DNA from: a virus
Taxonomy: Duplodnaviria; Caudoviricetes
Length of the DNA: 64,000 bases
Direction: 5' to 3' (one strand)
Virus record (IMG/VR): IMGVR_UViG_3300030330_006022
Location: 1-64,000 of that record
Part shown: positions 1 through 64,000 of the stretch, piece after piece
How the letters are laid out: every line of letters begins with the position of its first letter
How positions within the stretch are numbered: the stretch's first letter is position 1
The notes under the pieces: generated by a model
Database searches by the model: none
What the model was told of the DNA's origin: nothing
What the model saw: the letters and a program-made list of their open reading frames with translations, nothing else
Made by a program: the position numbers and the translations under genes

Positions 1-49
1 ACGATCTATTTATAGAGAAAATAATTTATTTTAAAGGAGATTTTAAGTT

Positions 50-625
50 ATGCGCAAAAAATTATTATCTGAAGCCCAAGTTCGTCGTTTCCAGAGCTTG
101 GCTAGTATTAAACCACTAAACGAAATGGACTCTTCATACAAAAAACACGATGATGAAGATAAAATGGAAGAAGCCTATGGTGACGAAGCTGCTATGAAAG
201 ACGATGAACCTATGGAAGGTCTTTATGAAGAAGAAGACGAAGAAATGGGTGAAGAAGGTATGGATGAAGCTGATGTTGAATTAGATGAAGAATTAGTTGA
301 AAAATTCATGGAAGCTGCTGCTACAATTCAAGAAGTTTCTGATGCTCTTGGCGGTGGTGCTGGTGGAGACATGGATGATGATATGGACATGGGTGGAGAT
401 GAACCTGCCGATGACATGGATATGGACATGGGTGGAGATGAACCTGAAGCTGAAGAAGGTGGAGATGATGAAGAAATGGCTCTTCAAGAAGCTCTTCGTG
501 GAATCAACTATGTACCTTCTCAAAAAGAAATCGTTAAGACCGTTGCTCAAAGAGTCGCTAAAAGACTTCAAGAAGCTAAACAAGCTCAAGCTCGATTGAA
601 TCGTGCTCTTGGAAAAAGATATTAA
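50..625 (+). CDS. acidic low-complexity protein, probable virion/scaffold-type
   Basis: ORF with AAGGAG RBS; D/E/M/G-rich middle containing a 28-nt direct repeat (380-407, 419-446); LSE/LNE/LQE motifs. Confidence 0.6.
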   Translation: MRKKLLSEAQVRRFQSLASIKPLNEMDSSYKKHDDEDKMEEAYGDEAAMKDDEPMEGLYEEEDEEMGEEGMDEADVELDEELVEKFMEAAATIQEVSDALGGGAGGDMDDDMDMGGDEPADDMDMDMGGDEPEAEEGGDDEEMALQEALRGINYVPSQKEIVKTVAQRVAKRLQEAKQAQARLNRALGKRY

Positions 626-627
626 TT

Positions 628-951
628 ATGAAACTAACCAACAAACAATTACAGCAAATAATTAAAGAAGAGTTGGTAAATGTCATGAGAGAAATGGAAG
701 CTCCATCAGGACAAACTAGAATGGATTATGTCGGAGACATGGAAGTCTTAGAGCAAGATCTACAAGCCTCTATCTACGACAATAACCTCTCACAAGATGC
801 AGCGGACACTATCCTAGGTGCATTTAACTTTCGAGAAGTGACACGACAAACAATAGCGAACCAAATCAAAATAGCTATGATGGACGATCCAGCAAATGCC
901 GAGATTTATCAAGGCATGATCATTGATAACGATCTTCCAGAACCACAATAA
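628..951 (+). CDS. hypothetical protein with MKLTNKQLQQIIKEEL N-terminal tag
   Basis: N-terminus shared with ORFs at 2634, 28378, 29181, 29789 and 36783. Confidence 0.7.
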   Translation: MKLTNKQLQQIIKEELVNVMREMEAPSGQTRMDYVGDMEVLEQDLQASIYDNNLSQDAADTILGAFNFREVTRQTIANQIKIAMMDDPANAEIYQGMIIDNDLPEPQ

Positions 952-963
952 ATAATTATTTAC

Positions 964-991
964 TTGACAAAAGTTAAAAATGTGTTATACT
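964..991 (+). promoter_or_regulatory. sigma70-type promoter
   Basis: TTGACA-N16-TATACT with TG extended -10. Confidence 0.7.
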
Positions 992-993
992 AT

Positions 994-1026
994 AAGGACA
1001 AGCTAATCACTTGTCCTTTATTTTTT
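994..1026 (+). terminator. hairpin plus T-tract (terminator for upstream genes, or attenuator)
   Basis: AAGGACAAG-ctaatca-CTTGTCCTT followed by TATTTTTT. Confidence 0.5.
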
Positions 1027-1056
1027 AAAGAATTCATTTACAACAAAGGAGGCAAA

Positions 1057-1749
1057 ATGAAATTCACCAAAAAGAAAAACAAAGCAATCGTTGAGGATAG
1101 CCAAGGCGATGAAGTAACCGAAGAGATTACCTCTCAAGAAGACATTGAAGCTGCAAAAGATATGCTAGCGGCAATGATGAGTGGACCACCCGAAGAGGAA
1201 ATGCCTTCAACATTTATGTTGTATGGTGATGTTAATGAAGAAAGAGCAAGTGATATTGTGTCTGCTTTGTTGTTGCTTGGAGACAAGAAACGTGTTGATA
1301 AAGCAAAGAAGAAACTTCCTGAAGGTGAAGAACTTGATGATATTAAGTTTTATCTCTCAACCTATGGTGGCTCTGCTGATGACATGATGGCTATCTATGA
1401 TATGATGAGGTTAACTAAGCTAAATCGAGACATTGAAACAATAGGCATGGGAAAGATTATGTCGGCTGGAACTTTATTGCTAGCTGCCGGTACAAGAGGA
1501 AAACGTAAAATTATGAAGAACTGTCGGGTTATGATTCATGCTGTTTCTGCTGGCTCGATGGGCACCATACACAATCTTGTTAATGAAATGGAAGAAATTC
1601 AAAACATTCAAGACGCTTATATAACTGCTTTATGTGCTGAAACACTACTTACTAAGAGACAGTTGAAAAAGATGTTGGATCAAAAAGTAAATGTGTATCT
1701 TACCGCCGAGGAAGCTGTCGAATATGGATTAGCAGACGAGGTTATTTAA
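1057..1749 (+). CDS. clpP: ClpP-like ATP-dependent protease proteolytic subunit
   Basis: STYGGS, IMSAGT (catalytic Ser), MIHAV (His), YLTAEEAVEYGLADEVI; start reassigned to the ATG after GGAGG. Confidence 0.9.
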   Translation: MKFTKKKNKAIVEDSQGDEVTEEITSQEDIEAAKDMLAAMMSGPPEEEMPSTFMLYGDVNEERASDIVSALLLLGDKKRVDKAKKKLPEGEELDDIKFYLSTYGGSADDMMAIYDMMRLTKLNRDIETIGMGKIMSAGTLLLAAGTRGKRKIMKNCRVMIHAVSAGSMGTIHNLVNEMEEIQNIQDAYITALCAETLLTKRQLKKMLDQKVNVYLTAEEAVEYGLADEVI

Positions 1750-2634
1750 ATGGACGCAGAATTTTACAACGAATCATCATCGTTGAAATTAGGATGGACA
1801 CCCGACTGGTTCGGGTGTTCTGAATTTGATGAGGATCTTACCCAAGCAATAAAAGATTATCAAAAATCAATAGGACTTAAAGCCGACGGACTTTGTGGAC
1901 CTGGTACCTATAGAAGGATCTGGACTGACAGAGAATCGGCTCTTCCTTTTTTACAGGATGAAGTTCCCGAACACAAGAACACCAGCATTATTTACAACAA
2001 TGATTATTATGACATTGATTGGCCAAAGGTCGTTCTTCCTTTTATGAAAGGCGGAATGAAATTAACCAAAGGATACAAGAAAGTTGTGGAGAAAAGAACT
2101 CCAACAAATTTTGTATGTCATTGGGATGTGTGTCTTAGTTCTAAGTCATGCTTTAAGGTTCTTAAGAACAGAGGCTTGTCAGTGCATTTTCTTATAGACA
2201 ACGATGGAACTATTTACCAGATCCTCGACATGAACCACATAGCCTATCACGCAGGCGGATCAAAGTGGAACGCTAATTCTATTGGTGTGGAAATAGCCAA
2301 TGCTTATTATCCTAAACACCAGAAATGGTATATTAAGAACGGTTTTGGAGAGCGTCCTATATGGAAGGAAAAGAAAGTTCACGGAAGCTATCTAGAGCCA
2401 TTTATGGGCTTTTATGACGTACAATTGAGGGCTCTTAAAGCTTTGATGAAAGCTGTCAATGAAGCAACAGGAATTCCATTGGAAACACCAAACTCCTCAA
2501 CAACATCAGCACCAGCAGTTAGAGGAACTTACAAGGGTTTTATCTCGCACTTCCACCTGAAAAAAAACAAGATAGATTGTGCTGGATTGGATCTAAAACA
2601 ACTAATTATAGACATAAATGAAGGAGAATATTGA
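1750..2634 (+). CDS. N-acetylmuramoyl-L-alanine amidase (Amidase_2) with peptidoglycan-binding domain; endolysin-like
   Basis: AIKDYQKSIGLKADGLCGPGT PG-binding motif; VCHWD, SVHFLID, AYHAG, SIGVEI, SHFHL..KIDC. Confidence 0.88.
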   Translation: MDAEFYNESSSLKLGWTPDWFGCSEFDEDLTQAIKDYQKSIGLKADGLCGPGTYRRIWTDRESALPFLQDEVPEHKNTSIIYNNDYYDIDWPKVVLPFMKGGMKLTKGYKKVVEKRTPTNFVCHWDVCLSSKSCFKVLKNRGLSVHFLIDNDGTIYQILDMNHIAYHAGGSKWNANSIGVEIANAYYPKHQKWYIKNGFGERPIWKEKKVHGSYLEPFMGFYDVQLRALKALMKAVNEATGIPLETPNSSTTSAPAVRGTYKGFISHFHLKKNKIDCAGLDLKQLIIDINEGEY

Positions 2635-4274
2635 TGTCAAATAAACTAACAAAACAAAAAATTGAAAAAATGGTCGAGGAATTGTTACAAGAGAAAAAAC
2701 TATCTTACCCTATTAAACCAGATGATGAAAGATTAGAAAAATACACGTCAAAGAAACCCACTGTTGCACAATTGAAAAAAATAGCTGGATATGAACTCAA
2801 CGCTGATGAAATAACAATTGAAGATCTAGTTGCTGCTTTGGAAAAAAAACTAGCAGCTGACGATGACAATAAAAAACCAGATCCAGATGATGTAAAAGTT
2901 CTTAATTATTTCAAAAATCTTGTAACAGCTCCTGGTAGTAGTGGGAGTAAATACAAATTCATACAAGCTGATAATGATGTGACTTGGCAAAACTTAAAAA
3001 GTAGCTCAAGAAATGTAGGTTCAGGAACTTCACTAGGACAAGACTTTAAAAGTGATAGAAGTGATGACACATATGCCAGTCAAGAACCAGGTGAAGACGT
3101 TTACTCTCCTATACCAGCAATAGACATGCCTTATAGAGCTATGCAGACTACAGGAGATTTTGTACCCGGAGAAACTCTAAATTTAAAAGCTCAAATCCCA
3201 TCAAGAACACTTAATGTATTCAAATCTCAGCTAAACACAAAGCATAATGGAGATATAGAAGAATATTTTAAGGATTTGCAAATTTTTGCTGAAAATCTAG
3301 CAGCTGCGGCAGGATCTACAGATGCTGAAATTACTGGTATTTCTCAAGCAGAGGCTGAAAAACATTTAGCAGCAATGGATAGTGCAGAATTTTTCAATAC
3401 AGGTACAATTCTTAAAACTTTAGCAAAAATAACCAAAGAATTTCAAGGAGCATCGGCCGGGACAATTTTTGAAACTTTATTAGCTTTAATTATTGGAGGT
3501 GGTATTTACGGTGGTGCAGGAGCAGCTGCTGACGTTGTTGCAGGAAAAAAAGGAAAAGTCATGTTTAGTGCTAAAAATTACGCTGATTCTCCAAAAGGCA
3601 AGCAAAATAAAAGTAACGTTATGAATGAAATAGAAAATGTAAATGATACTTTATGGTATGTTTGTTTTACAAAAAGAGGAGGCGCTTCACCTGCTGCTAG
3701 TGATGAAGAGTTACAAGGTTTTTCCAAAGTAGACCTTTATATTTCTGGTATAAGAAGAATAGCTGAAGAAAACAAAAATACCAGCTTCGTAGCGGTAAAA
3801 GCAGATGGAGTAACAAAAATAGGTGGCTATGGTGACAGCGCCGGCCCAAAAGGAGGCAGTTTTATGAAAAAATCATCAAAGGATGTCACTATTATTTGGC
3901 ACACGGGTGCTCCTGATTTTTCAATTCCTATTTCTGATAAATGGGTTGATAACGACACTATAGTTAGTTTTGACAAGATGTTCAAGAATGCTGTTGATAA
4001 TACCAAAGATCAGGTCAAGAAAAAAATAGCAGAAATGTTTGAATTATTAGATTCTATGGAAAAAAATTCACAAAGCTTTTTGGCTACTAAAGAACCAAAA
4101 TTTGCTGAGAAAGTTAAAGGGGACTATGATGTTTTAGCTCCAACTATAAAATCTGGATTAGCAACAATACAGGGTGGTGACAAGTTAGCATCTATCCAAG
4201 AATCTAAATTACAAACTCTTGATCAACTCATTGCTGAAACTATGAGAGACATCAAAAGAAAAAGAAAAAAATAA
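2634..4274 (+). CDS. hypothetical protein, probable virion protein
   Basis: long ORF; KLTKQKIEKMVEELLQE N-terminal tag and LDQLIAETMR C-terminal motif. Confidence 0.6.
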   Translation: MSNKLTKQKIEKMVEELLQEKKLSYPIKPDDERLEKYTSKKPTVAQLKKIAGYELNADEITIEDLVAALEKKLAADDDNKKPDPDDVKVLNYFKNLVTAPGSSGSKYKFIQADNDVTWQNLKSSSRNVGSGTSLGQDFKSDRSDDTYASQEPGEDVYSPIPAIDMPYRAMQTTGDFVPGETLNLKAQIPSRTLNVFKSQLNTKHNGDIEEYFKDLQIFAENLAAAAGSTDAEITGISQAEAEKHLAAMDSAEFFNTGTILKTLAKITKEFQGASAGTIFETLLALIIGGGIYGGAGAAADVVAGKKGKVMFSAKNYADSPKGKQNKSNVMNEIENVNDTLWYVCFTKRGGASPAASDEELQGFSKVDLYISGIRRIAEENKNTSFVAVKADGVTKIGGYGDSAGPKGGSFMKKSSKDVTIIWHTGAPDFSIPISDKWVDNDTIVSFDKMFKNAVDNTKDQVKKKIAEMFELLDSMEKNSQSFLATKEPKFAEKVKGDYDVLAPTIKSGLATIQGGDKLASIQESKLQTLDQLIAETMRDIKRKRKK

Positions 4275-4275
4275 C

Positions 4276-4304
4276 TTGACAAATAATACAAAAGCGGTTA
4301 TAAT
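4276..4304 (+). promoter_or_regulatory. sigma70-type promoter upstream of groEL
   Basis: TTGACA-N17-TATAAT. Confidence 0.8.
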
Positions 4305-4333
4305 ATAAATATAAGTTTAAACATGGAGGCCAA

Positions 4334-5905
4334 ATGAACAAAACTTATTCAAATGGTAGTGCTTTGTCCGAAGCCCTATTAAAAGGAATTGATACGTTAG
4401 CAGACAATGTTGCTAGCACTCTCGGACCAAAAGGAAGGAATGTTATTCTTTATCACAAAGAAGAAGATATGCCTGTCGTAACAAAAGATGGAGTTACCAT
4501 CGCAAAGTTTATTGAGTTGGATGACCCACTAGAGCACGTTGGAGCCCAAATCGTTAAACAAGCAGCCGAACAATCAGCCAACCAAGCAGGAGACGGAACT
4601 ACAACAACTACCGTTCTTGCAAGAGAGATGATCCGTGGCGCTCAACGATACATAGCAACTGGTGTTTCACCAACAGAATTGAAGAGAGGAATGGATCAAG
4701 CTTGTGAACAGATAGTGGACACACTAAAAGAACAAGCAAGACAGATTCGTTCTCAAGCAGACATCAAAGACATCGCAACCATTTCAGCCAATAATGATTC
4801 ATCAATAGGAACGCTCATAGCAACAGCAGTTGATTCCGCAGGTAAGGATGGCTCTGTGTTGATCGAAGAAGCCAAGAGCCTTAAGACCACCTTGGACTTA
4901 ATAGAAGGCTTCAGATTTGATTCTGGATACCTTGCTTCGGCTTTTATAACTAATGAAAGAAGTGGAACAGTAGAATATGATAACCCACTCATTTTGGTCA
5001 CAGATGAAAAAATAGAACACGTTGAGCAGATATTGCCAACACTCGAACTTGCAGCAAGGGAGTCCCGACCATTACTTATTGTGGCCTCCGAGGTCGAAGG
5101 ACAAGCCCTTGCTGCTCTTATTATGAATACAGTTAGAGGAACCTTGAAGGTTGCTGCTGTTAAAGCTCCACGTTACGGAGAGGAGCGGAGAAATATACTT
5201 CGTGATCTGTGTACATCAATTGGTGCCACATTTGTAACAAGAGAAGATGGAAAGCAAATTAAAGAAATACAGTTAGGCTGGTTTGGTCAATCTAAATCAG
5301 TTTCTGTTTCTAAACTATGGACAACTATCGTTGGAGGTAAAGGAGATTATGAAGCCATTGATAAACAGATTGATGTTCTCAAAGTTGAGATCAAGAACAC
5401 GGACAACCTCAAAGAATGTGAACGCATTCAAGAGAGAATTACACGTCTCGCTTCTGGTGTGGCTGTTATTCGTGTCGGTGCGTCTACCGAAATCGAAATG
5501 ATTGAGAAGAAACATCGCATCGAAGATGCCCTTGAAGCAGTCAGATCAGCACAACAGATGGGCGTTATTGCTGGTGGTGGTTCTGCCCTGGCTAAGATAG
5601 CAGACCAAGTTCAAGTTATGGATGTAACATCAGAGCAGAAACTTGGGTTTAAGATTGTTATTGATGCTTGTACAGCTCCGCTAAAACAAATGGCTTTAAA
5701 TGCCGGAGAGTCCCCCGACCTTATCATTCAGAAGGTTCAAGGCTCAGCAAAGACAGAGGGTTATAATTTTATGTCCAATCAAATAGAGGACTTCTTCGAG
5801 ACAGGTATTATTGATCCTGTTAAAGTTACAATCTCTGCAATTCAAAATTCAGTTTCTGTTGCTTCAACACTAATTACAACAAACCATGCTGTGGTAAAAA
5901 TGTAG
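4334..5905 (+). CDS. groEL: chaperonin GroEL (phage-encoded)
   Basis: TLGPKGRNV, VTKDGVT, AGDGTTTT, AVKAP.YG, GGG, IIDPVKV; no GGM tail. Confidence 0.96.
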   Translation: MNKTYSNGSALSEALLKGIDTLADNVASTLGPKGRNVILYHKEEDMPVVTKDGVTIAKFIELDDPLEHVGAQIVKQAAEQSANQAGDGTTTTTVLAREMIRGAQRYIATGVSPTELKRGMDQACEQIVDTLKEQARQIRSQADIKDIATISANNDSSIGTLIATAVDSAGKDGSVLIEEAKSLKTTLDLIEGFRFDSGYLASAFITNERSGTVEYDNPLILVTDEKIEHVEQILPTLELAARESRPLLIVASEVEGQALAALIMNTVRGTLKVAAVKAPRYGEERRNILRDLCTSIGATFVTREDGKQIKEIQLGWFGQSKSVSVSKLWTTIVGGKGDYEAIDKQIDVLKVEIKNTDNLKECERIQERITRLASGVAVIRVGASTEIEMIEKKHRIEDALEAVRSAQQMGVIAGGGSALAKIADQVQVMDVTSEQKLGFKIVIDACTAPLKQMALNAGESPDLIIQKVQGSAKTEGYNFMSNQIEDFFETGIIDPVKVTISAIQNSVSVASTLITTNHAVVKM

Positions 5906-5915
5906 AGGAACACAT

Positions 5916-6179
5916 ATGACTGATGAACAAATGCAGAATCTTCTAACCTCAATTATTGAGATGAAGAACAATTTGGAAAGGATGGCAGAGAAACAAGAAG
6001 AAATGCACGATGATGTAAAAAAGATCAACGAGGCTATTTATAATCCAGAACAAGGCATTTATGCCAGACTTAAAGCAATTGAAAACTGGAAAGAATCTAT
6101 TTCAAAAGTAATTTGGACTATTGGAACTGGTTTTATTGCTTTAATATTAAATACTTTATATCAAAACATTGGAGGTTAA
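5916..6179 (+). CDS. small coiled-coil protein with C-terminal transmembrane helix
   Basis: heptad-rich N-terminus, hydrophobic VIWTIGTGFIALIL. Confidence 0.6.
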   Translation: MTDEQMQNLLTSIIEMKNNLERMAEKQEEMHDDVKKINEAIYNPEQGIYARLKAIENWKESISKVIWTIGTGFIALILNTLYQNIGG

Positions 6180-6491
6180 ATGAAAGTAAAAATAGCATAC
6201 ACGGTAAATCTAGAAGATATACCACAAGAAGTATCAGACTTGATGACTAAGGCTGTTGAAGCTACAGAGGACGCTGCTGATGCGTCTAGAAGAATCAAAG
6301 GATTGTTGCCAGTTGGAACTATCACTATTGCTGAAGCCAGAAAGGAATTAGACTTTGTTAGAAGAAGAATGGAATTAGCAGATACAGTTTTTTCTGATTG
6401 CGTAGGTATCTTGGAGGGCTATGAAAACGCATTAAAGCAAATAGAAGAAAAAGAATTACAGGAGGAAAAAAATGAAATTCAAGATGGGTGA
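6180..6491 (+). CDS. hypothetical protein
   Basis: ORF with GGAGG RBS in a compact operon. Confidence 0.6.
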   Translation: MKVKIAYTVNLEDIPQEVSDLMTKAVEATEDAADASRRIKGLLPVGTITIAEARKELDFVRRRMELADTVFSDCVGILEGYENALKQIEEKELQEEKNEIQDG

Positions 6492-6762
6492 TCTTGTTCA
6501 TGTGCCAACAGGATCTTATAGAATTTTATATACAAGAGAAGAAGATGATGGACAAATGCACATACCATTCACCTTCTCAATAACACAAGAGCCAAAAGTA
6601 GGTGTATTTAAAAACTACTTTGGTTCAAGCGAGTGCGTGATACTTTTCAATGATGGAGAGTATTGCGTAGACACCCGTTGGGTTTTTAAAAAACAAGGAG
6701 TAAAAGAAAATGATAGAACTTATTACAATTTTTCAAACAAGTCAAAGCTGGTATCTCAATAA
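6472..6762 (+). CDS. SH3/KOW-like hypothetical protein
   Basis: FKMGDLVHV N-terminus. Confidence 0.55.
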   Translation: MKFKMGDLVHVPTGSYRILYTREEDDGQMHIPFTFSITQEPKVGVFKNYFGSSECVILFNDGEYCVDTRWVFKKQGVKENDRTYYNFSNKSKLVSQ

Positions 6763-6985
6763 AATATTTGTCAATTCTAATCATATGGTTTCAATCATTG
6801 AAGACCTGGAACACTATAAACTTATGAAAGAGGGTAAGATAGATCTACCTTTAGATAACAATGTTCGCTTTTCAAAAGTAAAGATGAACCCAGCGACTGG
6901 TTTTGATCAACTTATTGTTGTTGGAAGTCCAAGCATGATAATGGAAAAAATAAATAAAAACACAAAACAATTACTAAAAGGATAA
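6710..6985 (+). CDS. FlbD/SwrD-like small protein
   Basis: MIEL...IFVNSNHMVSIIE...IVVGSPSMIMEKI pattern. Confidence 0.4.
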   Translation: MIELITIFQTSQSWYLNKIFVNSNHMVSIIEDLEHYKLMKEGKIDLPLDNNVRFSKVKMNPATGFDQLIVVGSPSMIMEKINKNTKQLLKG

Positions 6986-6987
6986 AT

Positions 6988-7242
6988 ATGTACAATATAT
7001 ATGGATTAAAATGGTGTATTTTTTGTTTAAGAGCAATTAACTTTATGCAGGAAAAAGGTTTGGAATTTCATTACTACCCTATGGACAAACAAAAAAAAGT
7101 TTTAGAATATTTAAAACAAGATTATGGACACAAAACTGTGCCTATAATTGTCGAAAATGTTAATGGTGAAGAAGTGTTAATAGGAGGATATGATGACTTT
7201 GTCAAGCACATCAGACAGCAGGAAAATCAAAAAAGCGATTAG
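6988..7242 (+). CDS. glutaredoxin
   Basis: CIFC active site, TVP, LIGGYDD. Confidence 0.9.
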   Translation: MYNIYGLKWCIFCLRAINFMQEKGLEFHYYPMDKQKKVLEYLKQDYGHKTVPIIVENVNGEEVLIGGYDDFVKHIRQQENQKSD

Positions 7243-7615
7243 TTTAGTATTAAAAGAGCTTGAGTTTCACCTTTGCTGTGAGATTGTAAGAACAAGAGAT
7301 CACAAACAATCTTTTGTTGTTTTAAATTGGGTTATTGATGAGGAAGACTTTTATATAGCCCACGTTATGTACAGAAAGAAAAAGAAAAACTGGGATACAC
7401 TTCTAGACCTTCTACCAGTTTTAGGAATGGCGTGGGAACATTATGATTTGTTTGGTAATGGACAAACACGACCAAGTGATCATATGTCAAAAATGCAGGC
7501 TACTCTGTACCATTGGCAAATTGCAATTGATTATTTACAAAGAGAAGGAATAAATATTAACAAAGCAGAGTGTTTTAAACACATGCTACAACAAACTACA
7601 AAATGGAGTTATTAA
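7190..7615 (+). CDS. hypothetical protein
   Basis: ORF with GGAGG RBS. Confidence 0.5.
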   Translation: MMTLSSTSDSRKIKKAISLVLKELEFHLCCEIVRTRDHKQSFVVLNWVIDEEDFYIAHVMYRKKKKNWDTLLDLLPVLGMAWEHYDLFGNGQTRPSDHMSKMQATLYHWQIAIDYLQREGININKAECFKHMLQQTTKWSY

Positions 7616-7941
7616 TGAAAGTAGAAAAACCGTGGGGACACGAAATCCGTTGGGCAATAACCGAGAAGTATCTTGGAAAGATCCTACACATAGATGCTGG
7701 TCATCAACTATCCCTTCAATATCATGAAGTAAAAGATGAATCAGTCTATGTTCTTGAAGGAACCTTGCTTGTTAAAGACAAAGAAAGAGTAAGAATACTT
7801 GAAGAAGGAGAGTCCATGAGAATCCAACCTGGGACTATCCACAGGTTTTGTGCTCCACATACTACCCATGTTAAATTAATAGAAGTCTCAACTCCGGAGA
7901 TAGATGATGTTATACGCCTAGAGGATGACTACGGTAGATAA
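7615..7941 (+). CDS. cupin (mannose-6-phosphate isomerase C-terminal type)
   Basis: VEKPWG, LSLQYH..KDE, PGTIHRF, IEVSTPEIDDVIRLEDDYGR. Confidence 0.85.
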   Translation: MKVEKPWGHEIRWAITEKYLGKILHIDAGHQLSLQYHEVKDESVYVLEGTLLVKDKERVRILEEGESMRIQPGTIHRFCAPHTTHVKLIEVSTPEIDDVIRLEDDYGR

Positions 7942-8004
7942 TTTAAGGACATAAAGAAATAAAGCCACATTGTATTCTACTTACTAATAGAGGGAGAGGG
8001 ATAT

Positions 8005-8724
8005 ATGTGGCTTTTTTTGTTGTTAAGTTGTCGATTGTTTTACTATGGTGATGATGAAGTATCACAAGTAGAAGTTACAAAAGTAGTTAGTGGTTGGAAC
8101 GTGGGTCTAAATAGATCATACGCCTCTTCATTAAAAGTTATGGTCATGACTGAGGACGGACCTATTGGACACGGATCAGGTAATCTGTTTCACTATTATA
8201 GTGAATTTTTTGTAGTCACAGCTGCTCACGTTGTTAGTGAAAATTTAGACTACCTCTTACAAGAAGAAAATGGAAACGTAGTATCGTGTAGAGTTATATA
8301 CAGAGATATTGGAAATGATATAGCCATAATAAAACCTTATGGCGAATTTACAAAGACAATCTCTTCTCCATATCTTGTAAACATGCAGAAAGACTTGATT
8401 GCGCAAGAGTTATATTATGCTGGTAATCCTGGAGAATTAGACCACGTTGCCATACGTGGATGGGTAGCTGAATCAGGACATGATAGAATCATAATGCAGT
8501 CTTTTGCCTGGCCTGGGTCATCAGGATCAGTGGTATTTGATGCCGCTGGTAGAGTTATAGGCGTAGTGAACGCTATTCCTCTTGTTCCTAATTTTTATGA
8601 AGGTACAATGATGCCAATGTCTCAGATCGTTATGGTTCAAAGACTTGAGGTTCTCCCAAGAAAGACAATTAGAGAGGCTCTCTTGAATGAAAAAAAACGC
8701 ATTACAGATTGGAACTCTGATTAG
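8005..8724 (+). CDS. trypsin-like serine protease, probable lipoprotein
   Basis: TAAH, DIA, PGSSGS triad; MWLFLLLSC N-terminus. Confidence 0.85.
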   Translation: MWLFLLLSCRLFYYGDDEVSQVEVTKVVSGWNVGLNRSYASSLKVMVMTEDGPIGHGSGNLFHYYSEFFVVTAAHVVSENLDYLLQEENGNVVSCRVIYRDIGNDIAIIKPYGEFTKTISSPYLVNMQKDLIAQELYYAGNPGELDHVAIRGWVAESGHDRIIMQSFAWPGSSGSVVFDAAGRVIGVVNAIPLVPNFYEGTMMPMSQIVMVQRLEVLPRKTIREALLNEKKRITDWNSD

Positions 8725-8977
8725 AGATAATGATAGGATTGGTATTATTACAAAAGTAATAGAAGTCGGTCAGCTTAATGCAAAAGTGCCCATTATTTCT
8801 TGGAGGGCAAATTATGAAATTACCTATACTGATGGTACTACCCTACTACTGTCCTGTAAGGCTCTTGAGGCTATGATAGCAAATGATGTGGTTGAGGTCT
8901 ACGAACCCTCTACTGCCCTACCCCTCTCCTCTATCCAAACTGGATCTACTGGGGAGGTAGATAGTTATGAAACTTGA
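8687..8977 (+). CDS. SH3-like hypothetical protein
   Basis: LQIGTLI..IGIITKV pattern. Confidence 0.5.
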   Translation: MKKNALQIGTLIRDNDRIGIITKVIEVGQLNAKVPIISWRANYEITYTDGTTLLLSCKALEAMIANDVVEVYEPSTALPLSSIQTGSTGEVDSYET

Positions 8978-9272
8978 AAACCAAATAATAAATAAAAACA
9001 TGTCAAAAGAGCAAGCGATATTGTACTACTTGTTTATTGATGAACAATTGTTGTGCGCATGGTGGGATTATCTTGACGCTTGGGAACATGTAAAAGATAA
9101 TAATATTGCTGAAGCGACAGAGTTTAGAGAAAAAGTAATGCAGACCATGGCTGTGGTTGAATACTGGGAAGACATTCTTGATCAATTAAAAAAGATAATA
9201 TCTTATCAAGATATTGAAGACTATATCAGAGAGCACCCAGAAATAAAAAAATCCTATCTTTTTATGAGATAG
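8967..9272 (+). CDS. hypothetical protein
   Basis: ORF with GGAGG RBS. Confidence 0.55.
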   Translation: MKLENQIINKNMSKEQAILYYLFIDEQLLCAWWDYLDAWEHVKDNNIAEATEFREKVMQTMAVVEYWEDILDQLKKIISYQDIEDYIREHPEIKKSYLFMR

Positions 9273-9275
9273 GAC

Positions 9276-9304
9276 TTGACAGATTAATGTTATCGTGTTA
9301 TAAT
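9276..9304 (+). promoter_or_regulatory. sigma70-type promoter at the left edge of the early island
   Basis: TTGACA-N17-TATAAT, TG extended -10. Confidence 0.8.
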
Positions 9305-9323
9305 ATATAAATGGAGGAACAAA

Positions 9324-9668
9324 ATGACAGAAGAAATAGATAATATTTTAAATTACCTTAAAAAAACTGGGCTAAATTCTATTGACACTAGATCACCAGC
9401 TTGGAAATTATTACATAATAATAAAGTTGACATTCCGATGTCACCGAAGTCAAATAAAATAATTGACATTACGATGAAAGAAGAAAACGGACAAAAAATG
9501 ACCGTTGGTCTTTTGGTGCGACACAGGACAGTTCCACAACTTGGTCTTGGACTTGTTGTCGCTGAGAGCAAGAAACACAAAGGCTATTGGATAGTCCAAT
9601 GGTGTGATAAGCGATACTGTGACGTTGGTGAACTAGGTATTGATCGAGATTATTTGGTGATTGTTTGA
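9324..9668 (+). CDS. hypothetical protein; C-terminal half is a VGxLV mini-domain
   Basis: GGAGG RBS; MTVGLLVRH..LGLVV..YWIVQW. Confidence 0.55.
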   Translation: MTEEIDNILNYLKKTGLNSIDTRSPAWKLLHNNKVDIPMSPKSNKIIDITMKEENGQKMTVGLLVRHRTVPQLGLGLVVAESKKHKGYWIVQWCDKRYCDVGELGIDRDYLVIV

Positions 9669-9671
9669 AAA

Positions 9672-9715
9672 CGGACATTTTTTGACCTTGTTAGATTTGG
9701 CTTGCGTGTTATAAT
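9672..9715 (+). promoter_or_regulatory. palindrome + promoter (abutting class)
   Basis: CGGACATTTTTTGACC|TTGTTA-N16-TATAAT. Confidence 0.75.
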
Positions 9716-9738
9716 ATAAGAGAACAAGCGAGGTGAAT

Positions 9739-9909
9739 ATGATTATGTCTAAATACAAAGTCGGTGACTTAGTGTTGCTTGAAATGACAGATGGTGAAAC
9801 TAGATTGTATGTTGTCATAAGCGAATTATTAGGCTGTACAATAAAAGTAAAAAACATAGCAACAGGAAGAATTGATCGTATGCCACCACGTTGGTTTACA
9901 AAGTTATAA
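9739..9909 (+). CDS. SH3/KOW-like mini-protein (56 aa, not in ORF track)
   Basis: GAGGTG RBS; MIMSKYKVGDLVLL. Confidence 0.75.
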   Translation: MIMSKYKVGDLVLLEMTDGETRLYVVISELLGCTIKVKNIATGRIDRMPPRWFTKL

Positions 9910-9912
9910 AAA

Positions 9913-9956
9913 CGGACATTTTCTGTCCTTGATTTATTTTTGGTTCGTGTTATATT
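9913..9956 (+). promoter_or_regulatory. palindrome + promoter (abutting class)
   Basis: CGGACATTTTCTGTCC|TTGATT-N16-TATATT. Confidence 0.75.
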
Positions 9957-9979
9957 ATAAAAGAACAAGCGAGGTGAAT

Positions 9980-10162
9980 ATGAAAGTAGGCGATTTAGTA
10001 TGGTCATTAGTTTTGAACTCCTTAGATGGAACAGTCATAGAAAAACGATTGGCAATAATTGTTGAGATAGGTGCTGATCCTTTTAATCCATATTGGATAC
10101 AATTGATTTCAAATGGACGAGAGGGTAAGACTTGTGAAAAATATCTTGCCCAAGTGGATTAA
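9980..10162 (+). CDS. SH3/KOW-like mini-protein
   Basis: GAGGTG RBS; MKVGDLVW. Confidence 0.75.
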   Translation: MKVGDLVWSLVLNSLDGTVIEKRLAIIVEIGADPFNPYWIQLISNGREGKTCEKYLAQVD

Positions 10163-10170
10163 AACCAAAA

Positions 10171-10214
10171 CGGACATTTTTTGACCTTTACAAATAAACA
10201 TAACCTGTTATATT
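10171..10214 (+). promoter_or_regulatory. palindrome + promoter (abutting class)
   Basis: CGGACATTTTTTGACC|TTTACA-N16-TATATT. Confidence 0.75.
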
Positions 10215-10254
10215 ATAAATGTCAAGATTTTTTTTATTTTTTTTCGGAGGTATT

Positions 10255-10434
10255 GTGAAAATAGGAACATTAGTGCGAATAATAAACCTTTGGCATCCAA
10301 CTCAGAAAGGTGCTATGGGTATTATAGTAGATAGAGGAGTTCACCACGATGGTGAATGGAAGTATGAAATTTTATTCCCTAGTGGAGACAAAAGTTGGTG
10401 GACAAAACGTCGCTTGGAGGTGCTATGCAAGTAG
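10255..10434 (+). CDS. SH3/KOW-like mini-protein
   Basis: GGAGG + GTG; MKIGTLVR...LEVLCK. Confidence 0.75.
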   Translation: MKIGTLVRIINLWHPTQKGAMGIIVDRGVHHDGEWKYEILFPSGDKSWWTKRRLEVLCK

Positions 10435-10586
10435 GTGATTTAGTAAGATTTGATTATGATCATGTGATTGGTGTTGTTATGAGAGTAGACTATGACTTCG
10501 AGTATGGAATGATGTATCGTGTCGCCTTTGTTGATGGTAGTGTGGAATGGTGCATAGAAGATGATTTGGAGGTAGTATGCGAATAG
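10425..10586 (+). CDS. SH3/KOW-like mini-protein
   Basis: MQVGDLVRF...LEVVCE; 10-nt overlap with both neighbours. Confidence 0.8.
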   Translation: MQVGDLVRFDYDHVIGVVMRVDYDFEYGMMYRVAFVDGSVEWCIEDDLEVVCE

Positions 10587-10771
10587 GAGATTTAGTAAGA
10601 ACCAAAGAGACTTATCTACCAAAGCCACGTCCTTTAGGTCTTATTGTCGGATCAAAAATCTGGGATCAAAAAGGTCATGGCTATGGCAAACTAACATTTT
10701 TAGTACAGTTTGTTAATGATACTAGTCCGACATGGTGGACAGAAGATTTTTTGGAGGTAATATGCGAGTAG
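10577..10771 (+). CDS. SH3/KOW-like mini-protein
   Basis: MRIGDLVRT...LEVICE. Confidence 0.8.
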   Translation: MRIGDLVRTKETYLPKPRPLGLIVGSKIWDQKGHGYGKLTFLVQFVNDTSPTWWTEDFLEVICE

Positions 10772-10956
10772 GTGATTTAGTATGGGCAAGGTGGGCTGAG
10801 CAATGCATAGGTATTGTTATTGGCATTATTTTTGACGAAACAGAGGTAGAGTATTCTTATCGTATAAAGTGGCTTTTTCAATCTCCATACGAGTCAAGAG
10901 AATACATAGAAGATTTAGTCACAAAGGAGGAGAAATGCTCAAAACAGGAGATTTAG
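10762..10956 (+). CDS. SH3/KOW-like mini-protein
   Basis: MRVGDLVWA. Confidence 0.8.
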   Translation: MRVGDLVWARWAEQCIGIVIGIIFDETEVEYSYRIKWLFQSPYESREYIEDLVTKEEKCSKQEI

Positions 10957-11096
10957 TACGTCTGTATGGATACTTGGAACGTAAGGAGATAGGTATAATC
11001 TTACGTCATAACCCACGCTTTTTTTCATATACTATTTATTGGGTAAAAACAGGTAAGATAAATGCAGTATCTACTTCGGATGTGAGGTCATTATGA
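10935..11096 (+). CDS. SH3/KOW-like mini-protein
   Basis: AAGGAGG RBS; MLKTGDLVRL. Confidence 0.75.
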   Translation: MLKTGDLVRLYGYLERKEIGIILRHNPRFFSYTIYWVKTGKINAVSTSDVRSL

Positions 11097-11287
11097 GAAG
11101 AAAAAAGAAGTTAAAGGTCGGAATGTTGGTGCGTGTAATCAACAGGCACACAAGCGAGATTATGCCCGAAATGTATGTAATAGTGGAGAGAATGGTTGGG
11201 GGTCTGTGGGCAATATCCCCTGTCGGTGACTTGACAATAGAAAGGCACTATCACACAAAATCCCTAAAGGAGGTAAAATGCAAGTAG
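11093..11287 (+). CDS. SH3/KOW-like mini-protein
   Basis: LKVGMLVRV...LKEVKCK. Confidence 0.75.
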   Translation: MRRKKKLKVGMLVRVINRHTSEIMPEMYVIVERMVGGLWAISPVGDLTIERHYHTKSLKEVKCK

Positions 11288-11442
11288 GTAGTTTAGTAAA
11301 GATAAGTCAATCAAACATTGGAGACAAAGGGAAGTTCGCTATTGTTGTGAAAATGTATCCAAATAACGCAGTAATACACGTTGTAGATACTGGGGAAGTA
11401 TGGAACTATGCCCTTTATAACTTGGAGGTGCTATGCAAGTAG
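11278..11442 (+). CDS. SH3/KOW-like mini-protein (54 aa, not in ORF track)
   Basis: MQVGSLVKI...LEVLCK. Confidence 0.8.
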   Translation: MQVGSLVKISQSNIGDKGKFAIVVKMYPNNAVIHVVDTGEVWNYALYNLEVLCK

Positions 11443-11648
11443 GCGATTTAGTGAGGATAAAAAAGGCTTGGATAAGTATGTACGAGGGCTACGAGGATAC
11501 TGTAGGGCTAGTGGTGTATGCCGATAGTGGCTATGGGGGAGAAAGACCTGTGGGATTTCGTAGGATTAGAATACTTCATGGCGATATGAACGGTCAAATC
11601 TATTCCGTATTTGCCGAAGAAGTCTTGGAGGTGGTATGTTCAAAGTAG
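11433..11648 (+). CDS. SH3/KOW-like mini-protein
   Basis: MQVGDLVRI...LEVVCSK. Confidence 0.8.
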   Translation: MQVGDLVRIKKAWISMYEGYEDTVGLVVYADSGYGGERPVGFRRIRILHGDMNGQIYSVFAEEVLEVVCSK

Positions 11649-11791
11649 GTGATTTAGTGATAGATTATTGTGGTGACATAGGTGTTGTTGTAAAAAAAGT
11701 AAACTGTGATTGTTGGAAAGTACACTACACAGATAGGTGGATACGCAATATGTGGGTTGCTGATATAGAGAGGTTAGTATGTTCAAAGTAG
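11636..11791 (+). CDS. SH3/KOW-like mini-protein (51 aa, not in ORF track)
   Basis: MFKVGDLVIDYCGDIGVVV...LVCSK. Confidence 0.8.
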   Translation: MFKVGDLVIDYCGDIGVVVKKVNCDCWKVHYTDRWIRNMWVADIERLVCSK

Positions 11792-11934
11792 GCGATTTAG
11801 TGATAACTTATTGTGGTAATATAGGTATTGTCGTATATTCCTCAGACTGTGATTGGTGGACAATACACTACATAGACGGTACTGGTGAGGGTAATATGTG
11901 GACAACAGAAATAAGGTTATTATGTTCAAAATAG
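11779..11934 (+). CDS. SH3/KOW-like mini-protein (51 aa, not in ORF track), paralog of 11636
   Basis: MFKVGDLVITYCGNIGIVV...LLCSK. Confidence 0.8.
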   Translation: MFKVGDLVITYCGNIGIVVYSSDCDWWTIHYIDGTGEGNMWTTEIRLLCSK

Positions 11935-12092
11935 GTGACTTAGTAAAATATAAAAAGAGTTCTGTTGATGACGATAGTGTTGGCTTAGTTGTGAAGCAAA
12001 ACCCTATCTACAAAAAGTTTTGGCTTATTCAATGGATTGATGGATCAAAATACCAAGAGAACGAAATGCATTTGGAGGTAGTATGCAAGTAG
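11922..12092 (+). CDS. SH3/KOW-like mini-protein
   Basis: MFKIGDLVKY...FWLIQWIDGSKY..LEVVCK. Confidence 0.8.
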   Translation: MFKIGDLVKYKKSSVDDDSVGLVVKQNPIYKKFWLIQWIDGSKYQENEMHLEVVCK

Positions 12093-12259
12093 GAGATTTA
12101 GTCAGATACAAAAAGTCATTCACAAATAACTGTGACTATATGGGCTTAGTTATAGAACGAAAACCATTATCACGAACAAAAAAATTTTGGCTTATTCAAT
12201 GGATTGATGGATCAAAGTACATAGAGGACGAAAAAAACTTGGAAGTGGTCAAAAAATGA
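12083..12259 (+). CDS. SH3/KOW-like mini-protein (58 aa, not in ORF track), paralog of 11922
   Basis: MQVGDLVRY...FWLIQWIDGSKY..LEVVKK. Confidence 0.8.
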   Translation: MQVGDLVRYKKSFTNNCDYMGLVIERKPLSRTKKFWLIQWIDGSKYIEDEKNLEVVKK

Positions 12260-12299
12260 CCGTTTTGAATTTGACAGGATTGTCACAAACAGTTATATT
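12247..12299 (+). promoter_or_regulatory. palindrome + promoter (9-nt-gap class)
   Basis: GGTCAAAAAATGACC-N9-TTGACA-N17-TATATT. Confidence 0.85.
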
Positions 12300-12326
12300 A
12301 TAAACATCAATCAAACGGAGGACGTT

Positions 12327-12548
12327 ATGAAACAAAAAGTAATAGTACTACAAATCAGATTTAGTGGTGACGATAACACAATCTATGTCTGTAAGACCTT
12401 TGAGATAGCCCACAGGATTATCAGAGAGTGGTTCAAGGATAGTATTGAGGACATAAACACTTATGGCATAGGCGACCTAGAGGATGAACTATGGGAGAGA
12501 GACATAGGCTACTGGGAGGTTACAGAGGAGGTAGTGATATGCGAGTAG
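12327..12548 (+). CDS. hypothetical protein ending in the junction repeat
   Basis: GGAGG RBS; ends EEVVICE but lacks the VGDLV start. Confidence 0.7.
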   Translation: MKQKVIVLQIRFSGDDNTIYVCKTFEIAHRIIREWFKDSIEDINTYGIGDLEDELWERDIGYWEVTEEVVICE

Positions 12549-12691
12549 GTTCATTGGTAAGACACATAGAGCATGAATTCTTTGCTATTGCGACACAATG
12601 GTATCACGATAACACTTGGCTTGTGGTACGGATAGATAATGCTATTTGCAATTGGTATAGCGAGTGTGAGTTGGAGGTTCTATGCGAGTAG
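12539..12691 (+). CDS. SH3/KOW-like mini-protein
   Basis: MRVGSLVRH...LEVLCE. Confidence 0.8.
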   Translation: MRVGSLVRHIEHEFFAIATQWYHDNTWLVVRIDNAICNWYSECELEVLCE

Positions 12692-12840
12692 GTTCTTTGG
12701 TAAAGGTTCGGCATAGAGGTAGTAGAATAGCAAAAATCGGTCTAATCACATATATAGACAATCAAATAGCCAAGTTGGTATGGGTAAACGGTGAAAAAGG
12801 TGCGATACACACAAAGTGGTTGGAGGTATTATGCGAGTAG
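12682..12840 (+). CDS. SH3/KOW-like mini-protein (52 aa, not in ORF track)
   Basis: MRVGSLVKV...LEVLCE. Confidence 0.8.
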   Translation: MRVGSLVKVRHRGSRIAKIGLITYIDNQIAKLVWVNGEKGAIHTKWLEVLCE

Positions 12841-13019
12841 GTTCTTTGGTAAAGTTTGCTCACCGTTGGATGGATGATACCCATATCGGTGTTGTTATGG
12901 GTTATTGGACTCACGATGTGTCTGAGGAACAACACATATTGGTTTGTTGGCTGACAGGAAGATACACAGGTGACACAGACGCAATCATTGAGAGCGATTT
13001 GGAGGTATTATGCGAGTAG
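12831..13019 (+). CDS. SH3/KOW-like mini-protein
   Basis: MRVGSLVKF...LEVLCE. Confidence 0.8.
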   Translation: MRVGSLVKFAHRWMDDTHIGVVMGYWTHDVSEEQHILVCWLTGRYTGDTDAIIESDLEVLCE

Positions 13020-13174
13020 GAACATTGGTAACAAGTAGGTGGAACTATTCTATGGGTATAGTCTTGTTGATAGGTACACACTATGGCGATGAATGGGTAC
13101 AAGTAAAATGGATTGTGGACACAAGTCTTGACCCATTTCAGTATACTCACGACTTGGAGGTATTATGCGACTAG
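13010..13174 (+). CDS. SH3/KOW-like mini-protein (54 aa, not in ORF track)
   Basis: MRVGTLVTS...LEVLCD. Confidence 0.8.
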   Translation: MRVGTLVTSRWNYSMGIVLLIGTHYGDEWVQVKWIVDTSLDPFQYTHDLEVLCD

Positions 13175-13395
13175 ATATAGATAAACAATCAATAAGAGTA
13201 GGTTCTTTGGTTATGTGGAATAGAAAATCCTCAAATGACTATGGTTGCATGGGTATAGTCACCGATTTTTATTTTGAAGAACAAGATGGTGACAAACCTA
13301 TTTTAGAATTCTCAGTTCTTTGGGCAGATAATGATAGGGTTGACTATGACTATAACGATCTACTTAAGGTGTTTCTAAAAGTGGTCATTTTTTGA
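13165..13395 (+). CDS. SH3/KOW-like mini-protein
   Basis: IRVGSLVMW..MGIV..LKVVIF. Confidence 0.75.
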   Translation: MRLDIDKQSIRVGSLVMWNRKSSNDYGCMGIVTDFYFEEQDGDKPILEFSVLWADNDRVDYDYNDLLKVFLKVVIF

Positions 13396-13435
13396 CCGTT
13401 TTGGATTTGACAAATAAAACTAAACAGATTATGTT
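13383..13435 (+). promoter_or_regulatory. palindrome + promoter (9-nt-gap class)
   Basis: GGTCATTTTTTGACC-N9-TTGACA-N17-TATGTT. Confidence 0.8.
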
Positions 13436-13462
13436 AACAACATCATTCAAACACAGGAGGTA

Positions 13463-13801
13463 ATGATGATTAGAACTTGTAAACATTGTGAAGATGAATT
13501 CGACTGTCAGAGTGCTGAAAAGCAACGAGTGGGGGGCTACATTAACGAGTGTCCCGATTGTGTCGAGGAACTGGGTACGGAGACACACGTTAGGTACAGG
13601 GGTTGTGTATCAGGTGAGAGTAAACAAGCCTGTATATCCATCTTGTCCTTTGACAGCGAGAAAGATGCCGACACTTATCAGAAGAAGTGGGAAGCCAATC
13701 GTGGTTGGAATAACCAACGCAAGGGTGGTCTTAACGACATTAAGTTTAAGACAGTCACAGTCAACAATGCTGGCGACAGTAAACGTAAAACAGACCAATA
13801 G
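13463..13801 (+). CDS. zinc-ribbon protein
   Basis: CKHC...CPDC. Confidence 0.7.
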   Translation: MMIRTCKHCEDEFDCQSAEKQRVGGYINECPDCVEELGTETHVRYRGCVSGESKQACISILSFDSEKDADTYQKKWEANRGWNNQRKGGLNDIKFKTVTVNNAGDSKRKTDQ

Positions 13802-13813
13802 GAGGGTACTACT

Positions 13814-14074
13814 ATGGTGGGTACACTTATAAAAACAATGCCACAGGATCAACTTTTTGTTGGTTTAGTCTATGAGTGGTTTTATGATTTTGATGGTGAG
13901 GGTACGATACACGTTGAAGTTAGGTGGAACGACTGTGACGATACAACCGAAATATTTCACGAGTACGAGGACTACGATGTATCTGAATATCACTTCTATC
14001 ACAAAGGTCGTTGGTGGCTTATACAGGAAAACTTTTATAAATTTTTGCAAGTACTGGAGGGCAAATGCAAATAG
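13814..14074 (+). CDS. SH3/KOW-like mini-protein
   Basis: MVGTLIK..VGLV..VEVRW..LEGKCK. Confidence 0.7.
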   Translation: MVGTLIKTMPQDQLFVGLVYEWFYDFDGEGTIHVEVRWNDCDDTTEIFHEYEDYDVSEYHFYHKGRWWLIQENFYKFLQVLEGKCK

Positions 14075-14244
14075 GTGATTATGTAAAGTTCAACAACAAC
14101 GAGGGTGACTTGGAGGAGACACTTTGGGAGGTTGTTGGTTTTGAGGAGAGGGGTGGTCGTGCTTTTGTTCTTATAAAACACCCCACCATAGGTGGTAGGT
14201 ACTCATTCCCTAAAGATGAGGTTGTAGAGGTGATAAGTGGTTAG
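14065..14244 (+). CDS. SH3/KOW-like mini-protein (59 aa, not in ORF track)
   Basis: MQIGDYVKF...VVEVISG. Confidence 0.75.
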   Translation: MQIGDYVKFNNNEGDLEETLWEVVGFEERGGRAFVLIKHPTIGGRYSFPKDEVVEVISG

Positions 14245-14452
14245 TGTTGGCGATTTATGTTGGGATATAGTAACAGAGACACTATGGATTATCTCAGATA
14301 TTTGGTGGTGTGGTATAACAGACGACTACAAATACGACCTTACTTCTGTAACATTTGGTGCTACTATTGTAACCAACGACCAAGTTGCTATCTGTATGAG
14401 AGCTGACTTCTTAAAACGGACAAAAAATGTCCTAGACAAATCTGAGGAATAA
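14237..14452 (+). CDS. SH3/KOW-like mini-protein
   Basis: GAGGTG + GTG; VSVGDLCW. Confidence 0.65.
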   Translation: MVSVGDLCWDIVTETLWIISDIWWCGITDDYKYDLTSVTFGATIVTNDQVAICMRADFLKRTKNVLDKSEE

Positions 14453-14460
14453 GTTATATT
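14417..14460 (+). promoter_or_regulatory. palindrome + promoter (abutting class)
   Basis: CGGACAAAAAATGTCC|TAGACA-N16-TATATT. Confidence 0.75.
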
Positions 14461-14485
14461 ATAAACATCAACAACGGAGGACGTT

Positions 14486-14704
14486 ATGAAAAAACGAGAA
14501 CCACCAAAGATAGGTGATTTGGTCTGTCTTACTTACAACACAGACACCATAGGCATTGTAACAGAGGTGTCGGATTGGACAAATACAAAGTTTCGCTACA
14601 AAGTCGAATGGCTCAAAGATAGTGACAAAGTATTGAGTAGGCAAAATGGAGTAAACTTCGGTCACTATTGTGATAGTGTCTTGTTACACTTGGAGGAAAA
14701 ATGA
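14486..14704 (+). CDS. SH3/KOW-like mini-protein
   Basis: PKIGDLVCL..IGIVTEV..YKVEW. Confidence 0.75.
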   Translation: MKKREPPKIGDLVCLTYNTDTIGIVTEVSDWTNTKFRYKVEWLKDSDKVLSRQNGVNFGHYCDSVLLHLEEK

Positions 14705-14895
14705 TAGTAAAACTAGGCGATTTAGTACAGATAAAAATCCCAACAGAACGAAGTGATCCAAATGATATTTGGCTTGTAATCGGTTGGAACAATTGGAACG
14801 ATTACATAAGGATACAGAATGTCCATAATGGATACGTTTGCCAATATAACTTGAGATTACTGAAACACTTCAAATCGGAGGAAGTATGCAAATAA
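14701..14895 (+). CDS. SH3/KOW-like mini-protein
   Basis: KLGDLVQI..IWLVIG..RIQNVHNG. Confidence 0.75.
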   Translation: MIVKLGDLVQIKIPTERSDPNDIWLVIGWNNWNDYIRIQNVHNGYVCQYNLRLLKHFKSEEVCK

Positions 14896-15095
14896 AAACA
14901 GGCGATTTAGTTTATAGAAAGCAACATAGGGCATTTAACAACCCACACGACTACGAGATTTGGCTTGTGATTGGTACAGACGCACGAGAAAGAGGTCAAT
15001 TCAAAGGCTTTGTGAGGATACAGAATGTCCACAACGGTAACAGGATACAATGCAACGCAAATATGCTGATGAAAATAGAAACGGACAAAAAATGA
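14886..15095 (+). CDS. SH3/KOW-like mini-protein, paralog of 14701
   Basis: KTGDLVY..IWLVIG..RIQNVHNG. Confidence 0.75.
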   Translation: MQIKTGDLVYRKQHRAFNNPHDYEIWLVIGTDARERGQFKGFVRIQNVHNGNRIQCNANMLMKIETDKK

Positions 15096-15135
15096 CCGTT
15101 TCGGATTTGACAAGCAATTCAAAATCAATTATATT
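15082..15135 (+). promoter_or_regulatory. palindrome + promoter (9-nt-gap class)
   Basis: CGGACAAAAAATGACC-N9-TTGACA-N17-TATATT. Confidence 0.85.
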
Positions 15136-15167
15136 ACATTTACATTCAACAACAAACGGAGGTCTTT

Positions 15168-16001
15168 ATGACTATAAATGCTAGAAAACAAAACAACGGT
15201 TACGGTAGGTCAGCACCTACTTGTAAGTTCTGTGGAACACAAGGACACACTATGACTAAGTGCCCCGATATGATTGCTATGTACGATAAAGTCAAGCATA
15301 AAACTATCGAGGAACGTGATTTCAAGGGTAACTTTGCAGTACAATACATCGAAAAACGCAAAGGTGTGTCTTTGACAGGTAGAAAAACTGTAAAGAAAGC
15401 CAAAAAGTGTGGCTATTGTCGTGAAACAGGACACAATCGCAAAGCCTGTCCACAAATGGCTAAGGACAAAGCTTTTATCATTAAAGCCAACGAAGTGTGG
15501 CGAAACCTATGGTCTGAAACAGCTACAAAATATGGCTTAACACCAGCATCTCTTATCAAAGTTACTGATAGGTCATACAACTACTCTCAAGGTGGTTACA
15601 TCTCCAAAACACAACTTTGTACTGTTGGTGCTGAATTGCCCGAAAACCTTAATGTGTTCGCTCTTGGCGAGGAAAATAAGCAACAAGAAATTCTTATTCC
15701 TTTGCTTGGTTACAAACCCGAATATGGTAACAACAATATCAATGCTAGGCTGTTAGTCAAGGCAAAGTCGGACTCTATGGCTAGTGCCTTGTTCTCTTAC
15801 TCTTATTCTTGGGGAAATATCGAGGGAGTGGAAGTGGTGGCTAAATCGTCCTACACATTCCCCGATGAATGGTTTAGTGAACCTCCTACTGAGGACATAG
15901 ACTATGCTCTCAAAAAGTGGACACAGGATCAAATGAACAACTTTATAACCAAGTGTAAAAAACTTGTGGAAAACTACGGAGGTGACTATGGAATATCATA
16001 A
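15168..16001 (+). CDS. protein with two CCHC zinc knuckles
   Basis: CKFCGTQGHTMTKC and CGYCRETGHNRKAC (C-x2-C-x4-H-x4-C). Confidence 0.8.
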   Translation: MTINARKQNNGYGRSAPTCKFCGTQGHTMTKCPDMIAMYDKVKHKTIEERDFKGNFAVQYIEKRKGVSLTGRKTVKKAKKCGYCRETGHNRKACPQMAKDKAFIIKANEVWRNLWSETATKYGLTPASLIKVTDRSYNYSQGGYISKTQLCTVGAELPENLNVFALGEENKQQEILIPLLGYKPEYGNNNINARLLVKAKSDSMASALFSYSYSWGNIEGVEVVAKSSYTFPDEWFSEPPTEDIDYALKKWTQDQMNNFITKCKKLVENYGGDYGIS

Positions 16002-16233
16002 CTTCGTTGAAGCCCTTGATGAAGCCATGCAGTTTATAGCCAAAGAATATCCCACCTCTGTGTGGGAGGGTGATGTTCACGACTTCTATGCTTTACTTAT
16101 CAAGGCTAACTTCACCAATCAAGTGTTTATGGATTATCTGAAACACGCAATAGATAACAAGGTCTACCTCCCTGTCAATGTAAAGTGTGTCGTTGATGGG
16201 GATAGAATATCAAAAGTTATTATAGGAGGTTAA
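15988..16233 (+). CDS. hypothetical protein
   Basis: GGAGGT RBS before ATG 15988. Confidence 0.6.
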   Translation: MEYHNFVEALDEAMQFIAKEYPTSVWEGDVHDFYALLIKANFTNQVFMDYLKHAIDNKVYLPVNVKCVVDGDRISKVIIGG

Positions 16234-16235
16234 TA

Positions 16236-16505
16236 ATGGCTTACGAACATAACTGGAATCCACAAGATAAGCTCACATACGACCAACTTGTCGAAGAACT
16301 TACTCCTATCGTTGTCGATTTGACCGACAATGCCTTTGCGATTAAAAAGTCCTCTGATGATGGAGGTACTGTGGTGGAAATATATATAGAGGAGGGTCTA
16401 CAAGGCAAGACCCAACCACGTCTACCCCCACAATGCAAGGGTTGGAGAGTGGTATGGGTATCCTGTCCTACAGGATATATTGACGCATTTGAAATAAGGA
16501 GATAG
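16236..16505 (+). CDS. hypothetical protein
   Basis: GGAGGT RBS. Confidence 0.6.
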   Translation: MAYEHNWNPQDKLTYDQLVEELTPIVVDLTDNAFAIKKSSDDGGTVVEIYIEEGLQGKTQPRLPPQCKGWRVVWVSCPTGYIDAFEIRR

Positions 16506-16507
16506 CT

Positions 16508-16744
16508 ATGAACATCAACGAAATACTCAGATACGAGCCAAAGATTGACGATATAATAATGCATAAAGATGGGTCATACCACGTTGTTATATCAGTACTA
16601 AAGCAAGGCTCTATGGTGGTTAGTGCTATGCATCACATCAACGGTTCAGAACCTGTGGCAGTTTATCTAAACATTCCAAAGACAAGGGCGAGTATGATAC
16701 AAGGCAATCAATTCTTGGTGAGGAAGTCTGATGAAAGTGGGTGA
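16508..16744 (+). CDS. hypothetical protein (divergent mini-domain)
   Basis: AAGGAG RBS; PKIDDII. Confidence 0.55.
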   Translation: MNINEILRYEPKIDDIIMHKDGSYHVVISVLKQGSMVVSAMHHINGSEPVAVYLNIPKTRASMIQGNQFLVRKSDESG

Positions 16745-16895
16745 TTTAGTAAAGGCTAAACATTGGGATTGTCATCTTATTGGTATTATTGTATCCATCA
16801 GACCGAAAACAGGGATATGTAAGGTGGCTTTGATCAAAAATCTTGATTGGAGATTTGATCAACTCAAACGAGATTTGGAGGTTATATGCGAGTAG
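16731..16895 (+). CDS. SH3/KOW-like mini-protein (54 aa, not in ORF track)
   Basis: MKVGDLVKA...LEVICE. Confidence 0.8.
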   Translation: MKVGDLVKAKHWDCHLIGIIVSIRPKTGICKVALIKNLDWRFDQLKRDLEVICE

Positions 16896-17056
16896 GAACA
16901 TTGGTAAAGAACTTAAACACAGGTTCTATGGGTATTGTTGTAAAAATGCACTGTATTGATATGGTACATATAGATTGGCTTGGTTCGACTAAGGCACAGT
17001 TTTCGGCTAGGGTTTGGAACGCAAACTCCATATACTTGGAGGTTTTATGCGAGTAG
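16886..17056 (+). CDS. SH3/KOW-like mini-protein (56 aa, not in ORF track)
   Basis: MRVGTLVKN...LEVLCE. Confidence 0.8.
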   Translation: MRVGTLVKNLNTGSMGIVVKMHCIDMVHIDWLGSTKAQFSARVWNANSIYLEVLCE

Positions 17057-17226
17057 GAACATTGGTAAATCACGAAAACTATTTCGGTGTCGGCATTGTT
17101 ATCGACATAAGGGAATTTAGAGGAGAAAAAGAATACAAAGTTCATTGGCTCAGAGAGGGCAGAGATTTTGGTTGGGCTAATGTAGATCGTGATTTACAAC
17201 TGAGTGTGGAGATAGTATGCAAATAA
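17047..17226 (+). CDS. SH3/KOW-like mini-protein
   Basis: MRVGTLVNH...VEIVCK. Confidence 0.8.
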   Translation: MRVGTLVNHENYFGVGIVIDIREFRGEKEYKVHWLREGRDFGWANVDRDLQLSVEIVCK

Positions 17227-17498
17227 TAAAATGGATTGACGATTATCGCAGTAGTTTCGCTGTGGTTGTTGAGTGTAAGAATAAGAGTTATCTTGTGATA
17301 GACGACTCTTATTCTGTTATCATCTACTACTCCGACAGGGAGGGTGTAGTAAGCGAATATCCTGAGATTTGTAAGATTGAGGGAAAAATGTTATCTGAAG
17401 TTATCTCTGATAACCGAACCTTTATCAGCAATATCAGAATATGGTCAAAAAATGACCGAAATGGAGTTGCAAAAAATCTTGAAACAGTTATATTATAA
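17217..17498 (+). CDS. hypothetical protein starting in the junction repeat
   Basis: 10-nt overlap with the upstream gene. Confidence 0.55.
   Translation: MQIIKWIDDYRSSFAVVVECKNKSYLVIDDSYSVIIYYSDREGVVSEYPEICKIEGKMLSEVISDNRTFISNIRIWSKNDRNGVAKNLETVIL
17443..17494 (+). promoter_or_regulatory. palindrome + promoter (9-nt-gap class)
   Basis: GGTCAAAAAATGACC-N9-TTGCAA-N16-TATATT. Confidence 0.75.
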
Positions 17499-17546
17499 AC
17501 ATAATCGAACACCTACTTACTGTGTTACTTCGTAAGGATTGAAACA

Positions 17547-17768
17547 ATGGGTAGGTTAGTAGAGACAGGACAAGTTATTGTTGCCGACAGTAAGAACTCT
17601 GTAGCAGTACAAACTCTCATTCCGTCCGATTATATCGAGTGGATACGAGAGGTCGATAACAAAGTCATCTTCAAAATCAAGGACAATATTGACGTTGAGC
17701 AACTTGTTCAAGATATAAATAATCTTCAATACAATCTAGTAATGGGTAACTATGCGAAATATACTTAA
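17547..17768 (+). CDS. hypothetical protein
   Basis: ORF with AAGGA RBS. Confidence 0.55.
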   Translation: MGRLVETGQVIVADSKNSVAVQTLIPSDYIEWIREVDNKVIFKIKDNIDVEQLVQDINNLQYNLVMGNYAKYT

Positions 17769-18123
17769 ATTCAAACGTAAAAACGGTTCTTTTAGATATA
17801 CTAACTCAGCAAAAGAGTGGCAAGATGGTGATGGAATACATTACATCCATTATCCCTTTATGATTTACAAAGACCATAGTAAATATTCTCTTACTCACCT
17901 GTCAAGTGGTGCTTTGGTGTGTAGAACAAGTAGTTTGTATAGTGCCAAGTACATAGCAACAAGAATATTCCCCTTGCCACAGTTCCTTTTGCCCGATACT
18001 AACCTTGTAAAACTTATGTCAGAGGAACAACGTAGGTTCTGTACCGATATTATTGGTAGGTATAGTGACGTTAGTAAGGGAAAAGTTATCGAGTTGGACA
18101 AAAACTGTCCGTTTACGATTTGA
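17752..18123 (+). CDS. hypothetical protein
   Basis: ORF; LTHLSSGA motif. Confidence 0.55.
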   Translation: MRNILKFKRKNGSFRYTNSAKEWQDGDGIHYIHYPFMIYKDHSKYSLTHLSSGALVCRTSSLYSAKYIATRIFPLPQFLLPDTNLVKLMSEEQRRFCTDIIGRYSDVSKGKVIELDKNCPFTI

Positions 18124-18148
18124 CAATCATTTCATTTCTAGTTATATT
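18096..18148 (+). promoter_or_regulatory. palindrome + promoter (9-nt-gap class)
   Basis: GGACAAAAACTGTCC-N9-TTGACA-N17-TATATT. Confidence 0.85.
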
Positions 18149-18178
18149 ATAAACATCACTTCAACACAGGAGGTCTTT

Positions 18179-19414
18179 ATGACTGACAAACCAACCAAAA
18201 AACCAAAGTTCGATTTGGATTTACACACTTATCGCTTGTTACAGGCAGAACCATTCTTTTCGGCTTTATCAAGACGTATCAACAAATCACAGACAAATGC
18301 TATACCTACAGCAGGTGTACGTCTTAATGAGGGTAGTGGTACATTTGAAATGATTTACAATCCCGAATTTTTTGAGAAGTTGTCTGACAAGCAAAAGTTG
18401 GGTGTCCTCAAGCACGAATTCTATCACATCATCTTTGAACACGTCACAGGGAGACTTCCACCAGAGGGTATGTCTAAAGTGTGGAACATAGCCACAGACT
18501 TGGCTATCAACTCATTCCTTATGGACGAACTTCCAGAGGGAGGGTGTATACCTACTAGAGGTATATTCGAGTCATATCCGAAAGAGCAATCAGCAGAGTG
18601 GTATTATTCCAAACTACAACAAGACCAAGAGAACCAAGAGGGTGCATACGACCCGAAACATGGCAAGGGTCAAGGTGATGGAGATGGTGATGGTCAAGGA
18701 GGTGGCGAACCCGACAGTATGGACGACCATAGTGGGTGGGGTGAAGCCGATGCCGACACTAAACAAATGGCAAAGGAACGTATGAGACAGGCAGTAGAGG
18801 ACGCAGTTAAAGAAGTCCAAAGTCGTGGACAGGGTTGGGGTACGGTAGGTGCTTCAATGCAAGAACGTATCATTGATATGATAACTCCAAAGGTCGATTG
18901 GAAGAAAGTTCTTCGCTACTTCATCAAAACCTCCCAACGTAGCAACAAAAGGTCAACAGTCAGACGTATCAATCCCCGATTCCCCTACATTCATGCAGGG
19001 AAAAAGGTCAACAGACAGGCAAAAATTGCAATATCTATCGACCAAAGTGGTTCTGTGTCAGATGCAATGCTATCGGCTTTCTTCTCCGAACTCAACGGGC
19101 TTTCTAAGTTGGCAGAGTTTACAGTAATCCCATTTGACACTAGTGTAGACGAGTCAAAAGTCTATGTGTGGAAGAAAGGTCAACGTAGGGCTACTGAGAG
19201 GGTACTGTGTGGTGGTACTTGCTTCAACGCACCGACAGAATGGGTCAACAATCGTGGTGACTTCGATGGTCACATCATTCTTACTGATATGGAAGCTCAA
19301 AAGCCTGTGGCAAGCAAATGCCAACGTATTTGGTTTACTTCCGACTATCACGCAAAAAATCCGTACTTCTCTACAACTGAGAAAGTTATCGGTATTCCTA
19401 TTGACAACTCATAG
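18179..19414 (+). CDS. HEXXH metallopeptidase-like + vWA domain protein (DUF2201-type)
   Basis: KHEFYH, WNIATDLAIN, G/D/Q linker, DDH..W, MIDAS IDQSGS, GGTCF, ILTD; start reassigned after AGGAGG. Confidence 0.88.
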   Translation: MTDKPTKKPKFDLDLHTYRLLQAEPFFSALSRRINKSQTNAIPTAGVRLNEGSGTFEMIYNPEFFEKLSDKQKLGVLKHEFYHIIFEHVTGRLPPEGMSKVWNIATDLAINSFLMDELPEGGCIPTRGIFESYPKEQSAEWYYSKLQQDQENQEGAYDPKHGKGQGDGDGDGQGGGEPDSMDDHSGWGEADADTKQMAKERMRQAVEDAVKEVQSRGQGWGTVGASMQERIIDMITPKVDWKKVLRYFIKTSQRSNKRSTVRRINPRFPYIHAGKKVNRQAKIAISIDQSGSVSDAMLSAFFSELNGLSKLAEFTVIPFDTSVDESKVYVWKKGQRRATERVLCGGTCFNAPTEWVNNRGDFDGHIILTDMEAQKPVASKCQRIWFTSDYHAKNPYFSTTEKVIGIPIDNS

Positions 19415-19507
19415 TCGATATTATCTCCTTATAATGGTAAGTGACCATTGAGTTGGTCGGGTAAGGGTGGGCAAAAGGAGACATTTATAAACACAAAGGA
19501 GGTCATT

Positions 19508-19780
19508 ATGACAACACAAAAGTGGAAATATAGAGAACATTTGGGTAGGCAAGGCAAGTTTCGAGTGGGTGACTTAGTAACAGTTACAGCCTATGCTCTG
19601 ACAACCGAACAGAACGACAGGCTATTGGGCATTGATCATACCAAGTTAGTCGGTCTTATCGTAAAGATAGGTAATCATCGCTCTGACAAGTACCCCATAA
19701 AGGTAGATTGGATCAACCCTATGTACAATAAAATGCCAAAAAACTTCTTCTTCAGAGAGTTAAAACGAAAACGGTCATAA
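19508..19780 (+). CDS. SH3/KOW-like mini-protein with N-terminal extension
   Basis: AAGGAGG RBS; KFRVGDLVTV..VGLIVKI..IKVDW. Confidence 0.7.
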   Translation: MTTQKWKYREHLGRQGKFRVGDLVTVTAYALTTEQNDRLLGIDHTKLVGLIVKIGNHRSDKYPIKVDWINPMYNKMPKNFFFRELKRKRS

Positions 19781-19824
19781 ATTGTCCGAAAACAGTTTGC
19801 TTTATTTTTCAGAACGGTTATAAT
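19772..19824 (+). promoter_or_regulatory. palindrome + promoter (9-nt-gap class)
   Basis: CGGTCATAAATTGTCC-N9-TTGCTT-N16-TATAAT. Confidence 0.8.
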
Positions 19825-19852
19825 ACTATTACATTCAACAACGGAGGTCGCT

Positions 19853-20053
19853 ATGAGTGACAACAAAATCACAATCACACTATCAGACAATGCAATTGTT
19901 GAGATAGCAAAGTTAATCGCCACAACCACACCGACAGGCACACCAATCAATCCTTTGGCTATGCTAGGTGCGTTAGGTGGACTACCACTACCCCCACCAA
20001 AGAGTGAGGATACAAAAGAGGAAAAGCCTACTATCGGCTTTAAGACGAACTAA
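19853..20053 (+). CDS. small proline-rich protein ending in IGF motif
   Basis: GGAGG RBS; LPLPPPK...KPTIGFKTN. Confidence 0.65.
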   Translation: MSDNKITITLSDNAIVEIAKLIATTTPTGTPINPLAMLGALGGLPLPPPKSEDTKEEKPTIGFKTN

Positions 20054-20061
20054 AACTAAAA

Positions 20062-20106
20062 CGGACATTTTTTGTCCTTGCTTTATTTCTCAAACCTAGT
20101 TATATT
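20062..20106 (+). promoter_or_regulatory. palindrome + promoter (abutting class)
   Basis: CGGACATTTTTTGTCC|TTGCTT-N17-TATATT. Confidence 0.8.
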
Positions 20107-20157
20107 ATAAACACTTAACATTCAATCATTCTTTAACTATTCAATCGGAGGTCTATT

Positions 20158-21216
20158 ATGACTATTGATTTCAAAACCCTTATTAACAACATTCTTCCTC
20201 ACGTCCTTGACTCCAAGTTCCCTGTTTTACTTCGTGGTAGGCATGGTATTGGCAAAAGTACTGTAGTATATCAAATCGCTAAAGAACGTGGCTTGCCTGT
20301 CGTAGAACGTCGTGCTAGTCAAATGACTGAGGGTGACTTACTTGGTCTACCAAAGGTCAATAACAATGTTACACAATGGTTAGCACCAGAGTGGCTTGAT
20401 ACGGCTTGTAAAAACCCTGTTGTCCTTTTCTTGGACGAAGTTGACAGAGCAACACTTGAAGTCCGACAAGGTATCTTTGAGTTGTGTGACAGTCGCAAGA
20501 TTGCAGGTCACTCCCTACACCCCGACACCCTTATCTTTGCTTGTGTCAATGGTGGTCAGCATGGTGCTGAGTATCAAGTCAACGAGTTCGACCCTGCCGA
20601 GCTTGACCGTTATACTGTCTTTGACGTAGAACCTACGGTTGAAGATTGGTTGGCTTGGGCTGAGGGCAAAGTTGCCGACCCTATTTGGGATTTCATCAAC
20701 CACAACCATAATCACTTGGAACACAAGGATACTTTCGAGCCTAACAAGATTTATCCATCAAGACGTAGTTGGGAACGATTATCTCAAACTCTTGATAAAG
20801 TCGGAAAAATCGAGCATGGCACGACATTGTACCACTTGGCTCACTCTTTCATCGGCTTTGAGGGTGCTATGGCTTTCAATGACTATGTGAAGAACTACTG
20901 TAAGGTTGTGACACCCGAAGATATTCTTGACAAGGGCAACATCAAGTTGACCAAGAAGTTCAAAATCAACGACCATAACTCATTGATTGAGAAGTTCAAG
21001 GCTAAGAAGTGTTTCGATGACAAGTTAGAACAATCACAGTTGCAGAACCTTGCCGAATACTTCACAACACTTCCATCTGAAATCGCTATGACCTTGTGGC
21101 AAGCGATGGGAAGTGGTACTGAAGCTACTCACAACGTGGCACAGTTGCATGGTCTACAGACTAAGCAAGGCTCTGTTCAAGACTTTATCGTCAAGATATT
21201 GACAGCAGGGCAATAA
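20158..21216 (+). CDS. MoxR-like AAA+ ATPase
   Basis: Walker A GRHGIGKS, Walker B LFLDEVDR, DPAELDR, PSRRSWE. Confidence 0.9.
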   Translation: MTIDFKTLINNILPHVLDSKFPVLLRGRHGIGKSTVVYQIAKERGLPVVERRASQMTEGDLLGLPKVNNNVTQWLAPEWLDTACKNPVVLFLDEVDRATLEVRQGIFELCDSRKIAGHSLHPDTLIFACVNGGQHGAEYQVNEFDPAELDRYTVFDVEPTVEDWLAWAEGKVADPIWDFINHNHNHLEHKDTFEPNKIYPSRRSWERLSQTLDKVGKIEHGTTLYHLAHSFIGFEGAMAFNDYVKNYCKVVTPEDILDKGNIKLTKKFKINDHNSLIEKFKAKKCFDDKLEQSQLQNLAEYFTTLPSEIAMTLWQAMGSGTEATHNVAQLHGLQTKQGSVQDFIVKILTAGQ

Positions 21217-21290
21217 TCTCCTTGCTTTATTCAACCGATGTCCTCTATCACAGAGTAGTGTGAGGACATCATTATTTGGAGGACAGAACA

Positions 21291-21428
21291 ATGTCTAAAA
21301 AAACCCCTAAAAAACGAAACATCATTCATCAAGTACATATCGAACAGAACCGAAAGGCTGGCTCTCACAGAGACAAATCGAAGTACACACGAAAAGATAA
21401 ACATAAAAAACAACCACAGGAGGACTAA
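21291..21428 (+). CDS. 45-aa basic peptide with ArfA-like tail (not in ORF track)
   Basis: GGAGG RBS; MSKKTPKKRNIIHQVHIEQNRKAGSHRDKSKYTRKDKHKKQPQED; TAATG coupling to the next gene. Confidence 0.65.
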   Translation: MSKKTPKKRNIIHQVHIEQNRKAGSHRDKSKYTRKDKHKKQPQED

Positions 21429-21730
21429 TGTTTACTACTATCAACGAAATAGTTGTGTTGTCGAGGGAGAATGGTTACACATTCTTTGATAAAGACCGAC
21501 AGATGGAACACAAAACTAGGGTGCTACCCACACTCTACTATGGGAAGTACTTTATCACAGAGCAAATACACGATGGAAAAAAACTCTATGCTATCTACAA
21601 GGCTCTCAAGGACGGTGCTTGTGACATAGTACAAGGCAACATTTATCTATCACAACGATCAGCAGAACGTCATATCAAAATCTATCTAAACCAAACCGAC
21701 TATGAGGAGGTATCTTATGAGTTACAGTAA
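21428..21730 (+). CDS. conserved phage hypothetical protein
   Basis: FFDKD...YYGKYFITE motif; AGGAGG RBS. Confidence 0.65.
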   Translation: MFTTINEIVVLSRENGYTFFDKDRQMEHKTRVLPTLYYGKYFITEQIHDGKKLYAIYKALKDGACDIVQGNIYLSQRSAERHIKIYLNQTDYEEVSYELQ

Positions 21731-22166
21731 ACTATCAGAACATTTCAAGGCTAGGACACCATTCAAATATAACAAAGAAGTTCACTTCGATGGTACAAAG
21801 ATTATCGCCACAGAGGTCAGATGGACAAGGGATCAAAATGGACGTTGGTTTAGACAAAAACTAAATGACCAAATCGTCCTTGCCGAGTATGTCCAACACA
21901 ACGGCAAAGAGTACGCAGTTGTCTACAATCGTGGTAACAAGTGTTTCGCCACAGAGGTTATGATGTGGGGTTTCAATAATAAATACAGAAGTCACTCCCT
22001 TACAAACCTCCAATATGGCGAGATTGGTAAACCTGTTAAAGACCAACAACGTGCCTATCGTTGCCAAATGATTGACGCATTGATTTATAGTGGTGTCATA
22101 TCCCACATTCTTATCCCCACCACACTCAATGGTGATAGCAAGTTCTTCGAGTTGGAGGGGATATAA
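21717..22166 (+). CDS. hypothetical protein
   Basis: GAGGAGG RBS before ATG 21717. Confidence 0.6.
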   Translation: MSYSKLSEHFKARTPFKYNKEVHFDGTKIIATEVRWTRDQNGRWFRQKLNDQIVLAEYVQHNGKEYAVVYNRGNKCFATEVMMWGFNNKYRSHSLTNLQYGEIGKPVKDQQRAYRCQMIDALIYSGVISHILIPTTLNGDSKFFELEGI

Positions 22167-22173
22167 ATAAACT

Positions 22174-22226
22174 CGGTCAAAAATTGTCCGTTTGACGTTT
22201 GCAATATCCTGTGAATCAGTTATAAT
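22174..22226 (+). promoter_or_regulatory. palindrome + promoter (9-nt-gap class)
   Basis: CGGTCAAAAATTGTCC-N9-TTGCAA-N16-TATAAT. Confidence 0.8.
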
Positions 22227-22255
22227 ATAAACATAATCGAAACACAGGAGGTCAA

Positions 22256-22450
22256 ATGAACATAGGAGATTTAGTCAGATACACAGACACATACGATATA
22301 CACAACATTGGTGTCGGCTCTATCGGACTTATTATCGGAGAGTTGTCTAACAAGGTTGAACAACCACGAAGAACAGGACGTTTTTACTATGTCCTTTTCG
22401 GAGATAAACAATATACACTACCTTTTCACCATATACAGGAGGTCAAATGA
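22256..22450 (+). CDS. SH3/KOW-like mini-protein
   Basis: MNIGDLVRY...IQEVK. Confidence 0.8.
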   Translation: MNIGDLVRYTDTYDIHNIGVGSIGLIIGELSNKVEQPRRTGRFYYVLFGDKQYTLPFHHIQEVK

Positions 22451-22671
22451 ACATAGGAGATTTAGTAACGTGGAAGTTGGACGTTTACAATAAAAAAGCC
22501 ATATTGGAATATGGTATTGTTATCGGATACTTCAATGGCAAGACAAGTTATAGAAGAAATGCCTGTGTATGGGTGAAGTTTTCAAGTGGTCAACACTCCC
22601 ATAGAGAGAAAACCTTATGTGCTATCGAACAACTTGTCCTTGCTAAGGACATAAAACAAAAACGGACATAA
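22447..22671 (+). CDS. SH3/KOW-like mini-protein
   Basis: MNIGDLVTW; 32-nt RBS/start block identical to the preceding gene. Confidence 0.8.
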   Translation: MNIGDLVTWKLDVYNKKAILEYGIVIGYFNGKTSYRRNACVWVKFSSGQHSHREKTLCAIEQLVLAKDIKQKRT

Positions 22672-22706
22672 ATTGTCCTTGCAATATTCTGAGAACAGGT
22701 TATATT
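22663..22706 (+). promoter_or_regulatory. palindrome + promoter (abutting class)
   Basis: CGGACATAAATTGTCC|TTGCAA-N16-TATATT. Confidence 0.8.
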
Positions 22707-22734
22707 ATAAGTACATTCCAACACAGGAGATCAA

Positions 22735-22941
22735 ATGCTAGAAAAACTAAAAGAAACTCTAACTTATATCAACAACACTCCAGTTCAAGACATAGACCTT
22801 GACATTCTATTTGAGATAATAGAAGAATACAATACCCTTTATATCGACCCAGACGATGAGTGTCCTTTAGAGTCCTGTATGCTTGGTGACATTGAGGTGG
22901 CATTTTATAACGCACAAGATATTCAAAAAAATGAAGAATAA
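22735..22941 (+). CDS. small acidic hypothetical protein
   Basis: AGGAG RBS. Confidence 0.6.
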   Translation: MLEKLKETLTYINNTPVQDIDLDILFEIIEEYNTLYIDPDDECPLESCMLGDIEVAFYNAQDIQKNEE

Positions 22942-22974
22942 ATAACCAACAACATCAATCAATCGGAGGACATA

Positions 22975-23187
22975 ATGAATAATAAAAAAGTAGAACGAAA
23001 ATCACTTATTGATTTAGGGAGAAGTAAATACTGGTATGTGGTTTACACAGATGGGTCTTATGAACAAATCCCTGTAATCGAAACCAAATCAACAAAAAAA
23101 GATTTTCACCTATCTTCTGAGGAAGAAGATGCGATACTAGAGACTTATCTTGAATTCAAAAACAAAAGAGGACAAAAACGGACATAA
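22975..23187 (+). CDS. hypothetical protein
   Basis: GGAGG RBS. Confidence 0.6.
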   Translation: MNNKKVERKSLIDLGRSKYWYVVYTDGSYEQIPVIETKSTKKDFHLSSEEEDAILETYLEFKNKRGQKRT

Positions 23188-23222
23188 TCTGTCCTTGCAA
23201 ATATCTGAGAACAGATTATATT
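23179..23222 (+). promoter_or_regulatory. palindrome + promoter (abutting class)
   Basis: CGGACATAATCTGTCC|TTGCAA-N16-TATATT; near-copy of the 22663 promoter. Confidence 0.8.
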
Positions 23223-23247
23223 ATAAATACAACAACAGGAGAATACA

Positions 23248-23724
23248 ATGGAATATACATCACAGATTGCTGATATGCTACATAACCCACAACACCCCCG
23301 ATATAGCGATGAATGTTTTAATACTGACTTAATGGCTTATATATTAAAGGACAATACTTTATATGGAGTAACAAATATATGGTGTAGAGATTTCAGACGT
23401 TGGTTAGAGACATACGATATTATTGTGCCCGATAACAGAAGAATGTATACTCCTATTGGTAAACTTGAAAATGGCAAGATTATTGGATATAACACACAGT
23501 TTGCTAATATGGGTAACACGTTCTTGGAGATGGTTGAGACAACAAGAGATAAAGCCTTTTCAAATCTTTACTTCGTAGAAGTTGGATTACATCCATATCC
23601 AAAGTTGGCTAGGTATCGACACACTTGGTTGATAGATAACTACCACAGAGATTGTCACATACTTCTTAATCCACCCACAGACCCGAAAAAGTTCTTCATT
23701 TTGCCAAAGGACTTAGTACCCTAG
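23248..23724 (+). CDS. hypothetical protein
   Basis: AGGAG RBS. Confidence 0.6.
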   Translation: MEYTSQIADMLHNPQHPRYSDECFNTDLMAYILKDNTLYGVTNIWCRDFRRWLETYDIIVPDNRRMYTPIGKLENGKIIGYNTQFANMGNTFLEMVETTRDKAFSNLYFVEVGLHPYPKLARYRHTWLIDNYHRDCHILLNPPTDPKKFFILPKDLVP

Positions 23725-23906
23725 TACACTCCTCCTATCTACCCTACTACCCCACTACCCCTATGGGCTATCTAAAACGCAATCTATCCGTAGATACAAG
23801 CCTGTAAACGGTAGGATTTTAATAAACACTAACTTCGATATAGTATACACATATACATATCAGATACATCAACCACATAACTAGCACCACAACGGAGAAA
23901 TCGCCT

Positions 23907-24155
23907 ATGTCTAACGAAAATAATCAACAAAAACTTTTCAAACCTGTCGTAACCGACACTTTCACAGCCTGTGGTATTATTGAGGGGTTCGTTGAAATTC
24001 CCGATGGTGTGGACGAAGAACAAGCACACATACAGGCATGGCAATACTTAATCGACACAGGTGCGTGTTGGTCGTTACAGGGGTTTTACGGACGTAACGC
24101 ACAGGCTTTAATCGAACAAGGTATATGTACACGACCCACGACACAAAACTCTTGA
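23907..24155 (+). CDS. conserved phage hypothetical protein
   Basis: AWQYLIDTG.CWSLQGFYGR.A..LIE.G motif. Confidence 0.7.
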   Translation: MSNENNQQKLFKPVVTDTFTACGIIEGFVEIPDGVDEEQAHIQAWQYLIDTGACWSLQGFYGRNAQALIEQGICTRPTTQNS

Positions 24156-24208
24156 CAGGTTTTCAAGTATCACCTAGAACAGATTGAGTGTTATACACTT
24201 AAAACCCC

Positions 24209-24249
24209 GACTTCCTAAGGATCGAAAGTCTTGACGGAAGTCTTTTTTT
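24209..24249 (+). terminator. intrinsic terminator
   Basis: GACTTCC...GGAAGTC stem followed by a T-tract. Confidence 0.6.
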
Positions 24250-24292
24250 GTCAAGGATAAATAATTGACATTACGATAATAAGATTGCTTTT

Positions 24293-24345
24293 CGGTCATT
24301 TTTTGTCCAACTTCCATTTGACAGGATCACCAAATCGGTTATGTT
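24293..24345 (+). promoter_or_regulatory. palindrome + promoter (9-nt-gap class)
   Basis: CGGTCATTTTTTGTCC-N9-TTGACA-N16-TATGTT. Confidence 0.8.
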
Positions 24346-24375
24346 ACTAACATCACCAAAACAACGGAGGTTCAA

Positions 24376-24495
24376 ATGGACTTACTTCTTATCATCACTC
24401 TATCAGGACTCTTTTGGGGATTACTCTGTATCCTTTCGGAAGTAGCAACAACAATTCATCGGTCAGAAACTGTCCGAAAACGATTTGACAGATAG
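24376..24495 (+). CDS. 39-aa single-pass membrane peptide (not in ORF track)
   Basis: GGAGG RBS; MDLLLIITLSGLFWGLLCILSEVATTIHRSETVRKRFDR. Confidence 0.6.
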   Translation: MDLLLIITLSGLFWGLLCILSEVATTIHRSETVRKRFDR

Positions 24496-24513
24496 AGATT
24501 TTGAGGTTATATT
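24460..24513 (+). promoter_or_regulatory. palindrome + promoter (9-nt-gap class)
   Basis: CGGTCAGAAACTGTCC-N9-TTGACA-N17-TATATT. Confidence 0.8.
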
Positions 24514-24540
24514 ATAAACATCACTTCAACGGAGGACAAT

Positions 24541-24612
24541 ATGGCAATCGCTTTTATTATGCTACTTGTTATTCTATCACCAATCTATATTCACGTCTTT
24601 ATGGAGGACTAA
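24541..24612 (+). CDS. 23-aa hydrophobic peptide (not in ORF track)
   Basis: GGAGG RBS; MAIAFIMLLVILSPIYIHVFMED. Confidence 0.55.
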   Translation: MAIAFIMLLVILSPIYIHVFMED

Positions 24613-24614
24613 CT

Positions 24615-24791
24615 ATGAATGAATACATCAACCTTACCAACAAACAACTATCCGAAATGTTTTACAAGTCACGTATTGCAGTGAATTCTTTGACTAAATC
24701 AATGTCTAGTAATGATAGACAATATCTTATCAAAAGGCATAAAGATTTATCAGCAGAGATATTACGACGTGGTACAGCCTTTTTATTGTAA
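24615..24791 (+). CDS. hypothetical protein
   Basis: GGAGG RBS before ATG 24615. Confidence 0.6.
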   Translation: MNEYINLTNKQLSEMFYKSRIAVNSLTKSMSSNDRQYLIKRHKDLSAEILRRGTAFLL

Positions 24792-24792
24792 T

Positions 24793-24846
24793 CGGTCAAT
24801 TTCTGTCCGTTTCACATTTGACAAATCTTTTCAACCCTGTTATATT
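24793..24846 (+). promoter_or_regulatory. palindrome + promoter (9-nt-gap class)
   Basis: CGGTCAATTTCTGTCC-N9-TTGACA-N17-TATATT. Confidence 0.85.
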
Positions 24847-24874
24847 ATAAACACTTAACCAATCGGAGGTCACT

Positions 24875-25129
24875 ATGACACTAGAACAAATCATCAACGC
24901 ATTTATCAATCACACATCGGAAGTAAAAGGTCGCTATGGACTGTCGATTCGTGGAGGTGCTTTATATTCTTACAATCTCAAGATTGCTGAACATATCTTG
25001 GGCTCACGTCAAATCATCGTCTATGACTACATGGCGACAGGTTCACGTGGAATGGTGTCGGCTACTACTAGCAAACACGTTGGTATGATTAAACGTGCTG
25101 TTCCTCAGAACTGTTTAGAACTACGATAA
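24875..25129 (+). CDS. conserved phage hypothetical protein
   Basis: LYSYNLKIA...SATTSKHV motif. Confidence 0.65.
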   Translation: MTLEQIINAFINHTSEVKGRYGLSIRGGALYSYNLKIAEHILGSRQIIVYDYMATGSRGMVSATTSKHVGMIKRAVPQNCLELR

Positions 25130-25184
25130 TCTTCTTCCTTACTACCTACTACCCTACCCCTCTACCCCTCTATAGGAGCATAAT

Positions 25185-25454
25185 ATGAAATATTCAAAAA
25201 AACAAAAATCATTATCTCAACCTGTCATCGACTTATTGTCGCACATGTCGAAACTTGTGGACAAGGGTCTCACCCCTGTTGAAGCTGTCGAATGGATGCA
25301 AGAGATTGAACCACAATGGCGATGTAGTCGTGGTTATCCAGCAACAACAGGAGGATTGCGACAGGCACGACAACGTCTTGAACGTAAAGTTGAGATGATG
25401 AAACAGGTCAACAATGGTGTCACAACCTTTATTAACAACAAACCAAAGCAATAA
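25185..25454 (+). CDS. small basic hypothetical protein
   Basis: AGGAG RBS. Confidence 0.6.
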   Translation: MKYSKKQKSLSQPVIDLLSHMSKLVDKGLTPVEAVEWMQEIEPQWRCSRGYPATTGGLRQARQRLERKVEMMKQVNNGVTTFINNKPKQ

Positions 25455-25464
25455 GGAGCTTATA

Positions 25465-25647
25465 ATGGAATCTTTATACGATAGGAACACAATATGTAAC
25501 AAAGATGGAATGATGATCTCCCTCGCACTCGCAACAGCTATGGAGGAACTTGAAAAAGCACGTGAGGAAGGTGATGAACAAGGTGAAATGATGATGAACA
25601 TCGCTGTTAATATGCTACTTGAACAAGTTGAGCCCATAGAGGAGTAA
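25465..25647 (+). CDS. small acidic hypothetical protein
   Basis: AAGGAG RBS before ATG 25465. Confidence 0.6.
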   Translation: MESLYDRNTICNKDGMMISLALATAMEELEKAREEGDEQGEMMMNIAVNMLLEQVEPIEE

Positions 25648-25663
25648 AAAGGGCTCTTTTTTT
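25630..25663 (+). terminator. possible intrinsic terminator
   Basis: GAGCCC-N15-GGGCTC followed by T7. Confidence 0.45.
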
Positions 25664-25707
25664 GTCAATAGAAATTAATTGACATTACGATAAGTTCAAT
25701 GACCAGT

Positions 25708-25764
25708 CGGACATTTTTTGTCCGTTTTGAGTTTGACAACCTCATTTTTATAGGTTATTATAAT
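25708..25764 (+). promoter_or_regulatory. palindrome + promoter (9-nt-gap class)
   Basis: CGGACATTTTTTGTCC-N9-TTGACA-N17-TATTAT(AAT). Confidence 0.8.
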
Positions 25765-25788
25765 AGTACATTCTAACAAGAGGTTTTT

Positions 25789-25944
25789 ATGAAAATAGAA
25801 AGTAAAGCAATAATTCGTCGTCGTATCCAACAACTTGAGGCAGATATCAAATCAGTTCGTAATAGTGGGAACACTTACAGAATGAGAATTCTGTATGCAC
25901 AATTGTCGGCTGCAACGATAAAGTTAGTCAATATGAAAAACTAG
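25789..25944 (+). CDS. 51-aa basic helical peptide (not in ORF track)
   Basis: GAGG RBS; MKIESKAIIRRRIQQLEADIK... Confidence 0.6.
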   Translation: MKIESKAIIRRRIQQLEADIKSVRNSGNTYRMRILYAQLSAATIKLVNMKN

Positions 25945-25996
25945 GACATTTTCTGTCCGTTTTGGATTTGACAAACCCTTTTTTATTGGTTATAAT
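25944..25996 (+). promoter_or_regulatory. palindrome + promoter (9-nt-gap class)
   Basis: GGACATTTTCTGTCC-N9-TTGACA-N17-TATAAT. Confidence 0.88.
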
Positions 25997-26027
25997 ATAG
26001 TATATTCTTTTTCATAGGAGGTCTTAG

Positions 26028-26624
26028 ATGACTAAAAAAACATTCACCATTCAAATCACCCCTATCAGAGCACCATTTATGAGGTGCCGACAGGATGCCG
26101 TTCCTACCGTATGTAAAAAGTATGTCAACGGAAAGGTCGAATATCACGAGTTTCGTTGGAATAACCCGAAGGCTGGGCGTAATATTATGTGGAAGGATAA
26201 TCCCGACACCATCGAAGAAAGAGAGCAATACAAGCAACAGTTTGCTGATAGAGTACAACGTGCGTTCGATAAAGCAAACATCCGTTTCTTTAAGCACTAC
26301 AACGGAATAAAGTTTGAGGACGAAATCGTACGTGTCTATGCTCCTTATCCCGACATTGCTCCAAATGCGACTATCACAGTATACTCTCAACGTGTCCACG
26401 AATACAACGCACATCGCGACTTTTTACGTGACATAGTCTCTAAGATGAACATTCAGTTCAATACTTTAATGTGTGTCCTCCAACAGGGCAAATACGACCT
26501 AGCCAAAGGTTCCCTTTACAAGCTCAATAAATATATGTTTGATTTACAATCAATGTGTCGTCCCGACCACCACGAGGTTGTTTTCAAGGGCAAAGTTAAT
26601 CCCCTCACAGCCAACCTTAAATAG
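26028..26624 (+). CDS. hypothetical protein
   Basis: AGGAGG RBS. Confidence 0.65.
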   Translation: MTKKTFTIQITPIRAPFMRCRQDAVPTVCKKYVNGKVEYHEFRWNNPKAGRNIMWKDNPDTIEEREQYKQQFADRVQRAFDKANIRFFKHYNGIKFEDEIVRVYAPYPDIAPNATITVYSQRVHEYNAHRDFLRDIVSKMNIQFNTLMCVLQQGKYDLAKGSLYKLNKYMFDLQSMCRPDHHEVVFKGKVNPLTANLK

Positions 26625-26625
26625 A

Positions 26626-26679
26626 CGGTCAAAATCTGTCCGTTTTGGACTTCTCAAATCATCATTTTTGTGTTATATT
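26626..26679 (+). promoter_or_regulatory. palindrome + promoter (9-nt-gap class)
   Basis: CGGTCAAAATCTGTCC-N9-TTCTCA-N17-TATATT, TG extended -10. Confidence 0.75.
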
Positions 26680-26711
26680 ATATAAGTATTCAATCAAAAG
26701 GAGTTATGAAT

Positions 26712-27074
26712 ATGTCAAAAAAATCATCTGAAAAATCCCGTTTACGACGTGCTATTTCACAACAACTATATCGCTCTCACGAACGACTTCTTGAGGAAGC
26801 TCTTGAGCAAAAGCCCGAAGTCACAGACTTATTGAAGTTACGTGCTATGTACCCCGACTATGACGTGGATAAGTTACTACGTTTACAACGTCTTAATATG
26901 AAAATCAATCAAGCGAACGACTTCCTCATAGAGGAGCAATCAGCTTGGCTTGACCCATCATCCCGTCCATCAGGAGGTATTCCTTACAATGAAGAACTCT
27001 TTGGCAAACCATTCGCTTCTGACGATGATAATGCTGAGGACATCAATGCTGAGGTCTACGACGAAGAAAACTAG
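26712..27074 (+). CDS. hypothetical protein
   Basis: AAGGAG RBS; basic N-terminus, acidic C-terminus. Confidence 0.6.
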   Translation: MSKKSSEKSRLRRAISQQLYRSHERLLEEALEQKPEVTDLLKLRAMYPDYDVDKLLRLQRLNMKINQANDFLIEEQSAWLDPSSRPSGGIPYNEELFGKPFASDDDNAEDINAEVYDEEN

Positions 27075-27075
27075 T

Positions 27076-27128
27076 CGGTCATTTTCTGTCCATTTTGGAT
27101 TAGCAATCTTTTTAATCTATGTTATAAT
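27076..27128 (+). promoter_or_regulatory. palindrome + promoter (9-nt-gap class)
   Basis: CGGTCATTTTCTGTCC-N9-TAGCAA-N16-TATAAT, TG extended -10. Confidence 0.75.
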
Positions 27129-27156
27129 ATTATTACTTAATCAATCGGAGGGCTTT

Positions 27157-27225
27157 ATGCTTTTAATCTTTTCACTCTTTGCTACTTTATTCTTCTCTCT
27201 CTTTATTCTCACAGGCATATTATAA
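27157..27225 (+). CDS. 22-aa hydrophobic peptide
   Basis: GGAGG RBS; MLLIFSLFATLFFSLFILTGIL. Confidence 0.55.
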   Translation: MLLIFSLFATLFFSLFILTGIL

Positions 27226-27274
27226 TCGCCACTAACTTTAACCCCTTTATCACTTACTTTATTCGGAGGTCTTT

Positions 27275-27457
27275 ATGACTCAAATCTCAATCTCTCAATG
27301 GTTATCTTCTCAATCTACTCCTCTACCACGTTATCAAGTCGTATCTTCTAAGAAGTTCTACGGTCACTTCGATGTTCTCGACACTCACACAGGAACACGT
27401 GAACCTTGTGGGAATCTTCGGACAGCACGGGCTACTGTTAAACGTCTCAACAAGTAG
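27275..27457 (+). CDS. hypothetical protein
   Basis: GGAGG RBS. Confidence 0.6.
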   Translation: MTQISISQWLSSQSTPLPRYQVVSSKKFYGHFDVLDTHTGTREPCGNLRTARATVKRLNK

Positions 27458-27513
27458 ACTACTTCTATCCCTCTATCACTCTATTATTTTACTACTACTC
27501 TAAGGAGCCCACT

Positions 27514-27804
27514 ATGGCTAAACTAAACACCAACAACTTTATCAAACCTCTTAAAGAGGACTTAGATGAAAATGTTGTTCAACACGCCCGCATATCAGAG
27601 AATGCAATCATCGATATTATCAACCCCGTTACGGGCACACTTGACCAAATCAAGATAACTCACAAGCCTTACGTCTCTGACGACATTGTAAAGGTGATGT
27701 ACATCATCGACACAGAGGGAAGAGACCGTTCAAGTCCTGAACCTTTTGAGGTACTAGTTACCGACCTTAATGACCTATACGATTGGATACTCATAGAGGA
27801 ATAA
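27514..27804 (+). CDS. hypothetical protein
   Basis: AAGGAG RBS. Confidence 0.6.
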   Translation: MAKLNTNNFIKPLKEDLDENVVQHARISENAIIDIINPVTGTLDQIKITHKPYVSDDIVKVMYIIDTEGRDRSSPEPFEVLVTDLNDLYDWILIEE

Positions 27805-27831
27805 ATACAACCGTTTATCTTTAACCCTTTC

Positions 27832-27858
27832 AACCGATGTTTGTTCATCGGTTTTTTT
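27832..27858 (+). terminator. intrinsic terminator closing the early island
   Basis: AACCGATG-tttgtt-CATCGGTT followed by a T-tract. Confidence 0.8.
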
Positions 27859-28007
27859 ATTATGTCATAGTCGTTGTTGTTGACCCCCTCCCCCTACCTA
27901 TACCGACCAAATAAGTCCGCGATAGACGGCGTTTTCGCGCAGCTCGCGCCAGGTACATTATATACCCACAGCAAATTTCCGAGATTTCAAATATCACCCC
28001 ATGTTCT

Positions 28008-28241
28008 TCACAAGTGATCTTCTCCTTTCCAGTTTTTACCATTTATTGTTCTTAATCGGTCTTCATAAGCTAATTCCACATAATCTACGGCAGCATCTAT
28101 AGAGGTGAATTGTGTATAGATGTTTTCTTGTGATCCCAGACAGATAATAACATGCCCATGATAGTTAATGATGCTCGTTATTCGTTTTGGGTTTATAGCA
28201 ACGGTTTCACCGGTTTGGTTTATTATTTTGATGAATTTCAT
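28008..28241 (-). CDS. FlbD/SwrD-like small protein; only convincing minus-strand gene
   Basis: AAGGAGG RBS and its own promoter; MKFIKI....ETVAINPKRITSI. Confidence 0.6.
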   Translation of the reverse strand: MKFIKIINQTGETVAINPKRITSIINYHGHVIICLGSQENIYTQFTSIDAAVDYVELAYEDRLRTINGKNWKGEDHL

Positions 28242-28267
28242 ATATCCTCCTTTGTTCATCTAATAAT

Positions 28268-28296
28268 ATTATAACACGCTTTTCGTATTCTGTCAA
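28268..28296 (-). promoter_or_regulatory. sigma70-type promoter
   Basis: TTGACA-N17-TATAAT on the minus strand. Confidence 0.8.
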
Positions 28297-28377
28297 GTCA
28301 ATTTTGAAAAAAATTGCAGAAAAAATTTTCCTAGATTTAACAATACAAAAACTAATTACAGCATCGAGGGATCTAGT

Positions 28378-29184
28378 ATGAAATTAACAAAACAAAAATT
28401 ATACCAACTTATACAAGAGCAATTAGATCAAAAAGCTCTAGAGAAAGTTCAAACGGTTATTGCAAAAGGAGACATACCTAAAAGATATGCTCTTTATGTT
28501 GTAGGAGATGATAAGGTTTACAATCTTATACTTTACCAAATTCCCCCCTTAGAAACAAAAGTTGTGGGTTTTTGTCAAATAGCTAAAACAAAAGAACCAT
28601 GTATTCCAACAACTTATGAAGTTGGCGCAATTGCTAGAGAATCAGGAAACGATTATAGAGGACTTGGAGCTGTAATGTATGATTTAGCGGCTACGTTAGT
28701 AAAAAGAAAACATGATGCTGGAATAACGTCTGATCATGAAAGCTCGACTTCTGAAGCGGCTTATAAAGTTTGGCAAAAAATGCTTAATAGTGGAAAATAC
28801 GTTAAAAGAAAGACAGCTATGGGAAAAAACGATAAGTTTGATTATGACAACTCAACGCCAAATGACCCTGCTGATGATTGTAGTATGCCAAAAGGATCAG
28901 ATGTAGCAGCCTCAGATCACAGTCTACAAATAAAAGAAGATAGTCCATACCTAGGAACGTTTCTAAGCAACCATACCAAAGCAATGGAAGTAGCAGAAGA
29001 AGCCTCTAAAGCATTAGGTAAAAAATGGATGCCAGATGTGGTTGAAGCAGCACTAGAAGAAGCTGGTCAAGATTTGTTTGCTAGAGTCTATACAGGCCCC
29101 GGTGTAAAAAAACTAACAAAAAATTATTTTAATGTATGGAACACAATTAAACGAGCTATTGGCTTAAAGGAAGAAATAATATGA
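28378..29184 (+). CDS. tagged protein with GNAT-like domain, paralog of 29789
   Basis: MKLTKQKLYQLIQEQL; PCIP.TY.V, YRGLGAVMYD, GITSDH, KFDY..TPNDP.DDC. Confidence 0.6.
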   Translation: MKLTKQKLYQLIQEQLDQKALEKVQTVIAKGDIPKRYALYVVGDDKVYNLILYQIPPLETKVVGFCQIAKTKEPCIPTTYEVGAIARESGNDYRGLGAVMYDLAATLVKRKHDAGITSDHESSTSEAAYKVWQKMLNSGKYVKRKTAMGKNDKFDYDNSTPNDPADDCSMPKGSDVAASDHSLQIKEDSPYLGTFLSNHTKAMEVAEEASKALGKKWMPDVVEAALEEAGQDLFARVYTGPGVKKLTKNYFNVWNTIKRAIGLKEEII

Positions 29185-29792
29185 TTTTAACAATACAAAA
29201 GCTAGAAAGTGTTGTTGCTGAAGTTCTTGAAGAACAACTTACAGCCAGACAAGCACAAAAACTAATGGGTTTGCTAAACCAAACTCGTGATCTTATGGTA
29301 AGACTTCAAGACATTCAAGGGTTTTATCCACTAGTTGTTCAAAATACCTTACGAAATGAAGAACCGGACATGAGATACTTAGAAAAAGCTTCTGAATTGC
29401 ATCCCGAAGCATTTAAACAAAATTACGCCGCTACTGTAAGTATAGTAGAAACTCTTTATGATATAAACGGGTATTTTACTATAGTTGAATCACTAGAACT
29501 TGAAGGTTCAGATGCTTTAATGGTAAAAAATATTCTTTATGACAAAATGACCAAAGACGGTCCTTTGCTTAGACAACAACAATTTGCTGTTCCGCTTGAA
29601 GATCTTGACTCGTATGTTTTTGGCTCCATAACTGTCATGGAACTGATAGAAGAACTTAAGCCAGGTTTTTTTGGCGGAAGTCCTAACTTTGATTCTATGC
29701 TTCGCATATCAGATTCTTTTGGAAAAAATTATAAAGATTTAAAAAAATACTTGGACAATGTATTAGGCAATGATCCTGGGATAGCTTCGTGA
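29181..29792 (+). CDS. tagged hypothetical protein
   Basis: MILTIQKLESVVAEVLEEQL. Confidence 0.6.
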   Translation: MILTIQKLESVVAEVLEEQLTARQAQKLMGLLNQTRDLMVRLQDIQGFYPLVVQNTLRNEEPDMRYLEKASELHPEAFKQNYAATVSIVETLYDINGYFTIVESLELEGSDALMVKNILYDKMTKDGPLLRQQQFAVPLEDLDSYVFGSITVMELIEELKPGFFGGSPNFDSMLRISDSFGKNYKDLKKYLDNVLGNDPGIAS

Positions 29793-30511
29793 AACTTACA
29801 ACAAAAAAATTATACCAATTAATACTAGAAGCAATGGAAAAAGACCCAGATCCTGTTTATGCTGCACTGTACGATCCTAGCAAACCTCTTGCTCTTCTGC
29901 ACATGGATGACGGAGATCTACAGACTTTTATCTTATATCACTTAACAAACAGTCAACAAAATCCTGTCTATGTTGTTTCTTACATAAATATGGAACTAAT
30001 GGAAGACCAGCCTTGCATCCCTTATACTTACCAGGTCCTTGGCGTATATACGGAAGCTGCTGCGCAGCGAAAAGGCTTTTCCAGAACCATGTATAACATG
30101 GCTTTTTATATCGCTGATAGAATGGGTTATGGCTTAACCTCAGATCATTTAGTTGGAACAACACAAGTTGCTCAAAACGCCGCATGGACAAAGTTTGAAA
30201 ACTCACCAGATTATTTTAAGCGATCTACTTCGCAGGGAAATCAAAAATTTGATTATACTGGAAAAGAAACTCCTAATGACCCAGACGATGATTGCGAAAC
30301 AACTGTAGGTGATAAAGATCCTGCAACCGACTTCTCTTTTCAAAAGAAAAACCACGGCGATATCGGTCAACTATACTTTGAACTAAAAAGTGTTCACCAA
30401 GAAATTTTAAAATCAACAGGTATGGGTGAAAATCAAATAGGATCTAAATTATATCAAATAGCCTCAAGGAGATTTGACTATTATTATAACAAAGAGATAA
30501 CAGATGTATGA
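29789..30511 (+). CDS. tagged protein with GNAT-like domain, paralog of 28378
   Basis: MKLTTKKLYQLILE; PCIP.TY.V, QRKGFSRTMY, GLTSDH, KFDY..TPNDP.DDC. Confidence 0.6.
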   Translation: MKLTTKKLYQLILEAMEKDPDPVYAALYDPSKPLALLHMDDGDLQTFILYHLTNSQQNPVYVVSYINMELMEDQPCIPYTYQVLGVYTEAAAQRKGFSRTMYNMAFYIADRMGYGLTSDHLVGTTQVAQNAAWTKFENSPDYFKRSTSQGNQKFDYTGKETPNDPDDDCETTVGDKDPATDFSFQKKNHGDIGQLYFELKSVHQEILKSTGMGENQIGSKLYQIASRRFDYYYNKEITDV

Positions 30512-30668
30512 CGTAAGATGGGAATCTATCAAGGCTTATAAGAGAATGATAGAGTATTTTAAAAGGCAAATAGCTAAATTAGAGGGAGAAATTTTTAGCG
30601 AGCGTTGCTGTCAACCTAAAGGTAGGATCTACTTACCTATAGTGAATAAGCGGAGAATCAAAAAATGA
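30504..30668 (+). CDS. possible 54-aa protein (not in ORF track)
   Basis: fills the gap; ATGA overlap with the next gene. Confidence 0.35.
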   Translation: MYDVRWESIKAYKRMIEYFKRQIAKLEGEIFSERCCQPKGRIYLPIVNKRRIKK

Positions 30669-31987
30669 AAATAAAAATATTAAAAGAAAATTTTCCAAAC
30701 GAGATGTCCTCAGGTCCTTCATTAGGCCAACCCGGTCCTTCAGGTGCTTCTATGCCTGAAATGAAAAGAAAAATGATGCTTCTTGTGGATCGTATCGGAA
30801 AAGCACTTGATGAGCTTGTGACTTATGATAAGGCATATAGTCATAGTTCTCAATCGTTTATTAACTTAAAACCTGCTCCAAAATTAAGACAAAACCAGTA
30901 TGGTGAAAGTTTTTATGTATATGATGAAAATGGTGAACAAGTTTATGAAACACTTGAAGAAACTGCTTTAGAAAGAGCACAGAGAATTATTCAAGGTCGA
31001 AGTGGAACTAACATTCCAAGATATAAAAGAATTTTTGGGAAAACAATCTCCCAAGCCACAAGAGCCTCCGAACTACTTGAAGAAGTCAACCATTTTCTTT
31101 TATTACTTGAAACTCTTGAGCCTGATAGAGAGGTTATCTTATATGCTAAAAAAATTATCTATAAAAAACGCGATATTCATTTTAAAAACGCGGGAGCTTA
31201 TTTATCAAGTTTAGATAACTATGGAGATTATTTAGCAGCAACAGGACTTGCTATTGAATCTATTTCTAAAGTTGTTCCAAAGCTGTCAAATCCAGGTGTC
31301 GGATTAGCAATCAAAGCTATAGCTGAAACTTTTACCGAAAATTATAAAAGCCTATGGACTATGATAAGTGAAGAACTGATAGACAGCGGAGATGTTATAC
31401 CTAGTAGAAGAGGTTTTTTAGAAGCTATCCAACCAGAAGTCTTAAAATACATGATGAGAGCAAAGAAACCGATTAGTCCTAATGATCTGTTAGACGATGG
31501 CTTCATGGATGAAATGATAGAAAAATATCCTCTTGCCAACACAAAAGCTAGAATCAGATCAGCAGGCACAGGAAGGATACTGTTAAGAAAAGCTTTTAAT
31601 TCTTTATTTGAGAAAGGTTACATTATAGTAGTTGATAGAGATGATCCATTTCTTGATACTGAGTTTGTCATAAATCCTGAAATGGCACAACAAGCAGGAG
31701 AGGAATATTTCCCAAAACCTGAAGGAATAATGGAGAGCAAAATAAAAATAAAAATTTTAAAAGAAGCTACGGGAGAACAAAAAAGACAACAAAAACGAGA
31801 TAACTACCTTTCTCGAGAAAAACAGCGAAGAAAAATAAAAGCAAAAATCAAGAGATCTCAAAATAAAGGAAAAACTCCATTCAACAAAGACAACCTTCCT
31901 GACTTTGATCCCATGCAGGATATGGCAAAAATATTTAAAGATAAAGGTTATGGTGTAAGAATAGATGGAGAAGAGATCGAGGATTAA
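30665..31987 (+). CDS. hypothetical protein, probable virion protein
   Basis: KIKILKE motif at the N-terminus and again internally. Confidence 0.6.
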   Translation: MKIKILKENFPNEMSSGPSLGQPGPSGASMPEMKRKMMLLVDRIGKALDELVTYDKAYSHSSQSFINLKPAPKLRQNQYGESFYVYDENGEQVYETLEETALERAQRIIQGRSGTNIPRYKRIFGKTISQATRASELLEEVNHFLLLLETLEPDREVILYAKKIIYKKRDIHFKNAGAYLSSLDNYGDYLAATGLAIESISKVVPKLSNPGVGLAIKAIAETFTENYKSLWTMISEELIDSGDVIPSRRGFLEAIQPEVLKYMMRAKKPISPNDLLDDGFMDEMIEKYPLANTKARIRSAGTGRILLRKAFNSLFEKGYIIVVDRDDPFLDTEFVINPEMAQQAGEEYFPKPEGIMESKIKIKILKEATGEQKRQQKRDNYLSREKQRRKIKAKIKRSQNKGKTPFNKDNLPDFDPMQDMAKIFKDKGYGVRIDGEEIED

Positions 31988-32040
31988 TTTTACAGCCTTC
32001 TAGTTAGTATTGTAGTATGTTGACATAGGAAGGTGATTTT

Positions 32041-32598
32041 ATGCTGCTTAATTTGCTTTTATGGGCTTGCGATAACCCAATACCAAGTGACTCTTCAGGT
32101 CCAAAAGAAGAAGTTGTTGAATCTCCCATATATTGGGATGAGTGTTCTTTCAATGGTGGAGACCACATATGTGATGTTTCTTTATCAACCGCTGATGGTG
32201 GCTTTGACAATATATATTCTCATTATGGTGAAGTAATCGTTGTCGATGTCTCTGCTATGTGGTGCGGACCTTGTCAAGAAGCTGCTTGGAACTCTAACTC
32301 AATAAATGTTACTGCTGATGGTGTTACTTGGATTACTATTTTAATAGAAAATCTTGACGGAGAAGTTCCAACTCAAGAAGACGGACAGTTTTGGGGAGAC
32401 TACTTTGGAATATGGCACAATGAAATTTGGCTTGGTTCTTCAGATAACAGAGATTACGAAGGTGTTACTGGTTTTGCTAATACAGGTTGGCCCTACTTTG
32501 TTATTCTTGACAAAGATCTTCGCATACGTATTGTCCAGCAGGGCTGGAATAAAGAACAAATTTTACAACATATTGCCGATTTAAAATCTGAGTTATAG
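32041..32598 (+). CDS. thioredoxin-like (TlpA/redoxin) lipoprotein
   Basis: MLLNLLLWAC; WCGPC; GWPYFVILD. Confidence 0.82.
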   Translation: MLLNLLLWACDNPIPSDSSGPKEEVVESPIYWDECSFNGGDHICDVSLSTADGGFDNIYSHYGEVIVVDVSAMWCGPCQEAAWNSNSINVTADGVTWITILIENLDGEVPTQEDGQFWGDYFGIWHNEIWLGSSDNRDYEGVTGFANTGWPYFVILDKDLRIRIVQQGWNKEQILQHIADLKSEL

Positions 32599-32623
32599 TT
32601 ACTAATAGACGGAGGGTCTATGT

Positions 32624-33604
32624 ATGCTTTTATTTTTAATTTCTTGTTTATCTGATCATTATTTGACACACAAAATTGTAGAGGAACGAATCTTATACGA
32701 TACAGCTTACGTCGAAGTTATTGTGGAGGTCGAAAAAGAAGTTGAGGTCGAAGTTGAGGTCGAAGTAGAGGTTGAGGTAGAAGTCGAAGTACCTGAGAAT
32801 TATCCTCTCTGGTCTCAAACATATATCCAACCTTCTCTTGGTAATGGAGTTGATATACTTTGGGTTGTTGATCCATCTGGATCTATGATGAATAATTGGC
32901 CTCAAGTTGTTCTTGGTGTTGAACAAATGATGTTAGCTTTACCAACAAATGTTAATTGGCGTTTGGAAATTATTCCAACAGATCATATAAGAGCAAAAAA
33001 TTTGCAATCTTTTCCCATACTTCCGGGAGACTCATTACAAACAGCTCAAGCTCATTTACAAAACAACATCCAGGGTCATTGGGAAAAAGGTATGGATGCT
33101 GTAAAAGATTACATGACACAAAATTTAGATGCCCTACAGTGGATGAGACCTAATGTTGCCCTTTTGATTATTTTTGTATCTGATGAGAATGATTCATCAA
33201 GTCAAACTTCTTCTCAATTTATTCAATGGGTACAGTACCAAAGAACAGAAGTTTATGTTACCTCAATTGTTAATGTAGACCCTGCTAACTCTTTATGCCC
33301 TACAGAATATTCTAACTGGGATATTGGGACTGATTATATGGATATTGCAAATTATTTTAGTGGTATTACGATTGACATTTGTGAGACTGATTGGACTTCT
33401 GGTGTAACACAAGCTGCTCAACAAGTTCATCTTATAGATGAAATACAACTAGACTATACTCCTGTTGATGTAGATCACATTGAAGTTTTGGTAGATAATG
33501 TCGTGTGGACTGACTGGACTTGGGATGAACCAAATAATAAAATAATTTTTTCTGTTATGCCACCAGAAGGATCAATCATAACTGTTTCTTATAACTATTT
33601 ATAA
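32624..33604 (+). CDS. vWA-like domain lipoprotein with EV repeat
   Basis: MLLFLISC; (EV)n tract; VDILWVVDPSGSM, IIFVSDEND. Confidence 0.75.
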   Translation: MLLFLISCLSDHYLTHKIVEERILYDTAYVEVIVEVEKEVEVEVEVEVEVEVEVEVPENYPLWSQTYIQPSLGNGVDILWVVDPSGSMMNNWPQVVLGVEQMMLALPTNVNWRLEIIPTDHIRAKNLQSFPILPGDSLQTAQAHLQNNIQGHWEKGMDAVKDYMTQNLDALQWMRPNVALLIIFVSDENDSSSQTSSQFIQWVQYQRTEVYVTSIVNVDPANSLCPTEYSNWDIGTDYMDIANYFSGITIDICETDWTSGVTQAAQQVHLIDEIQLDYTPVDVDHIEVLVDNVVWTDWTWDEPNNKIIFSVMPPEGSIITVSYNYL

Positions 33605-33609
33605 ACGTT

Positions 33610-34071
33610 ATGAAAATTAGAATAAAAAGAAAAATTGAAGAAAGGTGTCAAAAAGGCTATAAAACTCATCACAAGAGAAAAACAAAAAAGATGTTTGGAA
33701 AAACATATCGCAATTGTGTGAAAGCCGAAGAAGGCAAAGATCCTGCAAAAGGCACTGGTAAAAAACCAAAAGGTTCTGGTAGAAGATTATATACTGATGA
33801 AGATCCAAGCGATACAGTATCAGTAAAATTTTCGACAGTTCAAGATATAAAAGACACTTTATCCAAACCTTCTTTTAAATCAAAGAGTCATAAAAGACAA
33901 TCGCAAATAATTAATCTTATACATCAAAGATCTAGAGCAGCTTATAAAAACGCAAAAGATCCAAAAGCAAAAGCTAGGCTCAAAAAAGCATTTGAGTATG
34001 CCGAAAAGCGTAAAGAAGCTTCAAAGAAAAAAACACAACGAATGAGGAAACAAAAAAATGAATCAACATGA
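33610..34071 (+). CDS. basic hypothetical protein
   Basis: CQKGY..NCVK module and DPAKGTGKKPKGSGRRLYTDE module. Confidence 0.65.
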   Translation: MKIRIKRKIEERCQKGYKTHHKRKTKKMFGKTYRNCVKAEEGKDPAKGTGKKPKGSGRRLYTDEDPSDTVSVKFSTVQDIKDTLSKPSFKSKSHKRQSQIINLIHQRSRAAYKNAKDPKAKARLKKAFEYAEKRKEASKKKTQRMRKQKNEST

Positions 34072-35038
34072 CCAGACAAAAAAGCGTAGGGTACGCATAA
34101 CGGAAAAAAAGAAAAAGTCTAGTGGTAAAAAGGATGCTTGCTATCACAAGGTTCGTTCTCGTTATGACGTATGGCCCTCAGCATATGCCTCTGGTGCTCT
34201 TGTAAAATGTCGTAAAGTTGGAGCAGCTAATTGGGGTAATTCTAAAAAAAACGAAGAGGTAGAAAAACACTCTGAAGATGAAATTTTAGATGCTGAAGAA
34301 GAAAAGAAATTACGCAAAGTGCAAAAACAATTAAAAAAGTCTGTAAAAGCACATGACAAGCAGCAAGAAATTATAGATGATATAGTTGATGAAGCTAAAA
34401 AAAAGAAAGCTGGAACTGAATCTTCAAAAGAATCTTCTCTTCGAGATTGGTTTGGTAGAAAAGGTGCCAAAGGAAAAAAGAAAGGCTGGGTAGATTGTAA
34501 TGCACCTGATGGTAAAGGTGGATATAAATCTTGTGGAAGATCTGATGGTGAAAAAAGATCAAAATACCCTTCTTGTAGACCTACACCTGGTGCTTGTAAA
34601 GAAAAAGGTAAGGGTAAGTCTTGGGGTAAAAAAGCTGCGAAAGCAAGAAAGAATGAGGCATTAAAATATAATGGAGATCCAACAATTTTGGAAGCATTTA
34701 GAGGTGCAACTCTAGATGATGGAACACTTGTTTGTGAAGCCTGTTTATTTGAACAGTTACAGGAAGCATCTTGTGGTTGTCCTAATCTTGTTATGGAAGC
34801 AAAGTACCAAGGAAGAACTGTTACACTCAACAAACCTACTAGGGGTGATGTTAAAAAATTCAAAGTGTATGTTAAAGATCCTAAAACTGGTAATGTTAAA
34901 AAGGTAAATTTTGGTGATCCTAACATGAAGATTAAAAAATCTAATCCAAAACGCAGAAAATCATTTAGAGCAAGACATAATTGTGATAATCCAGGACCTA
35001 AAACAAAAGCAAGGTACTGGTCATGTAAAAAATGGTAA
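34058..35038 (+). CDS. multi-module basic Cys/Trp-rich protein
   Basis: DACYHKV..WPSAYASGALVKCR; LRDWF..GWVDC; AKYQGRTVTL..FRARHNC..ARYWSCKKW. Confidence 0.7.
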   Translation: MNQHDQTKKRRVRITEKKKKSSGKKDACYHKVRSRYDVWPSAYASGALVKCRKVGAANWGNSKKNEEVEKHSEDEILDAEEEKKLRKVQKQLKKSVKAHDKQQEIIDDIVDEAKKKKAGTESSKESSLRDWFGRKGAKGKKKGWVDCNAPDGKGGYKSCGRSDGEKRSKYPSCRPTPGACKEKGKGKSWGKKAAKARKNEALKYNGDPTILEAFRGATLDDGTLVCEACLFEQLQEASCGCPNLVMEAKYQGRTVTLNKPTRGDVKKFKVYVKDPKTGNVKKVNFGDPNMKIKKSNPKRRKSFRARHNCDNPGPKTKARYWSCKKW

Positions 35039-35126
35039 TACATTAATATATTCCAGCTGTATAATGTAAAAATATATTATTATAATAAAAGAAAATATAT
35101 AAAAGAAAAAAATTATATAAAAACAT

Positions 35127-35155
35127 TTGACAAATCCTCCTTAAGATGTTATACT
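35127..35155 (+). promoter_or_regulatory. sigma70-type promoter
   Basis: TTGACA-N17-TATACT, TG extended -10. Confidence 0.7.
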
Positions 35156-35204
35156 GTATTAACAGTTACTAATTAATTTGATAATCCTCCCAGATTATAT
35201 TCAT

Positions 35205-35233
35205 ATTATAACATAGGATAACTAAAATGTCAA
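35205..35233 (-). promoter_or_regulatory. sigma70-type promoter convergent with 35127
   Basis: TTGACA-N17-TATAAT on the minus strand, TG extended -10. Confidence 0.6.
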
Positions 35234-35250
35234 GTAATTTAGATAAAAAA

Positions 35251-36297
35251 ATGAAAATTTCTTTTGATTGGGATAATACTATCTCAATGTCGTACTTAGA
35301 TGAGGACTCTAGAGTACCAAAATTTATACATCAAGGTTATAATCAAGAATATATTGATAAAATGATCAATTATATCAAAGAAGGACATGAAGTTTGGATA
35401 GTAACTTCCAGAGTTAGAGATTTAGAAGATGATTTTCCTAAAGAAAGAATAACTTATCACCTTAGAACTCTAGGTATTATTAATTATTTCCCTCCAGAAC
35501 GTATAATTTATACTAATAGAGAACTAAAAGCACCTACATTGTTACACTTAGGCATTGAATTACATCATGATGATGACTTAGAAGAAATAATTGCTTGTAA
35601 AGAAGCAGGAATTAAGTGTATAAGAGCTTTAGAAATTCATGAAGACTCTGATAAAGTGGCTAAAGGAATTATTGCAGACTCCTCAGGCAAGATTTTGTTG
35701 TTAAAACGTACTGATGGCACAAAAAGATGGGACTTACCCGGTGGTCATGTTAAAGAAGTAGAGTTAGAAAGAGGATATCAAGGCATTACAGACGGTTACG
35801 AAAGAGAAGTAGCAGAAGAAACAGGCTTATTAGTACCTAATGAGCAAGAAATTTATAGATTTGATAACTTTTGGAATGACAAACATACAAAAATAATAAC
35901 ATTTTTTACTCAATTTCCCACAGAAGAACCTCCTGTTGACTTAAAAATACAAGACAAGCTAGAAAACTCTGAGTTTGTTTGGGTTTCAAAGCAAAATTTA
36001 CCAGCTTACCTTAACCATTCTACTGAAGTTTGCAAAGAAGCAGTAGAATATTGGCTTTCTATAGATGATGAAGTACTTAAAGAAGCAGCTTATTTAGCCT
36101 CTCAGTCAAAAAAATGGTTTAAAATGAAAAAACGTCTAGTAGGTTATGGTGGAAACAAACATTCTGGTGGTGGAAAAGGTCACACAAAGCCTAGTTTTAA
36201 AAAATCTAAGTCTGGACCATCCGATTTTTCTGTTTTAGAAGAAGAAATTGAAGATAAAAAATCAATAAAGGTAAAAATAGCAAAAAAAAAAGTTTAA
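35251..36297 (+). CDS. HAD-like + Nudix hydrolase fusion
   Basis: ISFDWDNT, IVTSR, HHDDD (HAD); WDLPGG...REVAEETGL (Nudix box with insertion). Confidence 0.8.
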   Translation: MKISFDWDNTISMSYLDEDSRVPKFIHQGYNQEYIDKMINYIKEGHEVWIVTSRVRDLEDDFPKERITYHLRTLGIINYFPPERIIYTNRELKAPTLLHLGIELHHDDDLEEIIACKEAGIKCIRALEIHEDSDKVAKGIIADSSGKILLLKRTDGTKRWDLPGGHVKEVELERGYQGITDGYEREVAEETGLLVPNEQEIYRFDNFWNDKHTKIITFFTQFPTEEPPVDLKIQDKLENSEFVWVSKQNLPAYLNHSTEVCKEAVEYWLSIDDEVLKEAAYLASQSKKWFKMKKRLVGYGGNKHSGGGKGHTKPSFKKSKSGPSDFSVLEEEIEDKKSIKVKIAKKKV

Positions 36298-36302
36298 ATT
36301 CT

Positions 36303-36647
36303 ATGCTTGATAACCTTATACGTGATTTAGAGACTAAAACGACAAAAGAATACAAAAGTGAGTGGGATATAACGTTAGAAAAGCACTATACTAAGCTCTG
36401 GTCACTAATTTGCGATAAAAAATCAGTTATGTTACAGCCAATTCACCTAAATATTCCAGAAAAACAATTATTTTACTCAAAATCTGATAAAAAGAACTTA
36501 TTTCTTGGACCTACATGGCAAATGTACTTAGTTTCTGAAAAAATAGACGAAAATGGACGTGTTATGGTATATTCACCTTATTTATTTGCACAAGGACAGA
36601 TATTTTTAGTACCAAAGGAGCTAATAATACGTCTTGGGTACAATTAA
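36303..36647 (+). CDS. hypothetical protein
   Basis: ORF in operon. Confidence 0.55.
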   Translation: MLDNLIRDLETKTTKEYKSEWDITLEKHYTKLWSLICDKKSVMLQPIHLNIPEKQLFYSKSDKKNLFLGPTWQMYLVSEKIDENGRVMVYSPYLFAQGQIFLVPKELIIRLGYN

Positions 36648-36773
36648 ATGGAAAATTTTGTACAAAAAATCGTTTTATACACTATTTTAAGCCTATTTTG
36701 GCTTATTTTTTATCATTTTGTAGGTTTTGAGGTGTGTGTAATACTAATTTTACTAATTATTATGACAAAATGA
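36648..36773 (+). CDS. 41-aa membrane peptide (not in ORF track)
   Basis: MENFVQKIVLYTILSLFWLIFYHFVGFEVCVILILLIIMTK fills the gap. Confidence 0.4.
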   Translation: MENFVQKIVLYTILSLFWLIFYHFVGFEVCVILILLIIMTK

Positions 36774-36782
36774 GGGCAAATT

Positions 36783-37190
36783 ATGAAAATTTCTAAAGAA
36801 AAACTACAAAAAATCATCAAAGAAGAGCTAGAAATGGCTCAAAATACCTCTGAAATGGCCTATTCTGGTCCTAAAATGGGTGCTAAAATGGACGATTTAG
36901 AGGGTGAAATGGCTAAAAATCAACTACTTCACGTTGCTAAATATGCTATTGCAATGGCTAGCAAGCTTGATGATAACCAAGAATTAGAATCTTGGGTTCA
37001 ATCTAAACTAACTTTAGCTAAAGATTATGTATCAAAAGTTAAACATTATCTTGAAAATGAGTTACAAGTAGATATGCCTGAGCCCTCTAATGAAGATATA
37101 GAACAAATAATGAAAAAATGCGAACAACAGGGTACTGAAAAGAAAAACTATGCTGGTGAAGGCAAATTTTATTATGACATCGGACAATAA
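36783..37190 (+). CDS. tagged conserved phage protein
   Basis: MKISKEKLQKIIKEEL; EGEMAKNQL..LESWVQSKLTLAKDYVSKVKHYLE. Confidence 0.7.
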   Translation: MKISKEKLQKIIKEELEMAQNTSEMAYSGPKMGAKMDDLEGEMAKNQLLHVAKYAIAMASKLDDNQELESWVQSKLTLAKDYVSKVKHYLENELQVDMPEPSNEDIEQIMKKCEQQGTEKKNYAGEGKFYYDIGQ

Positions 37191-37200
37191 GGAGGAGAAA

Positions 37201-37434
37201 TTGCTTGGTGGACTATATGTAGATAAATTTAAAATAGGTCAATATGTTGAGTGGAGATCAATAATAAGAGATAAAAACTATGAAGAAACAGTAAAAACAC
37301 ACCAAGGCTTGATAACTGATGTTCTTGCTGTCGATGTAGGATCTAGAAATGTTTGGTATGCTAAAGTACTGAGAAATGATGGAAAAGAAGATTTGATTTT
37401 ACTATCAAAAATAAGAAAAATAGAAACTAATTAA
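37201..37434 (+). CDS. SH3-like hypothetical protein
   Basis: GGAGG + TTG (start uncertain); KFKIGQYVEW. Confidence 0.5.
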   Translation: MLGGLYVDKFKIGQYVEWRSIIRDKNYEETVKTHQGLITDVLAVDVGSRNVWYAKVLRNDGKEDLILLSKIRKIETN

Positions 37435-37437
37435 ATT

Positions 37438-38331
37438 ATGCCTTGCAAAATAAACAATAATTCCAATTTTGATGTATCTGAAGTAGAAGACCTCTTACAA
37501 GATTTGTTTTCTTTTTCTCAAAATCGTTTTGGTTTTCAAAAACCACCAGTTCTAAACCTAATGTCTGATGAAAATAACACGTCTCCATTAGGAAAAACAG
37601 CTCACTATGATCCTAATAGTATGGAAATTACCATTTACGTTGATGGTAGACACCCAAAGGACATAATGAGATCGTTTTCACACGAACTAGTACACCATAA
37701 CCAGAATGAAAATGGAATGTTTGACAATATACAGGGAGATAATGAAGATGGATATGCACAATCTAATCCTCATTTGAGAAAAATGGAAAAAGAAGCCTAT
37801 TTAAAAGGCAACATGTGCTTTCGAGATTGGGAGGATGGCTATAAATCTTCCAATCCAAACATTTTAAATGAAAGGAGAATATATAAAATGTCAATAAAAG
37901 ATTGGAAAGATAAAGAACTTAACACACTTCTTAATGAACGTTGGGGTTTTTCAATGGATTTAAGTAAACTTAATGAAAATAAAAAACCTGACTTCCCAGA
38001 TGTTGATGGCGATGGGGATAGAGAAGAACCTATTTCAAAAGCTCAAAAAGATAAAAAAGAAAAAGGTGGAGACGATAAGTCTAAAAAGAAAGCTAAAAAA
38101 GGTGAAATCCCACCACAACTAAAACAGCATGTAAAAGGAAAAAAAGAAGAATCAGAAGAAGAAGAAGTAAAAGAATCAGAAGATAAAAAAGAAAAATTCA
38201 AAAAAGGCTTGAAAGGTGAATTAGACGATACAGCAGATCAAAAAGTAGACCCAAAACTAAAGCAAAAAATAATAGATTCTTTAACTATATCTCAACTACA
38301 AGCTGCTTTAGATAAAAAGAAAAATAAATAA
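37438..38331 (+). CDS. HEXXH zinc metallopeptidase-like protein with charged C-terminal extension
   Basis: GRHPKDIMRSFSHELVHH..MEKEAY. Confidence 0.7.
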   Translation: MPCKINNNSNFDVSEVEDLLQDLFSFSQNRFGFQKPPVLNLMSDENNTSPLGKTAHYDPNSMEITIYVDGRHPKDIMRSFSHELVHHNQNENGMFDNIQGDNEDGYAQSNPHLRKMEKEAYLKGNMCFRDWEDGYKSSNPNILNERRIYKMSIKDWKDKELNTLLNERWGFSMDLSKLNENKKPDFPDVDGDGDREEPISKAQKDKKEKGGDDKSKKKAKKGEIPPQLKQHVKGKKEESEEEEVKESEDKKEKFKKGLKGELDDTADQKVDPKLKQKIIDSLTISQLQAALDKKKNK

Positions 38332-39299
38332 TGAAAATAAAAGTAAATAAAAAAATAAAAGAAAGCTCAGCAATGGGAGCAGGTGGTATGCAAGGTTTTT
38401 CTGGGCATATGGTCAATAATGGCTCCCGTAAAAAGGAAAAAAAAGATATGCGAATACAAGAAGAAGAATTAACAGAAAAATTGATGCGAAAATATATCCG
38501 TAACAAAATTCGTCAAAACTTGTATGAAGAAAAAAAACAACAAGAAGCTGAAGAGCATAAGTTGAGACTGGTTATTAGGTCTCTTATAAAAGAAGCAAAA
38601 GAAGCAGCTAATCCTCACCCAAATACTGGTATTAACAAACTTCGAGATGCATTTCGTAAAGCCAAACCTACTTTAAAAACAAAGTATCAACAACTTACTT
38701 CTTCCAAAGAACAAAGAGAGACTTTTGCTGCTCATATGTTAAGAGCGTTTGTTCGCTTATTTGATGAACTGGATGCTCTTCAAGCAAAAGGTGATGTTGA
38801 AGGCGAAATAGAAGATATTGAAACAGCAGTTGGTGAAGCTCCAGGATTGGGTCTAGAAGCTCCTCCAGAAGATCAAGAGGCTGATGATGTTGAAGATGAA
38901 ATTGAAGACCTCTTAGAGGCTATTTTAAAAGAAGTTGCCGTTGATGTAAAAACAGATGATGAAATAGATGTTGTTTCTGATGAAGAAGAAAAACAAAAAG
39001 AAGATAACAAAACACAAGCAGAAAAAGATTTTGATAAGAAAAAAGAATCTGATAAAGAAAAAGAAGAGTTTGGTGCTGGTCTAGATGGCGATGCCACAGG
39101 ACGCAATCAAGCATTTGATGCTTTTCGTTTGGTTCAAACTTATTTTTCTGATGCTTACTTAGATCTATCAAACGAAGAAGATCAAAAAATGTATCGTGAT
39201 TGGTGTCTATATAACATGAAACTGTTATTTCAAAACTTTGAAGAATCTCTCCCAACTAATCCTGAAGAACCAAATATTGAAAATCCTGAAGGTGCTTAA
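38331..39299 (+). CDS. acidic hypothetical protein, probable virion protein
   Basis: MKIKVNKKIKES; LRLVIRSLIKE; TGINKL. Confidence 0.6.
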   Translation: MKIKVNKKIKESSAMGAGGMQGFSGHMVNNGSRKKEKKDMRIQEEELTEKLMRKYIRNKIRQNLYEEKKQQEAEEHKLRLVIRSLIKEAKEAANPHPNTGINKLRDAFRKAKPTLKTKYQQLTSSKEQRETFAAHMLRAFVRLFDELDALQAKGDVEGEIEDIETAVGEAPGLGLEAPPEDQEADDVEDEIEDLLEAILKEVAVDVKTDDEIDVVSDEEEKQKEDNKTQAEKDFDKKKESDKEKEEFGAGLDGDATGRNQAFDAFRLVQTYFSDAYLDLSNEEDQKMYRDWCLYNMKLLFQNFEESLPTNPEEPNIENPEGA

Positions 39300-39652
39300 T
39301 GTGGCAAAAAAAGCGAAATGAAGTGAAGGGTAAGTCTTATTATTATTCTACTATTAATCGCCTACAGAAAGAAAAGAAAATTGACGAAGTTTTCCTCTCA
39401 AGAATCAATCAATTAACTTTAGAAGAATTGATAGCTGTTAAACTAGAAGCTGCAGCTAGATTCATTAATCACAAATTATATGGTTTTCCAATATGGAAAT
39501 CATTACATTATGTTTGCAGAGAGGCAGTGCTAATGTTCGCACTTTCTTCAACAAGGTCTATTAACGATGCGGCATCATTTTTGGGCATATCTCAATCAGA
39601 AATAAAAGAAAATATAAAAAAATATCAAATTTCTCTTGACAACAAAGAATAA
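39299..39652 (+). CDS. Fis-family (HTH_8-like) DNA-binding protein
   Basis: EAVLMFALSSTRSINDAASFLGISQSEIKENIKKYQI resembles the Fis/NtrC C-terminal HTH. Confidence 0.6.
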   Translation: MWQKKRNEVKGKSYYYSTINRLQKEKKIDEVFLSRINQLTLEELIAVKLEAAARFINHKLYGFPIWKSLHYVCREAVLMFALSSTRSINDAASFLGISQSEIKENIKKYQISLDNKE

Positions 39653-39664
39653 ACGTGTTATAAT
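39636..39664 (+). promoter_or_regulatory. sigma70-type promoter
   Basis: TTGACA-N17-TATAAT. Confidence 0.8.
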
Positions 39665-39689
39665 ATTATTATTAATCTTTGGAGAGAGG

Positions 39690-40490
39690 ATGAAAAAAAT
39701 AGTTTTATTTGACATGGATGGCACACTAACACCACCAAGAAAAGAATTAGATCGTGATTTGATTCCTGCGTTACGAGAACTCGCTAAAATAAGCGATATC
39801 GGAATTGTTACTGGATCTGATCATAATTACGTTTTGCAACAAATGGGCTTGTTGATGGAGAATAGTGAGATACGTTACAAATTACATATCCTCCCCTGTA
39901 ACGGCACAAAATATTATCCTCCTCCCCAAGCTGCCACTCACTCGCACCAACTAGCCTTCGAAAAAAACATGAGAGAAGAATTAGGTGAATTGGGATTTAC
40001 TACAATCATGCGACATATTCTTCAACGACAAGCCCAGTTGCATCTTTATAACATTCCAATGACAGGACATTTTGTAGACTATAGAGGCTCTATGATTAAC
40101 TGGTGTCCTATAGGAAGAAATGCTAATGATAATGATAGAGAAAGGTTTATCTTATTTGACAAAGACAATTCAGATTTTAGAATGGGAGAGATTAGATCTT
40201 TTACAAAATTTTTAGAAAGAAGTTTTATGAAAGATAGATTACAAATAAAATTAGGTGGAGAAACATCTTTTGATATTTATCCTATAGGTTGGAATAAAAC
40301 CTTTGCTCTTCAACATTTTGAAGATTATCAATGTTGGTTCGTTGGAGATCGTTGTGGAGAAAATGGAAATGATCAAGCTATTTATGAAAGGCTTAGGGTT
40401 CATGGAAGATCTTTTGAAGTAAAATCAACAAAAGATACTTTAAATTTAATTTTTGATGAAATAATCCCAAGAATCGCTAACGACAGATAG
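39690..40490 (+). CDS. phosphomannomutase, eukaryote-type HAD IIB (PMM2/Sec53-like)
   Basis: LFDMDGTLTPPR, VTGSD, RGSMINWCPIGR, GGETSFDIYPIGWNKT, FVGDR..GND. Confidence 0.88.
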   Translation: MKKIVLFDMDGTLTPPRKELDRDLIPALRELAKISDIGIVTGSDHNYVLQQMGLLMENSEIRYKLHILPCNGTKYYPPPQAATHSHQLAFEKNMREELGELGFTTIMRHILQRQAQLHLYNIPMTGHFVDYRGSMINWCPIGRNANDNDRERFILFDKDNSDFRMGEIRSFTKFLERSFMKDRLQIKLGGETSFDIYPIGWNKTFALQHFEDYQCWFVGDRCGENGNDQAIYERLRVHGRSFEVKSTKDTLNLIFDEIIPRIANDR

Positions 40491-40495
40491 GTTTT

Positions 40496-40825
40496 ATGAT
40501 TATGAAAATTTTTTATTTAAATCGCCTTGAGGATGAATCTGGTGTTTCTGGCACTGGACGAGTTGCTCAAGGTTTTATTTTTGATAACGGTAAAGTTGCC
40601 CTAACTTGGTTATCGGAACATCCATCAGTTACAATTTATGACAACATAGGAGAGGTACACGCTATACACTCTCACGATGGAAAAACAGAAGTCGAGATGT
40701 TACCTGATTTTAAAAGAGCGTTTAATGAACTTAAATCATTTATTGAAAATTTTTCTCTTTCTGAAGTATGCATTTCTAAGGTTTCACCTGAGTCACCAGC
40801 AGGAAAACTGATAACTAAAAACTAG
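40496..40825 (+). CDS. conserved phage hypothetical protein
   Basis: R.ED.SGVSGTG.VA.G..F..G...W motif. Confidence 0.7.
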   Translation: MIMKIFYLNRLEDESGVSGTGRVAQGFIFDNGKVALTWLSEHPSVTIYDNIGEVHAIHSHDGKTEVEMLPDFKRAFNELKSFIENFSLSEVCISKVSPESPAGKLITKN

Positions 40826-40832
40826 TTATGAA

Positions 40833-41324
40833 GTGGATAAATTATATACATTAAAGCTGGACGCATCGTGGAGGCCCATAGAAGTTATTGACGCTTTTAA
40901 GGGCGTAAATATGGTGCTAGGAGGCCGTGCGAGAGTCTTGGAGTGTTATGACACCGGACCACATCCAACGGTCAAATTTCCGGCTGTTATAGTCCTTAAA
41001 ACATACATACACAAACGGAAGTTTACAATGACCTGTAATCGGAAAAATGTCGTTTGGAGAGATAAAAACACCTGTCAATATTGTGGAGGTGTTTTTTCTT
41101 TTAAAGATTTAACAATGGATCATGTTCTTCCCCAATATCATGGTGGAGAAAAAACATGGGAAAATATTGTTTCTGCCTGTAAAAGGTGTAATGGAAAGAA
41201 AGGTCATAAAAAACTTGAAGAAATTTCAATGAATCTCTTGACAAAACCAAAAAAACCTGCTATAACTATAAGAGACTATTATAGACAAATAAGGTTTCCC
41301 GAATGTTGGGATAAGTATATTTAA
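40833..41324 (+). CDS. HNH endonuclease
   Basis: RD..CQYCG..TMDHVLP..GG..WENIVSAC..CN..KG. Confidence 0.9.
   Translation: MDKLYTLKLDASWRPIEVIDAFKGVNMVLGGRARVLECYDTGPHPTVKFPAVIVLKTYIHKRKFTMTCNRKNVVWRDKNTCQYCGGVFSFKDLTMDHVLPQYHGGEKTWENIVSACKRCNGKKGHKKLEEISMNLLTKPKKPAITIRDYYRQIRFPECWDKYI
41238..41266 (+). promoter_or_regulatory. sigma70-type promoter inside the HNH gene
   Basis: TTGACA-N17-TATAAC, TG extended -10. Confidence 0.55.
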
Positions 41325-41334
41325 AGGAGAAAAG

Positions 41335-41769
41335 ATGAATAAACCTAATATTGTTGCCGTGAGCGGAGGCTTTGATCCTGTTCACATTGGACATGTTCGC
41401 ATGATACAAGATGCTTCACTTCATGGTGATGTGTTGGTTATAATTAATTCGGATGCATGGCTGATGCGAAAAAAAGGATATGTCTTTATGCCATGGGAAG
41501 AAAGAGCTGAAATCATGGGAAATATAAAAGGTGTTAAATATGTAACACATGTGGACGACTCAGATGGAACAGTTTGTGAAGCACTTAGTAGAATGAAACC
41601 AGATATTTTTGCTAATGGTGGCGATCGTAAAACCGAAAATACACCAGAAATGAATTTGTGTGATCATATTGGAATTGAAATGATGTGGGCTGTTGGAGGT
41701 AGTGACAAACCACAATCCTCATCTTGGTTAGTTAATAAATTAAAGGAGAATAAAAATGGACTCAAATGA
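41335..41769 (+). CDS. cytidylyltransferase-family nucleotidyltransferase
   Basis: SGGFDPVHIGH, FANGGDR, KPQSSSW. Confidence 0.88.
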   Translation: MNKPNIVAVSGGFDPVHIGHVRMIQDASLHGDVLVIINSDAWLMRKKGYVFMPWEERAEIMGNIKGVKYVTHVDDSDGTVCEALSRMKPDIFANGGDRKTENTPEMNLCDHIGIEMMWAVGGSDKPQSSSWLVNKLKENKNGLK

Positions 41770-42010
41770 ATTTTCAGAAAAATTAATGAGATTGTCATTG
41801 GACTTACAAAATTGGCCTCAATCAAAACAAAGACAATTTACAGAATTGCTTTATGCTGCAAAGAAAGCATATGAAATAGGATTGACACAAGAACAGATAC
41901 AATTAATTGTAGTATCTGCCATACAAATAGCCAAAAACCCAGATATAAAACAATTATTTTCTGTTTTAACTGGAGAGTTTGATATAAATCCTGATGATGA
42001 TTTTCAATAA
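41756..42010 (+). CDS. hypothetical protein
   Basis: AAGGAG RBS. Confidence 0.6.
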   Translation: MDSNEFSEKLMRLSLDLQNWPQSKQRQFTELLYAAKKAYEIGLTQEQIQLIVVSAIQIAKNPDIKQLFSVLTGEFDINPDDDFQ

Positions 42011-42022
42011 TTAATAAACAAG

Positions 42023-42047
42023 AGCGAGGAGAAATCCTCGCTTTTTT
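42023..42047 (+). terminator. intrinsic terminator
   Basis: AGCGAGGA-gaaa-TCCTCGCT followed by a T-tract. Confidence 0.85.
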
Positions 42048-42082
42048 GCTATTTATAAGTAAATTGTTGTTGAGGTATAAGA

Positions 42083-45000
42083 ATGAACAAAAAAGCTATC
42101 TTAAAAGAACTGGTGAAAGACCCAGAAATAAAAAACTTATTTAATATGGGATTTTCTCGATCCATCGTAAACAAACTTATCATTGAAAGTTTAATGAAAG
42201 AAGACGCTCCTGATTATCCGGATAAGATAAAGAATACAATAACACAACTAAATCGTGATCTGAAACAAGTTGAATTGACCCTTAACGTAGAAGTAAGGGG
42301 TTCTCCAGATGACTCAGAAATACAAATAAAAGCAAAACAAGCTTTAGCCGCTGTTAAAGAGCTCTTTGGTAAATATAGTGAAATGGTTAATCAATATATA
42401 TTAAACAATAAGGGTAAAGAAGAAGATCTAGAAACACAAAATAGTATTAATAATTTAATTCAAAATTTTGAAAACAAACTTCAACAAAAAGTAGAAATTT
42501 CGGATATCGGACCAGCAGAATTGTTTAAATCATTAATTGCCATCAAAGCAGGCCCTGGTAGCACATTTGGACAAAATGATTACGATGTACTAATGCGGTC
42601 TTTTGACACTACAAAACTTTTAGTAGACGCAATATATAAGCATAGACACGGAGACGATGATCCATTTGCAGAATTAAAACAAAAGTATGATGATTCTGAT
42701 TTTATGAAAGCTGTACCACCAACAGAACAAGCTACTGTATACAAGTTTTTGCAAATTCTTAAAAAAGAAAACTTGATCAACGAATCTATTGGAGATATTG
42801 TCACCACGCTTAATTTAGATAAGAAAGGGCTAACAAAAGCATTCGCACAGTTAGAGAAAGATGAACAAGCAATAATTAGACGATTATTAGGTGAAAAATC
42901 TGAACTTTTTATCAATATGTTACGGTCGGAAGAACCAGGAACAGGTGAAGACTCTGAAGAAATGCCACCAGAGGTTTTAGCATTTTTACAAGATATAGCT
43001 GATTTTATTATAAAAAGTAAATTAAAAGAATTAAATCCTGAGAAAATTAAAGATGCCGATGAAGAAGTTATAAAAAAAGCATTAAAACAAGTTGGAACTC
43101 TTGATGATGATAAAGGAACTGTGTCTAAAAAAGACTTTGATTTAGCTGATGAAACTCCTGATTCTGTTAAAAAAGGCTTGTTAGACAGAGCAGCGAAACT
43201 TGGTCTTAGTGAAAATATTGTCTTAAATGAAGCACCAGAATTTTACGAAAAATTTCTAGAAGCTGGAAAAAACGATCCAGATTTTAAAGGTCATTTTCCA
43301 ACATCTGAGCAAATGCAAAGTTTTTCTTCCATGGAAGGCGAAAAAGCAGAAAAAATTGGATCTTATTTTAAAGATGATACCAGTGTAACAGCTGCAATTG
43401 AAAAAATAAAACAATTAATGAATCCAGAGGGAGAGCTTAGAATAGACCCCTCTTTGATATCAGGCGCAGAGGAAGATGAAATTGTAGATGAAACTGACTC
43501 AATAACAAAACAAACAGCTGTTGAAGCATATACAAAAGCTGGCAAGGAAGGAGGAAAAACCTTTCGCAATACCCTGATCAAATTTTTTGATGAGTTTATG
43601 ACAACTAGATATATTAGTGATCAAACACAAATATTTAATGATTTTTTGGACTCCATCGAAACTTTTAAAAAACGACTCACAACATCAAAATTAAGAGCTC
43701 AAAATGAAAGTTTAATAAAAGAAAACACAACCCAAGAATATTCTAACAAAGAAGTATCGGAGATTAAAAAAGCTGAATTAAATTTTCTCAAATCAATGAA
43801 ATTGATTACAGATGAACTTGACAGATTAGATAAAAATGGACAATCAGTTCTTGCTAGTGCTCAAAAAAGATTTATAATGAAACAAGCAGAAACAATGCAG
43901 AATGAAATTGAAACTTTATTTAATTTAGTAGCCGGCGCAACTGTTGATACACTAAAAGAAGAAAAAACAGTTTTTAAAACAAGAAAAGATAAGGTGCAAT
44001 TTGTTAAAAATGTTTTTAACTCGCTAGAGCCAAGACTTCAAAAATTTGATGAATTGATGACAAGTTTTGAAAACGCACCTGGTGATGAAGAAGTTCAACT
44101 AGAAGATATATTTTCTTCTCTTGACTTTTTTGATGCTAACTTAAAAAAACTAAAACCTCTATTTGATACTAAAAACACTTACTTCACTAAAAATAAAATA
44201 AAAATTGAAGATTTATCTAATTTGTTACAACAAATGAAAAGAGCATTTGTGTTAGTCTATAAAACACTAAAACCAACAACTGAAGATGGAGAAATTACAG
44301 AAGAAACAAGAGAAAAAGTTTTAGAAAAATTAAAAAGAATATCTACTGCTATCGCTAAATATATTGGACCTGTAAGTAAAATAGGTACCACAGAAATACC
44401 AGAAATACCAGCCGACAAAGAAGCAGATGCTGAAGAGGGTGAGGACGAAATTCCCAAAGCTGGAGAAAAATATGAAGTTATTGGCGAAAACGGTGGTAAT
44501 TTAGATTCAGAATTGCCGAAAGGAAGTGTAATTCAAATTATTGAAATTGAAAAGATTGAAGATACCACCACTGCTAATGATTATGCTATTAAGTATAAGA
44601 AACTCGGAGAAGATGGATACGATGGAGATGGTAATATTTCCATCGAAGACTTTTTTAAAATATTTAAAAAAGTTGAAGGCGAAGAAGACGATACTCCACC
44701 AGGATTGCCTAAAGTTGGTGAGAAATATAAAGCTTTAAGAAAAATTTCTGAGGATTTAGATGAAGGTGAAGTTATGGAGATTACCAATGTTGAACTCAAA
44801 TCTAATGATGCTGGAACTAAGAAGTTTTATAAAATATCTTATACAACACCATCCGGTAAATTAGAGCTAGATGCTTTTCTTGAAGACGACCTTGAGAGAT
44901 TCTTAAGAAAATTTGAAAAAGTTGAAGGCGATGAGGAAGCAGATGTAAGTCCAGAAGAAGTCGATGAGAAACTAACTGAAATAGCAAAAACAATAATCAG

Positions 45001-45997
45001 AAGAAATATTGAGGAGATAGGTAGTATAGTTAAAGACATTACAACAACAAAAAGCATTAGAGATGAAGAAAAAGCTAGAGAAAAAGTACAAAGAACTTTT
45101 GCACAAAGTCAGAAGTTTAATCAATTTGCTCGAGAAATAGTTGTTGATGAAGAGGTGCTTCAAAGACCAGAAAATATTAAAAGTTTTTTAGCTGATTTGG
45201 ATGCTCCTTACGACCAAGATGCTGCTGGTCTTGTGCTAAGTAAGTTAGAAGAACTTGTGTTTAAAATATCAGACAAAAGAAAAACCCAAAGTGTAAGCCC
45301 AGATGATTTAAAACAATTAGTAGATTCAAAAATAGGAAAAGCTTTTATAAGTGATGCCAACCTAACACTATTAGCAAAAGCGTTTTATAAAAATCCTGCG
45401 GATTCTTTATCTAAATTAAAAAGTGCTGTTAATAGTGAAACTAAAACTTCACTTCCTCCAAATCCGGACAACTTTGACCAAGAAGAATTTGAACAATTAG
45501 TAAAAACAAAATTACTAATTGGAGGAATTAAAGAAGATAAAGACCCAAGCAAACAAGACGACGAACTTTATGATGCAGTAGATTCAATACAAGAAAGATT
45601 AAAAGCCTTTAGAGACCAAGTATCAAAAATGAAAAAGTGGAGCATTCAATCCAACAAAAGAGAAATATTTATACTTTTTTATACTGTAGCAGAGTTATTT
45701 AAAAGTTTTAGATTTATTAAAAAACACCTAGATGCTAACAACCCTAAAAAAGCAAAAGCAAAAGCATTTGATCTTTTTACCGTATCTAAAGGTTTAGCTA
45801 CGCCAACTAGCTCATTTGATAAAAATGCTCCTCTATTAGTTTCTTACAACCCAGCAATTTCTGGGTTTATAAGCCCAAAAGAACAAGAAGAGGCTCCAAA
45901 AACACCAAAGAAAGAACAAATTGAAAAAAAATTAGAAGTCATAATCGAACGGTTTATAAACCAAAGGAAGCAACAATGGCGAAAAAGAACTATGTGA
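42083..45997 (+). CDS. large acidic helical protein (1304 aa), probable internal virion protein
   Basis: long ORF; recurring INE/LNE/LKE/IKE motifs; two 83-aa internal repeats. Confidence 0.65.
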   Translation: MNKKAILKELVKDPEIKNLFNMGFSRSIVNKLIIESLMKEDAPDYPDKIKNTITQLNRDLKQVELTLNVEVRGSPDDSEIQIKAKQALAAVKELFGKYSEMVNQYILNNKGKEEDLETQNSINNLIQNFENKLQQKVEISDIGPAELFKSLIAIKAGPGSTFGQNDYDVLMRSFDTTKLLVDAIYKHRHGDDDPFAELKQKYDDSDFMKAVPPTEQATVYKFLQILKKENLINESIGDIVTTLNLDKKGLTKAFAQLEKDEQAIIRRLLGEKSELFINMLRSEEPGTGEDSEEMPPEVLAFLQDIADFIIKSKLKELNPEKIKDADEEVIKKALKQVGTLDDDKGTVSKKDFDLADETPDSVKKGLLDRAAKLGLSENIVLNEAPEFYEKFLEAGKNDPDFKGHFPTSEQMQSFSSMEGEKAEKIGSYFKDDTSVTAAIEKIKQLMNPEGELRIDPSLISGAEEDEIVDETDSITKQTAVEAYTKAGKEGGKTFRNTLIKFFDEFMTTRYISDQTQIFNDFLDSIETFKKRLTTSKLRAQNESLIKENTTQEYSNKEVSEIKKAELNFLKSMKLITDELDRLDKNGQSVLASAQKRFIMKQAETMQNEIETLFNLVAGATVDTLKEEKTVFKTRKDKVQFVKNVFNSLEPRLQKFDELMTSFENAPGDEEVQLEDIFSSLDFFDANLKKLKPLFDTKNTYFTKNKIKIEDLSNLLQQMKRAFVLVYKTLKPTTEDGEITEETREKVLEKLKRISTAIAKYIGPVSKIGTTEIPEIPADKEADAEEGEDEIPKAGEKYEVIGENGGNLDSELPKGSVIQIIEIEKIEDTTTANDYAIKYKKLGEDGYDGDGNISIEDFFKIFKKVEGEEDDTPPGLPKVGEKYKALRKISEDLDEGEVMEITNVELKSNDAGTKKFYKISYTTPSGKLELDAFLEDDLERFLRKFEKVEGDEEADVSPEEVDEKLTEIAKTIIRRNIEEIGSIVKDITTTKSIRDEEKAREKVQRTFAQSQKFNQFAREIVVDEEVLQRPENIKSFLADLDAPYDQDAAGLVLSKLEELVFKISDKRKTQSVSPDDLKQLVDSKIGKAFISDANLTLLAKAFYKNPADSLSKLKSAVNSETKTSLPPNPDNFDQEEFEQLVKTKLLIGGIKEDKDPSKQDDELYDAVDSIQERLKAFRDQVSKMKKWSIQSNKREIFILFYTVAELFKSFRFIKKHLDANNPKKAKAKAFDLFTVSKGLATPTSSFDKNAPLLVSYNPAISGFISPKEQEEAPKTPKKEQIEKKLEVIIERFINQRKQQWRKRTM

Positions 45998-47313
45998 TCG
46001 ATACATCGGTCTTCCTAACAGATAGCTCCTGTCTGTTTAAGTTCGGCAACAATGATTTATTTATTGCCCATAAAGTTTTAGAAGAAATTGATAAACACAA
46101 AAAACGTCAAGACTCCGTTGGATTTCATGCAAGACATACAATAAAAGTGCTTGATGAATTACGCGAAAAGGGCTCTTTAAGCAAAGGACTTCGTCTTGGT
46201 AAGGGAATGGGTATCTTGAAGGTTGAAGAGGCTTCTAGACCCCTTCCTGGCTCTTTATCAATGCGTGTTCCTGATCATCAAATACTTGGTGTTGCTCTTG
46301 CTGTCCAAGAAGCTTATCCAAAGAGAAAAACTGTTGTTTTATCTCGAGACATAAACATGAGAGTCATAGCTGATTCTTGTGGTTTATTATCCGAAGATTA
46401 CGAAACAGAAAAGGTAATTGAAGATATTGAAAAGATATATACTGGTTTTCTTGAGATAGTTGTAGATGATGAACTAATAGAGCAATTTTATGATGACGAA
46501 GAAGTGTATTTTGATGAATTATTTCAAAAAGAGCACAAAGTAAAGTTATACCCAAATCAATTTCTTATTCTTATTTCTTCTTCAAACCCAAAAAAGTCTG
46601 CTTTGGCAAGATTTGTTTTAGATGAAAAGCCAATTGAAAAAATAAGAGATGATGTTAGCAATCTAACTATGGGAATTTTTCCAAGAAACAAAGAACAAAA
46701 GTTTTCTTATGATTTATTATTTGATGAATCAATTAAATTTGTTTCTCTTATTGGTAAAGCTGGATCTGGTAAGACACTTATGGCAATTGCTGCTGGTATG
46801 GAACAAACTCTTTCCCTTAAAACGTCTAACAATAAATACAGAAAAATTGTTGTATCTCGACCTGTACAGCCTCTTGGGAAAGACATTGGTTTCCTACCTG
46901 GGACGATGCACGAAAAGATGATGCCATGGTTGATGCCAATTCAAGACAATCTGGAAACAATTATGGGAGAAGATAAGACTTATCTCAATGAGTATGTTGA
47001 AAGAGGTAAGATACAAATTGAAGCTCTTACTTACATACGTGGTCGATCAATAAATAATGCGTTTATCGTTATTGATGAAGCTCAAAACTTAACAGCTCAT
47101 GAAGTTAAAACTATCCTTACTCGTGTTGGAGAAAATACTAAAATTGTACTAACTGGTGACATTGAACAAATAGATAATATCTACACAAATGAAACATCAA
47201 ATGGTTTAACATATGCTGTGGAAAAATTTAAATCCCAAGATATATCAGGGCATATAACATTCCTTAAAGGTGAACGTTCGAGACTAGCAACAATTTCTTC
47301 AAAAATTCTTTAG
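45976..47313 (+). CDS. phoH: PhoH-family ATPase with N-terminal PIN domain
   Basis: YVIDTSV PIN; GKAGSGKT, IGFLPG, YIRGRS, IDEAQN, LTGDIEQID. Confidence 0.93.
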   Translation: MAKKNYVIDTSVFLTDSSCLFKFGNNDLFIAHKVLEEIDKHKKRQDSVGFHARHTIKVLDELREKGSLSKGLRLGKGMGILKVEEASRPLPGSLSMRVPDHQILGVALAVQEAYPKRKTVVLSRDINMRVIADSCGLLSEDYETEKVIEDIEKIYTGFLEIVVDDELIEQFYDDEEVYFDELFQKEHKVKLYPNQFLILISSSNPKKSALARFVLDEKPIEKIRDDVSNLTMGIFPRNKEQKFSYDLLFDESIKFVSLIGKAGSGKTLMAIAAGMEQTLSLKTSNNKYRKIVVSRPVQPLGKDIGFLPGTMHEKMMPWLMPIQDNLETIMGEDKTYLNEYVERGKIQIEALTYIRGRSINNAFIVIDEAQNLTAHEVKTILTRVGENTKIVLTGDIEQIDNIYTNETSNGLTYAVEKFKSQDISGHITFLKGERSRLATISSKIL

Positions 47314-47340
47314 TTTGACAAAAAAGATTCTATTTATGCC

Positions 47341-47369
47341 TTGACAAATTTATTCTATCGTGTTATAAT
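47341..47369 (+). promoter_or_regulatory. sigma70-type promoter
   Basis: TTGACA-N17-TATAAT. Confidence 0.8.
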
Positions 47370-47392
47370 TATATTACTACTTTGGAGAATAA

Positions 47393-48064
47393 ATGAACTG
47401 GTTAGAAGAATCTATTAAAAGATCAAAAAAACTAAAGGATCATTACATGCTAAGGGGAATTGACATATATGTTAAAGACCAACTACCTCAAGATATTGAT
47501 GTAGACTTTGTTATAAAGTATGTTGCAAAAAGATTACCTGACCACGTTTTGTCTAATATAGATATTATTTATATTGGACACTTTCAAGATCTTATAGATC
47601 GTGACATTAATGCTTTATGGCAAAATGGAGCAATCTATATCACTAATGATCAAGATAATGAAATGGATATGATTGACGATCTAATTCATGAAATAGCTCA
47701 CTCAAATGAAAAACAATTTGAACGTATAATATATGAAGACGGAAAACTTGAAAAAGAGTTTTTATATAGACGTAAAAAAATTGCTCAAATTCTTGTTGAA
47801 AAGGGTTATGGAGTCCCCACTGGTTTTATATATGATATTTCTTACAATAAAGATATTGATGATTTTTTGTATGAGAAAGTTACATATGATGTTTTGTGGC
47901 AAATAATTCCAGGAATCTTTCCTTCACCTTATGCCGTTACTTCTATAAGAGAATATTGGGCTAAAGGGTTTGAACAGTTTTATATGGGTGACGGTGCTGA
48001 TCTTAAAGAAACTTCACCAGTCTTATTTTCCAAGTTAATGCAGTTAAATGACTTGGAGGATTAA
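47393..48064 (+). CDS. HEXXH zincin-like protein
   Basis: LIHEIAH and downstream EYWAKGFE. Confidence 0.65.
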   Translation: MNWLEESIKRSKKLKDHYMLRGIDIYVKDQLPQDIDVDFVIKYVAKRLPDHVLSNIDIIYIGHFQDLIDRDINALWQNGAIYITNDQDNEMDMIDDLIHEIAHSNEKQFERIIYEDGKLEKEFLYRRKKIAQILVEKGYGVPTGFIYDISYNKDIDDFLYEKVTYDVLWQIIPGIFPSPYAVTSIREYWAKGFEQFYMGDGADLKETSPVLFSKLMQLNDLED

Positions 48065-48837
48065 TGCATATATCATATTCAGAACTTAAAACATGGGCAG
48101 AGTGCGCATGGAAACACAAACTTATATATATTGACAGAGTCAATAAATTTGTTGGAAACGAATACACAGCTTTTGGTAGAGCTTTGCACCTTTTGTGTGA
48201 ACATGCCATAGAAGATAAAATACAAGAAGAAGATTACGATGATTTTTGGGATATAGCTTTTGAAAAAGAAATAATGGATCTTTTAAAAAAGAATGTTGAC
48301 TTAGAGCAAAATATTATAGATATCATGTCCAACCAAGCAAAACGAATATCACCTCAAATAATTCCACAGGTTATAAAAAAGTTTCAGAATTATGAAGTGT
48401 TTTCAGTTGAAGAAAAGCTATATCTTGATATCCCTGAACTTGAAGATTGTAAATTTAAAGGTTTTATAGACCTTGTATTGAAAACAGATGATGGCAAATA
48501 TCATGTTATTGATTGGAAAACATGTTCTTGGGGTTGGGATGCAAAAAAACGCTCTGACAAATATGTAACATATCAATTAACACTTTACAAAAAATTCTTT
48601 TGTTTAAAGCACAATATAGATCCAAAATTAGTTGAGACACATTTTGCCTTACTAAAAAGAACAGCAAAAAAAGATAACGTTGAAATTTTTCGTGTCACTT
48701 CAGGTCCTCGCAAAGTCCAAAATGCTACTGATCTTCTAGTAAAGGCAGTAAGGTCAATATTTAACAAAGCACATTTTAAAAACAGAGGGTCTTGTTCTTA
48801 TTGTGAATTCAACAACACAGAACACTGTCCTAGATAA
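48064..48837 (+). CDS. PD-(D/E)XK nuclease, Cas4/RecB-like with putative Fe-S cysteines
   Basis: ISYS..C, G.ALH, KGFIDL, IDWKT, QL.LY, CSYC.....C. Confidence 0.85.
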   Translation: MHISYSELKTWAECAWKHKLIYIDRVNKFVGNEYTAFGRALHLLCEHAIEDKIQEEDYDDFWDIAFEKEIMDLLKKNVDLEQNIIDIMSNQAKRISPQIIPQVIKKFQNYEVFSVEEKLYLDIPELEDCKFKGFIDLVLKTDDGKYHVIDWKTCSWGWDAKKRSDKYVTYQLTLYKKFFCLKHNIDPKLVETHFALLKRTAKKDNVEIFRVTSGPRKVQNATDLLVKAVRSIFNKAHFKNRGSCSYCEFNNTEHCPR

Positions 48838-48861
48838 AAATAAAAAAAAATAAAAAAAAAC

Positions 48862-48890
48862 TTGACAAAGCAAAACCAACGTGTTATAAT
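48862..48890 (+). promoter_or_regulatory. sigma70-type promoter for the glycan cluster
   Basis: TTGACA-N17-TATAAT. Confidence 0.8.
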
Positions 48891-48912
48891 AGTAATAAAA
48901 AAGAGGTGACCT

Positions 48913-50157
48913 TTGTCAAAAATAAAAATATTAACACTTTCCGACCACCCTCTATCACCTTCCGGCGTTGGAACTCAAACGAAGTATTTCTGTGAGTCCC
49001 TACTTAAGACCGGAAGGTATTCTATTGTATCATTGGGTGGCGCAATAAAACATCAAAACTACAATCCAATACAAGTAGATCCATATGGAGAAGATTGGAA
49101 AATAGTTCCTGTTGATGGTTACGGAACACAAGAAATGATACGATCAGTAATCAAAACCGAAGGTATTGATTTGCTTTGGTTTATGACCGACCCCCGATTC
49201 TGGGGCTGGCTATGGGAGATAGAAAATGAAATTAGACCGCTTTGTCCAATGGTTTATCATCATGTTTGGGACAATTTTCCTGCACCTTACTTTAATAGGG
49301 ATTTTTACTTATCTAACGATCACATTGTCACTATTTCTAAAGTTACTCATGAAATTGTTAAACAAGTAGCACCAGAGATTTCATCAACATATTTACCACA
49401 CTCAGTGAATCCAGATATATTTAAACCTTTAGCTGATAAGCAAATTGAAGAAATAAGAACATCTTCTCTTCAAGAAGAAGATCGGTCTAAAGTTATTTTC
49501 TTTTGGAACAACAGAAATGCTAGAAGAAAACAATCGGGAACTCTTGTTTGGTGGTTTAAGGAATGGCTAGATAAAGAAAATCTTCATGATAAAGCCCAGC
49601 TAATTATGCATACAGAACCTAAAGATCCTCACGGACAAGACTTAGAGCACATAATTAGCCACCTAGGTCTACATAACAGACAAGTAATGTTATCAACTAA
49701 AAAAATAGCTCCTGAACATTTGGGTCATCTATATAATATGGTAGATTGCACTATAAACATTTCAGATGCTGAAGGTTTTGGATTAGCCACACTAGAGTCG
49801 CTTTCTTGTGGAACTCCAATTATAGCCACAATGACCGGTGGTCTTCAAGAACAGGTCACGGATGGAAATGAAGAATTTGGTGTTGGATTATTTCCAAGAG
49901 CTAAAGCCATTATTGGTTCTCAACAAGTTCCTTATATTTATGAAGATAGGGTTGATAAAGCACAATTTCACTCCGCTTTATCAAAAATCTACAAAATGGG
50001 CAAAGAAGAAAGACAAAGACTTGGATCTTTAGGTAGACAACATGTTGAGAAAAATTATAATTTCAACAAATTACAACACAAGTGGGTAGGAATAATAGAC
50101 AAAATTATTGAAGAAAGAGGTTCATATAATGGAATTAGATTTAAGGAGGTTGCGTAA
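48913..50157 (+). CDS. glycosyltransferase, GT4-like
   Basis: NRNARRKQ, EGFGLATLESLSCGTP. Confidence 0.88.
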   Translation: MSKIKILTLSDHPLSPSGVGTQTKYFCESLLKTGRYSIVSLGGAIKHQNYNPIQVDPYGEDWKIVPVDGYGTQEMIRSVIKTEGIDLLWFMTDPRFWGWLWEIENEIRPLCPMVYHHVWDNFPAPYFNRDFYLSNDHIVTISKVTHEIVKQVAPEISSTYLPHSVNPDIFKPLADKQIEEIRTSSLQEEDRSKVIFFWNNRNARRKQSGTLVWWFKEWLDKENLHDKAQLIMHTEPKDPHGQDLEHIISHLGLHNRQVMLSTKKIAPEHLGHLYNMVDCTINISDAEGFGLATLESLSCGTPIIATMTGGLQEQVTDGNEEFGVGLFPRAKAIIGSQQVPYIYEDRVDKAQFHSALSKIYKMGKEERQRLGSLGRQHVEKNYNFNKLQHKWVGIIDKIIEERGSYNGIRFKEVA

Positions 50158-51401
50158 TGAAAAAAAAGATATATGTTAGAGGTCCCGTGTTATCACAATC
50201 AGGATATGGTGAACAGTCACGTTTTGCCCTGAGAGCCTTAAAGAGTAGAGAAGATCTATTTGATATTTATATTCAACCAATACCATGGGGTAAGACTGGC
50301 TGGATCTGGGAAGATACAGAGTTTCGAAGATGGATGGATCAAAGAATAACGCAAACCCAAGTCTTGTTACAACAAAAGCAATTGAGTCCTGATATAAGTT
50401 TGCAAATTACAATACCAAACGAATTTGAGAAAATAGCTCCAATCAACATAGGCTATACAGCTGGTATAGAAACTAACAAGTGCTCCCCTCAATGGCTACC
50501 TAAGTGTAATGATATGGATAAAGTACTGGTTGTTTCAGAACACGCAAAATCCTCTATAGTGAATACAGTAGCAACAGCTACCAATAATAATACTGGAGAA
50601 TCTTTTGATTATAAATGTGAAACTCCTGTAGAAGTTGTATGGGAAAATACAGTAAGATCAGAACCAGAAGAAATACCAGGCTTTGATCTAGAATTTGATA
50701 AAAACTTTTTAGTAGTTTCGCAACTTGGCCCTAGAAAGAATTTTGAAAATACTGTATGTTGGTTTGTTGAAGAATTTATTGATCAAGAAGTTGGATTGGT
50801 TGTAAAGACTAATTTTAAAGGAAACTCAATTGGAGATTTTACACAAGTAGAAAAACACCTTAAGTCTCTTCTTGGACGATATCAAAATCGTAAGTGTAAA
50901 GTTTATCTACTTCATGGGGATCTTAATCCTGGTCAAATGACCTCTTTGTATTCTAATTCTAAAATCACAGCTTTAGTAAATATTTCTCATGGCGAAGGTT
51001 TTGGCTTACCTATATATGAAGCAGCAAGAGAAAGTCTACCTATAATTACATGTGGCTGGTCTGGTCAACTAGATATCCTACATCATGGAGAGAAAGGGTA
51101 TTTTAAATCTGTTGATTATACATTAAGACCAGTACAACAACAAGCAAGGTGGAATGGTGTGATTGAAGAAGATGCTATGTGGGCTTTTGCCGATCAAGGA
51201 TCTTACAAAATGGCACTAAGGTATGTAGCAAAAAATAAAAGTGAATTGAAAGAACAATCAGCTAAATTAAAAGATTTAGTGTTGGAAAAATTTTCTGATG
51301 AAAAGTTGTTTGATTTATTCTGTAAATCAATAGTTGAAGAAGAAATGGATATTGACTCTTGGCTAGAAGAATTAGAATCAGGTATGGTAGAAAGTGAATA
51401 A
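50157..51401 (+). CDS. glycosyltransferase, GT4-like
   Basis: SGYG, RKN, GEGFGLPIYEAA. Confidence 0.88.
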   Translation: MKKKIYVRGPVLSQSGYGEQSRFALRALKSREDLFDIYIQPIPWGKTGWIWEDTEFRRWMDQRITQTQVLLQQKQLSPDISLQITIPNEFEKIAPINIGYTAGIETNKCSPQWLPKCNDMDKVLVVSEHAKSSIVNTVATATNNNTGESFDYKCETPVEVVWENTVRSEPEEIPGFDLEFDKNFLVVSQLGPRKNFENTVCWFVEEFIDQEVGLVVKTNFKGNSIGDFTQVEKHLKSLLGRYQNRKCKVYLLHGDLNPGQMTSLYSNSKITALVNISHGEGFGLPIYEAARESLPIITCGWSGQLDILHHGEKGYFKSVDYTLRPVQQQARWNGVIEEDAMWAFADQGSYKMALRYVAKNKSELKEQSAKLKDLVLEKFSDEKLFDLFCKSIVEEEMDIDSWLEELESGMVESE

Positions 51402-52233
51402 AATATATTATTTTTCTGATTTGTTAGTAGAAGATCTGGTTGGCGGTGGTGAACTAAATGACTATGAACTTTGCAGTATGCTTTTAAAAAAAGGATACAA
51501 ACTAACAAGATTAAGAACAAAAGAGATTAAACAAGAACACTTGGACAAAAAATATATTTACATTGTTTCTAATTTTGTAGGCTTAAGACCGGAGTACAAA
51601 GAATACTTAATTAAAAACTGTAAATATATAATTTATGAACACGATCACAAATATCTTGCTTCAAGAAATCCAGCAATATATGAAAATTATCAAGCTCCAG
51701 AAAACAAAATAATCAACAAAAGTTTTTACGAAAACGCACAAATGGTTTTTTGTCAAAGTTCTTTTCATAAAAGCATAATCCAGAAAAATCTACAAATAGA
51801 AAATGTTTATAATGTATCTGGAAACTTATGGTCTATTGATAGTTTAGAAACAATGAGACTTCTGAGTAAAAGGGACAAAAATGATTGTTTCTCTATTTTG
51901 AATTCTATGATAGAACATAAAAACACTAGAGAAGCTGCTTTTTATTGTGATAAAAAAAACTTTAAATATACATTAATATCATCTAGAAATTATCAAGAGT
52001 TTCTTAATATGCTTTCTAGTAATAGTAAGTTTCTTTTTCTTCCTAAAACACCTGAAACTTTATCTAGAGTTGTGGTTGAAGCAATGATGATGAATGTAAA
52101 AGTTGTTACAAATAAAAAAGTAGGCGCATCGTATGAGCCTTGGTTTAATAGAAAAGGAGAAGATTTGATAGACTTTATGTTAAACAAAAGAGAGCATATA
52201 CTTAATAAAGTTTTAGAGGTGTTAGGTGAATAG
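51394..52233 (+). CDS. glycosyltransferase-like (GT-B)
   Basis: GGGE, ETLSRVVVEAMM. Confidence 0.65.
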   Translation: MNKIYYFSDLLVEDLVGGGELNDYELCSMLLKKGYKLTRLRTKEIKQEHLDKKYIYIVSNFVGLRPEYKEYLIKNCKYIIYEHDHKYLASRNPAIYENYQAPENKIINKSFYENAQMVFCQSSFHKSIIQKNLQIENVYNVSGNLWSIDSLETMRLLSKRDKNDCFSILNSMIEHKNTREAAFYCDKKNFKYTLISSRNYQEFLNMLSSNSKFLFLPKTPETLSRVVVEAMMMNVKVVTNKKVGASYEPWFNRKGEDLIDFMLNKREHILNKVLEVLGE

Positions 52234-52972
52234 TCATTTTAAAATAATAGTTCCACTCTACAATGTTCAAGAGTGGATTAAGCTTTGTCTAAGATCTATT
52301 AAAGGTCAAACATATCGTAATTTTGAATGCATAATTATTGATGATATATCAACTGACAACAGTGTAGAAATAATAAAACAAGAGATTGGCAATGATGATA
52401 GATTTAAATTAATTGTAAATACAGAAAAAAAATATGCTTTAAAAAACATACATGATGCGTTAATCGATTGTAACCCTAATGATGAAGATGTTATAGTAAC
52501 AGTAGATGGAGATGATTGGCTAGCGAATAAAGATGTTTTAAAAACATTAAATGAAGTGTATTCTTCTAATAATTGTTGGATGACTTATGGTAGCTATGCC
52601 GAATACCCTTCTAAAACAAGAGGTAAATTTGCTAAACAAATACCACAACAAGTCATAGATAAAAACTTATTTAGAAAACACGAATGGTGCTCTTCTCATT
52701 TAAGAACTTTTAAACACCACTTATGGAAATCTATTAACAAAGAGGATTTAATAAATCCAGAAACAGGCAAGTTTATTAAAGCTGCATGGGACTTGGCTTT
52801 TATGTTTCCAATGTTGGAAATGTGTGGTAATAAATCTTTTTTCATCGATAAGGTACTGTACATTTATAATAGAGGCAATCCTCTAAACGAAGACAAAGTA
52901 AACCACAGCGTTCAATTAAACGAAGAAAGAATTGTCCGCAATAAAGAAGTATATAATAGGATAGAGAATTGA
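52226..52972 (+). CDS. glycosyltransferase family 2
   Basis: IIVPLYN, IIDDISTD, VDGDDW. Confidence 0.9.
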   Translation: MNSHFKIIVPLYNVQEWIKLCLRSIKGQTYRNFECIIIDDISTDNSVEIIKQEIGNDDRFKLIVNTEKKYALKNIHDALIDCNPNDEDVIVTVDGDDWLANKDVLKTLNEVYSSNNCWMTYGSYAEYPSKTRGKFAKQIPQQVIDKNLFRKHEWCSSHLRTFKHHLWKSINKEDLINPETGKFIKAAWDLAFMFPMLEMCGNKSFFIDKVLYIYNRGNPLNEDKVNHSVQLNEERIVRNKEVYNRIEN

Positions 52973-53805
52973 AAAAAGTAAGTTTAAACATGATCAAAGG
53001 ACCCTTTCAGCACGATATATGTTCTTCTGCTTTAAATACAAACAAGTATGTAGATTGGAAAAAGGATAATTCTGCTGATATATCTTGCCACATTGATTAC
53101 GGATTGCTGGACAAGATAGATAGTACAAAAGAAAATTATGGTTGGGTATGTGAAAGCAGCGCCATAGTTCCATCTGTCATCAAAGAAGTTGTAAAAAACA
53201 AAGAGTCTTACAAAAAAAAATTTAAATACATTTTTACTTGTGATAGTAGAATTGTAAACTTGGATAAAGATTTTTTTAAATTTACTATGCCATCAGCTTT
53301 GCCTTGGATACAAAATAAAAAGATATACAAAAAAACTAAATTAGTTTCTTTTATTGGTTCTAACAAAAAGATGTGTAAAGGCCACCTTTACAGACAAGAG
53401 ATGATAGAAAAATACAAGGATAAAGTAGATCATTATGGTAGAGGTTTTAAAAACAAGGAGCTTCCATGGATGATAGAAAAAGAAAGTGGAAAAATATTAG
53501 GTCTAAAAGAATATATGTTTTCTTTTGCAATGGAAAACACAAACCATGAATACGCATTTTGCGAAAAAACAACTGATTGTTTTGCCACTGGAACCATTCC
53601 AATATATTGGGGTGGAAAAGGAATTAAAGAATTTTTTGATCCTAAAGGCATTATATTTATAGAGGATTTAAACTCTATAGATGAGTTAAATGAGGAATTA
53701 TATAATTCAAAAATTGAATATATTGAGTCTAATTTTAAAAAACTAAACAGCCTATTAACATCAGAAGACTATTTTGTGAAAAACTACATAAGAGGTGAAG
53801 CTTGA
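52969..53805 (+). CDS. GT10-like (alpha-1,3-fucosyltransferase-like) glycosyltransferase
   Basis: YMFSFAMEN..CEK..DCF..GTIPIYWG. Confidence 0.8.
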   Translation: MKKVSLNMIKGPFQHDICSSALNTNKYVDWKKDNSADISCHIDYGLLDKIDSTKENYGWVCESSAIVPSVIKEVVKNKESYKKKFKYIFTCDSRIVNLDKDFFKFTMPSALPWIQNKKIYKKTKLVSFIGSNKKMCKGHLYRQEMIEKYKDKVDHYGRGFKNKELPWMIEKESGKILGLKEYMFSFAMENTNHEYAFCEKTTDCFATGTIPIYWGGKGIKEFFDPKGIIFIEDLNSIDELNEELYNSKIEYIESNFKKLNSLLTSEDYFVKNYIRGEA

Positions 53806-54668
53806 TAACTTGTAAATTTGCTGGTGGCTTGGGAAACAATTTGTTTCAGTTTGCTAATGTTTTTGCATTACATAGAAGACATAATGTTCCCTACTGTATT
53901 CAAAGAGATTTTCAAAGATTAACTTTTGATGGAAAGTTGTTAAAAGACGAACTTAGATTTAAACAAGCTCATGTCTTGGAATTTCAAGAATTATTTGAAA
54001 ATAAGCTTCCTTATATTGAAGAGTTAGCTGTGAACACTAAAAATATGAGCAACTATTATCATCATGATTTGGATGGAAGTAGTAATTTTTTGTTTTCGGA
54101 AGTTAAATTTAAAGATAATACAATGTATTATGGATACTATCAATCTGATAAATATTTTATGGATTCAAATTTGAAAGAAGAGCTGGTTGTCAATCGTGAC
54201 ATCACTGATATTATAAAGGATAGATACGCTGAACTTTTCAACAAACCAACAATTTCATTACAATATAGACTTGGTGGAGATAGAAAGTTAAACAAGATTC
54301 AAAAGTTTCACAAAAACTTAAACCCAAGTTATTACACTAAAGCAGTTGAAGAAATATCAAGCATAACTGGTAAAAAAATTAGTGATTTCAATATTCTAGT
54401 TTTTTCTGATGATCTGGAACTAGCTAAAAAAGCTCTGTCATATACTACTTTAGATTGTGTTTATGTCGAAAACAAAAACAATATAGAAGATTTTATACAC
54501 ATGTCTATATGTGATCATAATATAATAGGAAACTCAACTTTTGCTTGGTGGGCTGCCTACATGAATAAAAACAGCGGATTAGTTATTGCTCCAAAAGATT
54601 TTTTTGGAAAAAATTATAGTAATTTTTTATTAGATGATTTCTATCCCACTGAATGGATAATTTTATAA
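53802..54668 (+). CDS. GT11 (alpha-1,2-fucosyltransferase-like) glycosyltransferase
   Basis: GGLGNNLFQ, GYYQSDKYF, VFSDD, CDHNIIGNSTFAWWAAY. Confidence 0.85.
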   Translation: MITCKFAGGLGNNLFQFANVFALHRRHNVPYCIQRDFQRLTFDGKLLKDELRFKQAHVLEFQELFENKLPYIEELAVNTKNMSNYYHHDLDGSSNFLFSEVKFKDNTMYYGYYQSDKYFMDSNLKEELVVNRDITDIIKDRYAELFNKPTISLQYRLGGDRKLNKIQKFHKNLNPSYYTKAVEEISSITGKKISDFNILVFSDDLELAKKALSYTTLDCVYVENKNNIEDFIHMSICDHNIIGNSTFAWWAAYMNKNSGLVIAPKDFFGKNYSNFLLDDFYPTEWIIL

Positions 54669-54678
54669 GGAGAAATAG

Positions 54679-55605
54679 TTGAAAATTATTGGATTAGGAA
54701 AATATGTACCAGAAAGAATCTTGCCAAATGAAGAAATACAGAAAACTGTCAATACAACTTCAGAGTGGATTAAAAGCAAGCTTGGTATAAGTGAGAGAAG
54801 GATTAGCAATAGCGATGAAAAAACTTCCGATCTTGCCTTTAAAGCTAGTTTAAAAGCTTTAAAATCTTGTAATAACTCTATTGATGATATTGATTTGATT
54901 ATTGTTGCAACTTCAACACCAGATAGAAAAAGCCCATCAACTGCTTGTATATTACAAGAAAAATTTGATTGTAAAAATATACCGGCTTTTGATATAAATG
55001 CTGTTTGTTCGGGTTTTATATATGGACTTGATTTGTGTAATTCTTTATTAAACGAAAACAAATACAATAAAATTTTGCTAGTAGGAGCAGAACAGTACTC
55101 TACTATTACAAATTGGGAAAGCAGAGATTGTGTTTTCTTTGGAGATGGTGCTGGTGCTGTTGTGCTAGAAAAAGACGAAACCAGTTTTTTCAAATCAATT
55201 ATAAAAGCTGATGGCAAAGGAAAAGAAAACTTTACAGTTCCTTCTGGAGAAAAGTATTTTAAAATGAACGGAAAAGAAGTGTTTAAGCATGCTACAAATG
55301 TTCTTCCAAGTTCTATAAAACAATTGCTACACGAGAACAATCTAAAATCAAGCGATATTGCCTTGTGTGTTCCTCACCAGCCTAGTATAAGGATTCTTGA
55401 ATTAACAGCTAAAAAAATAGGCTTATCGTTTGATAAAATAGCAAGAACAATGCATAAGTATGCTAATACTGCTGGTGCTTCTATTCCTGTTACTTTGTGT
55501 GATGCTTTTGAACAAGGAAGATTAAAGAAAGGTGATTTAATTTTATTTACAGCCGTAGGTTCTGGATGGACTTGGGGTTCTGCAATTATAAGGTGGGCGA
55601 TATGA
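54679..55605 (+). CDS. fabH: 3-oxoacyl-ACP synthase III
   Basis: AVCSGF (Cys), FGDGAGA, MNGKEVF, PHQP (His), ANT (Asn), GSGWTWG. Confidence 0.92.
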   Translation: MKIIGLGKYVPERILPNEEIQKTVNTTSEWIKSKLGISERRISNSDEKTSDLAFKASLKALKSCNNSIDDIDLIIVATSTPDRKSPSTACILQEKFDCKNIPAFDINAVCSGFIYGLDLCNSLLNENKYNKILLVGAEQYSTITNWESRDCVFFGDGAGAVVLEKDETSFFKSIIKADGKGKENFTVPSGEKYFKMNGKEVFKHATNVLPSSIKQLLHENNLKSSDIALCVPHQPSIRILELTAKKIGLSFDKIARTMHKYANTAGASIPVTLCDAFEQGRLKKGDLILFTAVGSGWTWGSAIIRWAI

Positions 55606-56252
55606 AAAAAATGTTAATTATTGGTGGATCTGGTGGTATTGGAAAAGAAATGACAAAACTGTTTTCAGATAAATATGAAGTTTTATCATGTAGTTCTAAA
55701 ACTTTTGATATAACTAACTTGCCCTTTCTAGATAGGTTTTTTAGTCTTAATACATATGATATTATTCTAAATGCTTCTGGTTACAATTATGATTCTTTTG
55801 TTCATAAATATAGTATAAAAAATATACATGAGGTTGACAAAATGATTGATATCAATGTAAAAGGTAATTTAAACCTACTTTCAGCTTGCCTCCCTGGTAT
55901 GAGAAAACAAGGAAATGGTAGAATAATATTTTTATCTTCTGTTTTGTCAACGATGCCTGTAGCAGGAACATCAGTATATTCCGCATCCAAAGCTTTTATA
56001 GATAATTTAGTCAAAACTGTAACTTTAGAAAACTTATCTAAAGGCATAACTTGTAATTCTATACAATTAGGATATTTTGATGCTGGAATGGCACATAGAA
56101 TTCCTGAAAAAATTATCAATAATATAGTAGATGGTATTCCATTAAAAAGATTGGGAAAAATGGAAGAACTTTACAACACAATAGAGTATCTTATAAACAC
56201 AGAGTATGTTTCTGGTACTTCAATAAAAATAAATGGAGGCATTGATTTATGA
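55602..56252 (+). CDS. SDR oxidoreductase (FabG-like)
   Basis: GGSGGIG, YSASK, IPLKRLG, INGG. Confidence 0.85.
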   Translation: MKKMLIIGGSGGIGKEMTKLFSDKYEVLSCSSKTFDITNLPFLDRFFSLNTYDIILNASGYNYDSFVHKYSIKNIHEVDKMIDINVKGNLNLLSACLPGMRKQGNGRIIFLSSVLSTMPVAGTSVYSASKAFIDNLVKTVTLENLSKGITCNSIQLGYFDAGMAHRIPEKIINNIVDGIPLKRLGKMEELYNTIEYLINTEYVSGTSIKINGGIDL

Positions 56253-56770
56253 AACATGGAATAGACTTTTATATAAATGATGATGTTGTAATCAAAAGAA
56301 ATGAAACAGCAATATTTGGCAACCATGTTGCCATCGACAAAGGCTTTTACTGTACTACTCAAATAAATGTAGGTGATTATGTTCACATTTCTCCTTACTG
56401 TACTGTAATAGGTGGAAAAGATGGCATGTTTATAATGGAAGACTTCACAGGTCTTTCAGCTGGATGTAGAGTAGTTTGTTGTGGAGATGATTACATCTCA
56501 GGACACTTGATGAACCCAACTGTGCCAATAAAATATAGAAAAGTAAAAAATGATAAAGTTGTTTTAAAAAGATTCAGTTGTTTAGGGACAAATTGTGTTG
56601 TATTACCAGGTGTGGTAATTGCAGAAGGTTCAGTTATAGGAGCTAATTCTTTGGTAAATAAATCAACAGAACCTTGGACTGTTTATGTTGGTAGTCCGGC
56701 AAAACCAATAAAAAAAAGATCTAAAGAGTTATCTTATAAATTTGCTAAGGAGCTTGGGTATGAATTATAA
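56249..56770 (+). CDS. left-handed beta-helix acyltransferase
   Basis: hexapeptide repeats, VLPGV.I..GSVIGANS, GSPAK. Confidence 0.85.
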   Translation: MKHGIDFYINDDVVIKRNETAIFGNHVAIDKGFYCTTQINVGDYVHISPYCTVIGGKDGMFIMEDFTGLSAGCRVVCCGDDYISGHLMNPTVPIKYRKVKNDKVVLKRFSCLGTNCVVLPGVVIAEGSVIGANSLVNKSTEPWTVYVGSPAKPIKKRSKELSYKFAKELGYEL

Positions 56771-57659
56771 CGCAAAAGATGATTATGTTAATAAAGACTC
56801 TATGTCTATGCCATGGGTTGAATCACCTTTTTTTGAATCTATTTTACAAAACTTAGATGTATCTGAAGAATTAAAAAGTATGGCTAGAAAATACAACAAA
56901 GACGGTTATGTGATTTTAGATTTAAACTTAGATGATGACATAATATTTAAAATCAATGAAGATGTAAAACAAATCATAAAATCTAAAAATTTTGTGGGAC
57001 AAGAGAAATATGAATATACAGATCACAGAAGGCTTTTCCAAGCTTGGAAAAAAAGTAAAAATGTAAGAAGTTTAACAAAAAACGAGAAGATACTAAGTGC
57101 CTTAAGATTTCTTTATAATAGAGAACCTTTTGCTTTTTCAACAATTAATTTTACTAATCCAACTTCACAACCTCTACACAGCGATACGATACATTTCAAC
57201 TCCTATCCAAAAGGATGGATGGTTGGTGTTTGGGTTGCTTTTGAAGACTGTGACGTGTCAAATGGAGCTTTGAGAGTTGTTAAAGGTAGTCATAAATGGA
57301 AAGAGTACGATTATAACTGTATAAATATAATCCACCCAGATAACAGAGATGATGGAGAAAAAAAATCATACAGAGATTATGATCAATTTGTCAGAAGATT
57401 AGTTGTGTCAAAGAACGCAAAAGAAGATTCTGTTGTAATGAAAAAAGGACAAGCAATTATTTGGTCTGCTAATTTACTTCATGGCGGTACACCAGTTGAA
57501 AATGATAAGGTTACAAGAAGATCCCAAGCCATTCATTACTTTTTTCATGGATGTAAAAAATATTACACACCAATGTTTTCAGAACCAATGTTAGGCAAGT
57601 ACGCTGAAAAATGGTGTAATGAGAAAGAAAATGTATTCACATATAAGGAGAAAAAATAA
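56760..57659 (+). CDS. phytanoyl-CoA dioxygenase-family Fe(II)/2OG enzyme
   Basis: LHSD, VWVAFED, NGAL..GSH, LLHGG, TRRS. Confidence 0.85.
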   Translation: MNYNAKDDYVNKDSMSMPWVESPFFESILQNLDVSEELKSMARKYNKDGYVILDLNLDDDIIFKINEDVKQIIKSKNFVGQEKYEYTDHRRLFQAWKKSKNVRSLTKNEKILSALRFLYNREPFAFSTINFTNPTSQPLHSDTIHFNSYPKGWMVGVWVAFEDCDVSNGALRVVKGSHKWKEYDYNCINIIHPDNRDDGEKKSYRDYDQFVRRLVVSKNAKEDSVVMKKGQAIIWSANLLHGGTPVENDKVTRRSQAIHYFFHGCKKYYTPMFSEPMLGKYAEKWCNEKENVFTYKEKK

Positions 57660-58255
57660 TGTCTTTTCAAGTAATTGCTGATTTTGAGAAAGAAATAGCT
57701 AATTTCTTCGGAGCTCCATATGCAGTAGCAGTGGATTGCTGCACACACGGAATTGAGCTTTGCTTAAGAATGAAGCAAGTTAAAAAAATAAAAGTCCCAA
57801 AGAGAACTTACTTATCTGTTCCAATGTTAGCTAACAAACTTAATATTGATCTGGAGTGGACCAATCAGGTGTGGCAAGATTATTATCATCTAACTGATGA
57901 CATAATTGATGCTGCTGTTTTATGGAGAAAGAACAGTTATATTGCTGGTACATATATGAGTGTGAGTTTCCAATTTAGAAAACACTTAAGTCTTGGTAGA
58001 GGTGGTATAATATTGTTTGATAAAGAAGAAGATTTCGACACATTGAAAAGAATGTCTTATGATGGAAGACACCCAGACCAACGATGGCACTTGCAGAATA
58101 TAAAAACTATGGGATATCATTACTACATGACTCCTGAAACAGCTGAACTTGGTTTACAAAAGCTTCCTGAAGCAATTGAAAGAAAACCAAAACAATGGGT
58201 TTATACAGATTGGCCCGATCTAACTACAATGGATTTTTTTAAGGAGAACAAATGA
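57659..58255 (+). CDS. DegT/DnrJ-family sugar aminotransferase (short form)
   Basis: FEKEIA..AVAVDCCT, IIDAA, SFQFRKHL..GGI. Confidence 0.8.
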   Translation: MSFQVIADFEKEIANFFGAPYAVAVDCCTHGIELCLRMKQVKKIKVPKRTYLSVPMLANKLNIDLEWTNQVWQDYYHLTDDIIDAAVLWRKNSYIAGTYMSVSFQFRKHLSLGRGGIILFDKEEDFDTLKRMSYDGRHPDQRWHLQNIKTMGYHYYMTPETAELGLQKLPEAIERKPKQWVYTDWPDLTTMDFFKENK

Positions 58256-59169
58256 AAATATTATTATTAGGATCAACCGGTTTTATTGGTAGTAACCTAA
58301 AAACAAGACTAGAAAAAGAAGGACACACGATTTTTACTGCTGAAAGATCTAGTGGAGTAGATATAAGAAGATACAACGATATTCGCTTCACTATAAAATA
58401 CACCAAACCAGATGTCATTTACAATTTAGCTTCTCACGGTGGCAGTGTGCACTATGTAAGAAATAACTCAGCTGATGTTTTTCAAGACAATGTTTTAATG
58501 GCAATTAATTTATACAAAGCCATTTCAGAAGTTAACAAAGATATAAAGGTTATACAGCCTTTCTCTAACTGTTCTTATCCTGGAAAAAGTGATGTCCAAT
58601 ATGAAGAAGAGTGGTTGGATGGCGATGTACATCCATCAGTATTTTCTTTTGGTAATTCTAAAAGAACAATTTTTTATTTATCAAAATGTTACAAACAGCA
58701 ATACGGAATAAGATCAGTAAACATATTGTTTCCTAATACTTATGGCCCTGGTGACTCTTTAGATCCAAACCACACACATGCTTTAAACGGCATGATCATA
58801 AGGATGCTAGAGGCTCAAAAAAAAGGTGACGAAGAATTTGTAGTCTGGGGGACTGGTTCTCCTATTAGAGAGTGGGCTTATATTGATGATTTTATAGAGG
58901 TACTAGTTAGGTGCTTAGAGATCGAAGGTCAAGAGTATCCTGTAAACATGGGCCAAGAAAAAGGATATTCTATTGCTGAATCTGCTGGTTTGATTAAAAG
59001 AGCCTGCAAGTTTAAAGGAAAGATAACTTTCGACACAAAATATAGAGATGGAGACCCAGTTAAAATAGTAAGTGGAGAAAAGTTCAAACAATTATTTAAA
59101 GACTTTGAGTTCTTTGATCACTATCAAGGAATAAAAAATACAGTAAAATACTATAAGGAGAAAAAATGA
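58252..59169 (+). CDS. GDP-L-fucose synthase-like epimerase/reductase
   Basis: GSTGFIG, CSYP, NTYGPGD, H.L..MI, VWGTGSPIREW. Confidence 0.8.
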   Translation: MKILLLGSTGFIGSNLKTRLEKEGHTIFTAERSSGVDIRRYNDIRFTIKYTKPDVIYNLASHGGSVHYVRNNSADVFQDNVLMAINLYKAISEVNKDIKVIQPFSNCSYPGKSDVQYEEEWLDGDVHPSVFSFGNSKRTIFYLSKCYKQQYGIRSVNILFPNTYGPGDSLDPNHTHALNGMIIRMLEAQKKGDEEFVVWGTGSPIREWAYIDDFIEVLVRCLEIEGQEYPVNMGQEKGYSIAESAGLIKRACKFKGKITFDTKYRDGDPVKIVSGEKFKQLFKDFEFFDHYQGIKNTVKYYKEKK

Positions 59170-60104
59170 AAAAAATATTGATCACAGGCGGAGCTGGTTA
59201 TGTTGGTACTACATTAATACCACTTCTACTTGGAAAAGGATATGAAGTTACTGTCATAGATAGCTTGATATTCAATAATGGTGACAGACTAATACCCTTT
59301 ATGTCAAATGAAAATTTTAGTTTTGTAAAAGGAGATGTTAGAGACTTAAAATTATTAAGTGGGCTAGTAGGTGGTAAAGATGTAGTAATACATTTGGCTG
59401 CGTATGTTGGCTTTCCTTTGTGCAGACTAAAAGGAGAAAAAGAATCATATGATGTGAACACAAAAGCAACTGAAGATTTGGTTAATATGTTAGAAGAAAA
59501 CCAGTATCTACTTTTTGGCTCAACAGGTTCAAACTATGGTGAAGTTGTAGGTTTGTGTACTGAGGAAACACCACTAAACCCTCTATCAATTTATGGTAAA
59601 ACTAAAACTGATGCTGAAAGAATTGTAATGACGCGTAAAAATTCAACAGCTTTTCGTTTTGCCACAGCTTTTGGAATTTCACCTAGAATGAGACTAGACC
59701 TTTTAGTAAATGATTTGACCTATAAAGCAATGACGGAAGGATATGCTGTTATTTATGAATCTCATTTTTTGAGAACATTTATCCACGTTAGAGATTTGGC
59801 AAGATCTTTTCTTTTTGCAATCGAAAACCAAGAAAAAATGATTTCTAATGTTTATAATGTTGGTTCTAATAAGATGAATCATACAAAAAGGGAAGTCTGC
59901 GAAAAGATAAATGAGCAAGTGCCAAATGCTTTTTTCCATCATGCTTCAATCAAAGAAGACCCAGATAAAAGAAATTATAAAGTATCTTATGATAAAATAA
60001 ACTCTCTAGGATTTGAAGTTGAGGTAGACTTAGAAACAGGTATTAAGGAAATTAAAGATTGTGTCATATTATTAGAAAACTCTCTGAGGTATAGAAATGT
60101 CTAA
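59166..60104 (+). CDS. NAD-dependent epimerase/dehydratase
   Basis: TGGAGYVG, HLAA, YGKTK, RMRLDLLVN. Confidence 0.88.
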   Translation: MKKILITGGAGYVGTTLIPLLLGKGYEVTVIDSLIFNNGDRLIPFMSNENFSFVKGDVRDLKLLSGLVGGKDVVIHLAAYVGFPLCRLKGEKESYDVNTKATEDLVNMLEENQYLLFGSTGSNYGEVVGLCTEETPLNPLSIYGKTKTDAERIVMTRKNSTAFRFATAFGISPRMRLDLLVNDLTYKAMTEGYAVIYESHFLRTFIHVRDLARSFLFAIENQEKMISNVYNVGSNKMNHTKREVCEKINEQVPNAFFHHASIKEDPDKRNYKVSYDKINSLGFEVEVDLETGIKEIKDCVILLENSLRYRNV

Positions 60105-60399
60105 AGATATAACATTTGAAGAATACTACGAGCACTACTTGACATTACACCAAAACAAATGGTGTAGAAGACTTCATGTTTTAGGACAGATAATGACTAT
60201 TGCTTTTGTTGTTATTTGTATTAAATATAGTTTGTGGTTATTGTTGCTAGCAACACCGTTTGTAGTTTATCCTTTTGCTTGGACTGGTCATTACATCTTT
60301 GAAAAAAATGAACCTGCTGCGTTTAAAAACCCTTTGTGGGCTAAAGCTTGTGATTGGGTTATGCTAAAGGATATAATAATAGGTAAAATACCGTTTTAA
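60097..60399 (+). CDS. DUF962/Mpo1-like membrane protein
   Basis: YLTLHQN..CRRLH..G, FAWTGHYIFEKNEPAAF. Confidence 0.82.
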   Translation: MSKDITFEEYYEHYLTLHQNKWCRRLHVLGQIMTIAFVVICIKYSLWLLLLATPFVVYPFAWTGHYIFEKNEPAAFKNPLWAKACDWVMLKDIIIGKIPF

Positions 60400-60409
60400 G
60401 GAGAAAAAA

Positions 60410-61261
60410 ATGAAAAAAGTATTAGTAACAGGTGGTTGTGGATTTGTAGGAAGTAATTTGGTAGATATACTGATTAATAGCGGTAATCATGTTACTGTTA
60501 TCGATGACCTGTCTTTTGGTAAAAAAGAATATTGTAATATAAAAGCAAAATATATATTTGATGATTTTAAAAAGGTGTTAAATAATCACGAAGAAAAATA
60601 TGATGTAATATATCATTTAGCAGCTGAGGCTAGAATACAACCATCTTTTAAAAATCCTCTGTATACTTGTGAAAACAATTCTTATGGAACTGCAATAGTT
60701 TGTGAATATGCAAGAAAAAACAATTCCATGATTGTGTATGCTGGTTCTAGTTCATTTTATGGTGGTGTGTATTTAAATCCATATGCATTCGCAAAATGGC
60801 AAGGTGAAGAAGTCATACAAATGTATACTAAAGTATATAATGTGAAAAGCGGAATAGCCAGGTTCTTTAATGTTTATGGGCCTAGAAACCCTTTGATAGG
60901 TCAATACACACCCGTGGTAGCTATTTTTGAACAGCAAATGCTAGACTTTAAACCACTAACAATTGTTGGAGACGGAGAGCAAAGAAGAGACTTTACTCAC
61001 GTATATGATATATGTCAAGGGTTAATTGACATTTCTTTGGAAGATAGACAAGGAGAGGTATACAACCTAGGAACAGGTAAAAACTTTTCCATAAATGAGT
61101 TAGCTGACTTATTTGGTGGAGAGAAAAAGTACTTACCTGCTAGACCTGGAGAAGTTAGAGTAACACTTGCTGACACATCTAAAATAAATAAAGCAACTGG
61201 CTGGAAAGCCAAATACGATTTAGAAAAATACATAAAGGAGTTTAAAAATGAAATTATCTGA
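60410..61261 (+). CDS. NAD-dependent epimerase (GalE-like)
   Basis: TGGCGFVG, HLAA, YAFAK, RFFNVYGP, GDGEQRRDF. Confidence 0.88.
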   Translation: MKKVLVTGGCGFVGSNLVDILINSGNHVTVIDDLSFGKKEYCNIKAKYIFDDFKKVLNNHEEKYDVIYHLAAEARIQPSFKNPLYTCENNSYGTAIVCEYARKNNSMIVYAGSSSFYGGVYLNPYAFAKWQGEEVIQMYTKVYNVKSGIARFFNVYGPRNPLIGQYTPVVAIFEQQMLDFKPLTIVGDGEQRRDFTHVYDICQGLIDISLEDRQGEVYNLGTGKNFSINELADLFGGEKKYLPARPGEVRVTLADTSKINKATGWKAKYDLEKYIKEFKNEII

Positions 61262-61433
61262 TCAAGCACTTGGAGCTATTATGATGGCTCTTCAAAAGTC
61301 TCTACTAGAGCAATCTGATATCACACCCGTCTTAAAAGGTATGGAGTTTGATATAATGGACAACGGAGAGCTTCTTGTTAAGAATCCTCCTGTTGTCAAA
61401 ACAAATGTAAACGTTGGCGTTAAAGATGCCTAG
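61248..61433 (+). CDS. small conserved hypothetical protein
   Basis: AAGGAG RBS; MKLSDQALGAIMMALQ..VKNPP. Confidence 0.65.
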   Translation: MKLSDQALGAIMMALQKSLLEQSDITPVLKGMEFDIMDNGELLVKNPPVVKTNVNVGVKDA

Positions 61434-61674
61434 ATACGTCTACAGATGTTCTAAATGCGAAGGAGAGTTTCAAGTTCGTCATGGAATGAGTGAAACTCAG
61501 GAACATTGTGAATTGTGTGAGGCTACAGGAACTCTTCAACGCATCCCTCAACTAACTTCCATTTCTAAACCTCCGTCGGAAGAGGGAAAGAGAGTTAAAG
61601 AAGCTATTGAGGATAATAAGAAAATATTTAAAGAACTATATAACGAAGCGAGGACACAAACATATGACGATTGA
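61426..61674 (+). CDS. FmdB-type zinc-ribbon protein
   Basis: MPRYVYRCSKC..F..CELC. Confidence 0.8.
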   Translation: MPRYVYRCSKCEGEFQVRHGMSETQEHCELCEATGTLQRIPQLTSISKPPSEEGKRVKEAIEDNKKIFKELYNEARTQTYDD

Positions 61675-62089
61675 TGCTGCTCTTACAATTGTGCTTTTAG
61701 GGAGCCTAGGATGTAATTTATTGGCCGCTGTTTACATTAGAGACATACTAGGTAGGCTTGGCTGGTTAACGCAAAATTTGGCTAATTTAACGGAATTAAT
61801 AAGAGGTTTTCAAAACCACATTAGAGGTGTCCATGAGCTTGAGAAGTTTTATGGAGACAAAGATTTAAAATTACTTGTTCAACATACAAGTGATTTGATA
61901 GAGGTCATGGATGATTATTTAGAGGTTGGATTGGATTCTGAATTAATCGAGGAAGAACTAACCGAGGACAACACAAATGACACAACGAAAAAGAAAACCG
62001 AGAACAAAAAGGATGTATTTTACTCAGATACACGAGGACGCGATTCTGAAGTATTGCGATCCGGCTACGACTTATCTGGAAAAGTGTGA
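61664..62089 (+). CDS. membrane-anchored hypothetical protein
   Basis: GAGG RBS; N-terminal hydrophobic helix. Confidence 0.55.
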   Translation: MTIDAALTIVLLGSLGCNLLAAVYIRDILGRLGWLTQNLANLTELIRGFQNHIRGVHELEKFYGDKDLKLLVQHTSDLIEVMDDYLEVGLDSELIEEELTEDNTNDTTKKKTENKKDVFYSDTRGRDSEVLRSGYDLSGKV

Positions 62090-62678
62090 ACTATATGAAA
62101 ATTTAATACAACCTGCTTTTTCTGAAATGGTTGATAAAATAGTATTCACTTATAGGTTTACCACTTTACCTAATATAGAAGATCTTAGAGAGGACTGCAA
62201 AGTTTGGCTCACCACTATATTAGCTAAATATGACCCCAATCGTGGATCAAAAGCATTTTCATACTTTTCAGTAATAACAAAAAATTGGTTTATTCACCAA
62301 GTAAAGAAAAACTCTAAAAGAGCAAAAAGAGAAGTTGATTTTGAATCAGCGGATGCTGAGTTAGAAAAAGCAAAACTAACAACTAGAAACCTATATGTAG
62401 AACAACAAATAGAAAAAGAGTTCTGGGAACACTTGTGGGCTGAAATAAACAGCTGGGAAGTATCTATTATGAATGAAAATGAAAAGAAAGTATACAATGC
62501 TGTTAAAATTCTTTTAAACTCAAAAGAAGAAATAGATATTTTTAATAAAAAAGCAATATATTTTTATCTCAGGGAAATAACAGATTTAAACACAAAGCAA
62601 ATTGTTTCTCAACTAAACAAGATGAGAAAAAAATACAAAACTTTCAAGTACAAATGGGATAATCACAAATTTGAGTGA
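61977..62678 (+). CDS. phage sigma-factor-like protein (probable late sigma)
   Basis: region-2-like EDLREDC...KYDPNRGSKAFSYFSVITKNWF. Confidence 0.75.
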   Translation: MTQRKRKPRTKRMYFTQIHEDAILKYCDPATTYLEKCELYENLIQPAFSEMVDKIVFTYRFTTLPNIEDLREDCKVWLTTILAKYDPNRGSKAFSYFSVITKNWFIHQVKKNSKRAKREVDFESADAELEKAKLTTRNLYVEQQIEKEFWEHLWAEINSWEVSIMNENEKKVYNAVKILLNSKEEIDIFNKKAIYFYLREITDLNTKQIVSQLNKMRKKYKTFKYKWDNHKFE

Positions 62679-62692
62679 TAACTAATTATTAT

Positions 62693-62980
62693 ATGTCAAA
62701 AAAATTAGATGAAATTATACAAAAAACACTCGCCAACATTGAAGAAGACCGATTAGTTACTCGAGATCTACTTGAAGATGCTATGGAATATCTTGCAAAA
62801 GATGAACATCGTCATAGAGAAATTGGTCTCACTCTAGCTAAGTATGTTGAAACTTTACAGCGTTCAAACGAACAAATGGTAAAGGTCGCTTCGCTTATTC
62901 AAAAAGAAGAAAAGAAAGAAGACGGAATCTCCAAAGAAGAAATGGATAACATATTTTCTGCAATTGCGGAGGAAGAATAA
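62693..62980 (+). CDS. conserved hypothetical protein
   Basis: LAKYVETLQRSNEQMVK; TAATG coupling to the next gene. Confidence 0.6.
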   Translation: MSKKLDEIIQKTLANIEEDRLVTRDLLEDAMEYLAKDEHRHREIGLTLAKYVETLQRSNEQMVKVASLIQKEEKKEDGISKEEMDNIFSAIAEEE

Positions 62981-64000
62981 TGTCTGGTTGTGGAAATGAT
63001 AAGAAAAAATCTTTCTTAAGCAAACCTACTGCTAGAGTTAGGAATAGAAGAGCTGAGATTGAAAGAGCACAAAGAGAAGCAGCAGGCACATTAACAGGTA
63101 AAACTATCTTTAGAGCTAGAGTTGTTGCCCTCCCAGCTCAAGAAACTGCCGGTATAAAAATGGCAGATGGAGTAGCATTAGAAGGTTTCTCTGATTCTTT
63201 GTTTCAACTAAAAGAAGGTAGTTTTACCATGGTAAATTATGTTAGAGTTTTTGGCTTAGATGGGTCTTTACCAGACCCGGCAGAACCAGGTATTACAACT
63301 GATTCAGCAGTAATCGCCATGGCAATGCACGGACCAGCATATGCACCAGAATATATGAATTTAAAGTGTGGAGATATCATAGCAGTACAATTTGAAGAGG
63401 CTCCTGCAACACAATTATCCAACCAAATACCAAAAGTGATAAGCAAGTTTGAGAGCGATGAAGCATACGCCGACAGAGTCAGAGCTAATTTAGGAGCTAG
63501 TACTAGTGTTTTCTTAGGACTAGATAGTTCTTCTTTTCTTGGAGGCAACAACAACCCATCAGGCTTTGACAATATAATATTCGAACTAGAGTCTAAGATT
63601 CCAATCGCTACAGGTATAAAAAAATCACCAAATATACCAGGTTTAACTCAGATAGTTGAAAATGAATACAAAATATGGGTGGGTAAAAAAGAAACCAACC
63701 AAGATGTTTATCAAACTTTGAAAAAATATTGGGACAATATACAATATGCAGGCTGGACACCCTCAGGTGACCCATGGTCAGCAGCTTTTATTTCTTGGAT
63801 TTTAAAAGACCATGGATTCCCAAAAGCTTCTGCTCATCGAATATACTCAAATTCTGCTTTACAAAACAGAATAGCTTCAAAAAAAGGTTGGCAACTTTTT
63901 TCTCTTTTACGAGAAACTCCAAAAGTTTCTGTTGGGGATGTTATGGTTAAGCCTCGTTATCCACAACCTCCTAACTATAAAGCAACACACGGCGATGCAG
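62980..64000 (+). CDS. DUF2272/CHAP-like domain protein, possibly tail/baseplate-associated; runs off the window
   Basis: open from ATG 62980 to the window end (absent from ORF track); KYW..PWSAAFISW..SAH..GD..HGD. Confidence 0.7.
   Translation, partial: MSGCGNDKKKSFLSKPTARVRNRRAEIERAQREAAGTLTGKTIFRARVVALPAQETAGIKMADGVALEGFSDSLFQLKEGSFTMVNYVRVFGLDGSLPDPAEPGITTDSAVIAMAMHGPAYAPEYMNLKCGDIIAVQFEEAPATQLSNQIPKVISKFESDEAYADRVRANLGASTSVFLGLDSSSFLGGNNNPSGFDNIIFELESKIPIATGIKKSPNIPGLTQIVENEYKIWVGKKETNQDVYQTLKKYWDNIQYAGWTPSGDPWSAAFISWILKDHGFPKASAHRIYSNSALQNRIASKKGWQLFSLLRETPKVSVGDVMVKPRYPQPPNYKATHGDA

Follow-up and report, generated by a model that had tools for sequence, protein, structure and literature searches.

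Organization of the early domain

The window analysed here, a 64,000-nt stretch of the IMG/VR virus record IMGVR_UViG_3300030330_006022, contains a block of some 60 genes (~62) that are all encoded on the plus strand, specify proteins of mostly 45–110 amino acids (aa) and have strong GGAGG ribosome-binding sites (Table 1). The stem-loop–promoter units interspersed among them were identified using the PeSL definition of PMC4122927, and the rest of the 114-kb contig contains none. Because the 22 near-consensus sigma-70 promoters are confined to the block and its ribosome-binding sites are strong, the block probably carries the earliest genes, which would be transcribed by unmodified host RNA polymerase. 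For the larger proteins of the block, Pfam and PHROGs searches returned MoxR, DUF2201 and unknowns only; they revealed no known anti-restriction family and no recognizable staged-DNA-transfer gene, and the first-pass annotation's view of the block as an anti-defence module was thus not borne out. Neither edge of the block has a long non-coding repeat region. The minus-strand unit beyond the terminator lies outside the site-poor interval described below and has CGCG, GCGC, CCWGG and CCGG.

The 114-kb contig (G000) is without the part encoding capsid and terminase, and core genes were identified from two complete relatives (G001 and G002). Both encode a gp23 capsid protein (PF07068, E = 1e-61) as well as a gp17-type terminase (match to PDB 3ezk, E = 9e-40), and the window itself gave a weak match to a late sigma factor (phrog_234, E = 4e-4). 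The phage, T4-like by its capsid and terminase, is an uncultured marine myovirus of roughly 190 kb, and the gp17-like terminase suggests, by homology, headful packaging. Packaging of the T4 type classically proceeds by the headful and yields circularly permuted DNA, in which case the entering end would be random. A T4-like core, composite units of stem-loop and sigma-70 promoter, and variable small ORFans, the features of T4-type PeSL regions, were all found, and the block is a single giant hyperplastic region of 22 PeSL-type cassettes and ~62 mini-genes.

Table 1 Features of the early domain and its borders (positions in the window)
Feature	Position	Strand	Basis or remarks
Purged interval, six sites absent and 4–6-bp palindromes strongly depleted	9056..27936		Site counts, Markov expectation, codon shuffle
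Early transcription domain, the functional unit tracked by the purge	9273..27853	+	~62 tightly packed genes, promoters, terminator
First early promoter, TTGACA-17-TATAAT with TG	9276..9304	+	3 bp past the stop codon of the preceding gene
22 PeSL-like units	9489..27128	+	Stem-loop GGWCM-N5-KGWCC, then near-consensus sigma-70 promoter TTGACA-N17-TATATTATAAAC
PeSL-like stem-loop starts 1–11	9489, 9673, 9914, 10172, 12247, 13383, 14418, 15083, 17443, 18096, 19773	+	
PeSL-like stem-loop starts 12–22	20063, 22175, 22664, 23180, 24294, 24461, 24794, 25709, 25944, 26627, 27077	+	
~30 paralogous mini-genes, 50–75 aa, N terminus M(R/Q/K)VG(D/S/T)LV	9739..17226	+	Joined by a repeated ribosome-binding-site/start-codon junction
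DUF2201 metallopeptidase with VWA-like domain, 411 aa	18179..19414	+	Pfam; one of two early genes kept in all relatives
MoxR-type AAA+ ATPase	20158..21216	+	Conserved in all relatives, 58–96% identity
Intrinsic terminator, 8-bp stem then T run, closing the early domain	27832..27853	+	Restriction sites resume 65 bp beyond
Small minus-strand unit converging on the early terminator	27860..28296	-	Perfect sigma-70 promoter 28296-28268

Short palindromes are purged from the early domain

Direct counting of sites in the window revealed no copy of GGCC, CCGG, GCGC or CCWGG in the block, in agreement with the first-pass annotation, and none of GGWCC or CCNGG, which had not been listed before. The interval, bounded by GCGC at 9055 and GCGC at 27937, is the widest site-free gap in the 114-kb contig (16.9–18.9 kb), the runner-up measuring 2.2 kb. 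The first 9.06 kb of the window holds 27 such sites (more than 20 had been claimed for the first 9.1 kb), and on the right the sites resume directly, as previously stated, at 27937, 27946, 27949 and 28210. The purge spans the first consensus promoter to the terminator, coinciding with the transcription domain. CGCG, said to appear about once, occurs three times within 9059–27936 (26415, 27918 and 27936); two of the three copies lie past the terminator, outside the real domain.

The absence of the four named sites contrasts with an expectation of 43 from flank density, of ~71 from a first-order Markov model based on the block's own dinucleotides (22.6 + 19.4 + 9.7 + 19.1), and of 36.6 (~37) on average in 500 synonymous-codon shuffles of the 62 called genes, which preserve protein sequence and per-gene codon usage. 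Zero counts of GGCC, CCGG, GCGC or GGWCC were reached in none of the 500 shuffles. Across the rest of G000 the named sites are near expectation (observed/expected: CCGG 54/44, CCWGG 72/68, GGCC 55/87, GCGC 35/44), that is, they are not avoided genome-wide; other sites are (GGATCC 0/8, CTGCAG 1/13).

The purge is not confined to G+C-rich sites, as had first appeared, and extends to AATT (44/157), TTAA (58/146), CATG (18/82), AGCT (15/40), GAWTC (6/40) and CCGC/GCGG (2/31). GATC, previously regarded as retained, is depleted 2.6-fold (25 observed versus 64–74 expected). Hexamer palindromes number 120 against 287 expected, an observed/expected ratio (O/E) of 0.42 compared with 0.90 in the rest of the genome; 36 of the 64 have zero copies, and AT-only hexamers are also affected (TTTAAA 1/14, TAATTA 0/11). 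Median O/E values in the block are 0.40 for palindromic versus 1.01 for non-palindromic 4-mers (p = 2e-5), and 0.21 versus 0.93 for 6-mers (p = 2e-11); the loss affects palindromes and spares other words. The counts confirm the depletion and show it to be stronger than first described, as it concerns 4–6-bp palindromes generally; it is local to the block, with the rest of the genome retaining sites. The earlier impression that the block is not GC-poorer than its surroundings was right but needs sharpening, as it is GC-richer (39.0% versus 33.8% in the rest). CpG O/E is 0.79 versus 0.53 and GpC O/E 0.68 versus 1.04, the low GpC in the block resulting from the removal of GGCC, GCGC, AGCT and GCWGC.

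A non-selective origin, through bias in the codons or amino acids of a repeated gene family, through strand composition or through faster decay of methylated cytosines in genes under weak constraint, could draw on the ~30 paralogous mini-genes and on the strong GC skew (up to 0.36) of the left half of the block, where they sit. However, the Markov and codon-shuffle nulls expect 37–71 sites rather than 0, so that codon or dinucleotide bias fails as a full explanation; the paralogue-free half (17–28 kb) is purged equally; and palindromes composed of A and T only are depleted too. Synonymous sites elsewhere show no decay (CCGG 54 versus 44 expected), and a C5 methyltransferase gene was found in none of five genomes. 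We regard such an origin as largely refuted and give it hardly any credence.

Lineage-specific site sets evolved in place

Related IMG/VR loci (G001–G005) were found through the MoxR-type ATPase. In G003, G004 and G005 the purge recurs across the same promoter domain. The domain of the more distant G001 has no CTAG (0 versus 52 expected; 194/343 outside) and is purged, within the domain only, of GGWCC (2/31.5), CCSGG (1/19.5) and GGSCC (2/25.6), and CCGG and GGCC are retained there. Other sites are purged genome-wide: CCWGG in G001 (1 versus 254 expected), AGCT in G002 (3/785), and GCGC (0/53) and CCWGG (0/75) in G003. Since genome-wide purges exist, the DNA must be restrictable and is not generally modified.

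The MoxR and DUF2201 orthologues have no GGCC, CCGG or GCGC in the clade of G000, except for one GGCC in G004, and carry 11 such sites in G001 and 19 in G002. GroEL, encoded outside the domain, bears sites of the GGCC/CCGG/GCGC type in every genome. That these early orthologues of G001 and G002 contain such sites shows that the purge evolved in place, and the purged site sets are lineage specific. Compared gene by gene with G003–G005, G000 shows identities from ~30% to 97%, some genes being absent or rearranged, and contigs from three runs contain alternative joints between cassette positions.

These relatives also bear on the possibility that the block is a recent foreign island, or an assembly chimera, from a phage that avoids these sites genome-wide. 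Its deviating GC, CpG and GpC values would fit such an origin, but both edges are bridged with 0 mismatches by contigs of three independent studies, the domain is syntenic in five relatives with divergence similar to that of the flanks, domain GC is above that of the rest of the genome in all six genomes, and the early orthologues of G001 and G002 carry sites. A foreign or chimeric block is thus very improbable, and a domain-limited purge that is shared with differing site sets and arose in place rejects foreign origin, chimera, codon bias and deamination alike.

The differing site sets likewise weigh on the idea that the phage's own early endonucleases, degrading host DNA at short palindromes, purge the phage DNA present at the same time. 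Davison proposed this for T5 A1 (bioRxiv 10.1101/866236), and the 411-aa early protein bears the PHROGs label 'HNH endonuclease'; Pfam, in contrast, gives the DUF2201 metallopeptidase and VWA-like domain and no nuclease. Dozens of unrelated palindromes are avoided and the set shifts among close relatives, which a varied pool of host restriction–modification (R–M) systems fits better, and avoidance of the phage's own nucleases would still work only if everything else in the genome were absent or shielded. We consider this idea improbable. The first-pass annotation had read the purged set as a list of host R–M specificities, which is plausible but too simple, as nearly all short palindromes are affected and the set differs among close relatives; more likely, it reflects the pooled R–M repertoire of the host population.

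Hyperplastic regions of other T4-type phages

T4-type hyperplastic regions share with this block the stem-loop and near-perfect sigma-70 early promoter flanking small variable ORFans, as described in Arbiol 2010 (PMC2839356) and Comeau 2014 (PMC4122927), and close relatives differ at the level of cassettes. Other T4-type phages have several interspersed hyperplastic regions, whereas here there is one 18.6-kb domain. The accessible parts of the same two papers report no restriction-site depletion in hyperplastic regions, and our scan of RB49 and KVP40, in which PeSLs were defined, shows no localized purge.

The ORFanage of cyanophage S-PM2 (4.7–15.7 kb), which comprises ~50 small plus-strand ORFans in a T4-like marine phage (Mann 2005; Puxty 2015, PMC4503421), has a palindrome purge that is limited to this region and about as strong: O/E inside versus outside is 0.45 versus 0.84 for palindromic 4-mers and 0.34 versus 0.86 for 6-mers. 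The pattern again has two tiers, with CCGG absent genome-wide and CTAG, TCGA, GTAC and TGCA depleted in the ORFanage only. No report of this purge was found in the literature searched. Unlike the block described here, the ORFanage has few PeSLs and is dispensable in the laboratory, and no sequence homology between the two was found. Directly downstream of it, Puxty et al. observed a region of 2–3-fold read density, which they read as terminal redundancy (PMC4503421); this signal argues that T4-like phages can have preferred ends of this sort.

Restriction of first-entering DNA as the favoured explanation

Avoidance confined to early-entering DNA is known from other elements. The first-step-transfer (FST) DNA of T5 is without EcoRI sites, and gaining one there renders T5 sensitive (PMC12455610; bioRxiv 10.1101/866236). 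Like the T5 FST, the block is a contiguous pre-early or early segment without restriction sites that the remaining genome tolerates, and its genes are small, mostly of unknown function and driven by the host polymerase. On scanning T5 we found the first EcoRI site only at 30,220 and an effect of the same kind, supporting the analogy drawn in the first-pass annotation, although the T5 signal is much weaker: palindromic O/E in the FST versus elsewhere is 0.64 versus 0.80 for 6-mers and 0.84 versus 0.96 for 4-mers, whereas here hexamers stand at 0.42 versus 0.90 over twice the length of the T5 FST. T5 differs further in being a siphovirus whose terminal repeat measures 10 kb, with the FST in the left copy; its second-step transfer depends on A1/A2, and a non-coding region of 1.6 kb serves as injection stop.

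In the T7-like Murciavirus (NAR 2025; PMC12455610), sensitivity is set only by those R–M motifs, of Type I, that lie in the first-injected, variable early region. That region resembles the present domain in being unidirectional, with strong host-type promoters and a terminator at its end (here read from sequence). Murciavirus, however, is a podovirus that has short direct terminal repeats and enters by a transcription-driven route, and its motifs are of Type I, whereas here Type II-like palindromes are purged in a T4-like myovirus. In conjugative plasmids, the leading region is likewise the first DNA to enter, depleted of R–M targets and enriched for anti-defence genes (cited in PMC12455610), but it belongs to a different kind of element and enters single-stranded by conjugation.

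We propose that host Type II restriction enzymes select away short palindromic recognition sites in the early domain only. A cut there would be fatal, while sites elsewhere, in the remaining 90% of the genome, would be shielded and so escape selection; clearing 10% of a genome of sites is useful only if those in the other 90% do no harm. The early domain would adjoin a preferred packaging end, enter the cell first and have its genes expressed while the rest is still unexposed, in the manner of the T5 FST and the T7-like early-injected region. Sites beyond the cover of the shield would be purged genome-wide instead, which would produce the two tiers. Restriction is probably the selective agent; the earlier suggestion that only this segment is exposed to it is upheld to the extent that the palindrome-specific depletion coincides with the host-polymerase early domain, as restriction-driven selection on a first-exposed segment predicts. 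That first entry is what keeps the purge within the domain is the reading we favour, at an even chance or slightly less, and we put the explanation as a whole, first entry included, at an even chance.

Several findings count against first entry. The gp17-like terminase speaks, by homology, against a fixed end. The authors of PMC12455610 predicted leading-region avoidance to be irrelevant for headful, permuted phages, and no staged-transfer or anti-restriction gene was recognized in the domain. In comparisons using Logan contigs, independent runs span both block edges, and k-mer depth of the block is about that of the flanks, with no doubling (runs X1, X2 and X5; one depth figure per contig, a poor measure), a weak indication against a collapsed long terminal repeat. 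Only 3 bp separate the last upstream gene from the first promoter, leaving no space for a non-coding terminus there, and the complete relatives are circular assemblies with arbitrary breaks.

The same agent, host restriction, might therefore act without staged or polar entry, on a permuted genome that enters at once. The early domain would then be the sole part that needs integrity, or the sole part accessible, in the first minutes, for example if decondensation, and with it access, is limited to DNA that host RNA polymerase is transcribing; or cuts outside the domain may be re-ligated after early proteins inactivate the nucleases and RecBCD. The T4-type terminase and capsid, the circular maps and the block edges without coverage doubling or non-coding terminus agree with entry at once, as does a purge that tracks transcription signals exactly, from first promoter to terminator. 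With 22 independent promoters, however, one cut disables one small operon, and lethality across 18.6 kb is hard to explain. To our knowledge, the sole precedent for a shield that protects 90% of a genome from time zero against nearly all Type II specificities is physical absence from the cytoplasm. The localized terminal-redundancy signal beside the purged region of S-PM2 also speaks against entry at once, which we judge rather unlikely.

The localized purge implies that this block alone has to withstand host restriction enzymes without help. Avoidance of the leading-region or T5-FST kind is already known; here it is met in a lineage in which random DNA entry is expected, and the same, apparently unreported, signature is present in the cultured cyanophage S-PM2.

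An interval of the contig is free of restriction sites

Exact counting in the source contig, an IMG/VR viral sequence of 114,350 bp whose first 64 kb make up the window, bore out the first-pass annotation that GGCC, CCGG, GCGC and CCWGG are all absent from 9059-27936. GGWCC and CCNGG are likewise missing from this block (0 each), and the site-free interval is bounded by GCGC at 9055 and GCGC at 27937. Depending on the site set, it measures 16.9-18.9 kb and is the longest in the whole contig, where the second longest spans 2.2 kb. The density of the four named sites in the flanks predicts 43 occurrences in the block and a first-order Markov model built from the block's own sequence predicts 71; maximal-order Markov expectations for three of the tetramers are 15 (CCGG), 22 (GGCC) and 6 (GCGC). 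We also shuffled synonymous codons within the 62 called plus-strand genes (500 within-gene permutations, keeping the protein sequence and per-gene codon usage), which gave 36.6 expected occurrences of the four sites vs 0 seen, with means of 14.7 ± 3.3 for GGCC, 9.0 for CCGG, 8.1 for GCGC, 8.3 for GGWCC and 4.8 for CCWGG, each observed 0 times. Hexamer palindromes number 120 in the block vs 235 ± 11 in the shuffles. Because both the Markov and the shuffle nulls expect many sites, composition, dinucleotides and codon usage fail to explain the gap, and the dinucleotide or codon bias first considered as an alternative is not its cause.

The depletion is far broader than the set of sites initially listed and extends to palindromes in general. 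CATG (18 seen vs 82 expected), AATT (44 vs 157), TTAA (58 vs 146), AGCT (15 vs 40) and GAWTC (6 vs 40) are all scarce in the block, as is CCGC/GCGG (2 vs 31), and GATC, which had been described as retained, is depleted as well (25 vs 65). More than half of the hexamer palindromes (36 of 64) are missing, and those depleted include TAATTA (0 seen, 11 expected), TTTAAA (1 and 14) and AACGTT (0 and 6). The median observed/expected ratio (O/E) of 4-mers in the block is 0.40 for palindromes vs 1.01 for non-palindromes (p = 2e-5), and that of 6-mers is 0.21 vs 0.93 (p = 2e-11); elsewhere in the genome, palindromes are just mildly low (0.84 and 0.77). The sole over-represented hexamer palindrome in the block, TTATAA, stems from a repeated extended -10 box.

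The block is a predicted early transcription domain

About 62 plus-strand genes, mostly of 45-110 aa and each preceded by a strong GGAGG ribosome-binding site, are packed into the block. Among them lie 22 copies of a composite in which a near-consensus sigma-70 promoter, TTGACA-N17-TATATTATAAAC, follows a 15-bp stem-loop, GGWCM-N5-KGWCC; the remaining 95 kb of the contig contain no copy. This composite fits the published definition of the PeSL, a stem-loop with an early promoter found in hyperplastic regions of T4-type phages (PMC4122927, PMC2839356). The domain opens with a perfect promoter and closes with an intrinsic terminator, and the first restriction sites reappear 65 bp beyond that terminator.

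Features of the early domain and its borders
Feature	Position	Strand	Remarks
GroEL-type chaperonin	4334-5905		phrog_5725, E = 3e-137; just upstream of early domain
Early-domain start, perfect promoter	9276		3 bp past stop codon of last upstream gene
Stem-loop/promoter composites	9489-27128		22 copies
Paralogous mini-proteins	9739-17226, 22256-22671		about 30
DUF2201 metallopeptidase with VWA-like domain	18179-19414
MoxR-type AAA+ ATPase	20158-21216
Early-domain end, intrinsic terminator	27832-27853
Small minus-strand unit	27860-28296	-	ORFs of 60 and 83 aa; perfect TTGACA-17-TATAAT promoter
C-rich tract CCCCCTCCCCCTACC	about 27885-27899		between minus-strand unit and early-domain terminator

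The DUF2201 protein and the MoxR ATPase are the sole block proteins with a family assignment and the only early-domain genes well conserved across all relatives (55-90% and 58-96% identity, respectively). PHROGs labels the DUF2201 protein 'HNH endonuclease', a label to which the Pfam result gives no support. Scanning 30 block proteins against PHROGs or Pfam returned no known anti-restriction or defence-related family. No tRNA gene or Rfam family was found in the window, and a reading of the block as an array of RNA genes was rejected.

Several further features of the region were recorded. The paralogous mini-proteins, of 50-75 aa, have the N-terminus M(R/Q/K)VG(D/S/T)LV in common and isoelectric points from 4.0 to 10.2; their genes are chained through a repeated TTGGAGGTnnTATG junction, with each stop overlapping the start of the following gene. 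In contigs from three independent marine runs, stem-loop/promoter or paralogue positions within 8500-28499 are connected by many alternative joints (for example, 10193 to 21278, 10225 to 12996 and 20501 to 25944), a pattern that fits cassette shuffling among co-occurring strains. In the left third of the domain (9000-14000) GC skew reaches +0.30 to +0.36, and it drops to -0.17 at the right end, although every gene lies on the plus strand. The small minus-strand unit converges on the early-domain terminator.

The phage belongs to the T4 superfamily

Using MoxR as a query, we recovered eight related loci in IMG/VR, from marine metagenomes, among them two CheckV-complete relatives, G001 (191.5 kb) and G002 (192.6 kb). 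Both have genes for a major capsid protein of the gp23 type (PF07068, E = 1e-61) and for a large terminase of the gp17 type, which matched Terminase_6N and the T4 gp17 structure 3ezk (E = 9e-40) and gave no match to Terminase_6C (PF17289). The closest cultured terminases are those of Flavobacterium phage immuto (47% identity), Microcystis phage Mel-JY01 (44%) and cyanomyoviruses (32%); a MoxR homologue is absent from immuto and Mel-JY01. A nucleotide search of GenBank phages with the block and flank, a tblastn search with a 1304-aa protein and a search for relatives with a 547-aa flank protein returned no match. The window also encodes PhoH, glycosyltransferases and a weakly supported late sigma factor. 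The phage, marine and uncultured, belongs to the T4 superfamily. Although a Flavobacterium phage has the nearest cultured terminase, the consensus -35/-10 boxes and the GGAGG ribosome-binding sites speak against a host in the Bacteroidota.

The ends of the two complete relatives overlap imperfectly: 1-276 with 191212-191495 in G001 (87% identity), and 3-1018 with about 191600-192597 in G002 (82-98% identity). Each of these 'linear' contigs is a circular assembly map opened at strain-variable sequence, and its ends are not physical termini. In the relative G003, GroEL matches as two overlapping pieces, suggesting a frameshift or a sequencing error.

Related phages purge different sites from the same domain

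The close relatives G003, G004 and G005 share this site-free interval, which in each case matches the genome's own PeSL domain. An unbiased scan locating the most improbable gap for every 4-, 5- and 6-bp palindrome almost always returned the early domain in the source contig (G000), in these three and in the more distant G001. The set of purged sites varies by lineage. The G001 domain retains CCGG and GGCC and purges GGWCC (2 seen vs 31.5 expected), CCSGG (1 vs 19.5), GGSCC (2 vs 25.6) and CTAG (0 vs 52 inside the domain; 194 vs 343 outside). Other sites are lost genome-wide: CCWGG in G001 (1 vs 254), AGCT in G002 (3 vs 785), and GCGC (0 vs 53), CCWGG (0 vs 75) and CGCG (1 vs 35) in G003.

Observed/expected ratios of hexamer palindromes inside and outside the early domain
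Genome	Inside domain	Outside
G000	0.42	0.90
G001	0.55	0.92
G002	0.79	0.95
G003	0.71	0.91
G004	0.54	0.89
G005	0.32	0.93

A gradient of entry within the domain was considered, since the 4-mer O/E of the source contig climbs from 0.59 at the left to 0.80 at the right, but was dropped because neither the 6-mer values nor the relative G004 show a consistent trend.

Orthologous genes record how the purge came about. MoxR and DUF2201 lack GGCC, CCGG and GCGC throughout the clade of the source contig, barring one GGCC in G004, and their orthologues carry 11 such sites in G001 and 19 in G002; GroEL, outside the domain, has sites of this type in all genomes. Since these orthologues differ in sites across lineages, the purge arose in place. 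The domain is GC-richer than the rest by 1-7 points in every genome, so the compositional offset is a property of the domain and not a mark of recent import. Both block edges are bridged with zero mismatches by contigs from three independent studies, and the aligned contigs revealed no positions at which molecules start or stop. No C5 methyltransferase gene was found in any of five genomes; N6/N4 methyltransferases occur sporadically. On the whole of these results, foreign origin, a chimera, codon bias and methyl-cytosine decay were rejected. The block is the early hyperplastic domain, built from PeSLs, of a marine phage of the T4 type, and Type II-like palindromes have been purged from it in place. 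Taken together, the comparisons indicate a changing set of restriction enzymes selecting on the early domain alone.

A cultured cyanophage carries the same signature

With the same palindrome scan, no localised purge was found in immuto, Mel-JY01, RB49, KVP40 or SPO1, so the signature does not arise generically from the method or from T4-like genomes. The effect in the first-step-transfer DNA of T5 is modest (palindromic 6-mer O/E 0.64 vs 0.80 elsewhere; 4-mer 0.84 vs 0.96), and the purge of our contig is well above this textbook case in strength. It is matched by S-PM2 (NC_006820.1), in which the interval 4.7-15.7 kb has an O/E of 0.45 vs 0.84 outside for palindromic 4-mers and 0.34 vs 0.86 for 6-mers. 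This interval is the 'ORFanage', comprising about 50 small plus-strand ORFans. CTAG (5 seen vs 25 expected), TCGA (4 vs 24), GTAC (5 vs 25) and TGCA (14 vs 48) are depleted in the domain only, and CCGG (0 vs 152) and GGCC (28 vs 225) are lost genome-wide. The papers that could be searched make no mention of restriction or palindromes in connection with the region.

Directly downstream of the ORFanage, Puxty et al. described a region of 2-3-fold read density, which they interpreted as terminal redundancy (PMC4503421). Such a localised redundancy signal implies preferred ends. If packaging started just downstream and ran away from the ORFanage, the ORFanage would be packaged among the last and, by this inferred ordering, ejected among the first; it would then be transcribed in the direction of the free end, like the T5 pre-early genes. 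In at least one phage of the T4-like group, S-PM2, first entry thus becomes plausible.

Why the purge is confined to the early domain

The selection behind the purge is domain-limited, and host restriction is probably the selective agent. Because purging one tenth of a genome would otherwise be useless, the sites in the other nine tenths must be shielded; because some sites are purged genome-wide, the DNA cannot carry a general modification. The shield covers most specificities, not all.

To our knowledge, sub-genomic restriction avoidance has previously been shown only with staged entry (T5 and T7-like phages) and in plasmid leading regions. T5 first-step-transfer DNA and plasmid leading regions are both first-entry precedents, and in a T7-like Murciavirus avoidance likewise falls in the early-injected region (PMC12455610). 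Since all established precedents rest on first entry, we favour first or polar entry as the reason for the confinement, at close to even odds. The ORFan-rich early domain would adjoin a preferred packaging end, and it would enter first and be expressed, with the remainder exposed or entering only afterwards. Counting against first entry, T4-type terminases classically package by the headful, the two complete relatives are circular maps with arbitrary breaks, the left block edge offers no non-coding room for a terminus and, as a weak point, contig depths lack the doubling expected of a collapsed long terminal repeat. The whole genome may instead enter at once, with timing or DNA accessibility limiting the purge to the domain, an explanation that we consider less likely. 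In a stronger version of first entry, we tentatively suggest that some T4-like marine myoviruses, including this group and S-PM2, deliver their DNA in a non-random orientation with a pre-early stage resembling first-step transfer. The palindrome-free zone could then be the footprint of that stage, and the purged set a readout of the restriction-modification repertoire of the host population, a reading that we likewise hold only tentatively.

The phenomenon is of the known leading-region kind; there appears to be no earlier description of it in the T4 superfamily, at this strength, with such a two-tier structure or in S-PM2. The two tiers are clear, with domain-only purges beside genome-wide ones, and whole-genome avoidance statistics understate the pressure of restriction-modification on phages. 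Because S-PM2 bears the same signature, the idea is testable in a cultured system. The assumption of random-end injection for T4-type phages may fail for some of them, and in genomes of uncultured phages a simple sequence scan can find the segment that is exposed first, which is the expected place for anti-defence genes.

Follow-up and report, generated by a model that had tools for sequence, protein, structure and literature searches.

The small-gene island of an uncultured marine phage carries multiple copies of one sharply defined palindrome, and we consider that this palindrome is, with a probability of roughly 0.55, the operator of a conserved dimeric factor that bends DNA and helps to recruit RNA polymerase from UP-subsite positions within a repeated, PeSL-like cassette. 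We infer that a protein binds the palindrome, that it acts positively and that the island is expressed early; a single protein may switch the whole island.

The window analysed here is a 64,000-nt stretch of a 114,350-bp virus record. Scanning it with GGWCANNNNNTGWCC (GGWCA-N5-TGWCC, a 15-base core) returned exactly 22 matches, against a mean of 0.06 and a maximum of 1 in shuffles. All are confined to the island (9489-27091), as a sequence-only reading of this DNA had claimed, and the rest of the window is free of the motif. The full-genome scan proposed at that time extends this result, with no further exact copy in the whole 114,350-bp record. Only six one-mismatch copies occur genome-wide, so the motif is sharp.

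A sigma-70-type -35/N16-17/-10 promoter (scores of 8-12 of 12), then a Shine-Dalgarno site and a start codon, follow 21 of the 22 palindromes (Table 1). Seven of these, the proximal class, adjoin the -35 element, with the centre at about -42 and AAAAC directly preceding each copy (7/7); the 14 copies of the distal class are separated from the -35 by a 9-nt linker, mostly GTTTnnnnT, with the centre at about -52, three of them being equally readable as an 8-nt linker with N17. No other spacing was found among the promoter-linked palindromes of the window. The 21 promoter-linked copies, the same seven abutting ones preceded by AAAA, the 14 at 9 nt with frequent GTTT and the lack of intermediate spacings had all been described in the sequence-only reading, and were recovered on recounting. 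Proximal promoters have N16 spacers (N17 at 20063) and weaker -35 hexamers than distal ones (4.4 versus 5.1 of 6, p=0.0075). Set by the -10 in six records, palindrome centres fall at -42/-43 (24), -51 to -53 (45) and -63 (3), and nowhere between these classes. Pairwise identity among cassettes is only 34% in the -35/-10 spacers and 55% in the linkers, despite which linker length is constant, suggesting that the spacing is under selection. The cassette as a whole is a dispersed repeat of about 85 nt comprising palindrome, promoter, leader and Shine-Dalgarno site; part of the constancy of spacing inside a genome could stem from the cassettes having a common ancestor. Eight strong promoters other than those of the island cassettes (964, 4276, 9276, 35127, 39636, 47341, 48862 and 108428) were examined and, in line with the earlier claim for non-island promoters, all lack the palindrome, having UP-like A-rich tracts at its position.

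Table 1. Palindromes, promoter cassettes and associated features of the island and its surroundings (window coordinates).
Feature	Coordinates	Strand	Palindrome	Linker	Promoter	Centre	Remarks
Promoter	9276..9304	+			TTGACA-N17-TGnTATAAT		Perfect consensus, no palindrome; island start; drives ORF 9324-9668
Palindrome	9489..9503	.	GGACAAAAAATGACC				No promoter; within ORF 9324-9668; kept in 3 relatives
Proximal cassette	9673..9715	+	9673-9687		TTGTTA-N16-TATAAT	-42	
Proximal cassette	9914..9956	+	9914-9928		TTGATT-N16-TATATT	-42	
Proximal cassette	10172..10214	+	10172-10186		TTTACA-N16-TATATT	-42	
Distal cassette	12247..12299	+	12247-12261	9 nt	TTGACA-N17-TATATT	-52	
Distal cassette	13383..13435	+	13383-13397	9 nt	TTGACA-N17-TATGTT	-52	
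Proximal cassette	14418..14460	+	14418-14432		TAGACA-N16-TATATT	-42	
Distal cassette	15083..15135	+	15083-15097	9 nt	TTGACA-N17-TATATT	-52	
Distal cassette	17443..17494	+	17443-17457	9 nt	TTGCAA-N16-TATATT	-51	
Distal cassette	18096..18148	+	18096-18110	9 nt	TTGACA-N17-TATATT	-52	
Distal cassette	19773..19824	+	19773-19787	9 nt	TTGCTT-N16-TATAAT	-51	
Proximal cassette	20063..20106	+	20063-20077		TTGCTT-N17-TATATT	-43	
Distal cassette	22175..22226	+	22175-22189	9 nt	TTGCAA-N16-TATAAT	-51	
Proximal cassette	22664..22706	+	22664-22678		TTGCAA-N16-TATATT	-42	
Proximal cassette	23180..23222	+	23180-23194		TTGCAA-N16-TATATT	-42	
Distal cassette	24294..24345	+	24294-24308	9 nt	TTGACA-N16-TATGTT	-51	
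Distal cassette	24461..24513	+	24461-24475	9 nt	TTGACA-N17-TATATT	-52	
Distal cassette	24794..24846	+	24794-24808	9 nt	TTGACA-N17-TATATT	-52	Drives P0125
P0125	24875..25129	+					84-aa DUF8033-family protein; presence tracks palindrome across relatives
Distal cassette	25709..25761	+	25709-25723	9 nt	TTGACA-N17-TATTAT	-52	
Distal cassette	25944..25996	+	25944-25958	9 nt	TTGACA-N17-TATAAT	-52	
Distal cassette	26627..26679	+	26627-26641	9 nt	TTCTCA-N17-TATATT	-52	
Distal cassette	27077..27128	+	27077-27091	9 nt	TAGCAA-N16-TATAAT	-51	
Terminator-like hairpin	27832..27853	+					Strong; 8-bp stem + T run, -10.7 kcal/mol; island end
P0001	39299..39652	+					117 aa, Fis-like fold, C-terminal HTH; candidate reader, uncorrelated with palindrome

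According to the mechanism that we propose, a sequence-specific dimeric DNA-bending protein would bind the palindrome at the usual alpha-CTD/UP-subsite sites, adjoining the -35 at about -42, at about -52 or, in one relative, at -63. The bound factor would most likely recruit polymerase in the manner of class II and class I activators: from the proximal site it would substitute for a weak or missing -35, and from the distal site it would work with a consensus -35 and a T-tract linker. A published parallel is that alpha-CTD and class I activators have to lie on the same face (PMC4132738). Several observations run against recruitment. Most distal promoters already have a consensus -35 and -10, where an activator should be unnecessary. 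In one relative (G015) the distal class lies at -49/-50, a distance from -43 that falls short of a full helical turn, and two pairs of palindromes adjoin each other. No CRP-type activator is known to act from about -52.

The form of the palindrome fits such a protein, with its two 5-bp arms (centres 10 bp apart), obligatory A/T centre and absence of covariation. In six records, positions 7-9 are A/T in all 80 copies. C does not occur at position 6 nor G at position 10, G is likewise absent directly before the core and C directly after it, and the constraints at +-2 and +-8 mirror each other about the centre. W3 and W13 do not covary (43 pairable versus 37 non-pairable, Fisher p=0.82). These statistics disfavour a terminator hairpin as in classical PeSLs, by which the palindrome would fold in RNA and end the upstream operon. 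A simple hairpin scan does flag nine exact-pairing palindromes, some on the minus strand only, copies with AAAAC/GTTTT flanks can pair over as many as 10 bp (-8 to -9 kcal/mol), and the same stem serves true terminators in unrelated phage contigs. However, those true terminators have G/C-containing loops whereas the palindrome loop is restricted to A/T, half of the palindromes are mismatched at the centre (A-A or T-T), the mean RNA MFE of the copies is -5.7 kcal/mol (weakest -1.5) versus about -11 for real hairpins here, and proximal copies have no T-run. We regard such a hairpin as scarcely credible.

The scan of relatives suggested by the sequence-only reading found the same palindrome in at least 17 marine phage contigs related to this one, with differing core promoters. 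In G004, 15 of the 18 palindromes adjoin TACCCR (TACCCA) in the place of the -35, roughly half of them together with an extended -10 (TGn), and the remaining three sit 10 nt upstream of a TTGACA/TCGACA-type -35. In relatives that lack the palindrome, plain A/T tracts resembling UP elements occupy the corresponding position. The UP elements of strong phage and rRNA promoters are likewise A/T tracts, at about -40 to -60 on the polymerase face (PMC4390567, PMC4132738), the type of tract used by the other promoters of this phage and by the palindrome-less relatives, but they have neither conserved G/C arms nor dyad symmetry. It therefore seems improbable that the palindrome is a special UP element, or a stretch of curved DNA, with which alpha-CTD makes direct contact independently of any other protein: although its A/T centre at -42/-52, its flanking A/T tracts in helical phase and its replacement by A/T-tract elements in relatives speak for this possibility, 10 invariant positions (8 G/C) across at least 17 diverged contigs are foreign to UP elements, and the phage's own non-island promoters rely on plain A-tracts.

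Two close relatives, G014 and G015, have 1 and 28 palindromes, respectively. Their proteins are 80-98% identical, yet every island promoter cassette differs; their baseplate/tail ORFs are only 44-57% identical, a hint of different hosts. In G014 the palindrome arms were lost and the A-tract part kept, and a cassette exchange broke inside the palindrome centre. Between G000 and G001, 8 of 27 synteny-block ends fall within cassettes versus 14% expected, about twice chance. The proposal that the cassette also provides recombination homology is only partly supported, by its dispersed repeats, the excess of breaks and the cassette swaps. It is very unlikely that recombination is the primary role, with the palindrome as a recombinase core site or preferred crossover shuffling operon modules and its promoter link secondary. 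The dispersed repeats and the breakpoints within cassettes and in the G014 palindrome would agree with this, and PeSL mini-circles are a precedent (PMC4122927), but recombination does not need exact spacing to the -35/-10, breaks in the mini-gene arrays lie mostly at gene junctions, not palindromes, and no recombinase was found among the Pfam matches listed for the phage proteins.

As to the protein that reads the palindrome, the suggested fit to the Fis consensus stands: every published Fis-site rule tested holds, including the 15-bp core, G/C at +-7, the Y-R step at +-3/4, a purine at -4b/+4, no G at -8, A/T tracts in the flanks and the A/T centre, where Fis requires a narrow minor groove (PMC4784862). 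In contrast, natural Fis sites are highly degenerate whereas the palindrome is invariant at 10 positions; it is fixed at +-6, not among the described Fis base contacts, and prefers C at +-8, a base that weakens binding by E. coli Fis (PMC4784862). P0001, the phage's own Fis-like protein, had been put forward as a candidate, and E. coli Fis is its first match in both profile search (HMM E=0.2 over the C-terminal HTH) and fold search (Foldseek probability 0.97, about 76 aligned columns, weak E-value of 0.17). Nevertheless, P0001 is an improbable reader even for a site that obeys Fis rules, as its presence and conservation do not track the palindrome: homologs occur in many palindrome-less phages, the orthologs of G014 and G015 are 98% identical, the recognition helix varies widely from one palindrome-bearing phage to another although the DNA motif does not change, and homologs have Q or E at the Fis Arg85 position.

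Among the relatives, P0125 is the one gene whose presence was found to follow that of the palindrome (9/11 palindrome-bearing records versus 2/38 others). This makes it the only phage-encoded candidate of this kind, and a phage-encoded reader is possible. In the half of G015 that is covered, P0125 is missing, and structure comparison revealed no recognisable DNA-binding fold in it. Pfam detected no DNA-binding domain in the 61 island proteins, nor among the 25 families listed, of 36, for 46 other proteins. The full invariance of the palindrome across phages with only about 50% identical proteins favours a highly conserved reader, probably host-encoded; a Fis-type host protein is possible if the host has Fis.

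A possible but less likely scenario is a shut-off operator: after infection the phage would make a dimeric repressor of its own that would bind the palindromes, drive alpha-CTD off the A/T centre (serving as UP subsite and operator at once) and silence the whole island, while A-tract promoters elsewhere stay on. This would account for the restriction of the palindrome to the island and the plain A-tracts of other promoters, for the A/T centre and flanking tracts exactly at UP-subsite positions, for the A-tract part retained in G014 and for the distribution of the island gene P0125. However, it leaves the weak or absent -35 at proximal sites unexplained, there is no repressor-like domain among the Pfam matches listed, and P0125 has the shortcomings given above.

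Recruitment by a bound factor has a precedent in the Mor/C promoters of Mu, where a Mor dimer binds two 5-bp inverted repeats centred at about -43.5 (PMC4390567). Mor takes the place of the -35 or makes up for it, working together with alpha-CTD at a neighbouring UP subsite, and Mor/C are phage-specific activators controlling a temporal class (PMC4390567). The Mor element, however, is 16 bp long (even spacing) and serves one promoter only, whose activator is known (PMC4390567), whereas the palindrome has a 15-bp core, 21 promoters and a second geometry at -52; no Mor-family protein was detected.

The earlier comparison with PeSLs (promoter-early stem-loops) is apt (PMC4122927). In T4-type phages, too, each unit begins with a short inverted repeat, directly after which come a sigma-70-type early promoter, a Shine-Dalgarno site and a start codon; the unit recurs many times in a hyperplastic small-ORF region, varies with lineage and is tied to gene gain, loss and swap (Arbiol 2010, PMC2839356; Comeau 2014, PMC4122927). 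The PeSL stem varies in sequence, its structure being what counts, and the stem-loops are effective terminators (PMC2839356, PMC4122927); in the palindrome, by contrast, sequence is invariant, pairing is not maintained, the A/T loop is obligatory, the promoter lies at a set distance and deeply diverged phages retain an identical 15-mer. The organisation of the cassette, which stands before each of about 21 small-gene operons, parallels that of PeSL cassettes. It evolves in concert within a genome, and close relatives can exchange it as a whole.

The palindrome GGWCA-N5-TGWCC matches exactly 22 times in the window, in the number and at the places that the sequence-only reading had given, against a mean of 0.06 in shuffled sequence; the observation is real and far above chance. 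Its confinement to the small-gene island extended from the window, the first 64 kb, to the whole 114,350-bp virus record (~63% complete), with no genome-wide scatter. Because no further exact copy was found in the full record, and just six one-mismatch variants occur there (three of them within the island), the motif is sharp. The G at -7 and the C at +7 that bound the 15-bp core are present in 22/22 window copies, as fixed by the search pattern, C4-A5 and T11-G12 are invariant, and the eight invariant G/C positions are arranged as a dyad. By megablast, none of 50,697 phage records matched the island.

As had also been described, 21 of the 22 palindromes precede a sigma-70-type promoter, followed by a short leader, a GGAGG-type ribosome site and a start codon, and they do so in two geometries: seven copies abut the -35 hexamer (proximal), each directly preceded by AAAAC, and 14 are set off from it by a 9-nt linker, mostly GTTTnnnnT (distal). 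With the -10 hexamer numbered -12 to -7, the palindrome centre lies at -42/-43 or -51/-52 in the window; among this phage (G000), its relatives G001-G003 and the contigs L005 and L009, centres fall at -42/-43 (24 copies), -51 to -53 (45) or -63 (3), and none between. Linker length is constant across the 14 distal window cassettes despite diverged spacers between -35 and -10 (34% pairwise identity) and diverged linkers (55%), which points to selection on spacing, beyond recent copying. In G000-G003, -35 hexamers are poorer at proximal than at distal promoters (4.4 vs 5.1 matches of 6, p=0.0075), and the proximal promoters have mainly 16-nt spacers.

Positions of the features discussed in the text; coordinates are those of this phage unless another genome is named
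Feature	Position	Remarks
Promoters outside the island	964, 4276, 9276, 35127, 39636, 47341, 48862, 108428	No palindrome
Island	9276 to 27832-27853	From palindrome-less perfect promoter to strong hairpin terminator; ~60 small genes in ~21 operons
Hairpin and promoter	9249-9304	Probable left border of the island
Palindrome without promoter	9489	Inside ORF 9324-9668
Second repeat	9463-9477, 24265-24279, 25679-25693	Three copies
DUF2201/VWA gene	18179-19414	PHROGs 'HNH endonuclease'
AAA (AAA_5-type) ATPase gene	20158-21216	
P0125	24875-25129	84 aa, DUF8033; island gene behind palindrome 24794
P0127	32041-32598	185 aa, thioredoxin-like, lipoprotein-type N-terminus (LWAC)
P0001	39299-39652	Fis-like ORF
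Abutting palindrome pairs	51644-51673, 51964-51993 (G015)	Head-to-tail, 15-bp offset
Island promoters with direct repeats	151318-162800 (G004)	TACCCA-N2-TACCCC

Several other features of the island were recorded. An 11-bp-stem hairpin (-11.3 kcal/mol) stands directly before a perfect TG-extended consensus promoter without palindrome, and the two probably mark where the preceding operon gives way to the island. A second repeat, AATTGACATTACGAT, lies 26-30 nt upstream of a palindrome in each of its copies, and TTGACATTTCTATAGGG occupies the matching position in the relatives G001 and L009. The gene labelled 'HNH endonuclease' by PHROGs matches Pfam DUF2201 metallopeptidase/VWA domains; the ATPase gene follows 0.7 kb downstream, and the pair is conserved (57-98%) in all relatives, the palindrome-less ones too.

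The PeSL (promoter-early stem-loop) cassette of T4-type phages joins an inverted repeat, an early promoter, a Shine-Dalgarno site and a start codon in a hyperplastic region of small ORFs, and its stem-loop is a terminator (PMC4122927). The island has the same layout, with an inverted repeat right upstream of a sigma-70-like promoter, Shine-Dalgarno site and start codon, repeated among small ORFs; it differs from the T4-type cassette in that the sequence of the palindrome is kept and its pairing is not, while the distance to the promoter is fixed. For covariation and base-composition tests we pooled 80 copies from the record and five relatives. The W positions can pair in 43 and are mismatched in 37 (Fisher p=0.82; 11 vs 11 in the window alone), and the predicted RNA stems have a mean MFE of -5.7 kcal/mol, the weakest -1.5, against about -11 for two real hairpins at the island borders. 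The conserved stem structure of a PeSL terminator is thus missing, with no W covariation and weak MFEs, and so are the features of an intrinsic terminator, given the weak stems, the central mismatch in 11/22 window copies and the lack of a T-run at proximal copies. That the palindromes are terminator hairpins, for all their PeSL-like placement, is highly improbable.

The bases themselves are constrained. Central positions 7-9 are A/T in 80/80 copies, though the search pattern did not ask for this; C never occurs at position 6, nor G at position 10; the 25 non-A/T bases among 160 at ±2 are only G on the left and C on the right; and position 0 is G, and position 16 C, in 0/80 copies each, with flanks enriched in AAA and TTT. 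Since pairing at the W positions is not kept while bases are fixed, it is the sequence that is conserved. As read from these bases, two arms of 5 bp whose centres stand 10 bp apart, around a middle where A/T is obligatory, bear the signature of a dimeric protein; the predicted dimer would contact consecutive major grooves on either side of a narrowed minor groove. Ordinary terminators of the form AAAAC-GGACA-N5-TGTCC-GTTTTTTT were seen in the unrelated phage contigs L210, L214, L216 and L201; in contrast to the island palindromes, they have G/C-containing loops and long T-runs. In a scan of the collection with AAACGGACA-N5-TGTCC, most matches were due to chance or were real terminators of unrelated contigs; five further relatives came up as well, and no unrelated phage lineage was shown to have the motif.

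A pattern scan and follow-up searches showed the palindrome, clustered in a like island, in 17 or more related marine contigs, with 19 copies in G001, 19 in G002, 8 in G003, 18 in G004, 10 in G005, 12 in G009, 13 in G010 and 28 in G015. The core promoter differs between these genomes and the palindrome is constant. In G004, 15/18 palindromes abut TACCCA or TACCCG where a -35 would stand, and in roughly half of these cases the -10 is extended by TGn; the other three promoters have a TTGACA/TCGACA-type -35 with the palindrome 10 nt upstream. Contig L207 has TGGAC-type hexamers at its palindrome promoters, and G015 has either TTGACT abutting the palindrome or a 7-nt linker followed by TTGACA, which sets the centre at -49/-50. 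Sites of an activator would be displaced by whole helical turns; centres lie at -42/-52/-63 in G000-G003, but at -43 and -49/-50 in G015. The direct repeats between palindrome and -10 in G004 could mark either a further protein site or promoters of an unusual class. G015 also carries two abutting palindrome pairs, and some of its palindromes have no recognisable promoter.

Strong promoters outside the island lack the palindrome, in agreement with the sequence-only reading, and carry A-rich upstream tracts where it would be. Likewise, in the palindrome-less relatives G007, G006 and G033, plain A/T-tract elements lead straight into TTGACA. A generic search for palindromes that are over-represented gave no substitute motif in G007; G006 and G033 show only T-tracts and the probably coding TTGAAATCATT. 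The island cassettes resemble an UP element in that A/T tracts occur on the polymerase face, at about -42 and -52. An UP element is recognised without specific G/C positions or a dyad, however, and the palindrome has both, which makes a protein-free UP element very unlikely.

The pair G014 and G015 bears on this directly. Most of their proteins are 80-98% identical, island genes included, and three baseplate/tail ORFs are just 44-57% identical, yet G015 has its 28 palindromes and G014 one. At aligned orthologous junctions the whole cassette differs, from inside the A/T centre of the palindrome to just before the ribosome site: that of G014 reads A6-N7-T6C-TTGACA-N17-TATAAG, and G014 retains relic left half-sites, GGWCAAAAAAT, where upstream genes end. 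The palindrome and an UP-like element can thus stand in for each other, and a genome exchanges its cassettes as a set. The pair makes a clean natural case, with ~90% identical proteins and yet a difference in each of ~25 promoter cassettes.

The cassette is a dispersed repeat that runs from ~5 nt before the palindrome to ~80 nt past its start, and non-orthologous copies are 77-82% identical. The proposal that it also supplies homology for recombination held in part. Where collinear blocks of G000 and G001 end, 8/27 ends lie inside a cassette, vs 14% expected, and together with the G014/G015 replacement this gives no more than moderate support to a PeSL-like role in shuffling (PMC4122927); against it, breaks in mini-gene arrays lie mainly at gene junctions. 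That the palindrome itself is the core site of a recombination system is very improbable.

Fis sites have G/C at ±7, a Y-R step at ±3/4 and a purine at -4b/+4, as well as an A/T centre for minor-groove compression, no G at -8 and flanking A/T tracts (PMC4784862). The likeness to the Fis consensus seen earlier stands insofar as the palindrome shares all of these sequence rules, but it is far stricter than natural Fis sites (PMC4784862), and Fis itself could read it only in a host that has Fis. The only host hints are two relatives of a Fis-like phage gene, one on L137 (NHHP01000006.1), a related 116-kb contig in the 'Ca. Pelagibacter sp. TMED166' MAG, and one at L138 (CP070664.1), inside the 2.8-Mb chromosome of a 'WOR-3 bacterium' MAG; either match could be a binning or assembly artefact or a host hint. 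The Pelagibacter MAG holds no copy of the palindrome, and neither GroEL nor gp46-like proteins pointed usefully to a host or a lineage (best cultured match Microcystis phage Mel-JY01, 30% identity).

Within the phage, PHROGs annotated few large proteins, and Pfam found no DNA-binding domain in 61 island proteins, 46 other proteins (among the families listed) and 26 selected ORFs, the sole HTH signal being weak, below-threshold matches in P0001, the Fis-like ORF. Its profile weakly matches the Fis HTH (HMM E=0.2), and E. coli Fis makes up all top Foldseek matches of its AlphaFold model (pLDDT 82; probability 0.97, but E=0.17). Nevertheless, homologs occur in many palindrome-less phages, the orthologs of G014 and G015 are 98% identical in spite of one and 28 palindromes, and the recognition helix differs widely among palindrome-bearing phages: where Arg85 of Fis, at the start of that helix, contacts G±7, the aligned residue is Q (G000) or E (G004, G005, G015). 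We therefore rejected P0001 as the reader on its phyletic pattern and variable recognition helix; as it does not track the palindrome, this role is very doubtful. The Fis-like family of 115-125 aa (P0001 and L021-L100) is a core gene of a large group of marine phage contigs of ~150-190 kb, with a relative encoded in 152 viral contigs and a highly variable recognition helix.

When the ORFs of G000 and G004 were screened for their phyletic pattern in 10 palindrome-bearing and 4 palindrome-less records, only P0125, a DUF8033 protein, and P0127 emerged. P0125 is present in 9/11 palindrome-bearing records and, as distant homologs only, in 2/38 others, a tally confounded by shared ancestry; it is missing from the covered half of G015, and for its model (pLDDT 86) no match came up among solved folds (Foldseek E>0.8, VIA Z<=3.6). 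For these three reasons its tracking is weak evidence. P0127 was found only in the palindrome-bearing relatives G002, G004, G009, G010 and G011. Given that the motif is invariant across phages with ~50% identical orthologs, and that the G014/G015 swap goes with tail differences, we lean towards a highly conserved, probably host-encoded reader.

In the reading that we favour, at a probability of roughly 0.55, the palindrome would be an operator bound by a dimeric DNA-bending factor at UP-subsite positions, the bound factor would act positively with polymerase, and the operator would be embedded in a PeSL-like repeated cassette. The island shows what activator-dependent promoters show, a site at about -42 that abuts or overlaps the -35 and a degenerate -35 in the proximal class. 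The pairing of proximal sites with a -35 that is poor or missing, and of distal sites with a consensus one, follows the same logic as class II and class I activation. The proximal palindromes in particular recall Pm of phage Mu: there the -35 is replaced by Mor, which binds as a dimer to two 5-bp inverted repeats centred at -43.5 and works together with alpha-CTD (PMC4390567). Class I activators, like alpha-CTD, have to sit on the polymerase face of the helix (PMC4132738). A repressor that uses the same sites for shut-off is the less probable account, at perhaps one chance in five.

Taken further, and only tentatively, the activating operator would mean that uncultured marine phages of ~185 kb, a widespread clade, place their whole early small-gene island (~20 operons) under the control of a single, highly conserved DNA-bending protein of the host, of Fis type or similar, through an invariant operator in UP-element position, with cassettes replaced together on host change, as perhaps in G014/G015. 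If true, this would be a regulon-scale rewiring of promoters through concerted cassette exchange. The repeated promoter cassettes of T4-type phages have been interpreted as terminator-plus-promoter units, whereas the inverted repeat of this phage looks like an operator for a protein. The 15-bp site could be used as a bait for the regulator and may also help to find out which host an abundant group of marine phages infects; should the reader prove to be a host factor, the motif could be used to predict the hosts of palindrome-bearing phages.
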